A stretch of 64,000 nt of DNA from Spirochaetia bacterium (GTDB taxonomy: Bacteria; Spirochaetota; Spirochaetia; SZUA-6; Bin103), in assembly GCA_965203905.1 (NCBI GenBank), contig CBDBDQ010000005.1:2816001-2880000 (forward strand), written 5' to 3'. The stretch's first letter is position 1. Each line of letters starts with the position of its first letter. Under the pieces are notes generated by a model. It worked only from the letters and a program-made list of their open reading frames with translations. It ran no database searches and was not told the DNA's origin. A program made the position numbers and the translations under genes. Shown one piece after another: positions 1 through 64,000 of the stretch.

Positions 1-390
1 GTCGAGGGCCGCTCCGATCCTCTCGTACTCAGCCTCGTCGTCGGGCAGCACACGCGCCGCGGCGATCGCCCCGGCCGCGACCGGATGCTCGCGCAGGATC
101 TGCAGGCACAGCGCGTGGATGGTGCCGATCACCGCCTGGTCGAGTTCCGCCAGGTGACCGGCCAGCTCGGGACGGTCGCGCACCTCGCGCCGCACCCGCT
201 CGCGCATCTCGGCGGCGGCGGCATCGGTGAAGGTGACCGCGGCGATCTCCGGGATGCGGCAGTCGCTCAGCAGCGCCACGTAGCGCTCCACCAGCACCCG
301 GGTCTTGCCGCTGCCGGCGCCGGCGGCAACCAGGATGTCGGCATTGCGGTCGGCGACCACCGCCGCCTGTTGCCCGGTCAGCGTTTCCAT
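1..390 (-). CDS. addA: AddA-like UvrD/SF1 helicase-nuclease, N-terminal part (runs off window)
   Basis: Not in the ORF track. ATG at 390 reads METLTGQQAAVVADRNADILVAAGAGSGKTRVLVERY...AVTFTDAAAAEMRERV...IGTIHALC (UvrD motifs I, Ia, Ib). Overlaps the stop of the AddB-like gene. Confidence 0.85.
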   Translation of the reverse strand, partial: METLTGQQAAVVADRNADILVAAGAGSGKTRVLVERYVALLSDCRIPEIAAVTFTDAAAAEMRERVRREVRDRPELAGHLAELDQAVIGTIHALCLQILREHPVAAGAIAAARVLPDDEAEYERIGAALD

Positions 391-3311
391 CGGCTGAACT
401 GGTTGACGCGGCAGGCGTGCTGGAACGCACAGTAGGTGGGACAGGGCTGCACCATGGGGCGGACGCGGAAGTCGCCGGCGCGCACCGCCTCGCGTACCAG
501 GCCGGCGCGCGTCGCGATGCCGTCGATCAATTCCCGGTCCGCGGCAACGTCCGAGTCGAGCTGCCACTCGGTGTGCCGCGCCCGCACCCACGCGTAGCGG
601 GCGATGACCCGGTCGGCACGCGCCTGCTCGCGGGCCAGGTAGGCGTACAGCGGGAGTTGCACCCTGAGGTGGTCGTCCACCATCTTGCGGCTGATGGAGC
701 GGCCGCTCTTGTAGTCGACCACCACGACCATTCCCGGAGCGGTATCCAGGCGGTCGAGGGTCGCCGCAACCGCCAGCGGCGGGGACAGCGGGAGCTCGGC
801 CTCGATCCGCTTCTCCGCACCGCCCAGCGCGTTGACGCCGGCAGCGGCCGAGCGTTCCGCTTCCGCGCGCAGCAGGTCGGCGAGCCGCTCCAGCGCCGGC
901 TCGCACTCGATCCGCCACAGCCCGGCCCGACCGAAGCCGTATTCCTGCGGCGCCCGCTCCCAGATCGCCCGGCCACGGCTGTGCAGCCGTTCGACCGCCG
1001 CGTCGACGGTGCCGGGCGCCAGCGGCTTGCGCCCCGCGATCAGATCCTGCAGGGCGTCCTGCAGCATCGCGTGCATCACCGTGCCGCGGGTGGCGGCGTC
1101 CGCCGTGTCCTGCTCGTCATCGAGCTCCCGCAGCCTGAGGGCGTAGCTCCCGAAGAACTGAAAGCCGCAGGTGAGGTAGCTCTCCAGCCGGGTGGCGCTC
1201 CACACCGCCCCGCGGTCGGTCAGCTCGGGCCGCAGGCCGCCCCCGACCGCTCCCTCGAATGCACCGGCATGGGTGAACGAGCGGCGGCGCTGCTCCACCC
1301 CGGCGGCCAGGCGCACCACGGCCCACGCCGCGCCGCCCCGCGGTGGCCGTGCGCGCCCGCCGCCGCTCCATCCGCTGGTGCAGGCGATGGCCAGCTCGCG
1401 GCGGGAGGCCGCTCCGGCCGGCTCCGGCACCGCCGTCGCGGTGGCCGCGTCCCCCTCCGCCGCGTCGAAGTAGAGTGATGCGGCGACCTGCCGGCCGCGC
1501 TCGTCGAGGCGCGTCCGCCACGCGGTCAACGCGGTGTCGGCACGGCTGCGCACGGAGTGCCACAACTCATCCTCGGTGGGCTCGGGCGGCGGCGGCAGCT
1601 CCAGTCCGGCGCCCGCCAGCGCCTGCCGCACCGAGCGCGACAGGAGCAGCGGCGCCTGGCGCGATGCCGGGAACTCGCCCTCGACCAGGCCGCCCGCCTC
1701 CAGGAAGGCGAGCCGCAGTCCGGCCAGCGCACCCATCGGCGCCAGCAGCACGCCGCCCGCCTCGCGCAGGATCGCCGCCGGCGCCTCCAGCCGCGCCAGC
1801 AGCCGATCGACGAACGTGGAGAACGGAACCGGTCCTTCCCGCAGGGCGTCGCCCAGGGCGGCGATGTCGTCCAGGTGCCCGCGCAGGGCATCGATCTCCT
1901 CGCCGAGCCCCGGATGTCCCCGTACCGCGGGATGGATGAGCGGCGGCCTCCCGAACAGGGCCGCCTGCACCTGGCGGGCGTGCATCCCGATCGGCGCGGG
2001 CGGCGGTTCCAGGAACGCGTACAGGTACGCCAACGCGCCGGGCAAGCCGCGAGCCTCCATACCGGGAAGGGCGGGTGCGTCACCGTGGCGCGCTGCGCGT
2101 GCCGCTTCCGGGGCGGCCTGCCCGTTCGCCGGTGCGCTCTCCGCCAGCCGGTCGAGGGCCTCGCGACCGGCCCAGCGGTGCTGCTCCCTGCCCAGGCGGG
2201 CGATGCGGGCGATCGCCGGCGGGTCGAGGCCCCAGCGGCCGCGGTCGATGAAGCCGCTGCGCAGCACCGTGATCAGGTCACGGAGCCGCCATCCCTCCTC
2301 GGGCAGCCGCAGCAGCCGCCGCACCCAGACGCCGAGTGGGCGATTGGCGAGCGGCTCGCCGGCCACGGGGTCCAGCGGCAGGTCGTACTCGGCGAACACC
2401 TGCCGCGTCAGGCCCAGAACCGGACCGATGCGGCGGAACGTCACCCCGCAGTCGGAGGGACGCAGGTTGCGGTCGCCGGTGAGACGGCGCTTGATGGCAC
2501 GTGCCATGGCACGCAGCTCGGCTTCGCGGTCGGCGGCTACGCAGCCGCGCACCCGCGGGGGCGGCGCACTTCCGCCGGCCGGTTCGATCAGCGCCTCCGG
2601 GAACAGGTGACGCAGGCGCTGGTAAGAGTGGGCGGCGCGCTCGCCGGCGCCGGGATCGAACGCCAGCAGCAGATCGCGGTCACGGGCGAGCGCGGCCAGC
2701 AGGCGCAACTCGCCGCCGTGGAAGAAGCGGAAGCCGTCGACCAGCACCAGGGATGGCAGTGCGGGCGCGTCCCCGACTGCCGCGGCCGCGGCCGGCAGTG
2801 CCGCAGGAGCGATCCAGCGGTGCGCCTCCAGGGCGGCTCGATAGGCGTCGTAAATGGCCGCGATCGCGGCGAGCTGCGGGTCGCCGGTAGTTCCGGCCGC
2901 CGTAGCGAAGCGCTGCGCCGGGATGTCCTCGGCCAGCAGCTCTTCCACCGCCGCCCACAGCATCGGCAGCGCGGCGGCCGCTCCCAGCGGCGCGAAGTGG
3001 GCTGCGGCGCCGGTCTCGATCCGCCGGCGGGTGACGCTGACGAGCAGCTCGCGCGCGGCCCCGACCGACGCCGCGGCCAGCCCGGTGTCGAAGCGGCGTG
3101 CCACGGCGCGCGGGGTCTCCACCTGCAGATCCAGCGCCACCCCGCACAGCGCCAGCAGCCGGCGGCGGAACTGGTCGCCGTGGCGCACCGTGGGCACCAG
3201 CACCAGCGTGGCCGCAAACGGGTTCTGCCGATACCGGTCCGCCGCCCGCCGCAGCAACGCCTCGGTCTTCCCGGACCCGGCCGGCCCGACTATGAGGGTA
3301 GGGCTTGCGAT
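378..3311 (-). CDS. addB: AddB-like PD-(D/E)XK nuclease subunit
   Basis: C-terminal nuclease LDRLD...VVVDYKSG...QLPLY; Fe-S staple Cys residues (SYLTC...CPTYCAFQHAC); directly upstream of addA. Frame is open upstream of the TTG at 3257 through LIVGPAGSGKT to an ATC at 3311, so the start is uncertain. Confidence 0.85.
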   Translation of the reverse strand: MASPTLIVGPAGSGKTEALLRRAADRYRQNPFAATLVLVPTVRHGDQFRRRLLALCGVALDLQVETPRAVARRFDTGLAAASVGAARELLVSVTRRRIETGAAAHFAPLGAAAALPMLWAAVEELLAEDIPAQRFATAAGTTGDPQLAAIAAIYDAYRAALEAHRWIAPAALPAAAAAVGDAPALPSLVLVDGFRFFHGGELRLLAALARDRDLLLAFDPGAGERAAHSYQRLRHLFPEALIEPAGGSAPPPRVRGCVAADREAELRAMARAIKRRLTGDRNLRPSDCGVTFRRIGPVLGLTRQVFAEYDLPLDPVAGEPLANRPLGVWVRRLLRLPEEGWRLRDLITVLRSGFIDRGRWGLDPPAIARIARLGREQHRWAGREALDRLAESAPANGQAAPEAARAARHGDAPALPGMEARGLPGALAYLYAFLEPPPAPIGMHARQVQAALFGRPPLIHPAVRGHPGLGEEIDALRGHLDDIAALGDALREGPVPFSTFVDRLLARLEAPAAILREAGGVLLAPMGALAGLRLAFLEAGGLVEGEFPASRQAPLLLSRSVRQALAGAGLELPPPPEPTEDELWHSVRSRADTALTAWRTRLDERGRQVAASLYFDAAEGDAATATAVPEPAGAASRRELAIACTSGWSGGGRARPPRGGAAWAVVRLAAGVEQRRRSFTHAGAFEGAVGGGLRPELTDRGAVWSATRLESYLTCGFQFFGSYALRLRELDDEQDTADAATRGTVMHAMLQDALQDLIAGRKPLAPGTVDAAVERLHSRGRAIWERAPQEYGFGRAGLWRIECEPALERLADLLRAEAERSAAAGVNALGGAEKRIEAELPLSPPLAVAATLDRLDTAPGMVVVVDYKSGRSISRKMVDDHLRVQLPLYAYLAREQARADRVIARYAWVRARHTEWQLDSDVAADRELIDGIATRAGLVREAVRAGDFRVRPMVQPCPTYCAFQHACRVNQFSRWKR

Positions 3312-3385
3312 CCCCTATCGTACCGCGATGGGGCCGGCTCCGAGTACCGCTCCCATCGACGGCGCTGCGTGTCTTCCGGCGAGCG

Positions 3386-4444
3386 TCAGGCCAACTCGAC
3401 GACCTGGCCGGTACGGACGGAGCGGTCGGCGGCCAGGACCACCCGCAGGCTGTTCACCGCTGCCTCGAGGTCGGGCTCCAGGTCGCGGTCGTTGCGGATG
3501 GCGTCCCGCAGGTAGCGCTGCTCGCGGCGGCACAGCGCGTCGTGGTCCGGTTCGGCGCTGGTGTCGAGGAAGCGGTCGGCGCGGGCGAAGCCGTCGCCGG
3601 CAGTCTCGGCGTGGTGGATCAGGAAGCCGCCGGTGGAGGTGTGGGCCGCCAGGCGGGCGGATTCGCCGGGCGGGTGGTCGACCATGCTGACGCTGCCGCG
3701 GGGTCCGATTACGTCCTTCACGAAGTAGGCGGTCTCGCTCATCATCGGCCCCCAGCCGGCCTCGTACCAGCCCACCGAACCGTCGTCGAACGTGACCTGG
3801 AGCTGCCCGTAGTTGTACATGTCGGGGGCGATCTCGTCGCTGAGGCGGGCGCCGATGGCATGCACCCGCCGCGGTGCGGCCCCGGTCATCTGGCACATCA
3901 CGTCCACGTAGTGCACGCCGCAGTCCACGATCGGCGACATGGAGCGCATCAGGTTGCGGTGGCCGCGCCATCCGGCGCCGCTGGACTGTTGGTTGAGGTT
4001 CATCCGCATCACCAGCGGGGTGCCCAGGCCGCGCGCGTGGTCGATGAAGGTGCGCCACGACGGATGGTGGCGCAGGATGTGGCCGACCACCACCTTGAGC
4101 CCGCGGGCGCGCGCGGTGGCGACGAGCTCCCGCGCCTCGGCCTCCGTCTCCGCCAGCGGCTTCTCCACGAACAGGTGGCAGTCCGCCTGCAGCGCGGCCA
4201 GCGCGTAGCGGTAGTGGGAGTCGGGGTGGGTGTTCACCGACACCACGCGAACGCCGCCGGCCGCGATGCCCCGCTCGAACGACTCGTACGCCGGCACCCC
4301 CAGCTCGGCGGCCAGGGCGTTGCGGGAGGCGGCGCCGCGGCTCACCACGCCGGTCACGTGGAAGCCGTCGATCTCCCGATAGGCGCGCGCGTGGGAACTT
4401 CCCATCGCACCGCAGCCCACTACCAGCACTCCAAGCGAATCCAT
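3386..4444 (-). CDS. Gfo/Idh/MocA family NAD(P)-dependent oxidoreductase
   Basis: VVGCGAMG Rossmann motif, HLFVEKP, DCGVH. Confidence 0.92.
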   Translation of the reverse strand: MDSLGVLVVGCGAMGSSHARAYREIDGFHVTGVVSRGAASRNALAAELGVPAYESFERGIAAGGVRVVSVNTHPDSHYRYALAALQADCHLFVEKPLAETEAEARELVATARARGLKVVVGHILRHHPSWRTFIDHARGLGTPLVMRMNLNQQSSGAGWRGHRNLMRSMSPIVDCGVHYVDVMCQMTGAAPRRVHAIGARLSDEIAPDMYNYGQLQVTFDDGSVGWYEAGWGPMMSETAYFVKDVIGPRGSVSMVDHPPGESARLAAHTSTGGFLIHHAETAGDGFARADRFLDTSAEPDHDALCRREQRYLRDAIRNDRDLEPDLEAAVNSLRVVLAADRSVRTGQVVELA

Positions 4445-4491
4445 CTCTGCCCCCGGCGTGTGCGCCGGCAGTATCCCACGACTGCGGCGCT

Positions 4492-4520
4492 TTGACAGGC
4501 CAGCCGGGCGCTCCTACATT
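4492..4520 (+). promoter_or_regulatory. sigma70-type promoter of the solute-binding protein gene
   Basis: TTGACA-17nt-TACATT; near-identical copy at 18300-18328. Confidence 0.75.
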
Positions 4521-4551
4521 GGCGCCCTGCGGCGTCAAAGGAGCGGTCGCG

Positions 4552-4629
4552 CTCGCCGCCGTGCTGCTGCTCAACCTGGTGGGCGACAGCCTCCATGACG
4601 CCGCCGACCCGTACCAGAGACAACGCTGA
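4552..4629 (+). pseudogene. Relic 3' end of an OppC/DppC-type permease
   Basis: Reads LAAVLLLNLVGDSLHDAADPYQRQR*, matching IAAVLLFNFVGDGLRDAADPYKR* at the end of 19362-20531. Confidence 0.8.
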
Positions 4630-4722
4630 GGTATACCCCGGCAGTTCGCGGCCGCCTGCCGGCGGCTGGCGGGCGGGCTTCGTAGGAGGCGCGTGAGCCG
4701 GACACCTCAAAGGAGCGTCACA

Positions 4723-6618
4723 ATGCTGAAGAAGCTGGTGACAAGTATCGCGCTCGGCGCCCTGGCGCTGGGCACGGCATGGGCCTATAACGAGGCACCG
4801 ATGCTGGCTGCCAAGGTGGCCGCGGGAGAGCTGCCCCCCGTGGATGAGCGGCTGCCGGCCGAGCCGGTGGTGATTACGCCACTCACCGAGGTGGGCGAGT
4901 ATGGCGGCAACCTGAGCGTCGCCATACCGAGCGCGTGGGCGTGGTTCGGCGATCCGCAGTCGGCGGTCGGCCCGGAGACGCTGATGCGCATCGCCACCGA
5001 CTACACCGGGGTGGTGCCCAACATCGTGCGCTCGTGGGACTGGGAGCCGGACGGCAAGACGGTGGTGATGCACTTCGTGCGCGACGCGAAGTGGTCGGAC
5101 GGCGCACCGTTCAGCGCGGATTCGGTCATGTGGTGGTACGACAACATCACCCTGAACGAGACCCTGACGCCGAACCCGCATACGCGCTGGACGCCCGGCG
5201 GCGAGTTGATGAAGCTCACCCAGTTGGACGACTACACCATCCGCTACGAGTTCGCGGCGCCCTACCCGCTGATCGAGATGCAGTATGCGCACTACTCCGG
5301 CGGCCCCTACTCCTATGCGCCGGGGCACTACCTGGAGCAGTTCCACGAGGACTTCCAGGACGCCGACAAGCTGGCGGAGATGGCCAAGGAGGCGGGCTTC
5401 GACGAGTGGCACCAGTTGTTCAACAACAAGAACCGGGTATGCAGCGTCATCTCGTGCGGCGAGCAGCCCACCATGCAGCCCTACGTGCGCATCGCCTCCA
5501 ACCCGCAGAGCCACACCCTGGAGCGCAACCCCTACTACTGGAAGGTCGATCCGGCCGGCAATCAGCTTCCCTACATCGACGGCGTGACCATCCACGTGGT
5601 GCAGGACCGTGAGGTGATGGTGCTGAAGGCGATCCAGGGCGAGTACGACCTGTTCGGCCAGAACAGCGCGCTGGCCGACTTCCCGGTGTACCAGGAGAAC
5701 AAGGACAAGGCCGGTTACGACGTGTACAACTGGCTGGTGACGGACGCCAACCAGATGGGCATCCAGTTCAACCTGACCATCGAGGATCCGGTGAAGCGCG
5801 AGATCTTCCGCGACAAGCGGTTCCGGATCGCGTTCTCCCACGCCATCGACCGCGACGAGGTCAACGAGGCCACCCAGTTCGGGCTGGCGACGCCGATGCA
5901 GGCCACGGTCCACCGCATGACGCCGTGGTTCAAGGAGGAGTACGCCAACGCCCACGTCGAGTACGACCCGGACGAGTCCAACCGGCTGCTCGACCAGATG
6001 GGCCTGGACCAGCGCGACGCGCAGGGCTTCCGGCTGATGCCGGACGGCCGGCGGCTGTCGGTGACCTGGGAATACCCACCCGACACGCACACCTGGGCAC
6101 CGCCGGTGGTGGAGCTGGTGGTGGACTACGCCAAGGACATCGGCCTGGAGGTGCTGGTGAAGGCGGACGACCGCGCGCTCTACGCCGAGCGCGTGCGCCA
6201 GAATCAGGTGGAGATGAACGAGTGGAACGTTGTCGGATTCACCACCACCATGCTGATCGATCCGCGCGTCTGGGTGCCGTGGCGTGACATGGACGAGGCG
6301 GTCTGGTACACGCAATGGCTGTACTGGTACCTGTCCGGCGGCGAGCGTGGCGAGGAGCCAATCGCCGAGGTGAAGCAGATCCGGGAGTGGTGGGAGCAGT
6401 ACACCACCACCGTGGACCTCGCTGAGCGCGACCGGCTGATCGACAACGTGCTGCGCACGCACGCCGAGAACGCCTTCGTGATCGGCGTCATCGGCGACGT
6501 GATGAAGCCGGTGCTGGTGGACAAGAACCTGGTCAACGTGCCCACCGAGGGCGCGCACGGCTACGACGCCATCCGCTTCCAGCCCAACCACCCGGAGCAG
6601 TTCTTCTTCCGCGGCTAG
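4723..6618 (+). CDS. ABC transporter substrate-binding protein, family 5 (OppA/DppA-like)
   Basis: AGGAG RBS then ATG 4723; signal peptide; YNEAPML...LPPVDERLP, KWSDGAPF, ERNPYYWKVDPAGNQLPYID. Confidence 0.93.
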   Translation: MLKKLVTSIALGALALGTAWAYNEAPMLAAKVAAGELPPVDERLPAEPVVITPLTEVGEYGGNLSVAIPSAWAWFGDPQSAVGPETLMRIATDYTGVVPNIVRSWDWEPDGKTVVMHFVRDAKWSDGAPFSADSVMWWYDNITLNETLTPNPHTRWTPGGELMKLTQLDDYTIRYEFAAPYPLIEMQYAHYSGGPYSYAPGHYLEQFHEDFQDADKLAEMAKEAGFDEWHQLFNNKNRVCSVISCGEQPTMQPYVRIASNPQSHTLERNPYYWKVDPAGNQLPYIDGVTIHVVQDREVMVLKAIQGEYDLFGQNSALADFPVYQENKDKAGYDVYNWLVTDANQMGIQFNLTIEDPVKREIFRDKRFRIAFSHAIDRDEVNEATQFGLATPMQATVHRMTPWFKEEYANAHVEYDPDESNRLLDQMGLDQRDAQGFRLMPDGRRLSVTWEYPPDTHTWAPPVVELVVDYAKDIGLEVLVKADDRALYAERVRQNQVEMNEWNVVGFTTTMLIDPRVWVPWRDMDEAVWYTQWLYWYLSGGERGEEPIAEVKQIREWWEQYTTTVDLAERDRLIDNVLRTHAENAFVIGVIGDVMKPVLVDKNLVNVPTEGAHGYDAIRFQPNHPEQFFFRG

Positions 6619-6680
6619 GCGAAGCCGCTCGTTGCACCTGCTGCCGGTCCGGTCGCCCGTGGCCGGCCGGCAGCCTCCCC

Positions 6681-9600
6681 ATGCATCGGACCTATACCCT
6701 CCTCCTCAACGACACGATGCGGGCGCACCTGGTCTCGCTTGGACGCCGGGCCAGGCAGCGCCTGCGCGAGAAGCTGGACCTGCTGAAGGAGGGCATGTGG
6801 GACGGCGGCATGCGGGTCAAGAAGCTCAAGGGCAGCGGGCGCCGCGTGTTCGAAGCTCGGCTCAGCCGCGGCGACCGCATCCTGTTCACGCTGGGTCAGC
6901 CGGCCGCGGACAACCCCGACACCAGTGACCGGCTGACCCGCATCTACGTCTGGGGCGTGGAGCGGCACGATGACGTGTCGGCCGCGGCACGCCGCATCGT
7001 GCCCGCAAACGCCCCGTTCCTCGATTTCCAGCCCGACGCCGTGGAAGAGTTGCCGGAGGAGGGATTCGTCGACGACCTCGACCAGGCCTGCTTTTCGCCG
7101 GCCCTCGACCGGCCGGCGCACACGCCGGATCCCGCGGCGCCTCCCGACGCCGGGCCGCAGCGCTGGCTGGTGGTGGATGACGAAGAGTGGCGGCGCCTGC
7201 AGACGGCGCACGCCAGCGACCACGTGGAGTTGTACCTGTTCCTGACCCGCGAGCAGGCGCGCCTGCTGCACAGCGAACCGCCGCTGCTGCTGTCCGGCAC
7301 CGCCGGCAGCGGCAAGACCACCATCGCGGTCTACTACCTGTTGCGCCACCGGGTGCGTCAGCTCACGGTTGCCGCCGGAGCGCCGGCGCCTGCCCCGGAG
7401 CCGCGGCCCGGCGGCGAACGGGCACTGTTTCTCACCTACAGCCCCCACCTGAAGCGGCTGTCGGAGCGCATCTACCGCGGCCTGGTCAGGGCCACCGACC
7501 TGGAGCGTGCGCCGCACGCGGTGCGCTTCGCCACCTTCGGCGAGTTGCTGGCGGAAATCCTCGGCCAGCGCGGTGGGGAGCGCTGGCAGGCGGCGCCGGC
7601 CGGGCTGGCCGAGTTCCACTCCATCTACGGGAATCTGCCACGCGCGGCGCGCCACGACCCGGAGCTGGTGTGGGAGGAGATTCGCGCCATAATAAAGGGC
7701 GCGAAGCCGCCGGTGAGCCGGCGCCGGTTTGCCGAGTTGGCGGCACGCTTCCAGGCCGCCGCAGCGACGCAGCGCGAGCGCGGCGAGCTGGCCGAGTACG
7801 TGGTGCGGCTGGCCAATCTGGAACTCGGCGACAAGCTCGACGCGGTGCGTGAGCGCAGGACCTCGTTCGCGACCCTGGCGAAGTTCGCCGCCGGTCTGCG
7901 CGACGGCGACGCCGCCCGCGGGGAGGAGCAGCGGTTCCTGCTGGACGCCGCCCTGCGCCTGCTGGACAAGCAGAGCGCACGTCTTGCCCAACCATTGCTC
8001 ACCTTGCGCGAGTACCAGGGGCTGGGAGCCAAGCGGGCGCCCAACTTCCCGGTCGATCGGAGCGATGTATACCGCATCGCCGAGTACTACCAGCAGCAAC
8101 TCGAGGCCGCCGCCCGCTACGACGAAATCGACTTGACGCGTGCGGCGCTGGAGTACCTGGAGCAGCACGGCGAGCAGTTCCGCTACGACCTGGTGGTATG
8201 TGACGAGGTGCAGGACTTCACCGACGTGCAGCTTGCCCTGCTGTTCCGCCTGGCCGTCGATCCGCGCCGTACCGTGCTCACCGGCGATCCCAAGCAGATC
8301 ATCAATCCCAGCGGCTTCCGCTGGGAGGAGGTGCGCGCGCGCTACTACGAGCGCGGCCTGCCGGTGCCGGAGGTGATCAACCTCAGCATCAACTTTCGGA
8401 GCGTCGGCAACATCGTCAGCCTGGCCAACAAGCTGCTGGAGCTGAAAGGCAGCCTGATCGGCCTGGGCAGCGGCGAGATCGCCGAGCGCTGGACGTTCCG
8501 GGGGCGCCCGCCGCTGCTGATCGAGGATCTTCCGGAATCCGAACTGCTGCGCACGGTGCGACTCGGGGGCGCCGGGCAGGTGGTGCTGGCACGCACCGAA
8601 CGGGAGCGCGACCGGCTGCGCAACGCGCTGCAGACCGAGTTGGTGTTCACCATCGGCGAAGCCAAGGGGTTGGAGTTCGACGCGGTGCTGCTGTGGCGCT
8701 TCTCGGCGACCGAGGGCGCACCGGCCATCTGGCGCCGCATCGCCTCCGACCGCGTCCGCGGCGACGCCGACACGCCCCACATCCGCCACGAGTTGAATCT
8801 GCTGTACGTGGCGGTGACGCGGGCGCGCAACTCGCTGGTGATCTGGGACGGCGAGCAGGTCAGTCCGATCTGGGGCATCGAAACCCTGGCCGATCAGGTG
8901 TATCGATCGGCCGACGCGACCGCCTTCGAGACCATCTGGCAGCGGGTGTCCACGCCAGCCGAGTGGGAAGCACAGGGCGACTACTTCGCCGAGCGCGAGC
9001 ACTACGCCGCCGCCGAAGAGTGCTACCGCCACGCCCAGGCGGTGGACAAGGAGGATCTGGCACGCGCCCGTCGCTTGCAGCAGGAGGGGGATCACCGTGC
9101 CGCCGCCGCGCTGTTCCTGCGCCACGGGCGCGCCGTGCCGGCAGCCGAGAACCTGGAGCGCGCGGCGGCGTTCCGGGAGGCGGCGCGGGCATGGCGGCGC
9201 GCCGGGAACGAGCAGCACGCCACGGCCAGCGAGGCACGCCACTACGAGTCCGTGGGCAACTACGCCGCCGCGGCCAGGCGCTGGGAGCAGCTCGGCGTCG
9301 ACGAAGGCATCCTGCGCAACTGGGAGCGGGGCCGGGAGTTCGGCAAGCTGGCCCAGTACCACCTGGGGCGCAAAGCCGGCGCCGAGGCGGCCCATTACCT
9401 CAAGCTGGCGGGTGACCACGCGGCGGCGGCGGTGCAGTTCCGACGTGCGGGGCTGCTGGAGCTCGCGGCACAGGAGTTCGAGCAGGCCGGCGACCATCAG
9501 CGCGCTGCGACCCTCTACCGGCGCCTGAAGGACGGCGGTGCGTTGCTGCGCTGTCTGCTCCACGGTGGCGCGTATCACGATGCCGGCGAGGAGTACGAGA

Positions 9601-11006
9601 AGCGCGGCGACCTGGAGAAGGCCGCCGAGTGCTTCCGCCGCTACGCCGAAAGCTCTTCCGAGGCACGCCAGGACCTGGAGCGGCGCCTCGCCAGGATCAC
9701 CCCCAAGCGCCCCGGGATGCGGGCCGCGGTCCGGCTGGTCGCCCTGGGGCGTGTGGGCGAGGCGGCACCCATCTACGCCCGGCGCGGCCACCAGGAACGG
9801 GCCGCCGAGCTGTTCAGCGCGGCCGGGCGCCACGACAATGCGGCGCTCTGCCTGGCGCAGTGCGGCCGCTACCGGGAGGCGGCGCGCGAGGCGGTCCGCG
9901 GCGGCGACGCTCAAGGCGTCAGGATGGCCACCTCCTATCTGGCCGACTACCTTACCAGCGACCGGTCCGCGGCGCTGATTCGGATCGGCGAGCTGAACCG
10001 GACCGCCGGCCGTCTGGTACGCAACTCCGACTACGAGCATGCGCTGGCGCACTATCTCGCCATCGACGAGGTGAGCGGCCACCTCTACCTGCACGAGGTG
10101 ACGACCATATACGCCAAGCTCGGGCGCCACGCGGACGCGATCGGATACGCCCTGGACCGGGGTGAGAGCGACCCGGCGAACGCCTATCTGAACGCCCGCC
10201 CCGACCTGGTGCTGCCGCTCGCCGCGGCGGAGTCCCTGGCACGCGGTTCGGAGCACCGGCAGCCGCTGTCGCAGGAGCTCCGCGCCGGCGTGGTCGGCGT
10301 ACTGCTCAGGCTCCTGCACGGTTGCCTGTTTCGGGGTGCGGAGCCCGACCGCCGCGCGCGCATCGCCGCGCTCCTGGAGGCGTTGCCCTCGGGGTTTGCC
10401 TACACCTCGCGCCTGTCCTCGGAGTTGAGCGACCTGATGATCGACCTGCGTCTCTACCATCTGCTGGAGGCCACCGCGAAGTTGCACCGGTACCGGGAGG
10501 AGGGAACTGCCGAGTTGCGCTACTTCCAGGAACGGTTGGAACGGACGGTAATGGAGGAGCGCGACCGGGAACTGGCGCTCTGCCTGCTGCTGGACAGACC
10601 CGACGCGTACGAAGCGGCGATCGCGGAGATAGCGCCGACGGAGCGCAACGTGCCGCTGTTCGCCGAGAGCAGCACGCGCTATGCGGAAGCGGTGGCGATT
10701 CTGCTGGATTCGGGCGCCACGAGGGACGCCGCCGAAATCTGCAGGCGTCATCGCGACCACGCCCATTGTGGCAGGATCTACGAAGAGTCCGGGGATCAGC
10801 AGCGCGCGGGGCGCGCCTATCGCGACGGCGGGCTGTACGCCGACGCCCACCGTTGCTTTGCGGCCTGCGGCGACGAAGCCGGCACGGCGCGCGTGTACGA
10901 GCGCGAGTTGCGCTTCGAGCAGGCGCTGGCCATCTGGCAGCGGCTCGGCCGGAAACGCGAAGTGGAACGGCTGAGGAAGAAGATGGGCCACAACCTCGCC
11001 AGATGA
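6681..11006 (+). CDS. RelE/ParE-like domain + SF1 (UvrD-type) helicase + TPR-like repeats, copy 1 (intact, 1441 aa)
   Basis: N-terminal VKKLKG..FEARL..RILF..IYVWGV..HDDV; helicase motifs SGTAGSGKTT, DEVQD, GDPKQ, NFRS, AKGLEF, LYVAVTRAR; C-terminal AA..Y/F..AG helical repeats. Confidence 0.9.
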   Translation: MHRTYTLLLNDTMRAHLVSLGRRARQRLREKLDLLKEGMWDGGMRVKKLKGSGRRVFEARLSRGDRILFTLGQPAADNPDTSDRLTRIYVWGVERHDDVSAAARRIVPANAPFLDFQPDAVEELPEEGFVDDLDQACFSPALDRPAHTPDPAAPPDAGPQRWLVVDDEEWRRLQTAHASDHVELYLFLTREQARLLHSEPPLLLSGTAGSGKTTIAVYYLLRHRVRQLTVAAGAPAPAPEPRPGGERALFLTYSPHLKRLSERIYRGLVRATDLERAPHAVRFATFGELLAEILGQRGGERWQAAPAGLAEFHSIYGNLPRAARHDPELVWEEIRAIIKGAKPPVSRRRFAELAARFQAAAATQRERGELAEYVVRLANLELGDKLDAVRERRTSFATLAKFAAGLRDGDAARGEEQRFLLDAALRLLDKQSARLAQPLLTLREYQGLGAKRAPNFPVDRSDVYRIAEYYQQQLEAAARYDEIDLTRAALEYLEQHGEQFRYDLVVCDEVQDFTDVQLALLFRLAVDPRRTVLTGDPKQIINPSGFRWEEVRARYYERGLPVPEVINLSINFRSVGNIVSLANKLLELKGSLIGLGSGEIAERWTFRGRPPLLIEDLPESELLRTVRLGGAGQVVLARTERERDRLRNALQTELVFTIGEAKGLEFDAVLLWRFSATEGAPAIWRRIASDRVRGDADTPHIRHELNLLYVAVTRARNSLVIWDGEQVSPIWGIETLADQVYRSADATAFETIWQRVSTPAEWEAQGDYFAEREHYAAAEECYRHAQAVDKEDLARARRLQQEGDHRAAAALFLRHGRAVPAAENLERAAAFREAARAWRRAGNEQHATASEARHYESVGNYAAAARRWEQLGVDEGILRNWERGREFGKLAQYHLGRKAGAEAAHYLKLAGDHAAAAVQFRRAGLLELAAQEFEQAGDHQRAATLYRRLKDGGALLRCLLHGGAYHDAGEEYEKRGDLEKAAECFRRYAESSSEARQDLERRLARITPKRPGMRAAVRLVALGRVGEAAPIYARRGHQERAAELFSAAGRHDNAALCLAQCGRYREAAREAVRGGDAQGVRMATSYLADYLTSDRSAALIRIGELNRTAGRLVRNSDYEHALAHYLAIDEVSGHLYLHEVTTIYAKLGRHADAIGYALDRGESDPANAYLNARPDLVLPLAAAESLARGSEHRQPLSQELRAGVVGVLLRLLHGCLFRGAEPDRRARIAALLEALPSGFAYTSRLSSELSDLMIDLRLYHLLEATAKLHRYREEGTAELRYFQERLERTVMEERDRELALCLLLDRPDAYEAAIAEIAPTERNVPLFAESSTRYAEAVAILLDSGATRDAAEICRRHRDHAHCGRIYEESGDQQRAGRAYRDGGLYADAHRCFAACGDEAGTARVYERELRFEQALAIWQRLGRKREVERLRKKMGHNLAR

Positions 11007-11010
11007 GGAC

Positions 11011-11078
11011 GGCGCACGAACGCGCTGCCGCGGCGGAGGTCCGGCGCCTCTGGCCCCCAGGTCTACGCGGTGTCGTCG
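11011..11078 (+). pseudogene. Internal relic of a hydantoinase A gene
   Basis: About 59/68 nt match by eye to 12664-12730 (AHERAAEAEVRRLWPEVYVVSS), with one indel. Confidence 0.75.
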
Positions 11079-11190
11079 ACGCTGCCATCCATCCGTACGA
11101 GGTATGCGCGCTCGTGTGGCCGCCGGCAGGTCATATGAACCACGAAGCGACGTAAATTCAAGCAATAAATGGGTATTATTCACTTAAGGC

Positions 11191-11220
11191 TTGACATTCT
11201 CAGTGAAAGGATGCGACGAT
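11191..11220 (+). promoter_or_regulatory. Putative promoter of the Fic gene
   Basis: TTGACA-18nt-GACGAT with TG extension; AT-rich stretch upstream; GTG start 9 nt downstream. Confidence 0.45.
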
Positions 11221-11229
11221 AGCACACGC

Positions 11230-12102
11230 GTGGCCACTTCCTCTCCTCTCAGAAATCGCATCCAGGCACTGCACCGGGAGTACGCCAGCCTGCGGCCCGG
11301 CAGGGAATCACTCCTGGCGATGATCGACGAGGCGGAGATCCCCGAGAGCGTCTACAACTCCAATGCCATCGAGAACTCCACCCTCACCCTGGAGGAAACC
11401 GAGAAGATCCTGCTGGAGCAGATGCTGTCCCGCAACGTGTCGGTGCGAGAGGTGTTCGAGGCGGTCAACCTGGCGCGCGTCATCGAGTACCAGCGTAAGA
11501 GGGCCGAGGACACGAACCTGGGCAAGGAACGGATCCTGCTGTTGCACCAGATGCTGATCGGAGCGATAGACGACGACAAAGCCGGCCGGTTTCGCCGACG
11601 CGGGGAGTACGTGCGGGTGGGCACCCACATCGCGCCGGCGCCGGAGCAGGTAGAAGGCATGATCGCAGAGACACTGCTGCAGTATGCCAGTGATCTCGAC
11701 TCCTACTTCCTGGACAGGATCGCTCGATTTCACCTGGACTTCGAAGTGATCCATCCCTTTTGCGACGGCAATGGCCGGGTGGGGCGGGTAATCATCAACG
11801 CTCAACTGCAGAAGCTGGGGTTGCCGCCGTTGATCATTCGCAACTCGGAAAAGCAGACCTACTATCGCGCCTTCCGGGAGTACACCGACCGCAAGCGCAC
11901 CGCGACCATGGAGCGGATCCTGGCGCTGGCCCTGCTGGAGTCTCTGCACAAGCGGCGGAGCTATCTCTTGGGGCAACGCATCACTACGCTGTCGGACTAC
12001 ATCAGACAGGAGGGCGAGTCCGCCCCGGCCGTCACCAACGCCGCCCGCCGCCAGACGATTCCAGCCTTTCGCGAAAAGGGAGTGTGGAAGATCGGCCAGT
12101 GA
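11230..12102 (+). CDS. Fic family protein with N-terminal inhibitory motif and C-terminal putative HTH
   Basis: HPFCDGNGRVGR Fic motif; SNAIEN fits the (S/T)xxxE(G/N) inhibitory motif; GTG at 11230 preferred over TTG at 11191. Confidence 0.92.
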   Translation: MATSSPLRNRIQALHREYASLRPGRESLLAMIDEAEIPESVYNSNAIENSTLTLEETEKILLEQMLSRNVSVREVFEAVNLARVIEYQRKRAEDTNLGKERILLLHQMLIGAIDDDKAGRFRRRGEYVRVGTHIAPAPEQVEGMIAETLLQYASDLDSYFLDRIARFHLDFEVIHPFCDGNGRVGRVIINAQLQKLGLPPLIIRNSEKQTYYRAFREYTDRKRTATMERILALALLESLHKRRSYLLGQRITTLSDYIRQEGESAPAVTNAARRQTIPAFREKGVWKIGQ

Positions 12103-12148
12103 TCGCATGGCCATGCAGCAGGATCGTGTGCGCGCTGCAGTGCACGAC

Positions 12149-14257
12149 GTGAGCAACTGGATCACGCGGGTCGCGACCGATGTCGGTGGCACGTTCACCG
12201 ACCTGGTCAGATTCGACATCGATCCCGAGTCGGGCCAGTCGCGCGTGACCTCGGCCAAGACGGCGACCACTCCCCCGGACTTCGAGCGCGGCGTCCTCGA
12301 GGTGCTGCGCAAGGGCGGCGTGCGGCTGAGCGAGATCGACTTTCTCGCCCACGGCACGACCGTCGTGATCAACGCGCTCACCGAGCGCAAGGGGGCGAAG
12401 GTCGGGCTTATCACCACCGAGGGTTTCCGCGACACGCTGGAGATCGCCCGCGGCAACCGGCCCGACCTGTTCAACCTTCACTACCGGAAACCGAAGCCGT
12501 TCGTGCCGCGCTACCTGCGCCGCGAGCTGCCGGGCCGGATGAACTACCGCGGCGCAGAAGTGCAGCCGCTGGACCGGTCCCCGCTGGTGGCGATCGTCGC
12601 GGATTTCCGTGCCGACGGCGTGCAGGCGGTGGCGATCTGCTTCCTGCATTCCTACGCCAACCCGGCACACGAACGCGCCGCCGAGGCGGAGGTGCGGCGG
12701 CTCTGGCCCGAGGTTTACGTGGTGTCGTCGCACCGCGTCGCGCGCGAGTGGCGCGAGTACGAGCGCACCAGCACCACGGTGCTTTCCGCCTTCGTCCAGC
12801 CCACGGCCGAGCGCTACCTGCGTCGCCTGAGCGACGGCCTCGCCGGCTGGGGCTTTGCGGGCAGTCCCTACGTCATGCAGTCCAACGGCGGCATCGACTC
12901 GCTCGAGGCCGCGGCCCGGACGCCGATCACGATGATCGAATCGGGACCATCCTCCGGTGTGTGGGGCGCCGCTCGGCTGGGGGCGCTGATCGGCGACCGG
13001 AACATCATCGCCCTCGACATCGGTGGCACGACGGCGAAGTGCTCGCTCATCGACCGCGGCAATATCAGGATCGTGACCGACTACTGGATCGGGCGGGACG
13101 GCAGGTCGGCGGGCTACCCGGTGATGGTGCCGGTGGTGGACATGGTCGAGATCGGCAACGGCGGCGGTTCGATCGCCTGGGCCGACGACTTCGGGAAGCT
13201 GCACGTAGGACCGCGTTCGGCGGGCGCCGTCCCCGGTCCGGCGGCGTACGGCATGGGCGGCCGGGACGCGACCACCACCGACGCCAATCTCTGGCTGGGA
13301 AGGATCAACCGCGACTACTTCTGCGGCGGTGAGTTGAACGCGGACATGGACGCCGTGGAAGCGGCGCTGCGAGAGGTGGGCGGCCGCCTCGGCCTCGGGC
13401 CCGACCAGGCGGCGGCCGGTATCGTCCGGATCGCCAACAACAACATGGTCAACGCGCTCAAGCTGGTGTCGCTCAACCGCGGGTTCGACCCCCGCGAGTT
13501 CACCCTCGTCGCGTTCGGCGGCGGCGGCGGCATGCACGCGGTCGCGCTCGCCGGCGAGCTCGGCATCTCCAAGGTGGTGATACCGCGGGACGCGGCGGTG
13601 TTCTCGGCGTGGGGAATGATGATGTCGGACCTGCGCCGCGACTACATCGCCACGCGCCTGGTCGACCTGGTCCCGGAAAACGCGGAGGCGATCGAGAACA
13701 CCCTGGTCGAGACCGAGGCGGCGGCACTGACGCAGTTCGGCAGCGAAGGCGTCGCCCCAGAGCGTCTGTCGCTCAGGAGGTTCGGCAAGTTCCGCTACCA
13801 GAACCAGGAACACACCACCGAGGTCGCGCTTGGCGAGAGTGAGGTGACGGAGGACCGCATTCGCGAAATCAGGAGCGCGTTCGAAACGGAATACGAACGT
13901 GAATACACCTACCGCCTGGATGCCCCCGTGGAGATGGTCGGTATCCACGTCACCGCGACGGCACAGGTGGGTCGCGTCGAGATCAAGCGGCAGGAGCTCG
14001 GCCCCGAAAGCGCGCGCGGGGCGCAGAAATCCTCCCGCAAGGTCGACTTCGCGCCGGAAGGAGTGTTCGAGACGGCGATCTACGACGGCAGCAGGCTCAG
14101 GCCGGGCATGCGCTTTTCCGGTCCGGCAATAGTCGAGGATGCGGCCTCGACCGTGGTCGTGCACCGTGGCAACGACGCCGAGGTGGACGGCTTCGGCAAC
14201 GTCGTCATCCACCTCCATGACCCCGTCACGCTCGAAGCCGTCAGGACCGTTCCATGA
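12149..14257 (+). CDS. Hydantoinase A/5-oxoprolinase family subunit
   Basis: DVGGTFTD, HGTTVVINALTERKG, ESGP, DIGGTT, TTTDAN; start at GTG 12149 or ATG 12107. Confidence 0.93.
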   Translation: MSNWITRVATDVGGTFTDLVRFDIDPESGQSRVTSAKTATTPPDFERGVLEVLRKGGVRLSEIDFLAHGTTVVINALTERKGAKVGLITTEGFRDTLEIARGNRPDLFNLHYRKPKPFVPRYLRRELPGRMNYRGAEVQPLDRSPLVAIVADFRADGVQAVAICFLHSYANPAHERAAEAEVRRLWPEVYVVSSHRVAREWREYERTSTTVLSAFVQPTAERYLRRLSDGLAGWGFAGSPYVMQSNGGIDSLEAAARTPITMIESGPSSGVWGAARLGALIGDRNIIALDIGGTTAKCSLIDRGNIRIVTDYWIGRDGRSAGYPVMVPVVDMVEIGNGGGSIAWADDFGKLHVGPRSAGAVPGPAAYGMGGRDATTTDANLWLGRINRDYFCGGELNADMDAVEAALREVGGRLGLGPDQAAAGIVRIANNNMVNALKLVSLNRGFDPREFTLVAFGGGGGMHAVALAGELGISKVVIPRDAAVFSAWGMMMSDLRRDYIATRLVDLVPENAEAIENTLVETEAAALTQFGSEGVAPERLSLRRFGKFRYQNQEHTTEVALGESEVTEDRIREIRSAFETEYEREYTYRLDAPVEMVGIHVTATAQVGRVEIKRQELGPESARGAQKSSRKVDFAPEGVFETAIYDGSRLRPGMRFSGPAIVEDAASTVVVHRGNDAEVDGFGNVVIHLHDPVTLEAVRTVP

Positions 14258-14333
14258 CAACGCGACAGCACGACCCAATCACGTTCGAAATGGTCGAGAG
14301 CCCGCTGCGGGCCGCTGCCGAAAGGACCATCCC

Positions 14334-15998
14334 ATGAAAGCGCGAAAGCATGACCCCATTACGCTTGAGATCATTCAGAACTCGGTGCAGGCGGCGGCCG
14401 ACGAGATGTTCGCGGCGATGCGCAAGACGGCGATGAGCTCGATCATCTACGAGGTGCTCGACATGGGGACCGGCATCATGGACGCGCAGGGAGAGATCGC
14501 GTCATCCGGTGCCGGGATTCCCGCGTTCATCGGCGTGCTCGACAAGTCGGTGAAGTTCATCGTCGCCAGGTTCGACCAGCCCGGCGACATCGAGCCGGGA
14601 GACGTGTTCGCCACCAACGATCCCTACTACGGCGGCGTCACGCACCTCAGCGACATCGTGGTGATGATGCCGGTGTTCCACGGCGGAGAGCTGATCGCCT
14701 GGACCGCCACCATCGCGCACCACTCGGACGTGGGGGGAATGGCGCCGGGGTCGCTGACCGGGGAGGCCACTTCGATTTTCCAGGAGGGCCTGCGGCTACC
14801 GGCGATCAAGCTCATCGCGCGGGGCAGGACCAACGAGCCGGTGATGCAGATCATCAAGGTTAACTCGCGCATGCCGGACGTGCTCGAAGGCGATCTCTGG
14901 GCATCCATCGCGTCGGTACGGGTGGGGGCGAGAAGGATCGAGGCGCTGGCCGGGAAGTACGGCACCGACACCTACACGGCCGCGGTCGATTCGTTCATGG
15001 ACCTCGGCGAGAAGGCGTCCCTGGGTGCGCTCGCGAAGCTGCCCCAGGGCACCTTCGAGCTGGCGGAAGAACAGGACAACGGTCAGGTCTACCACGTCGG
15101 GATTACCATTACCGGGGACCGGTTCACGGTCGATCTGCGCAACAACCCCGACCAGCTCGACGGACCGCTGAACACCAGCCGCGACGGTGTCATGGTTGCC
15201 GCGCAGATGATCTTCAAGTCGCTGACCGATCCCTGGTCTCCGGCAACTGGAGGATCGTTCCGTCCGGTCGAGCTGTTGACGCGCAAGGGTTCGGTGTTCG
15301 ACGCCAGCGAGCCGGCCGCGCTCGGGTTCTACTACGAGATCGAGCTGAGGGTGTACGACCTGATGTGGCGGTGCCTGGCGAACCAAATGCCCGAGCGCCT
15401 GGCGGCAGGGCACTTCGCGTCGATCTGCGGTACCTTCATCGGCGGCATCCATCCCGACACCGGCCGCCAGTACACGGTGATCGAGCCGCAGCTCGGCGGC
15501 TGGGGAGCGGGCATGGGCGGGGACGGCAACACCGCCATGTTCAGCGGATTCCACGGCGAGACCTACAACTGCCCCGCGGAGATCACCGAGGCGCGCAACG
15601 GACTGATCGTCGACCGGATGACGTTGAACACGGAACCGGGCGGCGAGGGCAGGCATGCCGGAGGCCGCGGCATCGTGCTGGATTACCGGGTCCGGTCCGA
15701 CAACGGCTTTCTGACCGCGGGCTACACCCGCTCGAAGTTTCCGCCCTGGGGCGTGGACGGCGGGCGCGACGGTTCGCCCAACTACATCGAGTTCATCCCC
15801 AAGGAGGGCGAACGGCAACGGTTCGCCGAGGTGTCCGGACTGGCCACCCGGAAGGACGACCTGATCCGCGTGTGCACCGGCAGCGGCGGCGGCTGCGGCG
15901 ACCCGCGCGAGCGCGACCCCGAGCTGGTCCGCGCCGACGTCCGCAACGGCCTGCTCTCACCGCAGCGCGCGCGGGAGGTGTACGGCGTCGAACCCTGA
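14334..15998 (+). CDS. Hydantoinase B/5-oxoprolinase family subunit
   Basis: DPITLEII, NDPYYGGVTHLSD, HHSDVGG, FQEGLRLP, GGGCGDP. Confidence 0.93.
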   Translation: MKARKHDPITLEIIQNSVQAAADEMFAAMRKTAMSSIIYEVLDMGTGIMDAQGEIASSGAGIPAFIGVLDKSVKFIVARFDQPGDIEPGDVFATNDPYYGGVTHLSDIVVMMPVFHGGELIAWTATIAHHSDVGGMAPGSLTGEATSIFQEGLRLPAIKLIARGRTNEPVMQIIKVNSRMPDVLEGDLWASIASVRVGARRIEALAGKYGTDTYTAAVDSFMDLGEKASLGALAKLPQGTFELAEEQDNGQVYHVGITITGDRFTVDLRNNPDQLDGPLNTSRDGVMVAAQMIFKSLTDPWSPATGGSFRPVELLTRKGSVFDASEPAALGFYYEIELRVYDLMWRCLANQMPERLAAGHFASICGTFIGGIHPDTGRQYTVIEPQLGGWGAGMGGDGNTAMFSGFHGETYNCPAEITEARNGLIVDRMTLNTEPGGEGRHAGGRGIVLDYRVRSDNGFLTAGYTRSKFPPWGVDGGRDGSPNYIEFIPKEGERQRFAEVSGLATRKDDLIRVCTGSGGGCGDPRERDPELVRADVRNGLLSPQRAREVYGVEP

Positions 15999-16011
15999 GG
16001 AGGAGCCGGAG

Positions 16012-16821
16012 ATGGCAGACGGCAGTCCGCTGAAGCTGATGTACCTGAATCCTGTCGGCACGCCCGATTACGACGCCGTGTTTGCCGACATGGCGCGTGA
16101 CGTGAAGCTGCCCGGCACGGAGGTGCACGTTACCTCGCTGAAGCCCGGCGATGGCGCCTTCACGCATATCGAGTACCGGTCCTACGAAGCGGTCGTCTCG
16201 ACCGGCATTGTGAGGGCCGCGCGCGCGGCGGCCGCGGAAGGGTTCGACGCGCTGGCCATCGGCTGCTTCTACGACACCGCCCTGCACGATGCCCGCGAGG
16301 TGTCCGGCGACATGGTGGTGACGGCCCCGTGCACGGCCTCGCTGGAGATCGCGGCGAGCCTCGCGAACCGGTTCGGGATCATCGTCGGTCGGCGCAAGTG
16401 GGTGCACCAGATGCACGCTACGGTGCGCGACAACGGCATGGGCGAGCGGCTGAGCGGTTTCTATCCCGTCGAGCTCGGCGTGACCGACTTTCAGATCGAC
16501 CATGACCTGACCGAGCGGCGTCTCACCGCAGCCGGGAAGAAGGCGGTCGAGGAAGACTACGCCGAGGCGGTCATTCTCGGGTGCACCCTGGAGATCGGGT
16601 TCCACGACCGCCTTTCGCAGGTTCTCGGCGTTCCCGTCATCGATCCGTCGATTGCCGCGCTGAAGCGCGCCGAGTACGCCGCCGACCTCAAGCGCAGGTG
16701 TGGCTGGATACCGAGCCGCCGGTGGTCGTGCGAGCCCCCGCCGGAAGCAGAGATCGCCGCCTTCGGGATCATCGGCGAAGGCGACGTGTTCGGGAACCGG
16801 GTCGTCGTCGCCGCAGAGTAG
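16012..16821 (+). CDS. Hydantoin racemase (Asp/Glu/hydantoin racemase family)
   Basis: Catalytic Cys pair in AIGCFYD and ILGCT; GVPVIDP; follows hydantoinase A/B. Confidence 0.9.
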   Translation: MADGSPLKLMYLNPVGTPDYDAVFADMARDVKLPGTEVHVTSLKPGDGAFTHIEYRSYEAVVSTGIVRAARAAAAEGFDALAIGCFYDTALHDAREVSGDMVVTAPCTASLEIAASLANRFGIIVGRRKWVHQMHATVRDNGMGERLSGFYPVELGVTDFQIDHDLTERRLTAAGKKAVEEDYAEAVILGCTLEIGFHDRLSQVLGVPVIDPSIAALKRAEYAADLKRRCGWIPSRRWSCEPPPEAEIAAFGIIGEGDVFGNRVVVAAE

Positions 16822-16936
16822 CCGGTGCGCATGCGGAGCGAGCGCTGCGGCGCGTCCTACGGAGCCGCCGGTGAACTCATTGCGATCTGCGATATGGACG
16901 CTTGCCGACGCGTGGGGGGAGGGCTAAGCTGACGCG

Positions 16937-17944
16937 ATGCGGATCGCCAACCCGATGTACGACGCTGCTTTCAAGTACCTGATGGACGACCGGGCGGCCG
17001 CGCGGGTGCTGGTCGGGGCGGTGCTGGGCGAGGAAGTGGTGAGCCTGCAGCCGCTGCCGCAGGAGCGGTCCGGGCGGCCGTCGCCGGCGGGGCCTGGCGA
17101 GCCGCCGTCAGGAGAGATGCTGACGGTGCGACGGGTGGACTTCGCGGCTACGGTGCGCACGGCGGCCGGGGAGCGACTGCGGGTGCTGGTGGAGGTGCAG
17201 AAGGCGCGCTTCACCGACGAGGTGATGCGGTTCCGAGAGTACCTGGGCCGTCACTACGCTGACCGCGACAACTACGACGAGGGCGCGGACGGGCGGCGAC
17301 GGCACCGCCCGTTGCGGGCGATCTACATCCTGGGGGAGTGCCTGCCGCGCACGGCGGCGACGGTGCTGCGAGTGGCGCGGGAGTACGTGGACGAGGTGAG
17401 CGGGGAGCGGCTGAGCGAGCGGGAGGAGTTCGTCGAGGCGTTGAGCCACGACTGCTGGGTGGTGCAGGTGCCGCTGCTGGCGTCGCGGCGGAGGACGGAC
17501 CTGGAGCGGCTGCTGAGCGTATTCGACCAGGAGTTGCGGGTGCCGGGCGACCGCCACGTGCTGGAGGTGGACGAGCGGGAGATACCGGAGCACTACGCTC
17601 CGGTGCTGCGCCGGCTGGAAGGAGCCGTGGCGAGCGTGGAGGTGGCGGACTCGATGGCGCTGGAGGACGAGGTCGCGGAGACGTGGGGGCGGATGAAGCG
17701 GGAGAGCGCGGCGAAGGACGCCGCACTGGTCGAGAAGGACGCCGCACTGGTCGAGAAAGACGCCGCACTGGTCGAGAAAGACGCCGCGTTGGCGGCGAAA
17801 GACGCCGCACTGGCCGGGAAGGACGCCGCACTGGCCGAGAAAGACGTGGCGCTGGAGCAGGCGCGGGCGGAGCGCGCCGCGGCCGAGGAGCGCAGCGCCG
17901 AGCTGGAGCGTCGTCTGGCGGAGTTCGGCGGCGAGGGCGGTTGA
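16937..17944 (+). CDS. Rpn-like/PD-(D/E)XK nuclease-domain protein with heptad-repeat coiled-coil tail
   Basis: NPMYDAAFKYLM, RVDF...LVEVQK, RFREYLG; C-terminal (KDAALVE)-type repeats. Confidence 0.75.
   Translation: MRIANPMYDAAFKYLMDDRAAARVLVGAVLGEEVVSLQPLPQERSGRPSPAGPGEPPSGEMLTVRRVDFAATVRTAAGERLRVLVEVQKARFTDEVMRFREYLGRHYADRDNYDEGADGRRRHRPLRAIYILGECLPRTAATVLRVAREYVDEVSGERLSEREEFVEALSHDCWVVQVPLLASRRRTDLERLLSVFDQELRVPGDRHVLEVDEREIPEHYAPVLRRLEGAVASVEVADSMALEDEVAETWGRMKRESAAKDAALVEKDAALVEKDAALVEKDAALAAKDAALAGKDAALAEKDVALEQARAERAAAEERSAELERRLAEFGGEGG
17714..17860 (+). repeat. 7 x 21-bp intragenic tandem repeat
   Basis: Unit AARGACGCCGCACTGGTCGAG; first three copies differ only at R, later copies degenerate. 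Confidence 0.95.
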
Positions 17945-17989
17945 CTGCGCGCGACGGGACCCGGTGGCGTCGGCGGCGCGCTCACTCCT

Positions 17990-18250
17990 GATCCGGGTCG
18001 ATGCCCGACCGGCGCAGCAGAGCCGCCAGGCGTTTCGCCGCGCCGACGCTCCTGCGCCAGCAACTGCTCCGCGTGCTCCGCACGCTGGTGTTGCACATCG
18101 GCACGCTCCCGACCCGTCGGAATCAACGCGCCGTGCTCGTCCACCGAGCGCAACCACCGGTGCCGTACCGCCTCGAACACCCCGTCCCACAGCGTCAGCC
18201 CCAACCGCAACTCGGGAAACGACGACGACTCCTGCCGCTCACGCGGCTCA
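17990..18250 (-). pseudogene. C-terminal relic of a Uma2 (DUF820) family endonuclease
   Basis: FPELRLGLTLWDGVFEAVRHRWLRSVDEHGALIPTGRERADVQHQRAE is a typical Uma2 tail; N-terminal nuclease part absent; boundaries approximate. Confidence 0.65.
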
Positions 18251-18299
18251 CACCAGGTAGGCTCGGGGCAGGGCGGGCCCCCGCGCTCCGCTCGATCCT

Positions 18300-18328
18300 T
18301 TGACAGGCCGGCGCGGCGCTCCTACACT
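18300..18328 (+). promoter_or_regulatory. sigma70-type promoter of the oppBC-like genes
   Basis: TTGACA-17nt-TACACT; paralogous to 4492-4520. Confidence 0.75.
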
Positions 18329-18378
18329 GGCCCGGCCCTCTGCCGCCTGGGTGGCGGCCGGAGCGCTCCATCTCAGCC

Positions 18379-19365
18379 ATGCAGCACTTCCTGATACGCC
18401 GCGGCCTCTACGTGATCCTCATGCTGGTGCTGGTCTCCATCGTGGGATTCGTGGTGATCAACCTGCCGCCGGGGGACTTCATGGACGCCTACCTGGCGCG
18501 CATGCAGTCGTCGGGCACCGAGGTCGACCGGGAGACGGCCGACAACCTGCGCAGGAACTACGGCCTCGACAAGCCGCTCTACGTGCAGTACCTGATCTGG
18601 TTCTTCGGCGTGGTGCGCGGCGACTTCGGCTGGTCGTTCGACCACCAGATTCCGGTCAGCGACCTGGTCAAGGAGCGCATCGCGCTGACCCTGGTGATCT
18701 CCCTGTGCACCATGATCTTCGTCTACGCGGCGGCGATCCCGATCGGCATCGTCAGCGCCGTGCGGCAGTACTCGCTGACCGACTACACGGTGACCCTGTT
18801 CGGCTTCGTCGGTCTGGCCACGCCCAACTTCCTGCTTGCGCTGCTGCTGATGTACTTCGGGTTTCAGATCTTCGACGCCGACGTCGGCGGCCTGTTCTCC
18901 AACGAGTACGTCAACGCGCCCTGGTCGCTGCCCAAGGTGCTGGACATGCTGCAGCACCTGTGGGTGCCGGTGATCGTGCTCGGCACCGCCGGCACCGCCG
19001 GCATCATCCGCGTGATGCGCGCCACCCTGCTGGACGAGCTGCGCAAGCAGTACGTGATCACCGCCCGCGCCAAGGGGGCGCGCGAGATACACCTGGTGCT
19101 CAAGTACCCGGCGCGGGTGGCGCTGAACCCGATCGTCAGCACGGTCGGCTGGCTGCTGCCGGAGATCATCTCCGGCGCGGCGATCGTGTCGGTGGTGCTG
19201 TCGCTGCCCACCACCGGCCAGCTCCTGCTGCGCGCGCTGCGCACCCAGGACATGTACCTGGCCGGCAGCCTGATCCTGCTGCTGAGCTTCCTCACCGTGA
19301 TCGGCACCCTGATCTCCGACCTGCTGCTGGCGCTGATCGACCCGCGCATCAGGATGCAGTCGTGA
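18379..19365 (+). CDS. ABC transporter permease, OppB/DppB-like
   Basis: NLPPGD, YGLDKP, GDFGWS, EAA loop ITARAKG. Confidence 0.95.
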   Translation: MQHFLIRRGLYVILMLVLVSIVGFVVINLPPGDFMDAYLARMQSSGTEVDRETADNLRRNYGLDKPLYVQYLIWFFGVVRGDFGWSFDHQIPVSDLVKERIALTLVISLCTMIFVYAAAIPIGIVSAVRQYSLTDYTVTLFGFVGLATPNFLLALLLMYFGFQIFDADVGGLFSNEYVNAPWSLPKVLDMLQHLWVPVIVLGTAGTAGIIRVMRATLLDELRKQYVITARAKGAREIHLVLKYPARVALNPIVSTVGWLLPEIISGAAIVSVVLSLPTTGQLLLRALRTQDMYLAGSLILLLSFLTVIGTLISDLLLALIDPRIRMQS

Positions 19366-20531
19366 GCGACGGCCCGGTGCGGGTGCGTGCCGTGGCCGAA
19401 GTGGGCGACGCGGCGTCGCCCGCCGACCCGGCGCCGCCACGCGACCAGAACGAACGCTACTTCATCGCCACCCAGCGGCAGTTGATCTGGCGCGCCTTCA
19501 AGCGCCACCGGCTGGCCCTGATCAGCTCGCTGGCGCTGCTGGTGCTCTACCTGACGATGGCGTTCGCGGAGTTCCTAGGGCCCTACGAGCCGTTCGAGCG
19601 CAACCGCGACGCGCTGCACCATCCGCCCACCCGCATCCACCTGTTCCACGAGGGCCGCTTCATCGGGCCGTTCGTGTACCGTTACGAGCAGACCCTGGAC
19701 ATGGCGACCCTGCGCCGCAACTACGCCGAGGACACCAGCGAGCCGTACCCGATCCGGCTGCTGCACCGCGGCTCCCCGTACCGGATGTGGGGGCTGTTCG
19801 AGGGCGACCTGCACCTGTTCGGGGCCGACGAGCCGGGCAGGGTGTACCTGCTCGGCACCGACGACCTGGGCCGCGACATGTTCTCGCGTATCACCCAGGC
19901 GAGCCGCATCTCGCTCTCCATCGGCCTGGTGGGGGTGGCGCTGAGCTTCCTGCTGGGGGCGACGCTGGGGGCGGTCTCCGGCTATTTCGGCGGCGCGGTC
20001 GACACCGCGATCCAGCGCATCATCGAGCTGCTGCGCTCGGTGCCCACCATCCCGCTGTGGATGGGGCTGGCGGCGGCGATCCCCCCGGCGTGGTCGATGC
20101 AGAAGCGCTACTTCGGCATCACCGTGATCATCTCGCTGGTGGCGTGGACCAGCCTGGCGCGGGTGGTGCGCGGCAAGTTCCTGGAGTTGCGCGAGGCCGA
20201 CTTCGTGGCGGCCGGGCGGCTCGCCGGCGCCACCGACGCCAAGATCATCCTGACCCACATGCTGCCGGGGTTCATGAGCTACCTGATCGTCAACGCGACC
20301 CTGGCGATCCCCAACATGATCCTGGGCGAGACCAGCCTGAGCTTCCTCGGGCTGGGCCTGCAGCGTCCGGTGCTGAGCTGGGGCGTGCTGCTGCAGAACG
20401 CGCAGAACGTGCGCACCATGGCGGTGTTTCCCTGGATGATGACCCCGGTGCTGTTCGTGATCGCGGCGGTGCTGCTGTTCAACTTCGTGGGCGACGGCCT
20501 CCGTGATGCTGCCGACCCCTACAAGAGATAG
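19362..20531 (+). CDS. ABC transporter permease, OppC/DppC-like
   Basis: GTGA overlap with the upstream stop; LLGTDDLGRD, ETSLSFLGLG, GDGLRDAADP. Confidence 0.95.
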   Translation: MSDGPVRVRAVAEVGDAASPADPAPPRDQNERYFIATQRQLIWRAFKRHRLALISSLALLVLYLTMAFAEFLGPYEPFERNRDALHHPPTRIHLFHEGRFIGPFVYRYEQTLDMATLRRNYAEDTSEPYPIRLLHRGSPYRMWGLFEGDLHLFGADEPGRVYLLGTDDLGRDMFSRITQASRISLSIGLVGVALSFLLGATLGAVSGYFGGAVDTAIQRIIELLRSVPTIPLWMGLAAAIPPAWSMQKRYFGITVIISLVAWTSLARVVRGKFLELREADFVAAGRLAGATDAKIILTHMLPGFMSYLIVNATLAIPNMILGETSLSFLGLGLQRPVLSWGVLLQNAQNVRTMAVFPWMMTPVLFVIAAVLLFNFVGDGLRDAADPYKR

Positions 20532-20554
20532 CGGACGGCGGAGTTCACCGCCAC

Positions 20555-21709
20555 ATGCCGCGTACCTACAAGCTCCTCCTCCACGACACGGTGCGGTCGC
20601 ACGTGGTCTCCCTCGGGCGCCGCGCGCGGCGGCGTCTGCGCGAAAAGCTGGATCTGCTGCAGGAAGGCATGTGGGAAGGCGGCCTGCGGGTCAAGAAGCT
20701 CAGGGGCAGCGGCCGCGCCGTGTTCGAGGCGCGGCTCAGCCACGGCGACCGCATCCTGTTCACCCTGGGACAGCCGCCCGCCGACAACGGCGACGGGGTG
20801 ACCCGCATCTACGTGTGGGGCGTGGAGAAGCACGACGACGTGACGGCCGCGGCGCAGCGCATCGTGCCCGGCAACGCCCCCTTTCTCGACTTCCAGCCCG
20901 ACGCCGTGGAGGAGCTGCCGGAGGAGGTGTTCGTCGACGACTTCGAACCGGCGTACTTCTCGCCTGCCCTCGACCGGCCGGTGCCGGCACACGACACTGC
21001 CGCTCCGCCCGACGCGGGACCGCAGCGCTGGCTGGTGGTGGACGATGAGGAGTGGCGGCGCCTGCAGACGGCGCACGCCAGCGACCACGTGGAGCTGTAC
21101 CTGTTCCTGACCCGCGAGCAGGCGCGTCTGCTGCACAGCGAACCGCCGCTGCTGCTGTCCGGCACCGCCGGCAGCGGCAAGACCACCATCGCGGTCTACT
21201 TCCTGTTGCGAAACCGGGTGCGCCAACTCACGGCTGGCACCGGCGCACCGGCGCTCGCCCCCGAGGCGCGTGGTGGCGGCGAGCGGGCCCTGTTTCTCAC
21301 CTACAGCGCGCATCTGAAGCGGCTGTCGGAGCGCATCTACCGCGGCCTGGTCAGGGCCACGGAGCTGGAGCGTGCGCCGCACGCGGTGCGCTTCGCCACC
21401 TTCGGCGAGCTGCTGGCGGAGATCGTCGGCCACGGCGGCGGGGAGCGGTGGCGGGCGCCACCGTCCGGGCTGGCCGAGTTCCACACCATCTACGGGAATC
21501 TGCCGCGCGCGGCACGCCACGACCCGGAGCTGGTGTGGGAGGAGATCCGGGCCATCATCAAGGGTGCCAAGCCGCCGGTGAGCCGGCGCCGGTTTGCGGA
21601 GCTGGCGGCACGGTTCCAGGCCGCCCAGGCGTCGCAACGCGAGCGCGGCGAGCTGGCGGAGTACGTGGTGCGGCTGGCCAACCTGGAGCTCGGCGGCAAG
21701 CTAGCGTAA
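20555..21709 (+). pseudogene. RelE-helicase-TPR protein copy 2, N-terminal 384 aa only
   Basis: Colinear with copy 1 up to NLELG, then an abrupt switch to an AT-rich IS end and a stop; keeps the RelE-like domain and Walker A, lacks Walker B onward. Confidence 0.9.
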
Positions 21710-22295
21710 GTTGATCGTTTTTTTGAGGTATTTTGTTTCTGTGACGCAATTTGTCATTTTTGTTTGTCACTACAATCGACTCCTCCGTAGCGGCGCCGGG
21801 GTGGCCGCTATACGCAGCGCCCGGTAGATCTTGCGGTGCACCAACTCCGGCTGTGACGGCCGCCGCACCCGTAGTACCGTCCCGTCGGTGCACTGGTGCA
21901 CAATGGTTACCATCTGATGGGTTGACAACAGGTCGCGAATCGTCGGCCAGGAACGATGGTCGCCGTGCTCCTGCAGGCGCCGTTCGATGGTGTGCAACAG
22001 GTGGTAGGCCAGCAACGAGATGAAAATGTGCGCGTCCGCCCGTTCGGTACGCTGGTGGAACACCGGACGCAGCCCCAAGTTGCTCTTCAAGTAGCGAAAC
22101 GACCGTTCGATGCGCGCCAGCAGAACGTACAGCTTCCACAGTTCGGCTTCCGTCAAGTCGGTGCGATCGGTGCGCAACAGATAGGTCCCGTCCAGCTCCT
22201 CGGCGAGTTGCTGTGCGGCGTTCTTGCTGGCCCACCTGACTTCCGTTCGACCCTCGTCATCAATGTGCATCTGCACCGTGTAATGCACATATCGT
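21705..22295 (-). mobile_element. IS1634-family transposase 3' remnant with element end
   Basis: LDGTYLLRTD...IERSFRYLKSNLGLRPVFHQ...AHIFISLLAY (ORF ends 21770); AT-rich terminal segment abuts copy 2. Confidence 0.85.
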
Positions 22296-22635
22296 GAGCC
22301 GCCGTCGTCTAATCCCTCTTGGTTTGCCACGGCGCCGCTCCCTATCGCGATACTCAGCACTGGAGCACGAGCGCATGTGCGACGCTCTCGTAGCGCCGCG
22401 CGTGTGCCGCCTGGCGCGAATCACCTGTGCCGCGTTGCGAGCGCAGGCCTTCGCATCGCAAATCAACAGCCGGACGGCGGGCTCCAGTGCTACGCGACGC
22501 GCCCGAGCCGTACCGTAGGGGCACCGAAAAGTGGTCAAGTCGGCCTTGCGCCAGTTAATGCATGTATGTATCCTCAATCATCTGGTGTGGTCTGGACAGC
22601 TGCGCCAGCGATGCTCTGCCTAAAGGGGGTGGACA

Positions 22636-23250
22636 ATGGGCCATACACTACAACAGCGCAAAAGGACTACGCTCCCCACGATAGGGTGGCGGTCAATGGT
22701 GGCGTCTGTGGTCGCCACGTTTGCCATGGACGAGGCCGATGCGCGCAGACTTGAAGACAATAACGCGGCCCAGCTGATTGGCGCCTTGCCGTTCCTGGCC
22801 GGTTGCGCTCATCCCGAGCGCACGGCGCTGAGCCATCTCACCACTCTCATCGCGGCATCCCGCAACCCACACGTATTCGGTCAGAAACCGAGCGAGTCGA
22901 TTCGAGATCGCTTGCGGCCGATCGAGACGTTCGAGAATGGCGATCGAGATATCATCGAGCGTGGCATGACGCTGCTCGAGCTGGCCTCCCTAAGCCGCGC
23001 CATTCTTGCCACACCCGCCTGCGACGGCCGTCGCGACCGCGACCACCGCCAACCCCTCGCCCTCGTACTGATCAGTCACGACCCCGACGCGGCTCGCAGT
23101 GCTTTACGCTCGTTCGGGTTCTCGATTACTGTTCCTATCACTCGGGGGGGGGGGGGGGGGGGGGGATACAATCCCGTACTCCACAATCTCCATAAGAGGG
23201 ACTGTGGATTACTGCGGAGCCGAGGAAACGAGAAGTGGTGCATCGGGTAG
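22636..23250 (+). pseudogene. Hypothetical protein, probably chimeric or degraded
   Basis: Protein-like N-terminal part (LIGALPFLAGC..PERTAL..GDRDIIERGM); composition changes after ~22990; reads through the G22 run. Confidence 0.45.
23144..23165 (+). repeat. G22 homopolymer
   Basis: 22 consecutive G counted directly. Confidence 0.95.
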
Positions 23251-23446
23251 GGCAGGTGGTGACGCCGTCGAGCGGTAGATCCGTGCATCGGAGGAGGTGA
23301 TGAGGAACTAAACGTAAGCGTGTTCGAGGCGGTGGATCCTATCAGCTAGCACCGCAGCCACGGTTCCAAGAGGGAATCGAGGCCATCATTATTAAGGAGG
23401 ATTTTATCTTGATAAAATCGCATATTCTTGAGCAAGGAGAGTTCAT

Positions 23447-25372
23447 ATGAAAAAAATCACTTTGGGTTTCGTTGTCCTTCTGTTGTGTATGAGTGTGCTA
23501 ACTTATGCCGGCGGAACTCAGGACGCATCGGAAGAGCAAACAGCAACAGCAGCAGTGCCAGCAGGGAAGTACAATGAGGCACCGATGCTTGCGGAGCGAG
23601 TGGCAAGGGGTGAGCTTCCGCCTGTGGATGAACGGTTGCCTATAAACCCCTTAGTTCTTACCAAAGAAAGAAACATGGCACCTGACGGGTCACTCGATTA
23701 TGAAATCGGAACATATGGCGGAACCCTGAGAACTATACATCTTCAACCAAGAGGGACCTTTGTAGTATCTGCCATGGCTAAAGAGACATTGTTAAATCGT
23801 CCTGGTTACAACTTGGCAGACCCTCTTACGCCGCACTTAATGGAAGATTTTTCGGTCAATGCGGACAATACGGTTTTTACTTTTCGTATTAGAGAAGGCA
23901 TGAAGTGGTCTGACGGCGTTCCCGTGACAACCGAAGACGTGCAGTTTTATTATGAGGATTTCTATCTCAATAAAGATGTGATCCCCAATGTTTGGATGGA
24001 TCTTAGATCGGGCACAACGCCCCTCGGCGAGCCGTTAACAATTGAGGTTGATGATCAATACACTTATAGGATCATCTTCTCTGAGCCAACACCTCAGTTC
24101 CTTGATCTAAATAACAAGCCGTGGAGTTCTGTTAGAAAGTTTCCCTTGCTTCCCGCGCACTACCTTACGCAGTTTCATCCAAACCACATCTCAGAGCAGG
24201 AGCTGATGAATCAGATCAAGGCGGTTGGACTGGCAAACAGAGAAGACTGGGTCAAGATGTTTCATGCGCGTACTCATCGCGAAAACTGGGATATACCCTC
24301 AGTGATAGGAAGTCCCGTGATCCACCCGTGGATTCTGACGGAAGCGACTCCAACAACAATTGTGAAGGAGAGGAATCCCTACTATTGGAAAGTAGATACC
24401 GCAGGGAATCAGCTTCCGTATATCGACCGAATTGTTAGCACAAAAGTTGAGGACGCGGAAGCTGCTAATTTAAAAATCATAGCGGGAGAGGTAGATCTGG
24501 ACGATATGTTGCCTGCAATCAACTCCCTCCCGTTATATTTGGAGCATGCAGACAGAGCGGGATATCAAGTGGCGCCCATGGCACTGCCCTTCAATCGCAT
24601 AAGTATTTATATGAACTTTGCTCATGAGGATCCCGTATGGAATGAGGTGACCGACGACGTGCGTTTCAGAAGGGCGGTTACCTATGCAATCGATTCCGAA
24701 GATATCAGGCAAAGCGTGTACTATGGATTCGGTGAGCTTCCTCAATGGGTACCCGGTGAGTATGATCCTAACCAGGCCAATGCGCTTCTTGACGAAGCGG
24801 GTCTAGACGAGCGAGATTCCGATGGATGGCGGCTCGGACCAGACGGCAATCGATTCGATGTACCGTTCGAGATTCATGCCCGGTATCCAGATAGAGTACC
24901 GGTGACAGAGCTCGTTGTCGATCATTTAAGAGCCGTGGGTTTGCACGCAAGCTTCAAAGTGATTGATCTGAGTCTATTCGATCAGCGGCTCGAGGCCAAT
25001 CAACCGAAGATAACTGTAGACAGTGATGAAAATGTAACGCTCTATGCATTCGGTCATGCGAAACGATTCTTGCACGGGCGATTTTCCAGTTATCGAAGCT
25101 GGGTCGATACAGGCGGAGTGGAAGGAACAAGGCCGCACGACTGGTGGCTGGAATTGCTAGATCTGGGACTTAAAATGGGTCCCGGGCTTGCGTGGGATGA
25201 AGACGTATATCAGGAGTTTAGGAGCAAGTTTTACGACTACATTCCCCTTATTCACATTCTGCATGATCCGCCGCAGCCTGTTATTATAAACAGTAAGTTG
25301 GGCAATATCTTTACCGAGGGTGTTTCGCAGTGGCTTACTTATTCTGGAGAGCAACTATTCTTTAAAGAATAG
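23447..25372 (+). CDS. ABC substrate-binding protein family 5 (OppA-like), lower GC
   Basis: AAGGAG RBS; MKKI...YAGGTQD signal; KYNEAPML, KWSDGVP, ERNPYYWKVDTAGNQLPYID. Confidence 0.93.
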   Translation: MKKITLGFVVLLLCMSVLTYAGGTQDASEEQTATAAVPAGKYNEAPMLAERVARGELPPVDERLPINPLVLTKERNMAPDGSLDYEIGTYGGTLRTIHLQPRGTFVVSAMAKETLLNRPGYNLADPLTPHLMEDFSVNADNTVFTFRIREGMKWSDGVPVTTEDVQFYYEDFYLNKDVIPNVWMDLRSGTTPLGEPLTIEVDDQYTYRIIFSEPTPQFLDLNNKPWSSVRKFPLLPAHYLTQFHPNHISEQELMNQIKAVGLANREDWVKMFHARTHRENWDIPSVIGSPVIHPWILTEATPTTIVKERNPYYWKVDTAGNQLPYIDRIVSTKVEDAEAANLKIIAGEVDLDDMLPAINSLPLYLEHADRAGYQVAPMALPFNRISIYMNFAHEDPVWNEVTDDVRFRRAVTYAIDSEDIRQSVYYGFGELPQWVPGEYDPNQANALLDEAGLDERDSDGWRLGPDGNRFDVPFEIHARYPDRVPVTELVVDHLRAVGLHASFKVIDLSLFDQRLEANQPKITVDSDENVTLYAFGHAKRFLHGRFSSYRSWVDTGGVEGTRPHDWWLELLDLGLKMGPGLAWDEDVYQEFRSKFYDYIPLIHILHDPPQPVIINSKLGNIFTEGVSQWLTYSGEQLFFKE

Positions 25373-25402
25373 CAGTATTTCCGATAAGATCGTGTTTTGA
25401 GG

Positions 25403-25440
25403 GTAGGGCACCGATTACATGCGGTGCCCTACTTGTTTAT
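25403..25440 (+). terminator. Stem-loop after the binding-protein gene (terminator or mRNA stabiliser)
   Basis: GTAGGGCACCG-8nt-CGGTGCCCTAC perfect 11-bp stem followed by TTGTTTAT. Confidence 0.75.
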
Positions 25441-25480
25441 AGAATAGTCATATCGCCCATCGCCAATCAGGAGCAATGAA

Positions 25481-26482
25481 GTGCTGTTGTCCTACATTAT
25501 TCGTCGCACTTTACAGTTTATTCCGCTTCTCATTTTTGTATCTATAATAAGTTATGTTATAATTGAGCTCCCTCCCGGCGATATACTGACTATTCATATT
25601 AAGAGCCTTGAGGAACAGGGTGATATTCTGTCACTCGCACAAGTCGAAAACCTGAAGGAGTTTTATGGCTTAGATCAGCCGATGTACGTTCGCTATTTCA
25701 AGTGGATTACAAATATCTTATTTAAAGGCAACTTCGGTTGGTCGTTTGCGTATCAACAGGCGGTGTCCGACCTAATAGGCGACCGAATAGCAACGACCAT
25801 GCTGTTATCCATTACCACTATTGTTTTCACCTACATTGTTGCAATCCCAATAGGAATATTGTCAGCCGTGCGACAGTATTCACCCTTTGATTATTTTTTT
25901 ACATCTGTCGGATTTATCGGTTTGGCAATGCCGAATTTCCTTCTTGCCCTGGTTCTCTTGTGGATCTCGTTTAAGCATTTCGGCATTGCTATTACCGGGC
26001 TTTTCTCTCCTGAATATGTTGATGCCCCTTGGAGCTTGGCGAAGCTAGGGGATCTATTCCAGCACATCTGGGTTGCCGTCGTTGTTATCGGTACGGCCGG
26101 CATGGCCGGGCTCATCCGCGTTCTCAGAGGAAGCTTGTTAGACGAGCTTCGAAAACAGTACGTTATCACTGGCCGAGCGAAGGGGCTTGCTGAAACGAAG
26201 CTTCTCTTCAAATATCCCGTTCGCATCGCTCTGAATCCCGTTATAAGCGGATTAGGTTGGTTGCTCCCCGCGACGATTTCCGGGGCTACAATTACTTCTG
26301 TCGTCCTGAACCTGCCAACAACGGGACCGCTTCTCTTAGCCGCCTTATTATCCCAAGATATGTTCCTTGCTGGGAGTATCGTGATGATACTCAGTTTTTT
26401 GATACTCACAGGAAACCTTCTTTCCGACATCATCCTGGCATTGGTTGATCCACGGATCGAATTCGGAGGAATAGAGGGATGA
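25481..26482 (+). CDS. ABC permease, OppB-like
   Basis: ELPPGD, YGLDQP, GNFGWS, ITGRAKG. Confidence 0.95.
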   Translation: MLLSYIIRRTLQFIPLLIFVSIISYVIIELPPGDILTIHIKSLEEQGDILSLAQVENLKEFYGLDQPMYVRYFKWITNILFKGNFGWSFAYQQAVSDLIGDRIATTMLLSITTIVFTYIVAIPIGILSAVRQYSPFDYFFTSVGFIGLAMPNFLLALVLLWISFKHFGIAITGLFSPEYVDAPWSLAKLGDLFQHIWVAVVVIGTAGMAGLIRVLRGSLLDELRKQYVITGRAKGLAETKLLFKYPVRIALNPVISGLGWLLPATISGATITSVVLNLPTTGPLLLAALLSQDMFLAGSIVMILSFLILTGNLLSDIILALVDPRIEFGGIEG

Positions 26483-27588
26483 AGAATAGGAAGGAGCAAA
26501 AGGTAGATAGCTACTACGTAGCCTCGCAATGGCGGCTGATGTGGCTCAAGCTGAAGAAGCATAAGCTGGCCATGTTCTCAGCGGTCGTTTTGGCATGCTT
26601 ATATTTTGTGGCAATATTCTGCGAGATGATAAGTCCGTTCACACCTAATGAACGGTTCCGAGAATATACGAGCTCCCCTCCAAATGCTATCCGTTTATTT
26701 AGTATGGACAATGGCTTTAGGCTTTCTCCCTACGTGGTAGGGCTGGAACGAGAGAGAGATCCTAAGACGCTGAGATTTATCTATGTTCCAAATGAGGCTC
26801 GGAAGTATCCGGTTTCCCTATTTTCTAGAGGCAGCACATACAAATTTTGGGGATTATTTGAGACCGATGTGCATCTATTTGCGTCAGAAGCGGGCGCGCC
26901 GTTGTTTCTGTTCGGCACGGACCGCTTGGGCAGAGATCTCTTTACGCGGATTGTATATGCATCTCGCATTTCTCTTTCGGTCGGACTGATCGGGGTCTTT
27001 CTCAGCACTTTTTTTGGAATACTGTTGGGCGGTATTGCAGGATATTTTGGCGGCACGGTGGATACCATAGTCATGCGCACGGTTGATCTACTAGCCTCCT
27101 TGCCGGCTATACCACTTTGGATGGCATTGGCTGCCGCAGTGCCCGCGGATTGGTCAGTTGTAGCGACTTATTTTGCAATAACGATCATCCTATCGCTACT
27201 TGGCTGGGTCAGGCTTGCGCGCGTCGTGCGAGGCAAGTTTCTCTCGCTTCGCAATGAAGATTTCGTGATGGCGGCAAAGGTATCGGCAGCACCCCAACTA
27301 GCAATAATATTCCGGCACTTAATACCTTCGTTTCTCAGCTATATTCTGGTTTCACTTACTTTGGAGATACCCGGAATGATTCTCGGAGAGACGGCCCTAA
27401 GTTTCTTAGGATTAGGTATGCAAGCCCCCGCTGTCAGTTGGGGAACTCTCTTGCGGGATGCACAAAGTCTGCAAGCCATTTCACAGCAATCTTGGGTGCT
27501 CATGCCGTGCATCTTTGTGATTGTCACCGTAATGATGTTTAACTTTTTTGGTGACGGACTCCGAGATGCTGCGGATCCGTACAGGTAA
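26479..27588 (+). CDS. ABC permease, OppC-like
   Basis: ATGA overlap; LFGTDRLGRD, ETALSFLGLG, GDGLRDAADP. Confidence 0.95.
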   Translation: MKNRKEQKVDSYYVASQWRLMWLKLKKHKLAMFSAVVLACLYFVAIFCEMISPFTPNERFREYTSSPPNAIRLFSMDNGFRLSPYVVGLERERDPKTLRFIYVPNEARKYPVSLFSRGSTYKFWGLFETDVHLFASEAGAPLFLFGTDRLGRDLFTRIVYASRISLSVGLIGVFLSTFFGILLGGIAGYFGGTVDTIVMRTVDLLASLPAIPLWMALAAAVPADWSVVATYFAITIILSLLGWVRLARVVRGKFLSLRNEDFVMAAKVSAAPQLAIIFRHLIPSFLSYILVSLTLEIPGMILGETALSFLGLGMQAPAVSWGTLLRDAQSLQAISQQSWVLMPCIFVIVTVMMFNFFGDGLRDAADPYR

Positions 27589-27710
27589 GGTCACATCCCA
27601 ATGACGCATTACGCTACGCATTTGGCGCTAAAGTCCGCAGCTTGCCGCAAAACGACGGAGAGGAGCGATATGGGCGTCGTGGGACCACGGCATAACGGAA
27701 GGAGAAACGG

Positions 27711-27830
27711 ATGGACCTTGGACTGAAGAACAAAGTGGCTGGTGTAACCGGCTCGAGCAGGGGAATTGGGCGAGCAATCGCGCATAAGCTTGCCGAGGAG
27801 GGATGCCATGTAAGCCTGTGCGCCCGTACT
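27711..27830 (+). pseudogene. Short-chain dehydrogenase/reductase N-terminal fragment
   Basis: AAGGAG RBS; [39 protein letters not shown], then similarity stops. Confidence 0.85.
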
Positions 27831-27837
27831 ATTGGAC

Positions 27838-28003
27838 CTAGTCTCACCCCGCAGGATGCTCAGCACCAGCGCGGAGCGCCTCTTGGCCGTCCTGCGCTGC
27901 ACTGACTCCGCCCCTCTCTCCTCTTTCTCTGTCACGGCTTCCACCCTTCCTCCTCATGCTTACCATCTGTCTTAAGGGTGGCTCTCCGTTTCTGGGAGCA
28001 GCA
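27838..28003 (-). mobile_element. IS3-family (DUF1153-type OrfA) left-end remnant
   Basis: [21 protein letters not shown] resembles OrfA; candidate left end TGCTGCTCCCAGAAACGGAGAGCCACC at 28003. Confidence 0.65.
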
Positions 28004-28144
28004 TTTCGCGTCAATTGTGGCAATAAATCGGCTTTTTTGCTGTAATGATGCGAAAATTGCTTGCAAATTTTGCCGTATAGCGTACACTATATTGATTGCT
28101 ATATTTGTTATTGCATTTTAGTCAGTAGTTGGGGCCCGAAAGAG

Positions 28145-29605
28145 ATGAACAATCCGAATCTTCTTTTTATCTACACAGACGAACAGGCATTCAACACTCT
28201 TGAGGCCTATGGCAACTCCGAGATCTCCATGCCGAATCTCAATCGGCTTGCCGAACGGTCAGTGGTATTCGACCAGGCCTATGTCACGCAGCCGGTTTGC
28301 ACACCGTCGCGCTCGACACTGCTGACGGGTCTTTACCCGCACACAAATGGCTGCACAGCGAACAATGTGCCGCTTCGACCGGAGACACGGTGCCTGCCGG
28401 AAATGCTCGCCGGCGGAGACTACGTGACCGCTCACTTCGGCAAATGGCATCTGGGCGATGAACTCTACGCCCAACACGGTTTTGGTGAATGGATCGGAAT
28501 CGAGGACGGCTATAACCAATACAACGGCAAAGGTAAAGACCGGAGTATTCGTTCCGGCTACCATCATTACCTGATAGAATGCGGCCTTGCTCCACGGAAT
28601 GGTAAGACATTCAGTCGAGAGGAGGCCGCACGACTCCCGGAAGAACACGGCAAACCGGCATTTCTCGCTCGCGAAGCATCTCGTTTCATCCGTGCAAATA
28701 GAAATGACCCTTTCGCTCTGTATGTAAACTTCCTTGAGCCGCACATGCCTTACTTTGGGCCACGGGACAATCAGTATGACCCTCGAACAATCCCCTTGCC
28801 GCCGAACTTCGACGCAGTATTAGATGACTCGCAGCCCCTGAAGGCTCGCGCATTCGCGCAAGCCTATCGCGAATGGGGCCATAGCGGCATGCCGTTGCGG
28901 ACCCCGGAAGACTGGCGACGCCTGATCGCTAACTACTGGGGCCTCTGCAGTCTTATCGACACACATATCGGCACTATTCTCAATACGCTGGAGGAATCGG
29001 GCATGAGTGACAATACCATCGTGGTATTCACCTCCGATCATGGCGATATGATGGGAAGTCATGGTCTGACAGCGAAAAGCGTGATGTTCGAAGAGGCTGT
29101 CCGTGTTCCGTTGATGATTCGTCTTCCCAACCAGGATCAGGGGAAGCACGTCAGCGGACCAGTCAGCCATATTGATGTCGTCCCCACGCTACTTGATTTA
29201 ATGAACCAACCGATACCACCGCACCTGCAGGGAAAGAGTCTCCGTGGACTACTTGAGACCGAAAAAGCAACCAGCACTGGGAGTGTCTTCATTGAATGGA
29301 ATGGTCACAACACCGGCTTCGTGGGAGAAGAATGGGGCAGCTTCCCGATGCCTTCCGCGCTCGAAGGAGTGGTTTCACGCGAGGAAGTGGAGACGGCCGT
29401 TTCCGACCCGGTTCGGACCGTGGTCACACCCGACGGGTGGAAATTGAACCATAGTCAACGCGGAGAGCACGAACTCTATGACCTGTCCTCGGATCCCGGA
29501 GAGACAGAGAACTTGTTCTACCGAACGGAGAGCGCGCCCATTGTGGATAGACTGAAGGAAGAGATTGCCCGGTGGCAGAAGCGCACGGGCGACGCCAAAT
29601 GGTAA
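28145..29605 (+). CDS. Formylglycine-dependent sulfatase
   Basis: PNLLFIYTDE, CTPSRSTLLTGLYP (CxPxR), GKWHLG, FTSDHGD, ELYDLSSDPGE. Confidence 0.95.
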   Translation: MNNPNLLFIYTDEQAFNTLEAYGNSEISMPNLNRLAERSVVFDQAYVTQPVCTPSRSTLLTGLYPHTNGCTANNVPLRPETRCLPEMLAGGDYVTAHFGKWHLGDELYAQHGFGEWIGIEDGYNQYNGKGKDRSIRSGYHHYLIECGLAPRNGKTFSREEAARLPEEHGKPAFLAREASRFIRANRNDPFALYVNFLEPHMPYFGPRDNQYDPRTIPLPPNFDAVLDDSQPLKARAFAQAYREWGHSGMPLRTPEDWRRLIANYWGLCSLIDTHIGTILNTLEESGMSDNTIVVFTSDHGDMMGSHGLTAKSVMFEEAVRVPLMIRLPNQDQGKHVSGPVSHIDVVPTLLDLMNQPIPPHLQGKSLRGLLETEKATSTGSVFIEWNGHNTGFVGEEWGSFPMPSALEGVVSREEVETAVSDPVRTVVTPDGWKLNHSQRGEHELYDLSSDPGETENLFYRTESAPIVDRLKEEIARWQKRTGDAKW

Positions 29606-29735
29606 AAGAGCCGCTTCGTGAAGAGCCCATACGTCGTAAGTGCTCGACGGAATGAGGAATACTACTCGCCAGTGGTAAAAGACTAAAGCGTATTTGCGTT
29701 GCACTATATGTGGAAATCAAATAAAGCCCAATGAA

Positions 29736-30435
29736 ATGACTGAAAGGAAATCAATGTTGTAGCCGGTCACAATAGCTTTCATTGCTGATGTTCACTACGG
29801 AACAACGTCGCCTATTCCACGCCGTCGTTGTGAGATAGCAGATATTCTGCTGAAGCGAGCGGTCTACCGGCTGAACAGGCTGGTTCGGCCTGATGTCACG
29901 CTGATCCTGGGCGATGTGATAGATGACGGTAGTTCCCCTGACGCCGAGAGGAGTTTGCTTCAACTTCGCTCAATCCTCGATAAGCTGGATTCACCTTACA
30001 TCACGATTCCCGGGAATCATGACATTGATCCGGAGAAAATTCTAACGAGTCTTCGACCGCCCGCATGACGTTGAGGATATTGCTGGAATCCGGTTTCTGA
30101 CGTTTGTCGACCAAGAAGAACCCGGGTACAACGCCAGACGTAGCAACCGTAATCTTGAGGGGTGGACCTCTCCATAAGCGGTCATCATCATCCTGGGTGC
30201 GAGGATAAGAGTGATGGTGGCATACTGTTTGTGAACGCCCCGGGGCTGTGCGAAGCACCATTCCCTTATCTTGTAGTCACTATCGACGGCGAGGAGATCA
30301 ACACCTGTCGCCACGAATTGGCCATGCCGGCAGAATTGCAGCTGGTTGACAATCATGTGCATACGCAATTGGCGTATTGCGCCGAGGATGTGACCATTGA
30401 GCGCTGTATCCAACTCGCTGGAGACTTTGGTCTTA
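29736..30435 (+). pseudogene. Metallophosphoesterase-PHP fusion pseudogene
   Basis: ADVHYG, LGDVID, PGNHD, SGHHH, then DNHVHT; in-frame TAG at 29760, a frameshift near 30040, apparent internal deletion, truncated near 30435. Confidence 0.8.
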
Positions 30436-30438
30436 ATG

Positions 30439-30498
30439 ACAGAACAGAGCGTTGCGCGGCGACGCGGCAAACCGCGCGTGTGAACACCGTCGTTAGCT
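30439..30498 (+). other. Degenerate integron attC-like recombination site
   Basis: 60 bp ACAGAAC-AGAGCGTTG...CGCGG-CAAA-CCGCG...TGAACACCGTC-GTTAGCT: AAC...GTTRRRY-like ends around an imperfect hairpin. Confidence 0.55.
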
Positions 30499-30502
30499 GG
30501 CT

Positions 30503-30715
30503 CGCGAGGAATGGCGTGATTGGCTGACGGCTAATTTCAATACCAAGCCTGAAATATGGCTCATCTCATATCGGAAACATGCTGGACGCCCTAGCATTCC
30601 TTGCAATTCTGCTGTCGAAGAGGCTCTGTGCTTTGGCTGGATCGATAGCATCCGGAAGAGCCTCGACAGAGAGCGTATTGCACAGCGCATTTCCCCAAGA
30701 AAGCCAGGCAGTTAA
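30503..30715 (+). pseudogene. YdeI/OmpD-associated family protein fragment
   Basis: REEWRDWL...EIWLISYRK...AVEEALCFGWIDS...QRISPRKPGS*; no start codon; not in the ORF track. Confidence 0.8.
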
Positions 30716-30721
30716 GGCGAT

Positions 30722-31173
30722 GTGGCGACTCAAGTCGCGTTCGCTACCAACGCACGGCAGAGACGATATGCCCCCCGTGGCAAGAACCAGTTGCACGCCA
30801 TCTTCGAGAAGCATTTCAGTGATTTCTGCGATCAGTACCAGGATCGCTTTGGCCAGAAATACGGGAGGTATCACCTACCACGGATAGAGGGAGTCGGCGA
30901 ACGATTTGGCAAGTGCGGCGACTACCGATACGGGGTCGCCCGTATCCGGTGCACCAATCCCGAGTGTGCTCACGACCACTTTCGGCCGTTCAGCTGCAAA
31001 GGCTTCTACCTCTGCCCGTCATGTAGTCAGAAACGAACGCTTCTATTTGCCGAGCACCTCACTGAGGAGGTGCTTCTGAACTTGCCGCATCGCCAGTTCG
31101 TGTTCGCCCTGCCGAAGGCGCTGCGCATCTTCTTCCGCCACGACCGCCGACTCTTTGGCCATGTCTCGCGGCT
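30722..31173 (+). mobile_element. IS91-family (rolling-circle) transposase N-terminal zinc-binding fragment
   Basis: KCGD..GVARIRC...C..PFSCKGFYLCPSCSQKR...PHRQFVFALPKALR; HUH and Tyr motifs absent; in frame with copy 3. Confidence 0.88.
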
Positions 31174-33819
31174 GCGCGGCCTGACGGTGCCGGAGGTGAT
31201 CAACCTCAGCATCAACTTCCGCAGCGTCGGCAACATCGTCAGCCTGGCCAACAGGCTGCTGGAGCTGAAGGGGCGCCTGATCGGCCTGGGCGGCGGCGAG
31301 ATCGCCGAGCGCTGGACCTTCCGCGGACGGCCGCCGCTGCTGGTCGACGGCCTCCCCGAGCGCGATCTGCTGCGCACCGTGCGCCTGGGTGGCGCCGGGC
31401 AGGTGGTGCTGGCACGCAGCGAGCGGGAACGCGACCGGCTGCGCGCGGCGCTGAAGACCGAGCTGGTGTTCACCGTGGGCGAGGCCAAGGGGCTGGAGTT
31501 CGATGCCGTGCTGCTGTGGCGCTTCCCGGCGGCGGAAGGCGCGCCCGCCATCTGGCGGCGCATCGCCACCGACCGGGTGCGGGGAGATGCCGACACACCC
31601 CACATCCGCCACGAGCTGAACCTGCTGTACGTGGCGGTGACGCGGGCGCGCAACACGCTGGTGATCTGGGACGGCGAGCAGGTCAGCTCGATCTGGAGCA
31701 TCGACTCGCTGGCCGACCAGGTGTACCGGTCGGCCGACGGCACCGCCTTCGAGACCCTCTGGCAGCGGGTCTCCACCCCCGACGAGTGGGAAGCCCAGGG
31801 CGACTACTTTGCCGAGCGCGAGCACTACGCCGCCGCCGAAGAGTGCTACCGCCACGCCCAGGCAATGGGCAAAGAGGATCTGGCCCGCGCCCGCCGCCTG
31901 CAGCAGGAGGGGGATCATCGCACCGCGGCCGACCTGTTCGCCCGCCATGGCCACGCCGAGCCGGCAGCCGAGAATCTGGAATGCGCGGACGCGTTTCGCG
32001 AGGCGGCGCGGGCGTGGCGCCGCGCGGGTCGGGAGATGCGAGCCGTGGCCAGCGAGGCGCGTCACTACGAGTCCGCCGGCAACTACGCCGCCGCGGCCAG
32101 GCGTTGGCAGCAGCTCGGCGACGACGACGGCGTACTGCGCAACTGGGAGCTGGGGCGGGACTTCGGCAAGCTGGCGCAGTACCACCTGGAGCGCAACGCC
32201 CGCGGCGAGGCGGCGCGCTACCTGCAGCTCGCGGGCGACCACGCGGAGGCGGCGGTGCAGTTCCGCCGTGCCGGGCTGCTGGAGCTCGCGGCGCAGGAGT
32301 TCGAGCAGGCCGGCGACCACGCGCGCGCCGCGACGCTTTACCGGCGCCTGCAGGACGGCGCCGGGTTGCTACGCTGCCTGCTCCACGACGGCGCGTTCCA
32401 CGACGCGGGCCTGGAATACGAACGGCGCGGCGACCTGGAGAAGGCGGCCGACTGTTTCCGCCGCTACGCGGAAGGCTCGCCCGAGGCACGGCAGGATCTG
32501 GAGCGGCGTCTCGCCAAGATCACGCCCAAGCGTCCGGGGATGCGGGCCGCCATCCGGCTGGTCGCCCTGGGCCGGTTGGACGAGGCGGCGCCCATCTACG
32601 CGCGGCGCGGCCACCATGAACGTGCCGCCGAGCTGTTCAGCGAGGCCGGGCGGCCCGATCACGCGGCGCTCTGCCTGGCCGAGTGCGGCCGTTATCGGGA
32701 GGCGGCGGACGAGGTCCTGCGCGGCGGCGGCGGCCATGCCATCAGGGTGGCCACCTCGTATCTGGTCGACTACCTGACCAGCGACCGGTCCGCGGCGCTG
32801 AATCGGATCGGCGAGCTGAACCGGACCGCCGGTCGCCTGGTGCGCAGTGCCGCCGGCGAGCAGGCGCTGGCGTACTATCTCGCCATCGACGAGGTTGGCG
32901 GCCACCTCTACCTGCACGAGGTGACCACCCTGTACGCAAAGCTCGGGCGCCACGCGGAGGCGATCGGCTACGCTCTGGACCGTGATGAAGGCGGCAACGC
33001 GGACGCCTACCTGGAAGCGCGGCCCGAGCTGGTGCTGACGCTCGACGAGGTGGAATCCCTGGCACGCGGGACCAAGCTCCGACCGCCGCTGTGGCAGGAG
33101 CACCGCGCCGAGGTCATGGGCGTGCTGTTCCGGCTCCTGCACGGATGCCTGTTTCGGGGCGCGGAACCCGATCGTCGTCCCCGGATTGCCGCGCTCATGG
33201 ATGAGGTGTCCTCGACACCGTCTACATCACGCGCCTGTCCCCGGAGTTGACCGACCTGATGATCGACCTGCGGCTCTACGATCTGATCCAGACCACCGTG
33301 GGGCTGTGGGAGTACCGTGAGGACGAGGCCGGCGACGAATACGATTACTTCGAGGAGCGGTTGGAGCGGACGGTGATGGAGGAGCGCGACCCGGAGCTGG
33401 CGCTCTGCCTGCTGCTGGATGAACCGGGGGCGTTCGAAGCGGCGATCGCGCAAGTTGAGCCGACAGCGCGCAATGTGGCGCTGTTCGCGCGCAGCAGCAC
33501 GCGCTATCCGGAAGCGGCGGCGGTGCTGGTGGAGTCGGGCGCCACGCAGCGCGCCGCCGAGGTTTGCATCCGCCATCGCGACTACGCCCGCGGCGGCAGG
33601 ATCTACGATGAATCCGGCGATCTGCAGCGCGCGGGCCGCGCCTATCGCGACGGCAGGTTGTACGCCGACGCCCACCGCTGCTTTGCGGCCTGCGGCGACG
33701 AGGCCGGCGCGGCGCGCGTGTTCGAGCGTGAGTTACGCTTGGGGGAGGCGTTGGCCATCTGGAAACGGCTCGGCCGGAAGCGCGAAGTGGACCGGGTGCG
33801 CAAGAAGATGGGGCGTTAG
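31174..33819 (+). pseudogene. RelE-helicase-TPR protein copy 3, C-terminal two-thirds
   Basis: Colinear with copy 1 from RGL.VPEVINLSINFRS to RKKMG; one base missing near 33214 splits it into ORFs ending 33250 and 33819. Confidence 0.9.
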
Positions 33820-33997
33820 GTACTCCGTACGGTAGGCGGGGCTGGGCAGAAAGCGACGCCGGTAGGCGGAGCGGCGCCGTCCACCGCAACGGCGAGCCCT
33901 GCTGTCGATCCTGTCCGACTACCTGCACCGCAGCCGGCGCCGGTGGTAGGATGGTCGGTGGGTCGCGGCTCCTGCACGGCCCGCCGGATCTGCTTCC

Positions 33998-36900
33998 ATG
34001 GTACGAAACTACACCCTGCTTCTGCACGACGCGGTGCGCGCCCACGTGGTTTCCCTGGACGTGCGGGCGAAGCAGCGCCTGCGTGAGAAGCTGGAGTTTC
34101 TGCAGGAGGGGTTGTGGGACGCCGGGGTACGGGTCAAGAAGCTCAGGGGCAGCGGCCGCGCCGTGTTCGAGGCGCGCCTCAGCCGTGGCGACCGCATCCT
34201 GTTCACCCTGGGCGAGCCGCCGGCCGCGGACGCGAGCGGCAATGGCGCCGGCGCTACCCGCATCTACGTGTGGGGGGTGGTCAAGCACGACGACGTGAGC
34301 GCCGCCGCCGAGCGCCGCATCGTGCCCGCCAACGCGCCGTTTCTCGACTTCGAGCCGGCTCTGGTGGAGGAGTTGCCGCACCTCGATGCCGGCGACCTGG
34401 GCGGCGACTATTTCTCGCCCGCGCTCGACCAGCCGCTCGCGGCGCCGGGCGCCGATGCGCCGACCGACGCGGGACCGCAGCGCTGGCTGGTGGTGGACGA
34501 GGAGGAGTGGCGCCGGCTGCAGGCGGCCCACCCGGGCGACCACCTGGAGCTGTACCTGTTTCTGACCCGCGAGCAGGCGCGGCTGCTGCACGGCGAGCCG
34601 CCGTTGCTGCTCTCCGGCACCGCCGGCAGCGGCAAGACCACGATCGCGGTCTACTTCCTCCTGCGCCACCGGGTGCGCCAGCTTGCCGCCGCGCCCGACG
34701 GCGCCGGCGAGCCGGCCGGCGGTCGGAGCATGCGCCCTGCAACCGCGGCCCGTGGTGGCGGTGCGCGCGGCCAGCTCACGCAGGGCGCTGAGGACGGGAC
34801 AGCCGTCGTGGCGAGTGCCGAGCGGGCGCTGTTTCTCACCTGCAGCCCGCACTTGAAGCGGTTTTCGGAGCGCATCTATCGCGGGCTGGTGACGGCCACC
34901 GAGTTGGAAGACGCGGCACAGGCGGTGCGCTTCGCCACCCTCGGCGAGCTGCTCGGCGAGATCATGGGCCGCGCCGGACGCCCACGGTGGCAGGCGCCGC
35001 CAGTCGGGCTGGCCGAGTTTCGCGCCATTTTCCGCAACCACCCGGGGGCGGCCCGCTACGACGCGGAGCTGGTGTGGGAGGAGATCCGCTCCATCATCAA
35101 GGGCGCCAAGCCGCCGGTGAGCCGGCGCCGGTTCGCGGAGCTGGCGGCTCGTTTCGCGGCCGCGCAGGCGGCGCAGCGCGAGCGCAACGAGCTGGCAGAG
35201 TACGTGGTGCGGCTGGGAAACCTGGAGCCGGGCGCCAGGCTCGACGGCGCGCGCGGGCGCAAGACCGGCTTCGGCTCGCTGCAGGAATTCGCCGCCAGCC
35301 TGCGTGACGGCGCGACCGTGCGGCGTGACGAGCAACTGTTTCTGCTGCAGGCGGCCCTGCGCCTGCTGGAACGGCAGTCCACGCGTCTCGACCAGCCCCT
35401 GCTCACCCTGCGCGAGTACGAGGGGCTGGGGCACAAGCGGGCGCCCAACTTCCCGTTCGACCGGCGTGAAATCCACCGCATCGCCGAGTACTACCAGGAG
35501 CGGCTCGAGGCTGACGCCCGGTTCGACGAGATCGACCAGACCCGTGCCGCCCTGCAGTACCTGGAGCGCCACGGCGACCAGTTCCGCTACGACCTGGTGG
35601 TGTGCGACGAGGTACAGGACTTCACCGACATGCAGCTCGCCCTGCTGTTCCGCCTCGCCGGCGACCCGCGCCGCACCGTGCTCACCGGGGACCCCAAGCA
35701 GATCATCAATCCGAGCGGCTTTCGCTGGGAGGAGGTCCGAGCGCGCTACTACGAGCGCGGCCTGCAGGTGCCGGAGGTGATCAATCTCAGCATCAACTTC
35801 CGCAGCGTGGGCAACATCGTCAGCCTGGCCAACAGTCTGCTGCTGCTGAAACGCAGCCTGGTCGGGCTGGCCAGCGGTGAGATCACCGAGCGCTGGACCT
35901 TCCGCGGCCGGCCCCCGCTGCTGGTCGAGGGCCTCGCCGAGCGCGAGCTGCTGGCCACGGTGCGCCGCGGGGGTGCTGGACAGGTGGTGCTGGTGCGCAC
36001 CGAGCGGGAGCGCGATCGCCTGCGCAAGGCGCTGCAGAGCGAATTGGTGTTCACGGTGGGCGAGGCCAAGGGGCTGGAGTTCGACTCGATTCTGCTGTGG
36101 CGCTTCCCGGAGGCGGAGGGGGCGCCAGCCATCTGGCGGCGCATCGCCGCGGACCAGGTGCGTGGCGCCGCCGACACGCCGCACGTCCGCCACGAGCTGA
36201 ACCTGCTGTACGTGGCGGTGACGCGGGCACGCAACACCCTGGTGATCTGGGACGGGGAGGAGGTGAGCCCGATCTGGGGCATCGAGACGCTCGCCGACCA
36301 CGTGTACCGGTCCGCCGACGGCGCCGCCGTCGATACCCTGTGGCGACGCGTTTCGACTCCTGCCGAGTGGCAGGCACAGGGCGACTACTTCATGGAACGG
36401 GAACACTTTGCAGCCGCCGAAGAGTGCTACCGCAACGCCCAGGCGGTGGTCGAGGAGGAGCTGGCGCGCGCCCACCGGCTGGAGCGGGAGGGCGATCACC
36501 AGGCGGCAGCCGGGCTGTTCATCCGCCACGGGCGGGTGGCGCGGGCGGCCGAGGGCCTGGAGCGGGCCGGCGAGCACCTGGAGGCGGCGCGCATCTGGCG
36601 CGGTGCCGGCAACGAGATGCGTGGCGTCGCCTGCGAGGCGAAGCACTACGAAGCGGCCGGCGACCATGCCGCCGCCGCCGCCCGCTGGCAGCAGCTGGGG
36701 GTGGAGGAGGGGATGCTGCGCAACTGGGAGCGGGGCCGCGAGTTCCGCAAGCTGGCCGGGTTCTACCTGGAGCGGGAGGTTCCCGGGGAGGCGGCGCGCT
36801 ACCTCAAGCTGTGCGGCGACCACGCGCGGGCGGCGGAGCAGTTTCGCCGCGCCGGGATGCTGAGGTCGTCGGCCGCGGAGTACGAGGTGGCCGGCGACCA

Positions 36901-38434
36901 CGAGCGCGCCGCGGTGCTCTACCGGCGGCTGGGCGACAACGACGGGCTGCTGCGCAGCCTGTTCCACGCCGGCCTGTTCCACGATGCCGGGCTGCTGTAC
37001 GAGAAGCGGGGCGACCTGGAACGCGCCACCGACTGCTTCCGCCGCTATGCCGAGAGTTCGCCGCAGGCGCGTCAGGACCTGGAGCGGCGGCTCGAGGGCA
37101 TTGTCCAGAAGCATCCGGGGATGCGGGCCGCGATCCGCATGGTCGCCCTGGGCCAGCCTGAACGCGCCGCGCCGATCTACTTCCGCAACGGCCATCCGGA
37201 GCGTGCCGCGGAACTGTTCCGGGCCGCCGGACAGCGCCAGTCGGCCGCGCTGTGCCTGGCCGAGTGCGGGAGCCACCGGGAGGCCGCCCGCGAGGTCGCT
37301 GCCGGCGGCAGCGACGAGGATGTCCAGGAGGCCGCCAAGTACCTCGTCACCTACCTGGCCAGCGGCGACCCGGAGAAGCAGGACCGGGCCGGTGATCTGC
37401 TGCGTACCGGGGGCCGGCTGTTGCGCTCCGGGAACTATCAGCTGGCGCTGGCGCACTACCTGGCGGTGGGTTCCGCGCGCGGCGGCGTCTACATGCAGGA
37501 AGTGACCGCCGCCTACGCCGGGCTGGAGCGTCACGCCCTGGCCCTGGAGTATTGTCTGCACCTCAACCGCGGCGCCAGTGCAGCCGCCTACCTGGACGCG
37601 CGTCCCGAACTGGTGCTGGCGCCGTCGGAGGTGGAATCGCTGGTGCGCGGCCCCGGAGAGGGTACGGGCCCCGAAGGGCGTACGCGGCTCGAGAGTGAGG
37701 ACGAGGCCATCGAGGGTGTGCTGTTTCGGCTCATGCACGGCTGCCTGTTTCGCGGTACGGCGCCTGACCGCCGGCAGCGGATGGCCGCGCTGCTGCGCTT
37801 GTTGCCGGCCCACTACGGCCATGCCTGCCCGCTGTTCGTCGAGCTGAGTGACCTCATCGTCGAGCTGCGCCGCTACGACGTGATCATCGACATCCACACC
37901 TCGCGGATGGTCCGGCAGCCACCGGCGGACGAATTGCATGACCATCTCGTAAGCCGCCTGCAACGGACGGCAGAGGAACAGCAGGATCGGGATCTGGCGC
38001 TGTGCACGCTGCTGGACGATCTCCCGGCGTTCGACGCCGGGCTGAACGAACTCGAGGTGAGCGAGCGCAACGTGGAGCTGTTCGCGCACAGTGGGCGGCA
38101 CTATGCCGCGGCCGTAGCGTTTCTGCTGGAGCAGGGCGCTGCCGACAGGGCAGCGTCGGTGTGCATGAGCCAGGACGACTACGCCGGTGCCGGGAAGATC
38201 TACGAGCAGGCCGGGGACTTGGCCCTGGCGGGGCGCGTCTATCGCGACGGCATGTGTTTCGCCGACGCGTTACGCTGTTTCGACGCAATCGGCGACGAGG
38301 TGGAAACGGCGCGCGTCTACGAGCGCGAGCGACGCTACGACGAAGCGTTGGCGATCTGGCAGCGGCGCGGGTGCGAGCAGGACGTCGAGCGGGTACGCAG
38401 CGAGATGGCGCGGCGCAGCGGCGACGCCTTTTGA
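33998..38434 (+). CDS. RelE/ParE-like + SF1 helicase + TPR-like protein, copy 4 (intact, 1478 aa)
   Basis: Same motif set as copy 1; more diverged repeat region. Confidence 0.9.
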   Translation: MVRNYTLLLHDAVRAHVVSLDVRAKQRLREKLEFLQEGLWDAGVRVKKLRGSGRAVFEARLSRGDRILFTLGEPPAADASGNGAGATRIYVWGVVKHDDVSAAAERRIVPANAPFLDFEPALVEELPHLDAGDLGGDYFSPALDQPLAAPGADAPTDAGPQRWLVVDEEEWRRLQAAHPGDHLELYLFLTREQARLLHGEPPLLLSGTAGSGKTTIAVYFLLRHRVRQLAAAPDGAGEPAGGRSMRPATAARGGGARGQLTQGAEDGTAVVASAERALFLTCSPHLKRFSERIYRGLVTATELEDAAQAVRFATLGELLGEIMGRAGRPRWQAPPVGLAEFRAIFRNHPGAARYDAELVWEEIRSIIKGAKPPVSRRRFAELAARFAAAQAAQRERNELAEYVVRLGNLEPGARLDGARGRKTGFGSLQEFAASLRDGATVRRDEQLFLLQAALRLLERQSTRLDQPLLTLREYEGLGHKRAPNFPFDRREIHRIAEYYQERLEADARFDEIDQTRAALQYLERHGDQFRYDLVVCDEVQDFTDMQLALLFRLAGDPRRTVLTGDPKQIINPSGFRWEEVRARYYERGLQVPEVINLSINFRSVGNIVSLANSLLLLKRSLVGLASGEITERWTFRGRPPLLVEGLAERELLATVRRGGAGQVVLVRTERERDRLRKALQSELVFTVGEAKGLEFDSILLWRFPEAEGAPAIWRRIAADQVRGAADTPHVRHELNLLYVAVTRARNTLVIWDGEEVSPIWGIETLADHVYRSADGAAVDTLWRRVSTPAEWQAQGDYFMEREHFAAAEECYRNAQAVVEEELARAHRLEREGDHQAAAGLFIRHGRVARAAEGLERAGEHLEAARIWRGAGNEMRGVACEAKHYEAAGDHAAAAARWQQLGVEEGMLRNWERGREFRKLAGFYLEREVPGEAARYLKLCGDHARAAEQFRRAGMLRSSAAEYEVAGDHERAAVLYRRLGDNDGLLRSLFHAGLFHDAGLLYEKRGDLERATDCFRRYAESSPQARQDLERRLEGIVQKHPGMRAAIRMVALGQPERAAPIYFRNGHPERAAELFRAAGQRQSAALCLAECGSHREAAREVAAGGSDEDVQEAAKYLVTYLASGDPEKQDRAGDLLRTGGRLLRSGNYQLALAHYLAVGSARGGVYMQEVTAAYAGLERHALALEYCLHLNRGASAAAYLDARPELVLAPSEVESLVRGPGEGTGPEGRTRLESEDEAIEGVLFRLMHGCLFRGTAPDRRQRMAALLRLLPAHYGHACPLFVELSDLIVELRRYDVIIDIHTSRMVRQPPADELHDHLVSRLQRTAEEQQDRDLALCTLLDDLPAFDAGLNELEVSERNVELFAHSGRHYAAAVAFLLEQGAADRAASVCMSQDDYAGAGKIYEQAGDLALAGRVYRDGMCFADALRCFDAIGDEVETARVYERERRYDEALAIWQRRGCEQDVERVRSEMARRSGDAF

Positions 38435-38444
38435 CACCGGGCGC

Positions 38445-39992
38445 TCAACTCCACCGGTAGCTGTAGAGCCGGCTGCGCGTCAGCAGGAAGCGGATCTTCA
38501 CCGCTCCGCTCACGGTGGAGAGGCCGCCGTCGTTCCAGGTAACCCGCCGCTCCAGCTCGTCTCCGCGCAGCGCCACGCACTGCCGGCGCGAGAACCCGTC
38601 CAGCACCGTGCCGTCGGGCGCGCAAAGCTCCACCAGCACCTGTCCGCCGGCCGCGTCGGCGTTCACCGTGAGCTCCCGCGTTCCCGGCGGCAGCGTCACC
38701 GGCTTGGTGGTGACCACCCCGGTTTCGGCGGCGTGCAGGGCGACGAAGCGGTCGCGCCGCCAGGTGGCGCGTGCCAGGTACTTGACCCGCTTCTCCAGGT
38801 CGGTCTCGCCGTGGCCGTGCTCGCAGCCGGTGTAGTACCAGTGGATCGCGTCGCCTTCGATGACTGGCTCCTTGGCGGTGCCGATGATCATGCCCCGGTC
38901 GAAGGCGTCGCCCTCGCCGCGCGGGATTGCCGGGGTGCGCTCGCGGTCGGCGTGGGTCCAGCTCATCCCGTCGCGGCTGTACACCAGTTGCGCATCGATC
39001 GGGCCGTCGCAGGGCATCTGGTTCTTCTCGTTGGGTATCTTCTCCGCACGCACGTACAGCGCTCCCACCAGGCCGAGATGGAGGTGGTGGTAACGGAACG
39101 CCGACAGGTCATAGTACTCGGCGCGCAGTGCGCCGTAGCGGCGCCAGGCCACCGCGTCGTCCCAGCCGGTCGGCTCCAGCACCGGGCACGACTCCTTCCA
39201 GGGACCCTCCAGCGCCGGACTCTCCGTGTAGCAGATGATGCGGCGATCGTCGCGGTCGCCGCTGCGCTCGATGGAGTAGGCGCGGTACACCCGGTCGCGG
39301 GGATCCCAGGTGACGTTGAAGGCACCCTCGTTGCCGCGCGCGGTCACCGGCTGCAGGTGGTGGCGGTCGTCCCAGCGGATGCCGTCGGCCGAGGTGAGCA
39401 GGAAGATGCCCTTGTAGCGGCGGCAGTAGCCGATCGCCTTGTAGCGTTTCTCGGGGTCGGGCTCGGTGCGGTCGATGAACACCGAGGCGCCGTGCAGGTC
39501 CCACACGATGTTGTTGTCGGGGCTGCCGTTGAAGGTGAAGATGCCGAGATCGGGCTTGACCCAGTCCAGGCCGTCGTCGCTCTCCGCGTACAGGGTGAGG
39601 TCGCCGCGGTCGTTGTTCTGCAGGGCCCGACCGTGGCGGTCATGGGTCACGCCGTTGCAGTGGAAGGGACGTTCGTCGGTGCGCGGAATGTACAGGCCCG
39701 GGATCTGGTAGTTGCCCGCCGGGAAGCGCCAGTGCGGGCCCATGCGGCCCATGTACCACATGCGGTACTTGCCGATCAGGTCGTCGTAAAGCACGGTCCC
39801 GTAGAGGTGGATGCGCTTGCTCATGCCGGCGCCGCAGTACTCCCACGGCTTGTCGCGGTCGGGAGCCACCAGCACCGGGCTCTTGCTCCCGACCTGCACC
39901 TCGCGGCGGATGCCGTGCTGCTCCTGGATCAGCGCCTCGTCCAGCAGCAGGACCGGGGCTGCCGTCCACGCGTCGCCTTGGTGGCGCAGCAT
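38445..39992 (-). CDS. Putative five-bladed beta-propeller glycoside hydrolase-like protein
   Basis: YAESDDGLDWVKP, TSADGIRW, YSRDGMSW Asp-box-like repeats; RRDRFVAL and LTVNADA C-terminal pattern; family uncertain. Confidence 0.65.
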   Translation of the reverse strand: MLRHQGDAWTAAPVLLLDEALIQEQHGIRREVQVGSKSPVLVAPDRDKPWEYCGAGMSKRIHLYGTVLYDDLIGKYRMWYMGRMGPHWRFPAGNYQIPGLYIPRTDERPFHCNGVTHDRHGRALQNNDRGDLTLYAESDDGLDWVKPDLGIFTFNGSPDNNIVWDLHGASVFIDRTEPDPEKRYKAIGYCRRYKGIFLLTSADGIRWDDRHHLQPVTARGNEGAFNVTWDPRDRVYRAYSIERSGDRDDRRIICYTESPALEGPWKESCPVLEPTGWDDAVAWRRYGALRAEYYDLSAFRYHHLHLGLVGALYVRAEKIPNEKNQMPCDGPIDAQLVYSRDGMSWTHADRERTPAIPRGEGDAFDRGMIIGTAKEPVIEGDAIHWYYTGCEHGHGETDLEKRVKYLARATWRRDRFVALHAAETGVVTTKPVTLPPGTRELTVNADAAGGQVLVELCAPDGTVLDGFSRRQCVALRGDELERRVTWNDGGLSTVSGAVKIRFLLTRSRLYSYRWS

Positions 39993-39994
39993 TG

Positions 39995-40879
39995 CTACAG
40001 GGCCAGGGACGGGGTGCGCAGCGCCGTCGCCGGGTCCGCGCCGCGGCCGTTGCCGCCGGCGGCGATCCAGGGACGGTAGCGGTACTTCGTGCGGTCCTGG
40101 AAGCGCCGGTCGGCGGCGCGGGCGGAGAGCGCCAGCTCCACCACCTGGGCGCGGCGGCGGATCTGCTCGGCGGCAAATGCTCCCTCTACCGTGGGACGCG
40201 CGTGGTAGCCGAAGTAGACGGTCACGCGCTGCTCCGGCGAACGATTGGTGAACGAGCCGTGCACCAGGTTGCGGCTGTGGACGATCACGTCGCCGGCTGC
40301 CACCGGTACCGGAATCGATCCCGGCAGCCGCTCACCGTGGCTGGCGATCTGGGCCGCGATGTCCACCCGGCCATTGCGATGGCTGCCGGGCACCACGTAC
40401 AGGCAGCCGTTGCTCTCGTCCGAGTGGTACAGGTAGATGCCGAAGTTCACGCCGCGCTCGGGCACCTCGCCGGTGGCGAAGCGGCCATCCTGGTGCCAGG
40501 CGAACGGCGCGCCGACGTGCGGCAGCTTGATCACGACCGACTCCGCGAACGGCACCCAGTCGGGCCCGTACAGCGCCTCCACCGCCTGCAGCAGCCGCGG
40601 ATTGGCGTACACCTTCAGCACGTCGGCGGAGCGAGCCAGCGGCGTACTGATGCGGTTCAACACCGGCGAACCCTCGTCGGGCGGCAGAAACGAGTAGTCG
40701 TTGGGGTAGGGGACAGGGTTGCCCTCCCGGTCGTGGGGACGGTCCGGTCCCACCGGAGCCTGGTCCAGCAGTCGGCGCACCGCATCGCGTAGCAGCGCAA
40801 CCTCGGCGCCGCTCACCAGGCCGCGGACGACCACGTAGCCGTGGCGGCGGTAGTGGGCGACCTGCTCGGGACTCAGCAT
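39995..40879 (-). CDS. Phytanoyl-CoA dioxygenase (PhyH) family Fe(II)/2OG dioxygenase
   Basis: MLSPEQVAHYRRHGY, WHQD, NGCLYVVPGSH, HGS; the longer ORF in the track is a spurious 5' extension. Confidence 0.9.
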   Translation of the reverse strand: MLSPEQVAHYRRHGYVVVRGLVSGAEVALLRDAVRRLLDQAPVGPDRPHDREGNPVPYPNDYSFLPPDEGSPVLNRISTPLARSADVLKVYANPRLLQAVEALYGPDWVPFAESVVIKLPHVGAPFAWHQDGRFATGEVPERGVNFGIYLYHSDESNGCLYVVPGSHRNGRVDIAAQIASHGERLPGSIPVPVAAGDVIVHSRNLVHGSFTNRSPEQRVTVYFGYHARPTVEGAFAAEQIRRRAQVVELALSARAADRRFQDRTKYRYRPWIAAGGNGRGADPATALRTPSLAL

Positions 40880-40917
40880 GGCCGCAGTATGCCGGCCGGG
40901 AGCGCGCGGCGCCAGCG

Positions 40918-42192
40918 TCAGCGGCGCGCCACCCGCGGGTCGGCGATGGTGCGCAGCAACAGCCAGCCGAGCAGCGACAGCACCACGCCGGCGATGAACA
41001 CCGGCCGGAAGTCGGCCACGTCGATCAGCCAGCCGCCGAGGATGGGCGCGGCCAGGGCGGGGGCGGCGAGCAGGGTGGTGGTGAGCGCCACGTAGGTGGG
41101 AACCCGGCCGCCGGCGCCCAGGTCCATGGTCAGGGCCGGCCGCGCCACCTTGATGCCGGCGTCGGAGACGGTAAGCAGCGCGAACGCGGCGTACATCCAC
41201 CCCGCGCCGGGCGCGAACACCATCACCAGGCCGGCGGCCGCACACAGCAGCGCCGCCACCTCGATCGCCGAGCGGTGGCCGAAGCGGTCGCCCCACCAGC
41301 CCAGCAGCGGCGTGCCGAGGGCCTGGCTGATCAGCGCCGCCATGGTGAGGGAGGCGGCGAAGGCGTCGCTGACGGCGAATGTCTCCCTCCCGTACACGAT
41401 GTAGAAGGTGACTCCCAGGGTGCCGAAGATCACCAGGAGCTGGCTCACCAGGAAGCGTGCGAAGTTGGGGTCTCCGCGCAGCACCGCCGGCAGTTCTCTC
41501 AGGTAGGCGCCGAGGCGTATCCGGGGACGGTCGGCACGGCGCGGCGGCTCGCGGTTCAGCGTCAGGAAGCTCCAGGAAATCGCCTGACCGGCGAAGGCCA
41601 GCAGGAAGCACAGCCCGAACGACACAGGGAAGGCCACCGTATCCAGGATGTGGCGCGCCAGCAGCGCACCGGCCGCGCCCATCAGCCCACCGAACGCGCT
41701 GCCGAGCCCGAACATCAGCCCCTTGCGGTCGGGATGGATGATGTTGGCCAGCATGGCGCGCCAGGCCGGGCTGGCAACGCCGACCGCGCCCTGCGAGAAC
41801 AGCAGCATGGCCACCAGGAAGGCATAGGAGAACCACGCCGGCGCCGTCGGCCACAGCAGGATGCCGAGCGCGAGGATCAGCCACGGCACGCGCTCGAACA
41901 CGCTGACCTTCACGATCCACGGTTTCTTCCGCTCCAGCGACTCGGCGCGCGCCGCCATCAGGATCTGCGGCACGTGGGACGCCACGATGTAGACGGCGGG
42001 GATGAGCCCGATCAGGACCCGCGACTCGGTCAGGTAGCTGACGTAGAGGGGCAGGATCGTGGAGATGAACACGAAGCTGCCGGCCAGGTTGACGAACGAC
42101 AGGTCGCCGATGTTGACCCAGAAGTTCCAGCCCGCGTTGCGGCGCACTGCCGCCCGGTAGGCGTCGTCGTCGAAGCGCCCGGATGCGATCAC
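40918..42192 (-). CDS. MFS transporter
   Basis: About 12 hydrophobic segments; GWWGDRFGHR motif A. Confidence 0.88.
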   Translation of the reverse strand: MIASGRFDDDAYRAAVRRNAGWNFWVNIGDLSFVNLAGSFVFISTILPLYVSYLTESRVLIGLIPAVYIVASHVPQILMAARAESLERKKPWIVKVSVFERVPWLILALGILLWPTAPAWFSYAFLVAMLLFSQGAVGVASPAWRAMLANIIHPDRKGLMFGLGSAFGGLMGAAGALLARHILDTVAFPVSFGLCFLLAFAGQAISWSFLTLNREPPRRADRPRIRLGAYLRELPAVLRGDPNFARFLVSQLLVIFGTLGVTFYIVYGRETFAVSDAFAASLTMAALISQALGTPLLGWWGDRFGHRSAIEVAALLCAAAGLVMVFAPGAGWMYAAFALLTVSDAGIKVARPALTMDLGAGGRVPTYVALTTTLLAAPALAAPILGGWLIDVADFRPVFIAGVVLSLLGWLLLRTIADPRVARR

Positions 42193-42198
42193 CGGCGG

Positions 42199-43368
42199 CT
42201 ACTGTGGGGCAACCGACTCCCAGGTGCCGCTGTCCCAGGAGCGCGCCACCGCCTGCTGCACCCGCGCCACCGCGGCGGCGGCCGCCAGGCTGGCACGTCC
42301 CGGCGTGCCCTGGGCGACGGCGCTCAGAAACTCGGCCAGCTCGATGGTGAGGGTGTCGTCGTAGCCGATGCCGATGCCGGCGCCGGGGTTGAAGCGTCCG
42401 TGGTAGGGGTGCTGCGGCCCGCCGATGGCCTGGGTAAAGCCGTCGCCGGTGGCTCCGCGCTCGTCCGCGAGCCGCACCTGCAGCTCGTTGAGCCGCTCGA
42501 AGTCCCAGGCCAGCGCGCCGCGGCGGCCGTTCACCTCGAACGCCATCTGGCACTCCGGGCCGAAGATCACCCGGCACGCCTCCAGCGTGCCGCGCGCCCC
42601 GCACGCGAACTCCGCCAGGATTCCCACGTAGTCCTCGTTGGTCACCGGCCCGGTGGGGCCGCCGCGCCTGGCGCTGAAGTGGGTGCCCTCGCCGGGCGTC
42701 GCCAGCGGCCGTTCGGTGATGAAGGTGTGCTGCTGGCTCACCACCCGCCGGATCGGGCCGGCGATGAAGTGGGCGGTGTCCAGCACGTGCGAGATCAGGT
42801 CGGCCAGGGTGCCGCGGCCGGCCAGCTCGCGCTGGAAGCGCCAGGACAGCACGCCGTCCGGGTCGCGCCCGTAACCGCTGAAGAAACGCCCGCGGTAGTG
42901 GGTCAACTCGCCGAGGCGGCCGTCGGCGATCAGGCGCCGCGCCTGCTGCACCATCGGTGCCCAGGCGTAGTTGTAGCCCACCCCGCTCACCACGCCCGCG
43001 CGCTGCGCGGCGGCCGCCAGCGCCAGGGTCTCCTCCGGGCTGCGGCCCACCGGCTTCTCGCAGAACACGTGCTTGCCGGCCGCGATCGCGGCTTCCACCA
43101 TGGGCCGGTGCAGGTAGTTGGGGGCGGTGACGCTCACCACCTCCACGTCCGCCGCGGCCACCACCTCGCGCCAGTCGCCGGTGGTACGGGCAAAGCCGTA
43201 CTCGCGCTGCGCCGCGTCCCTGCGCGCCTCCACCTCGTCGGCGCACAGCACCAGCCGCGGCTCCAGGCCGCGATCGGCGAACCGGTGCCGCACCTGCAGA
43301 TAGGCGCGGCTGTGGGCGCCGCCCATCCAGCCCATGCCGATCACCCCGATGCCAAGCTGCCTGCTCAT
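42199..43368 (-). CDS. Gfo/Idh/MocA family oxidoreductase
   Basis: GVIGMGWMG, HVFCEKP, GTLADLISH. Confidence 0.92.
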   Translation of the reverse strand: MSRQLGIGVIGMGWMGGAHSRAYLQVRHRFADRGLEPRLVLCADEVEARRDAAQREYGFARTTGDWREVVAAADVEVVSVTAPNYLHRPMVEAAIAAGKHVFCEKPVGRSPEETLALAAAAQRAGVVSGVGYNYAWAPMVQQARRLIADGRLGELTHYRGRFFSGYGRDPDGVLSWRFQRELAGRGTLADLISHVLDTAHFIAGPIRRVVSQQHTFITERPLATPGEGTHFSARRGGPTGPVTNEDYVGILAEFACGARGTLEACRVIFGPECQMAFEVNGRRGALAWDFERLNELQVRLADERGATGDGFTQAIGGPQHPYHGRFNPGAGIGIGYDDTLTIELAEFLSAVAQGTPGRASLAAAAAVARVQQAVARSWDSGTWESVAPQ

Positions 43369-43511
43369 CGCCGCCATGATCGCATGCCGCCGCGCGCGGG
43401 CGCCAGATCCCGGCACCACCGCGGCTGCGACGGCTCGCACCGGCGGAACCCCCGGCCCGGCGTCCACGGGACAGCGACACCTGCGGCCGGTTGGCGTATG
43501 CTGGCGCTCTC

Positions 43512-44450
43512 ATGGCGGAGCTGAAGGTTGCAATCGTCGGCTGCGGGGGGCGCGGCCGGGGTCACGCGCGCCACATCGCGGGGCTGGACGGAGTACGGCT
43601 GGAAGCGGCCTGCGATCCCGTGGCGGCCACGCGCCGGGCGCTGGCGGCGGAGTTCGGAATCGCGCACCAGTATGACGAGCCGCGCCAGATGCTGGCGGCC
43701 GGGTCCGTCGACGCGGCGGTGGTGAGCGCGCCGCCGGAGCTCAACTTCGCGGCGGCCCTGCCCTGCCTGGAGGCGGGCGTGGACACCCTGGTGGAGAAGC
43801 CGCCGGGCCTGCGCGTGGCGGAGACCCGACGGCTCCAGGAGGCGGCGGCGCGCAGCGGCGCCCGCTGCATGGTAGGTTGGAACCGCCGTTTCAACCCGCT
43901 CATCGTCGAGGCGCGGCAGCGCGTCGCCGAGCGTGGCCCGCTGGTCACCGTGGTGGGCGAGTTCCACAAGAACCTGGTGCAGATCGAGGCCGAGGGCAAG
44001 CTTACGGAGCCGGTCCTGGCGCGCTTTCTCTACGAGACGCCGATCCACGCCATCGACACCCTGCGCGTCCTGGCGGGTTCGCCGGCAGGCGAGGTGCATG
44101 CCCTGTCCCGCAGCGCGGTGTCGCGCCATCGCGACGTCTTCGGGGCGCTGATCCAATTCGAGAACGGCTGCGTCGGCCACCTCGTCGCGAACGTGACCAG
44201 CGGTGCCCGGCTGGAGCGCTACGAGCTGCACGGCGCCGGGATCTCGGCCTACCTGGAGGGCGTGAGCCGGGGCCAGGCGGTGGAGGACGACGCGGTGACC
44301 GAACTCTCCCTGACGGCCGACAGCACGCTGGAGCAGGACCGCTTCTTCCTCGACTGCGTGCGCGCCGGCCGGCCCATCACCGCGCCTGCCGCCGACCTGG
44401 ACGAGGCGGTGGCGACCATGGAGCTGGCGGCGCGCATCTTCGGCGACTGA
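43512..44450 (+). CDS. Gfo/Idh/MocA family oxidoreductase
   Basis: AIVGCGGRG, LVEKP, VGWNRRF. Confidence 0.92.
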   Translation: MAELKVAIVGCGGRGRGHARHIAGLDGVRLEAACDPVAATRRALAAEFGIAHQYDEPRQMLAAGSVDAAVVSAPPELNFAAALPCLEAGVDTLVEKPPGLRVAETRRLQEAAARSGARCMVGWNRRFNPLIVEARQRVAERGPLVTVVGEFHKNLVQIEAEGKLTEPVLARFLYETPIHAIDTLRVLAGSPAGEVHALSRSAVSRHRDVFGALIQFENGCVGHLVANVTSGARLERYELHGAGISAYLEGVSRGQAVEDDAVTELSLTADSTLEQDRFFLDCVRAGRPITAPAADLDEAVATMELAARIFGD

Positions 44451-44478
44451 GCGCCGCCGAGCCGCTCAGTCCGCGGCG

Positions 44479-46197
44479 TCAGTTGGCGGCGGCCGCGGCC
44501 AGGGCGGGGGCCGGCAGCGGCAGCGGCGATGCCGCCAGGGTGCGGTTCAGGGCCGAGATCAGCGCCAGCGCGGAGGCCTTGGCGATGTTGGGGTTGGTGC
44601 CCACCCCGAAGCGCTGGGTGCCGTCGTCGCGGGCGATCTGGATGTAGGCGATGGCGGTGGAGTCGGTGCCCTGGCCGAGGGCGTGCTCGGAGTAGTGGGT
44701 CAGCCGGAAGTCGGCCAGGCCCGCTTGGCCGAGAGCGTCCTTGAGGGCGTCGATCGGCCCGTTGCCGGTGCCGCTCAGCTCCATCTCGGAGCCGTCCACC
44801 GCCAGCGTCAGGGTGCCGTGCATGCGGGAGCTGTCCTCGGTATCGCTGGCGATGGCGTAGTCGAGAAAGCGCAGCGGCGCGTCCGCCTCCAGGTACTCGC
44901 GCTGGAAGGCGCGCCAGATCTCGTGCGCCTCCACCTCGCGGCCGCTGCGGTCGCTCAGCACCTGCACCACCTGGCCGAACTCCGGCTGCATGGTCTTGGG
45001 TAGCTGGCAGCCGAACTCGGTCTCCATCACGTAGGCGACGCCGCCCTTCCCGGACTGGGAGTTGATGCGGATGATCGCCTGGTAGGAGCGGCCGATGTCG
45101 GTGGGGTCGATGGGCAGGTAGGGCACCTCCCACAGGCTGTCGGGAGCGTCGCTCTGCGCCGTCATGCCCTTGTTGATGGCGTCCTGGTGGGAGCCGGAGA
45201 AGGCGGTGAACACCAGCTCGCCGGCGTAGGGGTGGCGTGCGCCCACCGGCAACTCGGTGCAGTAGTCGGAGACCTCGATCAGGCGGCTCAGGTCGTGCAG
45301 GTCGAGCCCGGGATCGATGCCCTGCGTGTACAGGTTGAGGGCCACGGTGACGATGTCCACGTTGCCGGTGCGCTCGCCGTTGCCGAACAGCGTGCCTTCG
45401 ACCCGGTCTGCGCCGGCCATCAGTGCAAGCTCGGTGGCGGCCACGCCGGTGCCGCGGTCGTTGTGGGTGTGCAGGCTGAGGATGATGCTGTCGCGGCGCT
45501 GCACGTGGCGCAGGAACCATTCGATCTGGTCGGCGTGCACGTTGGGGGTGGCCAGCTCCACCGTGGCCGGCAGGTTGATGATGATGGGCCGCTGCGGGCT
45601 GGGGTCCCAGGCCTCGATCACCGCGTCGCACACCTCCACCGAGAAGTCCAGCTCGGTGCCGGTAAAGCTCTCCGGCGAGTACTCGTAGAGGATCTCGGTG
45701 TCGGTTCGGTCGGCCAGCTCGCGCACCAGGCGGGTGCCGTCCACGGCGATTCCGCGGATGGCGGCACGGTCCATGCGGAACACCACGCGGCGCTGCAGCT
45801 CGGAGGTGGAGTTGTAGAGGTGGACAATCGCCCGCGGGGTCCCCTCGATCGCCTCGAAGGTGCGCCGGATCAGGTGGTCGCGCGACTGGGTAAGCACCTG
45901 GGGATACACCCCCTCGGGAATCAGGTCGCGCTCGATCAGGGTGCGCGTGAAGTCGAACTCCACGGCGGCGGCGGAGGGGAACCCCACCTCGATCTGCTTG
46001 AAGCCGATGTCCACCAGCAGGGAGAACATGCGCAGCTTCTGCTCCAGGTTCATCGGGTTGATGAGAGCCTGGTTGCCGTCGCGCAGGTCGACGCTGCACC
46101 ACTGCGGGGCCTGCGTCAGGGTACGGTTCGGCCACTGCCGGTCGGGCAGGTCGATGGTGGGGAAGGGTCGGTACTTGGTGATGGTGCCTCGCTGCAC
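44479..46197 (-). CDS. leuA: 2-isopropylmalate synthase (yeast/actinobacterial type)
   Basis: GGAGGAGG RBS and GTG at 46197; WCSVDLRDGNQAL, HTHNDRG, GNGERTGN, AFSGSHQDAI, GNGPID regulatory domain. Confidence 0.97.
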   Translation of the reverse strand: MQRGTITKYRPFPTIDLPDRQWPNRTLTQAPQWCSVDLRDGNQALINPMNLEQKLRMFSLLVDIGFKQIEVGFPSAAAVEFDFTRTLIERDLIPEGVYPQVLTQSRDHLIRRTFEAIEGTPRAIVHLYNSTSELQRRVVFRMDRAAIRGIAVDGTRLVRELADRTDTEILYEYSPESFTGTELDFSVEVCDAVIEAWDPSPQRPIIINLPATVELATPNVHADQIEWFLRHVQRRDSIILSLHTHNDRGTGVAATELALMAGADRVEGTLFGNGERTGNVDIVTVALNLYTQGIDPGLDLHDLSRLIEVSDYCTELPVGARHPYAGELVFTAFSGSHQDAINKGMTAQSDAPDSLWEVPYLPIDPTDIGRSYQAIIRINSQSGKGGVAYVMETEFGCQLPKTMQPEFGQVVQVLSDRSGREVEAHEIWRAFQREYLEADAPLRFLDYAIASDTEDSSRMHGTLTLAVDGSEMELSGTGNGPIDALKDALGQAGLADFRLTHYSEHALGQGTDSTAIAYIQIARDDGTQRFGVGTNPNIAKASALALISALNRTLAASPLPLPAPALAAAAAN

Positions 46198-46230
46198 GGT
46201 GTCCTCCTCCGTAGCGCCCTCAAGGCGCGG

Positions 46231-46284
46231 AAACAAAAAAAGCCCGGGTCCGCAGTCGACCATGTTCGACTGTGAGCCCGGGCT
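46231..46284 (-). terminator. Attenuator terminator upstream of leuA
   Basis: Minus strand AGCCCGGG..CAGTCGA-loop-TCGACTG..CCCGGGCT followed by TTTTTTGTTT. Confidence 0.9.
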
Positions 46285-46304
46285 GCTGCTTGCTGCGCCG
46301 TTCG

Positions 46305-46397
46305 CTACATGCGGTCTCCGGCGGAGCACGCGGCAACCCAGGCCGTTAGGCCCAGTAGGGTGAGAAGCAATTGCAGTAGTGTCGGAAGCTGACGCAT
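46305..46397 (-). CDS. leuL: Leucine-rich leader peptide (30 aa)
   Basis: MRQLPTLLQLLLTLLGLTAWVAACSAGDRM*; 9 Leu codons including CTA x3, CTT x2 and TTG. Confidence 0.85.
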   Translation of the reverse strand: MRQLPTLLQLLLTLLGLTAWVAACSAGDRM

Positions 46398-46419
46398 GTC
46401 CTAACCGAAGTCCGCGCCC

Positions 46420-46449
46420 AATCTACCGCGGAGCGTTACAGAGTGGCAA
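46420..46449 (-). promoter_or_regulatory. Putative leu leader promoter
   Basis: TTGCCA-18nt-TAGATT about 22 nt upstream of the leader ATG. Confidence 0.55.
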
Positions 46450-46514
46450 GTGGTTTATGGCATAGTGGCATGAGTGGCATAGGGGTGGGAGTGACCGGTG
46501 CACATCGGGGACGT

Positions 46515-48092
46515 ATGATGACGGTGGTGGACAAGCGCAAGCTGCCGATCGGCATCCAGACCTTCCGCCAGATCCGCGAGGAGGGCTACTACTACGTCGA
46601 CAAGACCACCTGGGCACGCCGGCTCGAGGACGACGCCGGCAAGCACTACTTTCTGTCGCGCCCGCGGCGCTTCGGCAAGAGCCTGTTCGTGGACACGCTC
46701 AAGGAGCTGTACGAGGGCAGCGAGGAGCTGTTCCGCGGGCTGGCCGTCCACGACGGCTGGGACTGGTCCCGGCGCCACCCGGTGGTGCGGCTCGATTTCA
46801 GCAGTGGCGACTTCGCCGACCCGGAGGAACTGCACCGGAATCTGATGCAGCAGTTCGACCTCATCGAACGCGACCACGGGATGGAGTCCGGCTACGACAC
46901 GCCGCGCGGGCGCTTCCTCCACCTGTTGCGGGAACTGCACCGGCGCGCCGGACGGCGTGTGGTAGTGCTGGTGGACGAGTACGACAAACCGATTCTGGAT
47001 GCGATCGACGACGTGGAGACGGCCACGCTCAACCGGCGCCGCCTGCGTGGGCTGTACGGGACGATCAAGTTCGCCGACGCGCACATCGAGCTGACCTTCA
47101 TCACGGGGGTGAGCAAGTTCAGCAAGGTGAGCATCTTCTCCGACCTGAACAATCTCATCGACGTTACCCTCGACCCGGCCTACGCGGCGATCTGCGGCTA
47201 CACCGGGGCGGATCTGGACAAGGTGTTCGCGCCGGAACTGCCGGGCCTGGAGCGGGACGCCATCCGCGCCTGGTACAACGGCTACCACTGGCTGGGCGAA
47301 GAGCGGCTGTACAACCCATTCGGACTGCTCATGCTGTTCCGCAGCCGCATGTTCAAGGCGCACTGGTTCGAGACCGCCACGCCTCGCTTTCTGATCGACA
47401 CGCTGATCCGGTCCGGCTTCGCTGCCCCCAACCTGGAAGGGGTGTACGCAAGCGAGACGCTGCTGTCCTCGTTCGACGTGGAGGCAATCGCGCCCGAGGC
47501 GCTGCTGTTTCAGACCGGCTGCCTGACTATCGTCGACGAGCAGGATGACGACGGCTACCGGCAGTACCGGCTGGGCTACCCGAACCGGGAGGTGCGCCGC
47601 AGCCTGAACCAGAGCCTGCTGCACACGCTGGCGCCGCACTGGCAGCAGGCGGCACGGGCCGGTGCCGGCGCAGGCGGGACCGCCCTGCGCCGGCTCCTGG
47701 CGGCGCGCGCCTGGGCCGGCCTGGAGGCTCTGTTCCGGGCACTGCTGGCCGGCATCCCGCACGATTGGCACCGGCGCAACGACGTGGCCCGCTATGAGGG
47801 GTACTGGGCGAGCGTATTCTACTCCTTCTTCCAGGCGTCGCTGGACGGCGTGTCGGTGGAGGACGCCACCAGCCGCGGCCGATTGGATCTGGCGGTGGTC
47901 TCATCCGGCACGGCGTGGCTGTTCGAGTTCAAGATCGCCGAACGCTCCAAGGCCGGCGCGGCGCTGACGCAACTGAAGGAACGGCGTTACGCCGACAAGC
48001 ACCGCGCGGCCTGCCGCGCGGTGTACCTGATCGGCGTGGAGATCAGCGCCGAGCGACGCGCCCTCGCCGCGTTCGCCGTGGAATCTGCCTGA
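46515..48092 (+). CDS. AAA-ATPase-like protein with C-terminal PD-(D/E)XK nuclease domain
   Basis: KLPIGIQTF, YYVDKT, RPRRFGKS, LVDEYDKP, WYNGY, GRLD...LFEFK, ALTQ...Y. Confidence 0.92.
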   Translation: MMTVVDKRKLPIGIQTFRQIREEGYYYVDKTTWARRLEDDAGKHYFLSRPRRFGKSLFVDTLKELYEGSEELFRGLAVHDGWDWSRRHPVVRLDFSSGDFADPEELHRNLMQQFDLIERDHGMESGYDTPRGRFLHLLRELHRRAGRRVVVLVDEYDKPILDAIDDVETATLNRRRLRGLYGTIKFADAHIELTFITGVSKFSKVSIFSDLNNLIDVTLDPAYAAICGYTGADLDKVFAPELPGLERDAIRAWYNGYHWLGEERLYNPFGLLMLFRSRMFKAHWFETATPRFLIDTLIRSGFAAPNLEGVYASETLLSSFDVEAIAPEALLFQTGCLTIVDEQDDDGYRQYRLGYPNREVRRSLNQSLLHTLAPHWQQAARAGAGAGGTALRRLLAARAWAGLEALFRALLAGIPHDWHRRNDVARYEGYWASVFYSFFQASLDGVSVEDATSRGRLDLAVVSSGTAWLFEFKIAERSKAGAALTQLKERRYADKHRAACRAVYLIGVEISAERRALAAFAVESA

Positions 48093-48224
48093 ACTCCGGG
48101 CGGCGGCATGAGCGGGCTGGCTACCGCCGGGGCGCGCATGACCGCCAACGCGGTGGCGCGCTGCATGGAGTAATCACCCGGTCGCGCCGCGTGGCAAGTG
48201 GTTGTGGCTTGGCACGGCGCAGCG

Positions 48225-49037
48225 CTATCCCTTGAGCGCCCCGGCGGTCAGACCGCTCACGAACTGGCGCAGGGCAATGCCGAACACCACCACCAGGGGC
48301 AGCGTGGCGATCACGAAACCGGCCATCATCGGCCCGTACTGGGTCAGGTAGGCGCCCTGGAAGAAGCGCAGGCCCACCGCTACCGGGCGCAGCGAGTCGC
48401 TGGAAATCGCCACCAGCGGCCAGATGAAGTCGTTCCAGGTGGCGAGCAGGTGCACGATCAGGATGGTGATCACCACCGGCACCGACAACGGCAGGCCGAT
48501 CAGCCAGTAGCAGTGTAGCTTGTTGGCGCCGTCCATGTACGCGGACTCGAAAATCTCCTCCGGCAGATTGGCGAAGAAGGTACGGAACACCAGGATCGAG
48601 AACGGCTGGCTGACCGCGATCCAGGGCAGGATGAGGGCCCACGGCGTATTGATCAGGCCGAACTGTCTCACCTCCATGAACAGCGGCACGAGCTGCAGCA
48701 CCGAGGGAATCATGAGCAGCGAAATGGTGGCCAGGAACAGAAAGTTGTCGCCGGGAAACCGGTAGCGGGCAAAGGCGAAGGCGGCCAGCGAGGCGAACAG
48801 GGCGATGCCCGCGATGCTCACCGTGCTGTACCAGGTGCTGTTGAACAGGTATACCGACACCACTTCCCAGGCGATCGCGTAGTTGCTCCAAGTCAGCGGA
48901 AACAGCGGCAGCCAGAACTCGTGGTAGAACTGGTTGAGGCTCTTGAACGAGGTGATGAACATGAAGACGAAGGGAAAGAAGGTGAGCACCGCGATCAAGA
49001 CGAGAATGGAGAACGCTATGATCCGTGACAGGGACAT
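48225..49037 (-). CDS. Carbohydrate ABC transporter permease (MalG-like)
   Basis: EIFESAYMDGA EAA motif; WNDFIWP. Confidence 0.95.
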   Translation of the reverse strand: MSLSRIIAFSILVLIAVLTFFPFVFMFITSFKSLNQFYHEFWLPLFPLTWSNYAIAWEVVSVYLFNSTWYSTVSIAGIALFASLAAFAFARYRFPGDNFLFLATISLLMIPSVLQLVPLFMEVRQFGLINTPWALILPWIAVSQPFSILVFRTFFANLPEEIFESAYMDGANKLHCYWLIGLPLSVPVVITILIVHLLATWNDFIWPLVAISSDSLRPVAVGLRFFQGAYLTQYGPMMAGFVIATLPLVVVFGIALRQFVSGLTAGALKG

Positions 49038-49121
49038 GGCCAGCTAACGCCCAAAAACCGCCGCCAGCCGGCGTCGCTTCGTCCTGTCGATGGGTCGCTG
49101 CCGCTCCAATTCGGCAGGCTC

Positions 49122-50060
49122 CTAACGCCGGGCGACGTATTCGGTCTCCACCTTGATGCCCTTGAAGTTCAGGTAGGTGAGTCCGAATATCAGGATGAAC
49201 AGGACGAAGCCGATGGTGGTGGCGTAGCCCATGCGGGCGTACCAGAACCCCATGTTGTACATGTAGAGCCCCGGCACCAGGGTGGCGAATCCGGGACCGC
49301 CCTCGGTGAGGATGAGCTGCACGCCGAAGCTCTGCAGGGAGTTGATCACGCTCAGGATCAGGATCAGCTTGACCTGTCCCAGCACCATCGGCAGGTCGAT
49401 GTACCAGAATCTGCGGAACACATTCACCCCGTCGATCAGGGCGGAATCGAGGATCTCGTCGGAGATCGCCTGCAGCCCGGACAGGTAGATCAGCAGGGAG
49501 AATCCGCCCACCCAGGGGAAGCCGATGAACATCATCGCGAGCAGCGCGAAGCGGGCGTCGCCGAGCCACGCGTGGCGCAGATTCTCCAGTCCGATGAGGC
49601 TCAGGAACTGGTTGATGATGCCCACCTCGGCGTCGTAGATGAATCCCCAGACCAGGACCATGACGATGAACGGGACCACCATCGGAAACACCAGCATGGC
49701 GCGCGACACGTACTGCAGCCGCGCCGACTTCAGGTTGAAGATCAGCTCGGCGGCGAACAGCGGCGCGGTGGTGTTTACGACGATGGCGAAGGCGGACAGC
49801 TTGAGCAGGTTGGCGAGCGCCGTCAGGAAGATGTCGTCCCCGGCCAGCTCGATGAAGTTGTTCAGCCCGATGAAGCGCGACACGCCGCCCACGGTCCAGC
49901 GGGTGAAGGAGTGCTGGATGGCCGACAGGAACGGGTAGTAGGAGAACAGCAGCATGAGCAGGAAGGAGGGGGCGAGAAACAAGTAGACCGTCTTGTTGGC
50001 GTAGATGCGCCGCAAGAGGTCCTGTACGGAACTGCGGAAGGGTACCGATGGCGCTGACAA
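49122..50060 (-). CDS. Carbohydrate ABC transporter permease (MalF-like)
   Basis: FIGLNNF, ILDSALIDG, LTEGGPG. Confidence 0.95.
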   Translation of the reverse strand: MSAPSVPFRSSVQDLLRRIYANKTVYLFLAPSFLLMLLFSYYPFLSAIQHSFTRWTVGGVSRFIGLNNFIELAGDDIFLTALANLLKLSAFAIVVNTTAPLFAAELIFNLKSARLQYVSRAMLVFPMVVPFIVMVLVWGFIYDAEVGIINQFLSLIGLENLRHAWLGDARFALLAMMFIGFPWVGGFSLLIYLSGLQAISDEILDSALIDGVNVFRRFWYIDLPMVLGQVKLILILSVINSLQSFGVQLILTEGGPGFATLVPGLYMYNMGFWYARMGYATTIGFVLFILIFGLTYLNFKGIKVETEYVARR

Positions 50061-50078
50061 GCGTGCTGCCCCGGGGAA

Positions 50079-50113
50079 GATCCCACCGGGCGCGGCGCGC
50101 GGCCGGTGGGATC
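50079..50113 (-). other. Intercistronic stem-loop after the binding-protein gene
   Basis: GATCCCACCGG...CCGGTGGGATC 11-bp stem. Confidence 0.65.
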
Positions 50114-50128
50114 CGTGTCAGGCGGAGT

Positions 50129-51574
50129 CTACTTCAGGCCCCATTCGGGGTTGGCCGCAACCATGCGGTCGACGCCCGCTTCCAGGATCTTCTGCAACTC
50201 GGCTGCGCCTTCCTCGATGGAAATGCTGCCGCCGAGGATTTCGGCCACCATGCCACGTCCGATGTCGCCGGCCTGCACGTCGTAGAAGCCGAAGAACACG
50301 AGCTGTTCGCCCGGACCCGCCTCGGTGGTGATCGAGGAGATCATGCCGTCCAGCAGGTCGGTGCTGCGTTCGCCCTTGATGTTGGGAATCAGCACGTTGG
50401 CCTCTTCGATCATCGGGATGGCCCGCTCCGGCACCGTGAGGAAGCGCAGGAAGTCGACCGCGAGATCGGTCTTGCCGCCCTCGATCGCGGTGGCGGTGAT
50501 GGCGAGCTGGGTGGCGTGGGCTCCGCCCAGGCCGCGCACGAACTTGCCGGTTCCGTAGGGCGAGCTGTCGGTGGTCACCGGCGGGAACCAGAAGGTGCCG
50601 AAGTCGAAGTCGCGCAGCGGGTCGTTGACCAGCGCCAACAGGTTCCAGGTTCCGGCCCAGGCGATCGCGGCGCGCCCGGTAATCCAGGGGCGGAAGTCGC
50701 CGCCGTCGGTCTTGGTAGCCCAGTCGCCCTGCCAGTTGGGCGCCCACGCCTTGAGCAGGCGCAGCCACTCCTGCTGCTGCTGATCGTTCAGGTCGAGGGT
50801 GCCGTTGCGCACCGCGCGGGCAACCTCCTCGTGGTTGCTGAACCCACTCCCATCGGCGTCGATCTGCTCCACGATGTCCAGCGCCGTGGCCTCGAACAGC
50901 AGCACGAAGGTCCAGTCCAGGTGATTGTTGACGTGGGCCGTCTGAAACGGGATGTAGCCGGCTTCCTTGATCGTCTCCTGGATATCCGTGAACTCCTTCC
51001 AGTTGCTGGGCACGTCGATGCCGAGCTCGTTGAAGATCGCCTTGTTGTACACCCATCCGGTAGCCACCAGGTCGATGGAGAGTCCGTACAGCGCGCCGTT
51101 GGACTGCACCTTCGGCCGCAGGGTGGACTCGAAGAACAGGTCCCACCACTTGGCGTTGCCGGCGGCGTAGGTGTTGGGCTCCTGCAGGTAAGGCATCAGG
51201 TCTACGAACCAGTTGTTGTCCTTGTACTGGTACGCCCACTCGTTCTTGACGCTGAGAATGTCGGGAGCGGTGCCGCCGCTGAGCTGGGTGACCACCCACT
51301 CCAGACCCGACACCGGGTCGGTCAGGATCTCGATGCTGACGCCGGGATGGAGCTGCTGATACTCGTCGACGATCTCCTGCGCCTCGACCAGCTTCTCCAG
51401 CCCTTCGCCGCGGACCACGCCCGGCGTGTAACTGCCGAGGTGGATGCTCATCTCGCCGCTGAGCCCTTCTTCGGCGGATGCTTCTTCCGCTCCCGAGGCG
51501 AAGGCCAGCGTCCCCGAAAGGAGCAGCAGACCGGCGCTCACGACGGCCGGTACGAGTTTCTTGAAGTCAACCAT
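50129..51574 (-). CDS. Carbohydrate ABC transporter substrate-binding protein
   Basis: GAGGAGG RBS; signal peptide ending AFASGAEE; GTAPDI, YNKAIFNELG. Confidence 0.93.
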   Translation of the reverse strand: MVDFKKLVPAVVSAGLLLLSGTLAFASGAEEASAEEGLSGEMSIHLGSYTPGVVRGEGLEKLVEAQEIVDEYQQLHPGVSIEILTDPVSGLEWVVTQLSGGTAPDILSVKNEWAYQYKDNNWFVDLMPYLQEPNTYAAGNAKWWDLFFESTLRPKVQSNGALYGLSIDLVATGWVYNKAIFNELGIDVPSNWKEFTDIQETIKEAGYIPFQTAHVNNHLDWTFVLLFEATALDIVEQIDADGSGFSNHEEVARAVRNGTLDLNDQQQQEWLRLLKAWAPNWQGDWATKTDGGDFRPWITGRAAIAWAGTWNLLALVNDPLRDFDFGTFWFPPVTTDSSPYGTGKFVRGLGGAHATQLAITATAIEGGKTDLAVDFLRFLTVPERAIPMIEEANVLIPNIKGERSTDLLDGMISSITTEAGPGEQLVFFGFYDVQAGDIGRGMVAEILGGSISIEEGAAELQKILEAGVDRMVAANPEWGLK

Positions 51575-51604
51575 AGTAATTCCTCCTCATATGGTTCTCG
51601 GATT

Positions 51605-54397
51605 TCATTGCGCGGCTACCTGGAACTGGTATTTCCCGGAGCCGACTTCGAAGGTCACGTAGTCTTCCTCGGCGCGAGCCGCCGTGATGCCGGGCGTACC
51701 GTTGCGGTAGGTGCCGTCCTGCCACACCACCTGTCCGCCTTCGCGGATCACCGGCTGCGCCAGGCCGGCCGCCGGCACCGCCACCCGGGCGCTGCAGTTG
51801 ACCGGCACGGTCACCTCCAGTTGCAGCGTATCCGGGCCACGGGTCCAGCGCGAGCTGACCGTTCCGTTGACCGTGTCCACCGAGGCGGCGGCGCCGGTCA
51901 GGTCGCCGAGCAGGCGCGGCTTGATGACCAGCTCTCGGAAGCCGCGCCCGGCGGGGGTGATGCCGGCCAGATGGCGGTACAGGAAAACCGCCACGCTGCA
52001 GAACATCTTCATGTTGAGGCTGAGGATGCCGCCCTCGAAGCTCTCCCACACGGTGGTGGCGCCGTTGGCGATGGTATGGCCCCAGCTCGGATAGGTGGTC
52101 TGGGTGGCGATACGGTACATCACCTCGCCCCGGCCGTGCTCCGGCAGCACGTGCTGCAGGGCGCCGGCGCCGATGATGCCGGTGGACAGGTGGCCGTCGT
52201 GGCAGTCCTCGATCTCCTCCACCAGGCTGGCCAGCGCGGCCGCTTCTTGGGCGGCGGGAACCAGCCCCAGGTCGAGGGCCAGCGCCTGGGAGGTCTGGCT
52301 GCCGCCGCCGTAGCGGCCGGTGGCGGGGTCCAGGAAGCGCCGGTTGAAGGCCTCCCCGATCGCTTCGGCCAGCGCCCCGTAGCGGGCCGCATCGCCCTCC
52401 TTGCCGAGCACGCCGGCGCTGTCGGCCACGATCTGGGCGTCGCGGAAGTAGTAGGCGGTGGAGGTGAGCGCCACCGGCGTGTGCAGCGGCCGCCAGGAGC
52501 TGACGCCGTCGGCCTGCGGCTCCATGTGGTCGCCCAGCCCCTCCTCGATCACGTGGTCCCGGGCCATGGTGCCCAGGTAGTCGACCAGCCGCCGCATGCC
52601 GTCGTAGTGCCGCTCCAGCACCCGCCGGTCGTCGTAGTAGCGGTGGACTGCCCACACGAACAGCGGATAGGTGCTCATCCACGCCGGCCACGGCTGCCAC
52701 GACGACTCGCGCCAGTGGATGGGGCTGATCACCGGCAGGTCGCCGGCGGCGCGCTGCGAACCGCGGATGTCTTCCAGCCACTTGCTCCACAGGGCGGCGA
52801 CGTCGAAGGTGTACAGGTAGTCCTCGACCACGAAGCCGGGGTCGCCGAGCCACGAGACCCGCTCGCTGCGCTCGCCGGCGTCCTGCAGCGCGCCCTGGAA
52901 GCTGGTGCGGAAGGTCCACAGCACGTTGCGGTGGATCTGGTTGAGCAGCTCGTTTGAGCACTCGAAGGCGCCGCTGCGCGGCACTTCGCCGTGCACTACC
53001 CGCCCTTCGAACTGGTCGAGCCGCGGCGCCTCCGGCAGACCGGAGACTTCCACGTAGCGGAAGCCGTGCAGGGTGAAGCGCGGCTCCCACACCTCCTCGC
53101 CGTTGCCCTTGAGGATGTAGGTGTCGATCTGGCGCGCCTCGCGGTTGTTGCGCCGGTCCACGAAGCCGTCGGCGTAGAGCCGGCCGCCGTGGCGCATGGA
53201 CACCTCGGTGCCGCGCGCGCCGCGCACGCGCAGCCGCACCCAGCCGCTGAAGTGTTGCCCGAAGTCGACCACGTAGACCGGGGCGTACGGGTAGCGCGGC
53301 GCGTTGACCGCGACGGCCGGCAGCGTCTCACTGACAGCGATCGGCTCGATCGCCTGCGCCTGCAGCGCTCCCACCGGCTCCGGAGCGGCGACCGCCGGCT
53401 GCCAGCCGCTGTCGTCGAAGTCCGGCGCGGACCAGCCGGGCTGCTCCAGGCGCGCATCGTAGACCTCGCCGTCGCACAGGTCGTTGGCCACGATCGGGCT
53501 GGCGGAGGCGCGCCAGGAGGCGTCGCTGGCGACGGTGTGGCGGCCGCTGTCGGCGGTCTCGATCACCAGTTGCACGACGGCGCGCGGCGCGGCGCCGTAG
53601 GGTTCGGCGCGCGGATCGGGGCGCAAGTGCGGCGGCCGGTCCGAGCTGTACCAGCCGTTGCCGAGCCACACCCCCACCGCGTTGCCGCCCTTTTGCAGCA
53701 GGCTGGTCACGTCGTAGCTGCTGTACAGCACGCGGTCCTGCAGCTCCGGCTCCTGGTCGTTGTGGTAGTAGGTGGGCGCCGGGTCGAGCACGCGGTCGCC
53801 CACCCTGGCGCCGTTGAGGTACAGCTCGTAGAAGCCGAGACCGGCAACGTAGGCCCGCGCCCGCGTCACCGCTCCGGGCACTGAAAACTCCTTGCGCAGC
53901 AGCGGCGAGGAGATGTCAGGGTCGGGCGCGCAGATCCAGGACGCCGCCCAGTCGGAGGGCTCCAGCAATCCCATCTCGAACCACGCCGGCTCGCTCCACG
54001 GTCCGGGGGTGCCGGCCTCGTCCCACACCTGCACCGCCCACCAGCAGCGTTCGCCGCTGGCCGGCGTGGGTCCGCCAAAGGCCACGTTCGTTGAGCCGCG
54101 GGCGGCCACCCGGCCGCTGTCCCAGACGCTGCCGCTGCCGGCGTCCAACTCCTCAACTGTGGCGGCCACCAGGATCCGGTAAGCGCTCTGCGCACGGCCC
54201 CGCCCCGGCGCAGACCCCGGTGTCGCGTCGAGCTGCCAGGAGAGCCGCGGAATTCGCACGTCAATGCCCAGCGGATCGACCAGATACTCGCAGCGCAGGT
54301 AAGTGGCGCGCAACGCCGAGTTCGGGCCAGGGGCGGCGGGGTCGGTAAGACTCAGGATCCAGCCTCCGTATCGCCGGGAACGGCGCGCGGACCCCAC
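51605..54397 (-). CDS. GH78 alpha-L-rhamnosidase-like glycoside hydrolase
   Basis: LRCEYLVDPLGID..PRLSW, DFGQHFSG, FTLHGFRYVE, ERVSWLGD, GATTVWE; start uncertain. Confidence 0.9.
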   Translation of the reverse strand: MGSARRSRRYGGWILSLTDPAAPGPNSALRATYLRCEYLVDPLGIDVRIPRLSWQLDATPGSAPGRGRAQSAYRILVAATVEELDAGSGSVWDSGRVAARGSTNVAFGGPTPASGERCWWAVQVWDEAGTPGPWSEPAWFEMGLLEPSDWAASWICAPDPDISSPLLRKEFSVPGAVTRARAYVAGLGFYELYLNGARVGDRVLDPAPTYYHNDQEPELQDRVLYSSYDVTSLLQKGGNAVGVWLGNGWYSSDRPPHLRPDPRAEPYGAAPRAVVQLVIETADSGRHTVASDASWRASASPIVANDLCDGEVYDARLEQPGWSAPDFDDSGWQPAVAAPEPVGALQAQAIEPIAVSETLPAVAVNAPRYPYAPVYVVDFGQHFSGWVRLRVRGARGTEVSMRHGGRLYADGFVDRRNNREARQIDTYILKGNGEEVWEPRFTLHGFRYVEVSGLPEAPRLDQFEGRVVHGEVPRSGAFECSNELLNQIHRNVLWTFRTSFQGALQDAGERSERVSWLGDPGFVVEDYLYTFDVAALWSKWLEDIRGSQRAAGDLPVISPIHWRESSWQPWPAWMSTYPLFVWAVHRYYDDRRVLERHYDGMRRLVDYLGTMARDHVIEEGLGDHMEPQADGVSSWRPLHTPVALTSTAYYFRDAQIVADSAGVLGKEGDAARYGALAEAIGEAFNRRFLDPATGRYGGGSQTSQALALDLGLVPAAQEAAALASLVEEIEDCHDGHLSTGIIGAGALQHVLPEHGRGEVMYRIATQTTYPSWGHTIANGATTVWESFEGGILSLNMKMFCSVAVFLYRHLAGITPAGRGFRELVIKPRLLGDLTGAAASVDTVNGTVSSRWTRGPDTLQLEVTVPVNCSARVAVPAAGLAQPVIREGGQVVWQDGTYRNGTPGITAARAEEDYVTFEVGSGKYQFQVAAQ

Positions 54398-54508
54398 CCG
54401 GCAGGATTGCGCGAGTATGCCGGAGCCATTTTCGCTCCGTCAAGTTAGCCTGCGGCGGAGCAGGTACGGGACGTCACGGGCGTACTGGGAGACGTGCAAC
54501 TCGGAGCC

Positions 54509-56208
54509 TCATGGCTCTACGTACTGTACGGATACCTCCACATCGTTGAGCCATAGTTCTGAGATAACGTCCGGGTTGCCACGCTCCAGCCTGACTTCCA
54601 GTTCGTTCTGGCGTGTCGTCAACACCGCCGGATCCAGGTTTACCTCTACTGTGTATCGCAGCGGATACTCGTCCTGGAGCCGGGTGCGGTGAACGTGCGT
54701 TCCGTTCAAGGATAGCTCGATCAAATGGTCCCCACCCGTCAAGTCCCGAAACCGGAGCGTGAGCATTGCCATCATCGTGAGACCATGAGCCGCTGCCTCA
54801 TCACGGTCATCGGACAAGCATAAGTGCAGGGCCACTGAGCTGCCCTCCTGGAGTCGAGCCGGCAGCTCGGTGCGGGCCGACGCGGTGCCCATCTCCGACC
54901 TCAGAAAGCGATCTTGAAGGCTCGCCGACCACTCGTGGAACGCGCCGCTGTCGATGTACCGATGCGAGACCCCGAGATTGTCGATCTTGTAGTGCTTGTT
55001 GGAGAATCGAAGCGCATCCGGGTCGCCTATCTCGCGCAGTGGCGCGAAGTCATAATCGGCGCCGAGGCCGTAATCATGGCTATCCCGCACCGCGTTCATA
55101 TTGAACAGGTGTATGCCGTCGGCTCCCGCATGGTAGGCGTAGGCCGCCGCCGCTCGGAACCCCTCTGGGCTGTAGCCGAGTTGTTGGAAAGCGGCTTCCA
55201 CCTTCAAAGAGAGATAGAACGAACAACCCGCCTCGTGGGCCTTCTCGGCGTCGTCGGAAATCGGGAGCTGAATGATGTCGTCGATTCCCGCGATCAATCC
55301 ATCGATCCAGCCATTCTCAAGCCAGGCTTCGAGGTCCAGGCCAAGGGCAGCGGAGGCCGCCAAGGGCAGACTCCTGATGTTGAGACTGAGCTGTTTGCCG
55401 CGCGCGGTACCCGCCTCGTCCAGGCAAGCGCGGACTCTCCCGACAAGCTCCGTCATCAACCCGGCCCGGCGCTGTGCCTCGCCCGGTTTGAAGTAGATGG
55501 GGTGGCGCAGGAAGTCGAGCTCCACGCCGTCGAGGTCGTAGTTCTGGCAGGCCTCCTTGATCAACGCCACGCGGAAGTCACGTACCTGGGGATGCGCATA
55601 GTCGAATCCGATGTGACACAGACGAGTCAGCTCGGGGTGCTCGCCTATCAGGTATTCTGGATGGTCGCGCTTGAGCTTGCAGATGTATCCTCTGATGTTT
55701 GCCTCGTTGAACGCTCCCGCTTCGAATACCGGGAACCGCATAGGAACATCCGTGCCCATGATTCCGGGGGTATTCCGCTCCACTGGCCGGCCGTCGTGCA
55801 GGTCGTTCATCCGGAAACCCAGGAATACTTCCAAACCATGGTGGTGACCATGTTCGATCACCACCTCCGGTGGATCGTACCCCTGCTCGATCATGGCGCG
55901 CACGCGGTGCGCGTGCAGGTGCCAGATCTTCGACTGAAACGGCGGTGGTAGTTCGTAGAAGCGTTCGCCCACTTCGGTCTTGTGGCAGTACAGGTTGGCA
56001 GCCCGGCCGGGTCCCTGCTGGGCGGCTACGTAGCCATTGTCCGTGCCCAGGGTCCAGGTCACGGCGTCTACGTGGGTCCCGGCCAAGAAGCCGACCGTCT
56101 TGTCGACGAATCCCTCCATGGAAAACGGCTTGCTGGTGAAGGGGTGAACGGCCGCAGCAGCGTGCCACCGTCATGGTTGTAGATTATGCGGTAACGGGTA
56201 CGGCTCAC
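54509..56208 (-). CDS. Putative TIM-barrel glycoside hydrolase-like protein (GHL10/DUF187-like), frameshifted near the 5' end
   Basis: GTG at 56208 overlaps the upstream TGA and reads MSRTRYRIIYNHDG; one C missing at 56141-56144 joins it to the 536-aa ORF with FRMNDLHD, FDYAHPQVR, DGVELDFLR. Confidence 0.75.
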
Positions 56209-57038
56209 CCCTTTAGGCCTCCCATCGCGATTCCCCGAGTGAGAAAGCGATTGAACACGATGTACAACAGGATGACGGGCACGGACATGATGACGGCGAT
56301 ACTCATCAGACGTTCATAACGGTAGCCGAATTGCCAGTCCCCCTGGAGCCGTGTCAAAGCCAGAGGCAGCGTGGTGAACTCATCTCGAAATACGATGAGC
56401 AGAGGCCAGATCAGGTCATTCCAGCTGCCGAGGAAGTGCAGCACCACCAAGGTCACTATGGCGACCCTTGCCAGCGGCAGAATCACGCGCCAGTAGATTT
56501 GCACCTCGTTACAGCCATCGATCCGCGCCGAGTCAGTGAAGTCGTTCGGGATCGGCAGAATCGTCTGCCGCATCAGAAACACCCCGAAGGCAGTCACGGA
56601 GGTGGGAATGATGAGTCCATGTAACGAATTGAGAAGTTTGAACGTCTTCGCGAGAATGAACAACGGAATCATCATCACTTGAAACGGCACCATGATACTG
56701 CTCAGGATGAACAGAAAGATGAGCTTGCGGCCGAAGAAGCTGAACTTCGACAATCCGTACCCGGCCATCGAGGAGACCAGTACGTTTATCACGGTGGTAG
56801 TGCCGGCCACCACCGTGCTGTTGAATATGTAGCGGTTGAACGGAACGCCAATCCACACGTCCGCGTAATTCTGCCACTTCACCTCGCGCGGAAGGAATTG
56901 GATGCTCGGGGCGATCACCTGGTCCTCTGGCTTCAGCGAGGACAGGACCATCCACGCTACCGGAACCATGAACACCGCAAGCCAGAATACAAGGATCGAG
57001 TACAGCACGATGCGGGTAATGGGGTTGCGCGGATACAT
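56205..57038 (-). CDS. Carbohydrate ABC permease (MalG-like)
   Basis: ATG 57038; DSARIDGC, WNDLIWP. Confidence 0.93.
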   Translation of the reverse strand: MYPRNPITRIVLYSILVFWLAVFMVPVAWMVLSSLKPEDQVIAPSIQFLPREVKWQNYADVWIGVPFNRYIFNSTVVAGTTTVINVLVSSMAGYGLSKFSFFGRKLIFLFILSSIMVPFQVMMIPLFILAKTFKLLNSLHGLIIPTSVTAFGVFLMRQTILPIPNDFTDSARIDGCNEVQIYWRVILPLARVAIVTLVVLHFLGSWNDLIWPLLIVFRDEFTTLPLALTRLQGDWQFGYRYERLMSIAVIMSVPVILLYIVFNRFLTRGIAMGGLKG

Positions 57039-57057
57039 CCTACAATCTGGCTGGCGC

Positions 57058-57942
57058 CTAGAACTCCGTCTCTCTTCCGAGCAGCCGCAGGTAGAGAAAG
57101 GTGCAGAGCAACATGATCGACACCACGAGCATCGATTCGGCACTCGCCTTGCCCATGCGAAAACTCTCCATGCCGTCACGATAGATGCGCAAGGTCAACA
57201 CCGTCGTGGCGTCGCCCGGGCCTCCTTCGGTCAACAGATAGAACGGGGCAAAATGGCGAAAGTTCTCGGTCATCTTGAGGATGGCACTGAGCAGGAAGAC
57301 CGGCACCATTAGTGGCACTATCAGTCTTCTCAAGGTAACCCAATAGGACGCCCCATCCACCTTGAATGCATCGTACAGTTCATTGGGCATCAAGCGAAGG
57401 CCGGCGACGAAAATGATCATGTAGAAACCTATCCGATTCCAAACCATCATCATGATGATAAGAGGCATTGCGTGCGTAAAGCTCGACTGCCACGGTATCG
57501 CTACTCCTGTCAGAGCCTCGCCGGCGAGGGTAATCAAGCCATAGGGCGTGGACAGGAACCGAAACAGAATGGCAACTACCGTCAAGGACAATATGGACGG
57601 AAAGAAAAAGGTGGCTTTGAAGACCCCGGAGAATGCCAAGTCACGGTCGACGATCAGCGCCAGAGCGAATGCGATAGACAGCGTAAGTGCCCCGTCGACA
57701 AACACAAAGTAAAGCGTTACCACAAGCGAATGCAAGAACTTGCGATCGCTCAGCAATCCTACATAGTTCGAGATCCCGACAAACTCCCGTGGGTTTCTGA
57801 GGTCCCACTTCGAGAAGCTCGTCACCAACGCGACTAGCAATGGATATAGGAAGAAGACAAGAAAGAAACACAGCGCAGGAAGTGCGAACAGAAAGCCAGC
57901 GAGCTTCCTGCGTTGACTGAGCGGCGACCCGGCGAGCACCAA
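57058..57942 (-). CDS. Carbohydrate ABC permease (MalF-like)
   Basis: FVGISNY, LYDAFKVDGA, LTEGGPG. Confidence 0.93.
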   Translation of the reverse strand: MVLAGSPLSQRRKLAGFLFALPALCFFLVFFLYPLLVALVTSFSKWDLRNPREFVGISNYVGLLSDRKFLHSLVVTLYFVFVDGALTLSIAFALALIVDRDLAFSGVFKATFFFPSILSLTVVAILFRFLSTPYGLITLAGEALTGVAIPWQSSFTHAMPLIIMMMVWNRIGFYMIIFVAGLRLMPNELYDAFKVDGASYWVTLRRLIVPLMVPVFLLSAILKMTENFRHFAPFYLLTEGGPGDATTVLTLRIYRDGMESFRMGKASAESMLVVSIMLLCTFLYLRLLGRETEF

Positions 57943-58026
57943 CGATCTCCAAACCCCGGTGCTCCCCCGCCATGGGTAGCGACGATGAATCGCTCAGCCC
58001 ACGGCCGGGGCACCGAGGGTGGTCAG

Positions 58027-59353
58027 CTATTGCGTCGCAAAGCTGTAGGGAACTTCAGCCAGATACTCCTCGAACTCGTCGTTGGCGACTTCCAGGGTGG
58101 CGGCGATGTCGGCATCTTCGAAGACGATCCTGGCCAGGGCTTTCTGCCAGATCGCGGTCGCTTCGGGAGTCCGGATCTGCTCGCCTCCGGGGTTCTCCAG
58201 TATCCCGGAGAACATATCAAAGTCCTGCACGGCGCGGGCAGCGTCGGAAGTCTCGTATCCCTGCACAGGAACAAGCAGGCCAGTGGCGTTGAAGCTATCG
58301 GCGTGAGCCATGACCTCTTGCTGGAATCTCCACGCTTCGGTCTTGTGGTCGGAGAGACTGGATACGGTCCACAGGCTCCCAAACTTGGTCGAGTATGGGA
58401 CGCCGTCCGGGTACTGTGGATTGGGGATGAACTTGATCCCGTCTCCACCCTTGTAGACGTCTGGAAACTGCTCGATTACGGGACGATACCAGGACCATAT
58501 GGTGTTCATCATCGAGGCGGTGCCGTTCTGGAATTCCTCTCGCTTTATTGCGGCGTTCCGCAGTCCACCGGGTGCGGAAATCTGATACTTGAATGTGAAA
58601 TCTCGAAAGGTCTGCAGTACCCGTTGCGACTCCGGTGAAGCGATGTTGGTGGACTTGCCATCGGCGGTAATCAGGTCCTTGCCGAGATTGCCAAGCATGT
58701 TGTAGTAGACCAGTATGGAGCCCTGCGGGTGAGTCGCGAGGCCATAGCCTTCGCGTGTGATTCTGTCTCCGTCACGGCGTGTGAGCTTCTGCCCGATGCT
58801 GGCCACGGATCTGTCGCCTTCCTCCCAGGTTAGTGGATACTGGGTGTCTGGATCGTATCCCGCTTCGCGAAAATGCTCGGCGTTGATGATCATCGTATAG
58901 CTGGAGACATTGATAAGGACGCCGTAATAGGTGTCTCCCAGCCCAAGTATCCCGTGACCACCGGCCCACAGGTCGCCAAACTCGGCCATGCTGCCTACGC
59001 CGAACACTTCGGGGTCTACCGGGTCTACGTTGCCCAGGTGAACGTGGTTTGCCAGGTAGGCATGCTGGAGTCCGACAACATCCGGCGCTGCATCGCCTTG
59101 ACTGGATATGAGGAACTTCTCGTGGACTTCGTTCGTCCTGCCGGGCTGCTCATACAGCACCTTGACGTTCGGGTACTTGGCCTCAAACGAGGGGATCACC
59201 TCGTCATTCAAGATGTTGATCATCGGCTCGTGCTGCCATGTCCACACTTCAAGCTCGACTTGCTCGGGCTCGCCTTGGCCCTCGGCCAAGATGAGAAGTG
59301 GCTCCGAGCACGCCTATTACGAGGCTGAAGAGCATCGTCCTTTTGCCAATCAC
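58027..59353 (-). CDS. Carbohydrate ABC substrate-binding protein, frameshifted in the signal peptide
   Basis: AGGAGG RBS and GTG 59353 give MIGKRTMLFSLVIGVLGAT; one extra base near 59297 separates it from LILAEGQGE and the 420-aa ORF. Confidence 0.85.
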
Positions 59354-59417
59354 TTGGTTCCTCCTGCCCGTCGCGGGGCGCCGTAGAGAGAGCCGTGTCT
59401 CTCAGGTTGGAAAATCA

Positions 59418-59446
59418 CAAGTACCACACGCGGCAAGCCCTGTCAA
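59418..59446 (-). promoter_or_regulatory. Promoter of the sugar ABC operon
   Basis: TTGACA-17nt-TACTTG with TG extension. Confidence 0.6.
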
Positions 59447-59513
59447 TGCACCGCTATCCGCGCAAGTCCGCGTAACCCGCGGAGATCCTCGGTGAGCAAC
59501 GGTCCTTGGACCG

Positions 59514-60443
59514 CTACGCGGAGGCGGCGGCGGGGAACTTCGGTGCCGGGTGGGCGAGTTGGGGTTCCGCCACCAGGTGCCGGTACACGTCGTTGCACGA
59601 GGCCAGGGTGAGGCCGGCGCGGCGGGCGTGCTGCAGCAGCAGGTCGATCTGGCCGGCGCCGCGGTCGACGCGGTAGATCGACCAGGGGTGGAAGCAGGGG
59701 GCGTAAGTCAGCAGCCCCTGGTCGCGGGTGTACTCGAAGCCGGGAGCGTAGGCCTCGTACACCTCGCGGCCGGTGGTGGGGAGCCGCGACGGGTAGCCCC
59801 ATGGCAGCGCCGGCGGCCATGCCATCGGCGAAGGCTGGCCGGTGAGTATGTTGTCGTGCCAGGCATGAGCCGAGACCTCGAGGAGTTCGGGATAACCGTC
59901 GTCGCTGAACCAGAACGGCTGCGTCAGCGGCGCCGGCGCGACGTGGTTCGGCTGCCAGCTCAAGGTGCGGATGTAGCGGTAGCCCGCCTCCCATAGCGCC
60001 TCCAGCAGCCGCGTCTCGCCCAGAAAGCCGTGGCCGAAGCCGCCCGGTGCGGTAAAGCCGATCACCTCGCGCCCGAACAGGTCCTCGATCACCCGCTTGG
60101 AGTCAACCAGCTCGCGGCGCACGGCGGCCGCATCGTCGCGGATCGCGATCATGTTGTCGTGGGTGTAGCTGTGCGACTCCAGGTCGAACAGCTCATGATC
60201 GAGGATCTCGCGCAGGCGCGATCCCGCTGCCACGGCAAGCTGGGCGACAACGAAGAAGGTGGCGGGCGCCTGGTGCCGCAGGTGCACCTCGGCCACGGCG
60301 CGCACGCCGTCCAGGCACTCGTCGAGGCGTGCTCCCTCGTAGCTCACCATCTGTTGATAGGTCGACGCGGAATAGGGCTTGTCACCAATCTCCCACCAGG
60401 GGTAGATCGCCTCGGTGTCGTACGCGGAAACATAGTAGGTCAT
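59514..60443 (-). CDS. Polysaccharide deacetylase (NodB-homology) family protein
   Basis: AYDTE, PATFFVV, ESHSYTH, GFTAPGG, FHPW. Confidence 0.88.
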   Translation of the reverse strand: MTYYVSAYDTEAIYPWWEIGDKPYSASTYQQMVSYEGARLDECLDGVRAVAEVHLRHQAPATFFVVAQLAVAAGSRLREILDHELFDLESHSYTHDNMIAIRDDAAAVRRELVDSKRVIEDLFGREVIGFTAPGGFGHGFLGETRLLEALWEAGYRYIRTLSWQPNHVAPAPLTQPFWFSDDGYPELLEVSAHAWHDNILTGQPSPMAWPPALPWGYPSRLPTTGREVYEAYAPGFEYTRDQGLLTYAPCFHPWSIYRVDRGAGQIDLLLQHARRAGLTLASCNDVYRHLVAEPQLAHPAPKFPAAASA

Positions 60444-60517
60444 GACGCCAACGACCCTACGCAGGCGTACCGGTCGGCGCAAGGGTACACCTGCGCACGG
60501 GACTATGCGTCATGGCG

Positions 60518-60548
60518 TTGACCCCGTATATATAATCTGCATTATATA
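60518..60548 (+). promoter_or_regulatory. Toxin-antitoxin promoter with palindromic operator
   Basis: TTGACC at 60518; perfect inverted repeat TATATAAT-CTGC-ATTATATA (60529-60548) just before ATG 60553. Confidence 0.75.
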
Positions 60549-60552
60549 GAGC

Positions 60553-60780
60553 ATGCTCTCGTTCAAGGTAACCACAGTAGGAGCGTCATCCGGCGTGATT
60601 CTCACCAAAGCCGCGATGGCACGGCTTAGGGTGAACAAGGGCGACACGCTATACCTCACCGAGGCACCTGACGGCGCATTTCGGCTTACCCCATACGACC
60701 CCGACTTCGCTCGCCAGATGGCCCTGGCAGAAGAGATCATGCACGACGACCGCGAGGTGCTGCGGGCGCTCGCCAAGTGA
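60553..60780 (+). CDS. AbrB/MazE-fold antitoxin
   Basis: KVTTVGASSGVIL, GDTLYLTE, LTPYDPDF; overlaps the toxin start (GTGA). Confidence 0.92.
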   Translation: MLSFKVTTVGASSGVILTKAAMARLRVNKGDTLYLTEAPDGAFRLTPYDPDFARQMALAEEIMHDDREVLRALAK

Positions 60781-61205
60781 GCGGCGGCGGCGAGCAGTGG
60801 CGTTGGGTCGAGAGCAGCGTCGTCTTCGCGATCCATGACCGCCAACTCGCCGAGCATGGCGGCATGGACGGAATCCGCGATCGGGCCATGGTGGAATCCG
60901 CGCTGGCCCGGCCCGCCCAGTTCGCGCACTACGGGAATCCGGACGCAGCGGACCTCGCGGCAGCCTACGCCTATGGGATCGCCAAGAACCACGGCTTCGT
61001 CGACGGCAACAAGCGCACCGCCTGGGTCACCGCGCGCCTGTTCCTGGCCGACAACGGCAGGCGCCTCCAATTTGACCCGATTGATGCCATCCGCACCATG
61101 GAACGCGTCGCCGCCGGCCGCATCGGCGAGGACGAACTCCCTATCTGGTTCCGATCACACTTGGTTTCATCTTTGCGGTCGACTCCTGCGACTTCGGGGA
61201 GATAG
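60777..61205 (+). CDS. doc: Death-on-curing (Doc) family toxin
   Basis: HGFVDGNKRTA Doc motif; IHDRQLAEHGG..GIRD..ESALARP. Confidence 0.93.
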   Translation: MSGGGEQWRWVESSVVFAIHDRQLAEHGGMDGIRDRAMVESALARPAQFAHYGNPDAADLAAAYAYGIAKNHGFVDGNKRTAWVTARLFLADNGRRLQFDPIDAIRTMERVAAGRIGEDELPIWFRSHLVSSLRSTPATSGR

Positions 61206-61331
61206 GCGGATTCCGTAAAGCTGCCTACCGCGTTCGCCACGGACCTCCAGGGGGCCAACCCATGTCGAACGGAACTTCATACGGCTGTTCTGCTGACTTC
61301 ATCTTCATCATCCTCGATCGGGACAGCCACA

Positions 61332-61364
61332 AAATGTCGGCATCGTGACGTAAGTGCCGACATC
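61332..61364. promoter_or_regulatory. Palindrome of the same type as the abiE operators, upstream of hicA
   Basis: AAATGTCGGCA-12nt-TGCCGACATC. Confidence 0.75.
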
Positions 61365-61442
61365 GGCGACCACTCTGGTGTTGCGCTCAAAAATGTACGC
61401 GGCTGTCCTCGATGCTCGGCGACGCGGGTTGCACGTTGAAAT

Positions 61443-61656
61443 ATGAACGGGCGGCAGTTCATCGCGAGGGTTCGCAAATGGGCGAGGGAACGGGATCTGG
61501 AGGTACGCTTCGTCGCTTCCGAAGGATCCGGTTCGCATGGAACGCTCTATGCCGGCGAGAACAGGACGACCGTCAAGGACCGGAAGAAGGAGATCGGCAA
61601 GGGGCTGCTGAACAAAGATGCTTGCAGACCTCGGAATCGACCGGGACGAATTCTAG
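61443..61656 (+). CDS. hicA: HicA family toxin, +1 frameshift near 61614
   Basis: GSGSHGTLY...TTVKD..KEIGKGLLNK; removing one A gives the tail MLADLGIDRDEF*. Confidence 0.85.
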
Positions 61657-61698
61657 ACGTAGCGCGCGACCGAGACGCCCCGCCAGGAGGATCGAGTC

Positions 61699-62136
61699 AT
61701 GTCTGACACCTACAACTATCCCGCCGCAATCGAACGCGACGAAGACGGTCGCTACGTCGTTGTGTTCCCGGATTTCGGCTGGGGCGCGACGGATGGCGCG
61801 ACGCTGGAGGAGGCGCTGAGCGAAGCCGACGATTTGCTGCGGGAGCTGATGGTCACGACGATGCGGGAGGGTAAGAGGCTGCCCGAGCCATCATGCGTGG
61901 ACAAACAGCAGTACTTGGTGGTTCCGCCACTATCGACAGTCCTGAAGGCAGCCCTGTACGAGGCGTTTCGGGAGGCAGGGATGTCGCAACGCCGCTTGGC
62001 GCGTGAGCTTGATGTAGCCGAGAGCGAAGTCCGGCGGATGTTGAATCCCGACCATGCCACCAAGGCAGCCACAATCGACCGCGCGTTGCGACGGCTGGGG
62101 AAGCGCCTCAGCGTGACCATCGACGAAGCGGCCTGA
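61699..62136 (+). CDS. hicB: HicB family antitoxin with C-terminal HTH
   Basis: YVVVFPDF..GATDGATLEEAL; SQRRLARELDV..EVRRMLNPDHATK. Confidence 0.92.
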   Translation: MSDTYNYPAAIERDEDGRYVVVFPDFGWGATDGATLEEALSEADDLLRELMVTTMREGKRLPEPSCVDKQQYLVVPPLSTVLKAALYEAFREAGMSQRRLARELDVAESEVRRMLNPDHATKAATIDRALRRLGKRLSVTIDEAA

Positions 62137-62188
62137 ACCGCTTGCGCCGTACCAAGACCTGATGCGGGGTCTCAGCCGTGCTCGGCGT

Positions 62189-63120
62189 TTACTGAACTAT
62201 CCTCCAGGGTCCTCCGTTCGTCCACGCTCCAGAGAGAATCGAGCGGCGCGCGAGTGCGCGCCAAGGAGTAACAAGAAACGACTGGATGAGATCACCAACA
62301 ATTCCGAAGTCGTCGGGCACACCCGGAAGAGAGTTCCGGACCAGATACGCGCGCCACTGCACGGCGCGAGCAGGATCGGCGTAGAACTGTGGCGTGAGAG
62401 AGGGAGGAAGATCGGATGAGATCACCGTACGGCGTCGAACGAAGGTCGCGCTGATAGACTGCGAGATCATGTCACCTGCGAAGGAGACGTGCATGGCGAT
62501 AGTATAGAGGTCGTAGAAATCCTTGTAGCGACTGGTCTGTTCTCCCAGCGAAACCATCGCGTGGAGCTTCTCGGCAACTACGGCTTCGGGTGGATACGCG
62601 CGGATCCATGGCTGTGGTGATCCTTCCAACAGATTAGGATATCGGGTATCGGTTGGAGGCGGCTCGATGGCGTCGCCGAATCCGACATCTATGCGCACCG
62701 GTATTCGGGCGCTGCCTACCTTGGCCCAGAAGTGGGCGCGAACCGCGGAGTACTCAGCGTGCTCTCGGATTGGTTTTACGCTGAGCGTCTCGACATCGAA
62801 AACGATACCGTCATCGACAACCGGCACAGCGCAAATGGTACGGATCGCAGAACGGACGCTGCCTCTGCCAGAGCGTCCCCGTACCCGGTAAAGTCGAGAT
62901 CCCGGGTGGGACGGTACGTAGAGTCACCCCACAGAGCGAGCAGCATAGCGCCTTTTAGAACAAGACGGTTTCTATAGTCGGACTCGCCGAGCCGGTGCAG
63001 GAATCGCTCCGCCGCGTATCGCTGCAGTAGGAACTGAAAGTCCTCATCCTTTGCACGGGCCCTGTTCAGCAGCCTGGTACGGACCGATGCCGCGACGTTT
63101 CTGAGTGGCCTGCGAGTCAC
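62189..63120 (-). CDS. abiEii: AbiEii/AbiGii nucleotidyltransferase toxin, one base missing near 62862
   Basis: LVLKGAMLL, RPTRDLDF in ORF 62776-63120; IDVGFGD, AEKLHA, SRYKDFYD in ORF 62189-62827. Confidence 0.88.
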
Positions 63121-63725
63121 GAGACCAGTGCCGCCTGCAGGTACGCACTTACGACGGACCGTGCCCGACAGGCATCGGCCGCGCTCATGATCTGGTCAGC
63201 CGTCGCCAGCCGAAGGCGCAACGCGTCGTGTAGAGCCTCAAGTGCGACGTCGAGGCCGATTTTGTTGCGATAGCGAAAACAGTCAACGACCGTGCGGGCT
63301 GGCGACGTGACCCGCACCGGGACCCCAAGGAGCGAGTGAACGACCACGCCGCAGGTGAGCATGGCTCCAGAGAAACGCACGATACGCACGCGTGCAGGAG
63401 CGCGCGCCGGCTTGCGCGCCTTGCGATCGATAGCGATCCACACTTCATGAGGCGCCTGCGTACCGATGTTGTGGAACTGAAGCGCAGTCAGCAGGCAGAT
63501 GATGGCTTTGGGGACGGCCGCAGCCACCATGGCTTGCGTTTCGGCTTCGGTGGGCTCAACCTCGGCGAGGCGATAGAGCCCGTTCCCGAGGTCTTCGACG
63601 GTACCGTCGGAGACGAAACCTTGCAGGCGACGGTGCGAGACCCCGAGCGGCGCAATGTCACGCGGATGGAAGAATGTGCCCAGGCCGGCTTCTTGCAGCC
63701 GCGCTGTATCCAGGGTGTCCGCCAT
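63117..63725 (-). CDS. abiEi: AbiEi type IV antitoxin / transcriptional regulator
   Basis: GNGLYRL, ICLLTALQFH, TSPARTVVDCFRYRNKIGLDVALEAL; ATG 63725. Confidence 0.92.
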   Translation of the reverse strand: MADTLDTARLQEAGLGTFFHPRDIAPLGVSHRRLQGFVSDGTVEDLGNGLYRLAEVEPTEAETQAMVAAAVPKAIICLLTALQFHNIGTQAPHEVWIAIDRKARKPARAPARVRIVRFSGAMLTCGVVVHSLLGVPVRVTSPARTVVDCFRYRNKIGLDVALEALHDALRLRLATADQIMSAADACRARSVVSAYLQAALVS

Positions 63726-63742
63726 CCGAAGAAGATGATACC

Positions 63743-63820
63743 AAATGTCGGCACTTACGCGCAACTGCCGACATTTAGTTCCCGGAAATGTCGGCAGTTA
63801 TCGTCAATGTGCCGACATCT
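63743..63820 (-). promoter_or_regulatory. Two inverted-repeat operators of the abiE operon
   Basis: AAATGTCGGCA-12nt-TGCCGACATTT (63743-63776) and AAATGTCGGCA-13nt-TGCCGACATCT (63786-63820); AbiEi antitoxins are known to autorepress via paired inverted repeats. Confidence 0.85.
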
Positions 63821-63915
63821 CGCTGGCCCAGCGCGCTCCAAGGCGTCGATCCAGGCATCGGGCCCGTGCGGCTTGAGGGTGGTGTAGAAGCCCGAACTGA
63901 CTCGGGCGGGGTCTC

Positions 63916-64000
63916 TCAGCCGTGTTCGCCGAGGTAGCGTTCGGCTTCCATGGCGGCCATGCAGCCGCTGCCGGCGGCGGTGACCGCCTGGCGGTAGACC
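63916..64000 (-). CDS. trxB: Thioredoxin reductase, C-terminal end (partial)
   Basis: VYRQAVTAAGSGCMAAMEAERYLGEHG*. Confidence 0.9.
   Translation of the reverse strand, partial: VYRQAVTAAGSGCMAAMEAERYLGEHG

Follow-up and report, generated by a model that had tools for sequence, protein, structure and literature searches.

Organization of the locus

The window, a 64,000-nucleotide stretch of contig CBDBDQ010000005.1 from a Spirochaetia bacterium, contains four segments of one protein family, all on the + strand, in keeping with a preliminary description of this DNA. A tblastn search of the window with the first gene, c1, recovers c1 itself (6681-11003, 100% identity), a second segment at 20555-21703 (c1 residues 1-386, 86% identity), a third at 31175-33214 (residues 558-1237, 83% identity) that is followed in a different frame by 33169-33813 (residues 1218-1436, 69% identity), and a fourth, c4, at 33998-38407 (residues 1-1435, 67% identity). 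In a search of the whole genome (7.99 Mb, 5 contigs), all 6 matches fall inside the window and no copy is found outside it.

These segments amount to two intact genes, c1 and c4, and one pseudogene, c2, rather than the three or more genes first counted. c1 (6681..11006, + strand) is an intact open reading frame of 1441 aa with a predicted RelE/ParE-fold head, an SF1 helicase and a TPR-like solenoid. c4 (33998..38434, + strand) is an intact 1478-aa paralog from an older clade, b. The second and third segments, taken at first for separate genes, are the two halves of c2, both sister to c1: the 5′ half, c2N (20555..21709, + strand), is equivalent to c1 aa 1-386 and ends in a stop at the break, and the 3′ half, c2C (31175..33819, + strand), is equivalent to c1 aa 561-1441.

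Domain architecture

The N-terminal domain of c1 and c4 is predicted to adopt a RelE/ParE fold. In c1 it spans aa 1-110 (6681..7010, + strand), and its AF2 model (mean pLDDT 75.8) consists of a strand, two helices, a 3-4-stranded antiparallel sheet and a C-terminal helix, in the same order as in RelE/ParE. The best Foldseek matches of this model are RelE, YoeB and Cami1 (probability 0.97-0.99). In two VIA-align searches, toxins of the RelE/ParE type occupy ranks 1-25 and 1-42 among the best 50 entries of each; in the latter, the top 42 score Z 5.0-7.9 and are followed by 3.5, all of these values lying below 8, a range that the tool calls common. Whole toxin chains superimpose with an rmsd of 2.2-4.0 Å over 77-112 aligned residues, and the RelE domain of Cami1, whose structure was determined on the ribosome, matches best. 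The candidate catalytic residues K48, E58, R66 and H96 do not vary among 43 sequences, and K47 and R60 hardly do.

The head differs from known RelE/ParE toxins in several respects. It forms the N-terminus of a 1440-aa helicase, its catalytic equivalence is putative, and sequence profiles do not connect it with the toxins: Pfam has no match even at an E threshold of 10, the head-bearing genes are missing from the matches listed in a genome-wide PF05016 search, and hhalign against 19 local ParE/RelE toxins reaches a probability of only 0.8%. No cognate antitoxin lies beside c1 among ORFs of at least 80 aa, a size limit that a smaller antitoxin would escape, and the upstream ORF encodes a 641-aa solute-binding protein.

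The sole match of the head in a profile search of the PDB is instead the N-terminal domain of the McrB GTPase subunit, annotated ‘GTPase subunit of restriction endonuclease’ (6p0f, E 0.004; 6ut5, E 0.03; profile positions 47-118). Read in this way, the head would be a nucleic-acid reader, like the N-terminal DNA-binding domain of McrB-type restriction GTPases, and no toxin-type effector, leaving a restriction-like or remodelling motor with no built-in nuclease. The E-value is marginal, however, both structures are absent from the best 50 entries of either VIA-align search, and the predicted order of strands and helices fits RelE/ParE, which leaves the McrB-like assignment very improbable.

Judged from their sequences, c1 and c4 contain a complete SF1 UvrD-like helicase core, located in c1 at aa ~191-760 (7251..8960, + strand). 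Pfam UvrD-helicase, AAA_19 and UvrD_C all score above their cut-offs in c1, and each of the seven sequence signatures looked for was found. Motifs I-VI, named by our own assignment, begin at c1 aa 206, 507, 535, 571, 660 and 710, with equivalent sites in c4. The linker downstream of Walker A does vary in length, as had been noticed, from 33 aa in c1 and c2 to 61 aa in c4. Like the SF1 helicases UvrD, Rep and PcrA, the protein thus has every searched signature as well as the UvrD-helicase and UvrD_C domains, but it carries an extra head and tail. It scores only 15-49 bits against the NCBIfam equivalogs for UvrD, PcrA, Rep, RecB and HelD (cut-offs 419-1168), the weak similarity to HelD reaching 22-24 bits. 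PADLOC models of GajB match stretches of 60-130 aa in the core (E 1e-11 to 1e-7); compared with Gabija (GajA/GajB), this match is partial and never full-length, and GajB likewise lacks these two added parts. The 25 PADLOC families listed for 109 ORFs neighbouring 63 loci include no GajA-like partner; the neighbouring ORFs in the window itself were compared with Pfam models alone. Pfam detects no STAND module (NACHT or NB-ARC), only helicase and AAA families, including a single AAA_16 match in c2N at 17 bits, under the 32.6 cut-off.

The remainder of c1, aa ~761-1441 (8961..11003, + strand), is modelled as a TPR-like alpha-solenoid of ~680 aa. The AF2 model of aa 731-1441 has a mean pLDDT of 92.6 and 49 listed helices, mostly of ~10 residues, and each Pfam TPR match in the tail stays under its cut-off. 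Foldseek matches the tail to TPR arrays of IFT-A, Ctr9, SKI3 and OGT (E 3e-7 to 4e-4). Among these, SKI3 of the SKI complex, Ctr9 and IFT-A (E 3e-7 to 4e-5) are likewise long TPR scaffolds paired with helicases; theirs are eukaryotic multi-subunit complexes, however, and TM-scores of 0.1-0.2 denote a generic solenoid likeness only.

Disruption of c2 by a mobile insert

c2 is interrupted by a 9.5 kb, IS-bounded insert of low GC. c2N shares 87% amino acid identity with c1, and this similarity stops at ~21702-21706. On the left, an IS-end fragment (21700..22360, − strand) includes 583 bp matching the terminus of a 2091-bp element with two identical full copies elsewhere; its ORF, read by eye, is a C-terminal transposase piece of IS4/IS1634 type. 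The foreign cargo (23300..31003, + strand; GC 42-55%) encodes an SBP_bac_5 protein, two permeases and a sulfatase and includes non-coding DNA. On the right lies an IS91-type transposase zinc-finger fragment (30722..31171, + strand; Pfam Zn_Tnp_IS91, E 6.9e-13), whose last 159-171 bp recur at two other genomic places with 93-94% identity and to which c2C is joined in frame. Repeated mobile-element sequence therefore adjoins the insert at both junctions.

Codons 387-560 of c2 are missing, and helicase motifs II and III with them. c2C also carries a 1-nt (−1) frameshift near 33203-33216 in this strain; an extra base after 33216 is present in contigs of runs X17 and X1 and absent in X15 and X16. 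Compared with c1, the c2 fragments still have a dN/dS of 0.14-0.25 in the head, the linker, the helicase and the proximal repeats, so that selection acted on them for most of their history. c2 arose as a younger duplicate of c1, in tandem ahead of c4, and IS elements carrying the 9.5 kb foreign island destroyed it, with the loss of codons 387-560.

The assembly is of metagenome type, with contamination estimated at 7.9%, and GC drops sharply within the region, which could raise the suspicion that strain variants have been stitched into one array of copies. Several observations make such an artefact extremely improbable. The copies are 13-33% apart at the protein level and belong to separate clades with orthologs elsewhere, and the ends of the insert coincide with repeated IS sequence. 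Two other studies each supply a contig that spans the left junction and matches it at every base (X1 record 1, 21517-22120; X17 record 25, 21517-22027). For the right junction at 31174, no bridging contig is found among the matches listed.

Copy history and divergence

Phylogenetic trees place both halves of c2 as sister to c1, with path lengths of 0.27 for c2N and 0.24 for c2C and supports of 92 (N-terminal tree) and 95 (C-terminal tree). c4 groups with orthologs from five other genomes of the genus (G003, G001b, G004b, G006b and G007b; support 100 in the C-terminal tree), indicating that most of the paralogy is older than this genome. By these trees, c4 represents the older paralog clade, and c1 and c2 the younger pair. 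The copies are old and diverged, with a dS of 0.64 between c1 and c4 and 0.34-0.38 between c1 and c2, which bears out the earlier view that the array is not simple gene dosage. This anatomy and evolutionary history of c1, c2 and c4 can be regarded as highly probable.

Divergence is not uniform along the gene. In 60-aa windows, c1-c4 identity is 0.80-0.95 across the helicase motifs but 0.33-0.59 at aa 1051-1320; in 40-aa windows, identity falls to 0.23-0.57 in the distal stretch (aa 1081-1320). The fast-evolving distal region of c1, as seen in c1-c4 identity and dN/dS, covers aa 1051-1330 (9831..10670, + strand), and evolution of the tail is 2-3 times faster than that of the motor. The distal repeats had been reported to differ strongly, with the third segment closer to c1, and this holds: the quoted peptides (c1 aa 1074-1105, c4 aa 1103-1134) have 12 of 32 residues in common, and the c2 equivalent has 24 of 32 in common with c1. 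The head and helicase had both been called nearly invariant. For the helicase, this applies around the motifs but not to the insert regions (aa 271-330 and 361-450), where c1-c4 identity is 0.62-0.68. The head does not fit the description: its c1-c4 identity is 0.72-0.77 and its c1-c2 identity 0.80-0.84.

By codon comparison, c1 and c4 are old paralogs under purifying selection. Their dN/dS is 0.24 in the helicase core and 0.64 (CI 0.48-0.90) in the distal stretch, and the distal value exceeds that of the helicase in all 10 pairs with both values. Across 11 comparisons, the dN/dS of the distal tail ranges from 0.21 to 0.83 and is never clearly above 1: no lower confidence bound exceeds 0.57, while the upper bound passes 1 in 3 of the 11. 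In parsimony counts on 14 sequences of the genus, the distal ratio is 0.68, and replacements are nominally in excess at 3 of 280 distal codons and in deficit at 60 of 280. Positive selection in the tail was not detected by these pairwise Nei-Gojobori and parsimony tests, which have low power for a small number of positively selected sites. The c1-c4 divergence profile matches that of orthologs in other genomes (Spearman rho 0.75-0.90), in a comparison that took in a sister genus with mostly one copy. The fast tail is therefore a family-wide property and no product of this cluster; it has the appearance of ordinary weaker constraint, shared across the family by orthologs and paralogs alike.

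STAND/NLR-type defence proteins, such as Avs and bNACHT, consist of an effector, an NTPase and a TPR sensor. Like them, the protein described here combines a toxin-type head, a P-loop NTPase and a long TPR-like array, is encoded by one gene that lacks a conserved partner, is present in several copies in some genomes, and evolves faster at its repeat end. The preliminary description proposed an NLR-like diversifying receptor repertoire. In such a repertoire, each copy would recognise a different invader, and positive selection or recombination would have driven the tails apart as sensors. The domain order does echo the effector-NTPase-sensor layout, the copies are co-oriented with two in tandem, the tail is the fastest part, and single-window c1-c4 dN/dS approaches 1 (1.00 at aa 1261-1320; 0.81 at aa 1081-1140), in addition to the three upper bounds above 1. 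However, the NTPase is a helicase and not NACHT or NB-ARC, the low-power tests give no evidence of positive selection, single-copy orthologs share the same profile, and only two live copies and one decaying copy exist here, c4 predating the genome. The distal tail also remains alignable between phyla: two homologs with 30-40% overall identity, L108 and L109, align to c1 aa 7-1435 and 7-1436. Such a repertoire is weakly supported and rather unlikely.

Distribution and genomic context

The protein belongs to an uncharacterised family that is patchily spread over many phyla, which makes it moderately interesting. It is carried by 21 of 23 genomes of its own taxonomic family and, elsewhere in the order, by 6 of 17. 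Across the phylum, 8 of 400 other genomes sampled are carriers, six of them in one family, and the three largest families sampled have none (0/50, 0/75 and 0/38). Homologs with 30-50% identity occur in at least nine other named lineages, and no curated family covering the whole protein was found. Cultured carriers include Acanthopleuribacter pedis and Sulfidibacter corallicola. Relatives carry 1-3 copies and some unrelated MAGs several. The length of ~1400 aa is constant across phyla, and natural forms without the distal tail exist.

Inside its own taxonomic family, the gene is retained almost universally and its synteny is conserved. Across 80 loci, no conserved neighbour emerges, the largest flank cluster comprising 8 of them. 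Among 109 nearest-neighbour ORFs of 63 distant loci, TonB receptors (6-7), patatin (4) and DsbD (3) are the commonest, and matches to defence models are few (pAgo/SIR2, 2; mad2, 2; type I methylase, 1; ZorD/DpdE-like, 1). This context speaks weakly against a defence island.

Possible functions

Near-universal retention, synteny and a dN/dS of ~0.2-0.3 would fit a housekeeping role equally well as one in conflict. Under the former, the protein would act in RNA or DNA-protein quality control, for instance as a helicase that associates with ribosomes or polymerase and bears an endonuclease head, comparable to a helicase and TPR scaffold acting on stalled complexes, and the paralogs would be subfunctionalised duplicates. 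The 21 carriers among 23 genomes with conserved flanks, strong purifying selection on head and motor, constant length across phyla, mostly housekeeping neighbours, a tail resembling SKI3, Ctr9 and IFT TPR scaffolds, and the weak HelD similarity, far under its cut-off, are all consistent with this role. It is nevertheless unlikely given the 8 carriers in 400 genomes across the phylum, their absence from its three largest sampled families, the scatter over unrelated phyla, the loss of one copy to IS insertion with no replacement, and the shortened natural forms.

A conflict-type role is suggested by the fusion of a toxin-type fold to an NTPase and repeat array, the absence of a conserved neighbour, the patchy spread, the several copies in some unrelated MAGs, the natural tail-less forms, and Cami1 as the closest structural match of the head. 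Tentatively, the protein could be a self-contained surveillance or conflict device with the solenoid as putative sensor, the helicase as motor and an RNase as output. The solenoid would bind a target, the helicase would spend ATP on engaging nucleic acid or tracking along it, or would act as a switch, and the RelE-fold head would be the effector, most likely cleaving RNA and so halting translation; the tails of the paralogs would then recognise different things. Anatomy, history and this proposed mechanism, taken jointly, are held with moderate confidence. With its predicted toxin-fold head, the protein resembles Cami1, a CARF-RelE fusion (PDB 8phb, 8phj), in which a toxin-fold domain is likewise fused to a larger regulatory body without a paired antitoxin.

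Two intact paralogs and a broken duplicate

The window has a G+C content of about 70%. It occupies 2.82-2.88 Mb on a contig of 7.8 Mb, and the whole genome amounts to 7.99 Mb in five contigs. A tblastn search of the window with the open reading frame of the intact gene c1 (6681-11006, + strand, 1441 aa), together with a blastn self-comparison, recovers the four same-direction segments noted in the preliminary description. The first is c1 itself. The second (20555-21703, +) matches c1 residues 1-386 at 86% identity, while the third occupies two frames of the + strand, one at 31175-33214 (c1 residues 558-1237, 83%) and the other at 33169-33813 (residues 1218-1436, 69%). The fourth is c4 (33998-38434, +), a 1478-aa open reading frame with 67% identity to c1. 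The proposed cluster of several genes thus stands only in part: c1 and c4 are intact paralogs, but segments 2 and 3 belong to a single broken gene, c2. All six matches of a whole-genome search for c1-like genes fall in these segments, with no other copy in the genome. Relatives have one to three copies each, and the pairs in two of them (G001 and G007) lie more than 1 Mb apart. The original observation is real, yet over-read. The cluster consists of two old paralogs and a younger duplicate killed by an insertion sequence, and is ordinary as a paralog cluster.

The similarity of segment 2 to c1 ends at about 21702-21706, and its reading frame (20555-21709) terminates in a stop. Segment 3 begins sharply at 31175, within an open reading frame headed by 150 residues of an IS91-type transposase zinc finger (Pfam Zn_Tnp_IS91, E = 6.9e-13). 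Codons 387-560 (helicase motifs II and III) are missing from c2, and a -1 frameshift is found near 33203-33216. The first 583 bp of the insert (21707-31174) match the terminus of another element at 84-88% identity, which occurs elsewhere in the genome as two 100%-identical copies of 2091 bp. These 583 bp encode, on the minus strand, the C-terminal part of a transposase that was assigned by eye to the IS4/IS1634 type. At the other end of the insert, the final 159-171 bp recur at two further genomic sites with 93-94% identity. Because the insert ends are mobile-element sequence repeated in the genome, c2 was destroyed by mobile-element events and not by assembly.

Over 23.3-31.1 kb the G+C content of the insert is 42-55%, against about 70% for the genome, and the genes there encode a solute-binding protein of family 5, two permeases and a sulfatase. 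Given the mobile-element fragments on both flanks, the island at 23300-31003 looks like recently acquired foreign cargo. Its solute-binding protein is identical to the native one encoded at 4693-6618 in 211 of 641 residues. At 30722-33250, an 842-aa open frame fuses the IS91 zinc-finger transposase fragment in frame with the 3' half of c2, and this chimera is already recorded as a called protein (P0089) in the protein collection. The transposase fragment looks recombinant, as only its residues 92/99-150 match other places in the genome.

Contigs from metagenome runs bear on the suggestion that the copies are strain variants joined by misassembly. The runs that contain the stretch are labelled sponge, coral or biofilm metagenomes, and contigs from two other studies bridge the left junction without mismatch (X1 record 1, 21517-22120; X17 record 25, 21517-22027). 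Among the contigs listed none bridges the right junction at 31174, but as the listing is incomplete this carries no information, and neither do uncovered parts; short-read contigs are too fragmented to span the whole region. With the left junction bridged and c2 disrupted by mobile elements, misassembly is a very unlikely explanation of the arrangement. The frameshift in c2 is polymorphic: an extra base after 33216 is present in the two runs from other studies, X17 (depth 14.5/14.5) and X1 (16.1/16.1), and absent from two runs of another study, X15 (0/12.8) and X16 (0/6.37). By our reading of the frames the extra base keeps the frame open. The frameshift is thus a strain-level change that advanced the decay of c2 after the insert had broken it.

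Paralog history and flanking genes

Separate maximum-likelihood trees were built from the N-terminal and C-terminal columns, each of 33 rows: 29 from genomes, plus c1, c4 and a single fragment each of c2 and of the related genome G008. Partial matches of G024, G026 and G038 and the remaining G008 fragments were excluded. Three clades emerge within the genus. Both trees place c4 in clade b, with G003, G001b, G004b, G006b and G007b. Clade a holds G001a, G004c, G006a and G007a, and a third group unites c1 and c2 with G008, G005, G009 and G010. The 5' and 3' fragments of c2 are each sister to c1 (path 0.27 and 0.24, SH-aLRT 92 and 95), followed by the fragmentary relative G008, and their dS to c1 is similar (0.34-0.38). 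The only recent, local duplication is that of c1 and c2.

Flanking genes are shared between clades. In three relatives, clade-b members are preceded by a gene with 91-95% identity to the solute-binding gene that stands upstream of c1. Downstream of c4, a 514-aa gene (38445-39992, - strand) with no Pfam match has homologs (66-91% identity) in five relatives, where they adjoin members of each of the three clades. This gene order suggests that there may have been an old tandem pair, split apart later in some lineages. The clade-b genes of G001 and G004 (L018 and L019) are open reading frames of 1214-1218 aa that stop near the position of c1 residue 1133 and so lack the fast-evolving distal tail. 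The same tail-less form seems to be represented in the database by proteins of 1210-1218 aa (79% query coverage).

Directly downstream of c1 lies a Fic/DOC-family gene (11191-12102; Pfam E = 5.8e-19), which was not found beside the homologs in 31 related loci. It is followed at 12107-16821 by genes for hydantoinases A and B, named by reading the translations, and for an Asp/Glu/hydantoin racemase, which stand between the solute-binding gene and the permease genes of an apparent single transporter operon. The genes c1 and Fic are placed between that binding protein and the hydantoinase genes. Two direct repeats occur nearby, one of 69 bp (87% identity) just past the c1 stop (11010-11078) and again inside the next gene region (12663-12730), and one of 64 bp (89%) at 17708-17855.

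Divergence along the gene

Windowed identity between c1 and c4 is clearly uneven, which confirms the non-uniform divergence first noticed by eye. This pattern had been taken to indicate a diversifying repertoire of receptors. On the question whether the tail is DIVERSIFYING, three results argue for weaker constraint rather than for diversification specific to the paralogs. Firstly, the fast tail is a property of the whole family. Taken in 40-aa windows, identity between c1 and c4 rises and falls along the gene much as it does among orthologs (Spearman rho 0.75-0.90). The ortholog profiles come from clades a (4 sequences), b (6) and c (4), from 14 mostly single-copy sequences of the sister genus, and from three distant outgroups.

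Secondly, regional dN/dS, estimated by the Nei-Gojobori method with bootstrap, gives no sign of positive selection. In the distal stretch (aa 1051-1330) it is 0.21-0.83 over 11 comparisons, against 0.11-0.27 in the helicase, and the distal value is the higher in 10 of 10 pairs having both. Upper bounds for the distal stretch exceed 1 in three comparisons (1.09, 1.01 and 1.09), with every lower bound at most 0.57. Values between genomes (G009-G010, 0.83; c1-G005, 0.68) are as high as that within the genome (c1-c4, 0.64). Thirdly, synonymous and replacement changes were counted by parsimony on a tree of 14 sequences from the genus, built without the c2 and G008 fragments, and their ratio is 0.68 in the distal stretch against 0.28 in the helicase. 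Only 3 of 280 distal codons show a nominal replacement excess (p<0.1) and 60 of 280 a deficit, though both tests are crude and a handful of selected sites would escape them.

The conserved parts are not simply homogenised, since dS between c1 and c4 in 60-codon windows (0.27-1.22) is fairly even along the gene. A three-way site-pattern scan bears on gene conversion, which had also been raised. Sites shared by c1 and c2 prevail in all windows (15-32 of 40 sites). Those shared by c2 and c4 mildly exceed those shared by c1 and c4 overall (241 vs 179). The c2=c4 count equals c1=c2 in windows over aa 53-109 and 607-658, and comes within 1-2 sites of it in overlapping windows across aa 561-738. This excess may stem from limited exchange between tandem neighbours or from rate differences.

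Domain architecture and possible function

The tail is modelled with high confidence (aa 731-1441, mean pLDDT 92.6) as an all-helical structure with 49 helices listed, most of about 10 residues. Its irregular part, model residues ~443-600 (c1 aa ~1173-1330), lies inside the fast-evolving stretch. Foldseek relates the tail to the long TPR scaffolds of IFT-A, Ctr9, SKI3 and OGT (E = 3e-7 to 4e-4), a generic match with TM-scores of only 0.1-0.2. The motor matches UvrD-helicase, AAA_19, UvrD_C and UvrD_C_2 above the Pfam cut-offs, and all seven sequence signatures sought are found in both c1 and c4. Scores against the NCBIfam equivalogs PcrA, UvrD, Rep, RecB, HelD and AddA stay far short of the cut-offs (15-49 bits against 419-1168). 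PADLOC yields partial matches to GajB and RTasHel, a likeness restricted to parts of the helicase core, and a language-model atlas look-up returns UvrD-helicase clusters only.

Neither head nor tail matches a Pfam model above cut-off (E up to 10), and phmmer of aa 1-170 against the PDB gives chance-level rows only (E at least 0.38). An AlphaFold2 model of aa 1-175 from a 38-row alignment (mean pLDDT 75.8) contains a strand, two helices, four strands and a helix. Its best Foldseek matches are RelE, RelE-RelB, RelBE2, YoeB and Cami1, with probabilities of 0.80-0.99 in the top ten and E values of only ~1e-2. VIA-align against 48,161 representative chains places RelE/ParE-type toxins at ranks 1-25 (Z 4.3-7.8), save Txp40 at 22, and a second look places them at ranks 1-42 (Z 5.0-7.9), with Txp40 at 42 the sole other label; all head values are below 8, a range that VIA-align warns is common. 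In the second look the toxin chains are covered whole and the following entry has Z 3.5, and this clean step with full-domain coverage makes the fold match credible. In the PDB, however, a profile of 43 head domains has a single match, to a McrB-type GTPase subunit in its N-terminal domain (E = 0.004), and hhalign finds no similarity to 19 ParE/RelE toxins from related genomes (probability 0.8%). We therefore speak of a predicted RelE/ParE fold of unproven homology. Across phyla the domain keeps 38-71% identity to c1, a strong conservation, with L8, L35, G38, K48, E58, R66, F69, T70, G72, Y89, W91, H96, F113 and F116 invariant. The Glu, Arg and His of this set may resemble the catalytic residues of YoeB/RelE-type RNases.

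The family is a fusion of about 1400 aa in which a complete helicase stands between a toxin-type fold and a long solenoid; only the helicase core has a name in curated libraries. Full-text literature searches found no description of a RelE/UvrD-type helicase/TPR fusion. In the main text of PMC7159879, whose supplements could list such architectures, RelE is unmatched ('rele' occurs in words like 'release') and UvrD and SF1 have 0 matches. The family is uncharacterised and worth experiment.

From this architecture we infer a self-contained device, in which the solenoid would bind a target or scaffold, the SF1 motor would engage nucleic acid or work as a switch powered by ATP, and the output would come from the RelE-fold head, most plausibly as RNA cleavage. 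A role in conflict or defence is possible, if somewhat short of an even chance, and one in cellular quality control is rather unlikely. It is also doubtful that the proteins form an undescribed single-chain class of immune or abortive-infection systems, in which an SF1 helicase replaces the STAND NTPase. In such a system the TPR-like tail would recognise a protein or nucleic acid-protein complex of an invader, activation would be licensed by the motor, and the head would shut off translation through RNA cleavage; c1 and c4 would be two specificities kept side by side and c2 a discarded third. Cami1 is the closest solved analogue of a RelE head fused to a sensor, its RelE domain having been solved on the 70S ribosome according to PDB titles. 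If the head is an active RNase under the control of motor and tail, a helicase-based design would join the effector-NTPase-sensor immune proteins.

Distribution and genomic neighbours

The whole c1 protein has 250 database matches at E<=0.001 among 8000 scored. The 120 matches listed include full-length relatives at 38-43% identity, named only 'hypothetical', 'TPR repeat protein' or 'superfamily I DNA/RNA helicase'. The head alone matches 161 cluster representatives of 1.84 billion; the 150 listed are mostly N-termini of proteins of ~1000-1600 aa, and many of the shorter ones are probably fragments. A scan of one genome per species was seeded with three peptide patterns and so falls short of a census; of its 246 candidate stretches 82 were confirmed, and 80 loci were kept. 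These include MAGs with the labels Spirochaetia/Spirochaetota, Desulfobacterota and relatives, Neomarinimicrobiota, Ignavibacteria/Bacteroidota, Aminicenantes/Acidobacteriota, Calditrichota, KSB1, Delongbacteria and Clostridia, a few carrying two to three copies. Two cultured strains are also among the carriers, and homologs are listed in Acanthopleuribacter pedis and Sulfidibacter corallicola; such strains would make the proposed design testable. The spread is patchy. Closer to the present genome, matches occur in 21 of 23 genomes of its own family and 6 of 17 in the rest of the order. An even sample of other genomes of the phylum gives 8 of 400, six of them within one family, and its three largest families give 0/50, 0/75 and 0/38.

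The family has no conserved neighbour, the biggest cluster of flanking ORFs covering 8 of 80 loci. Of the 109 ORFs lying closest on either side of 63 distant loci, few match defence models and no defence-island signal appears; the Pfam families met most often are TonB-receptor domains (6-7), patatin (4) and DsbD (3). At six loci (L095-L098, L106 and L110), in Aminicenantes, Acidobacteriota and Deferrimicrobium MAGs, an ORF of ~190-217 aa lies immediately upstream on the same strand and is the only lineage-specific candidate partner seen.
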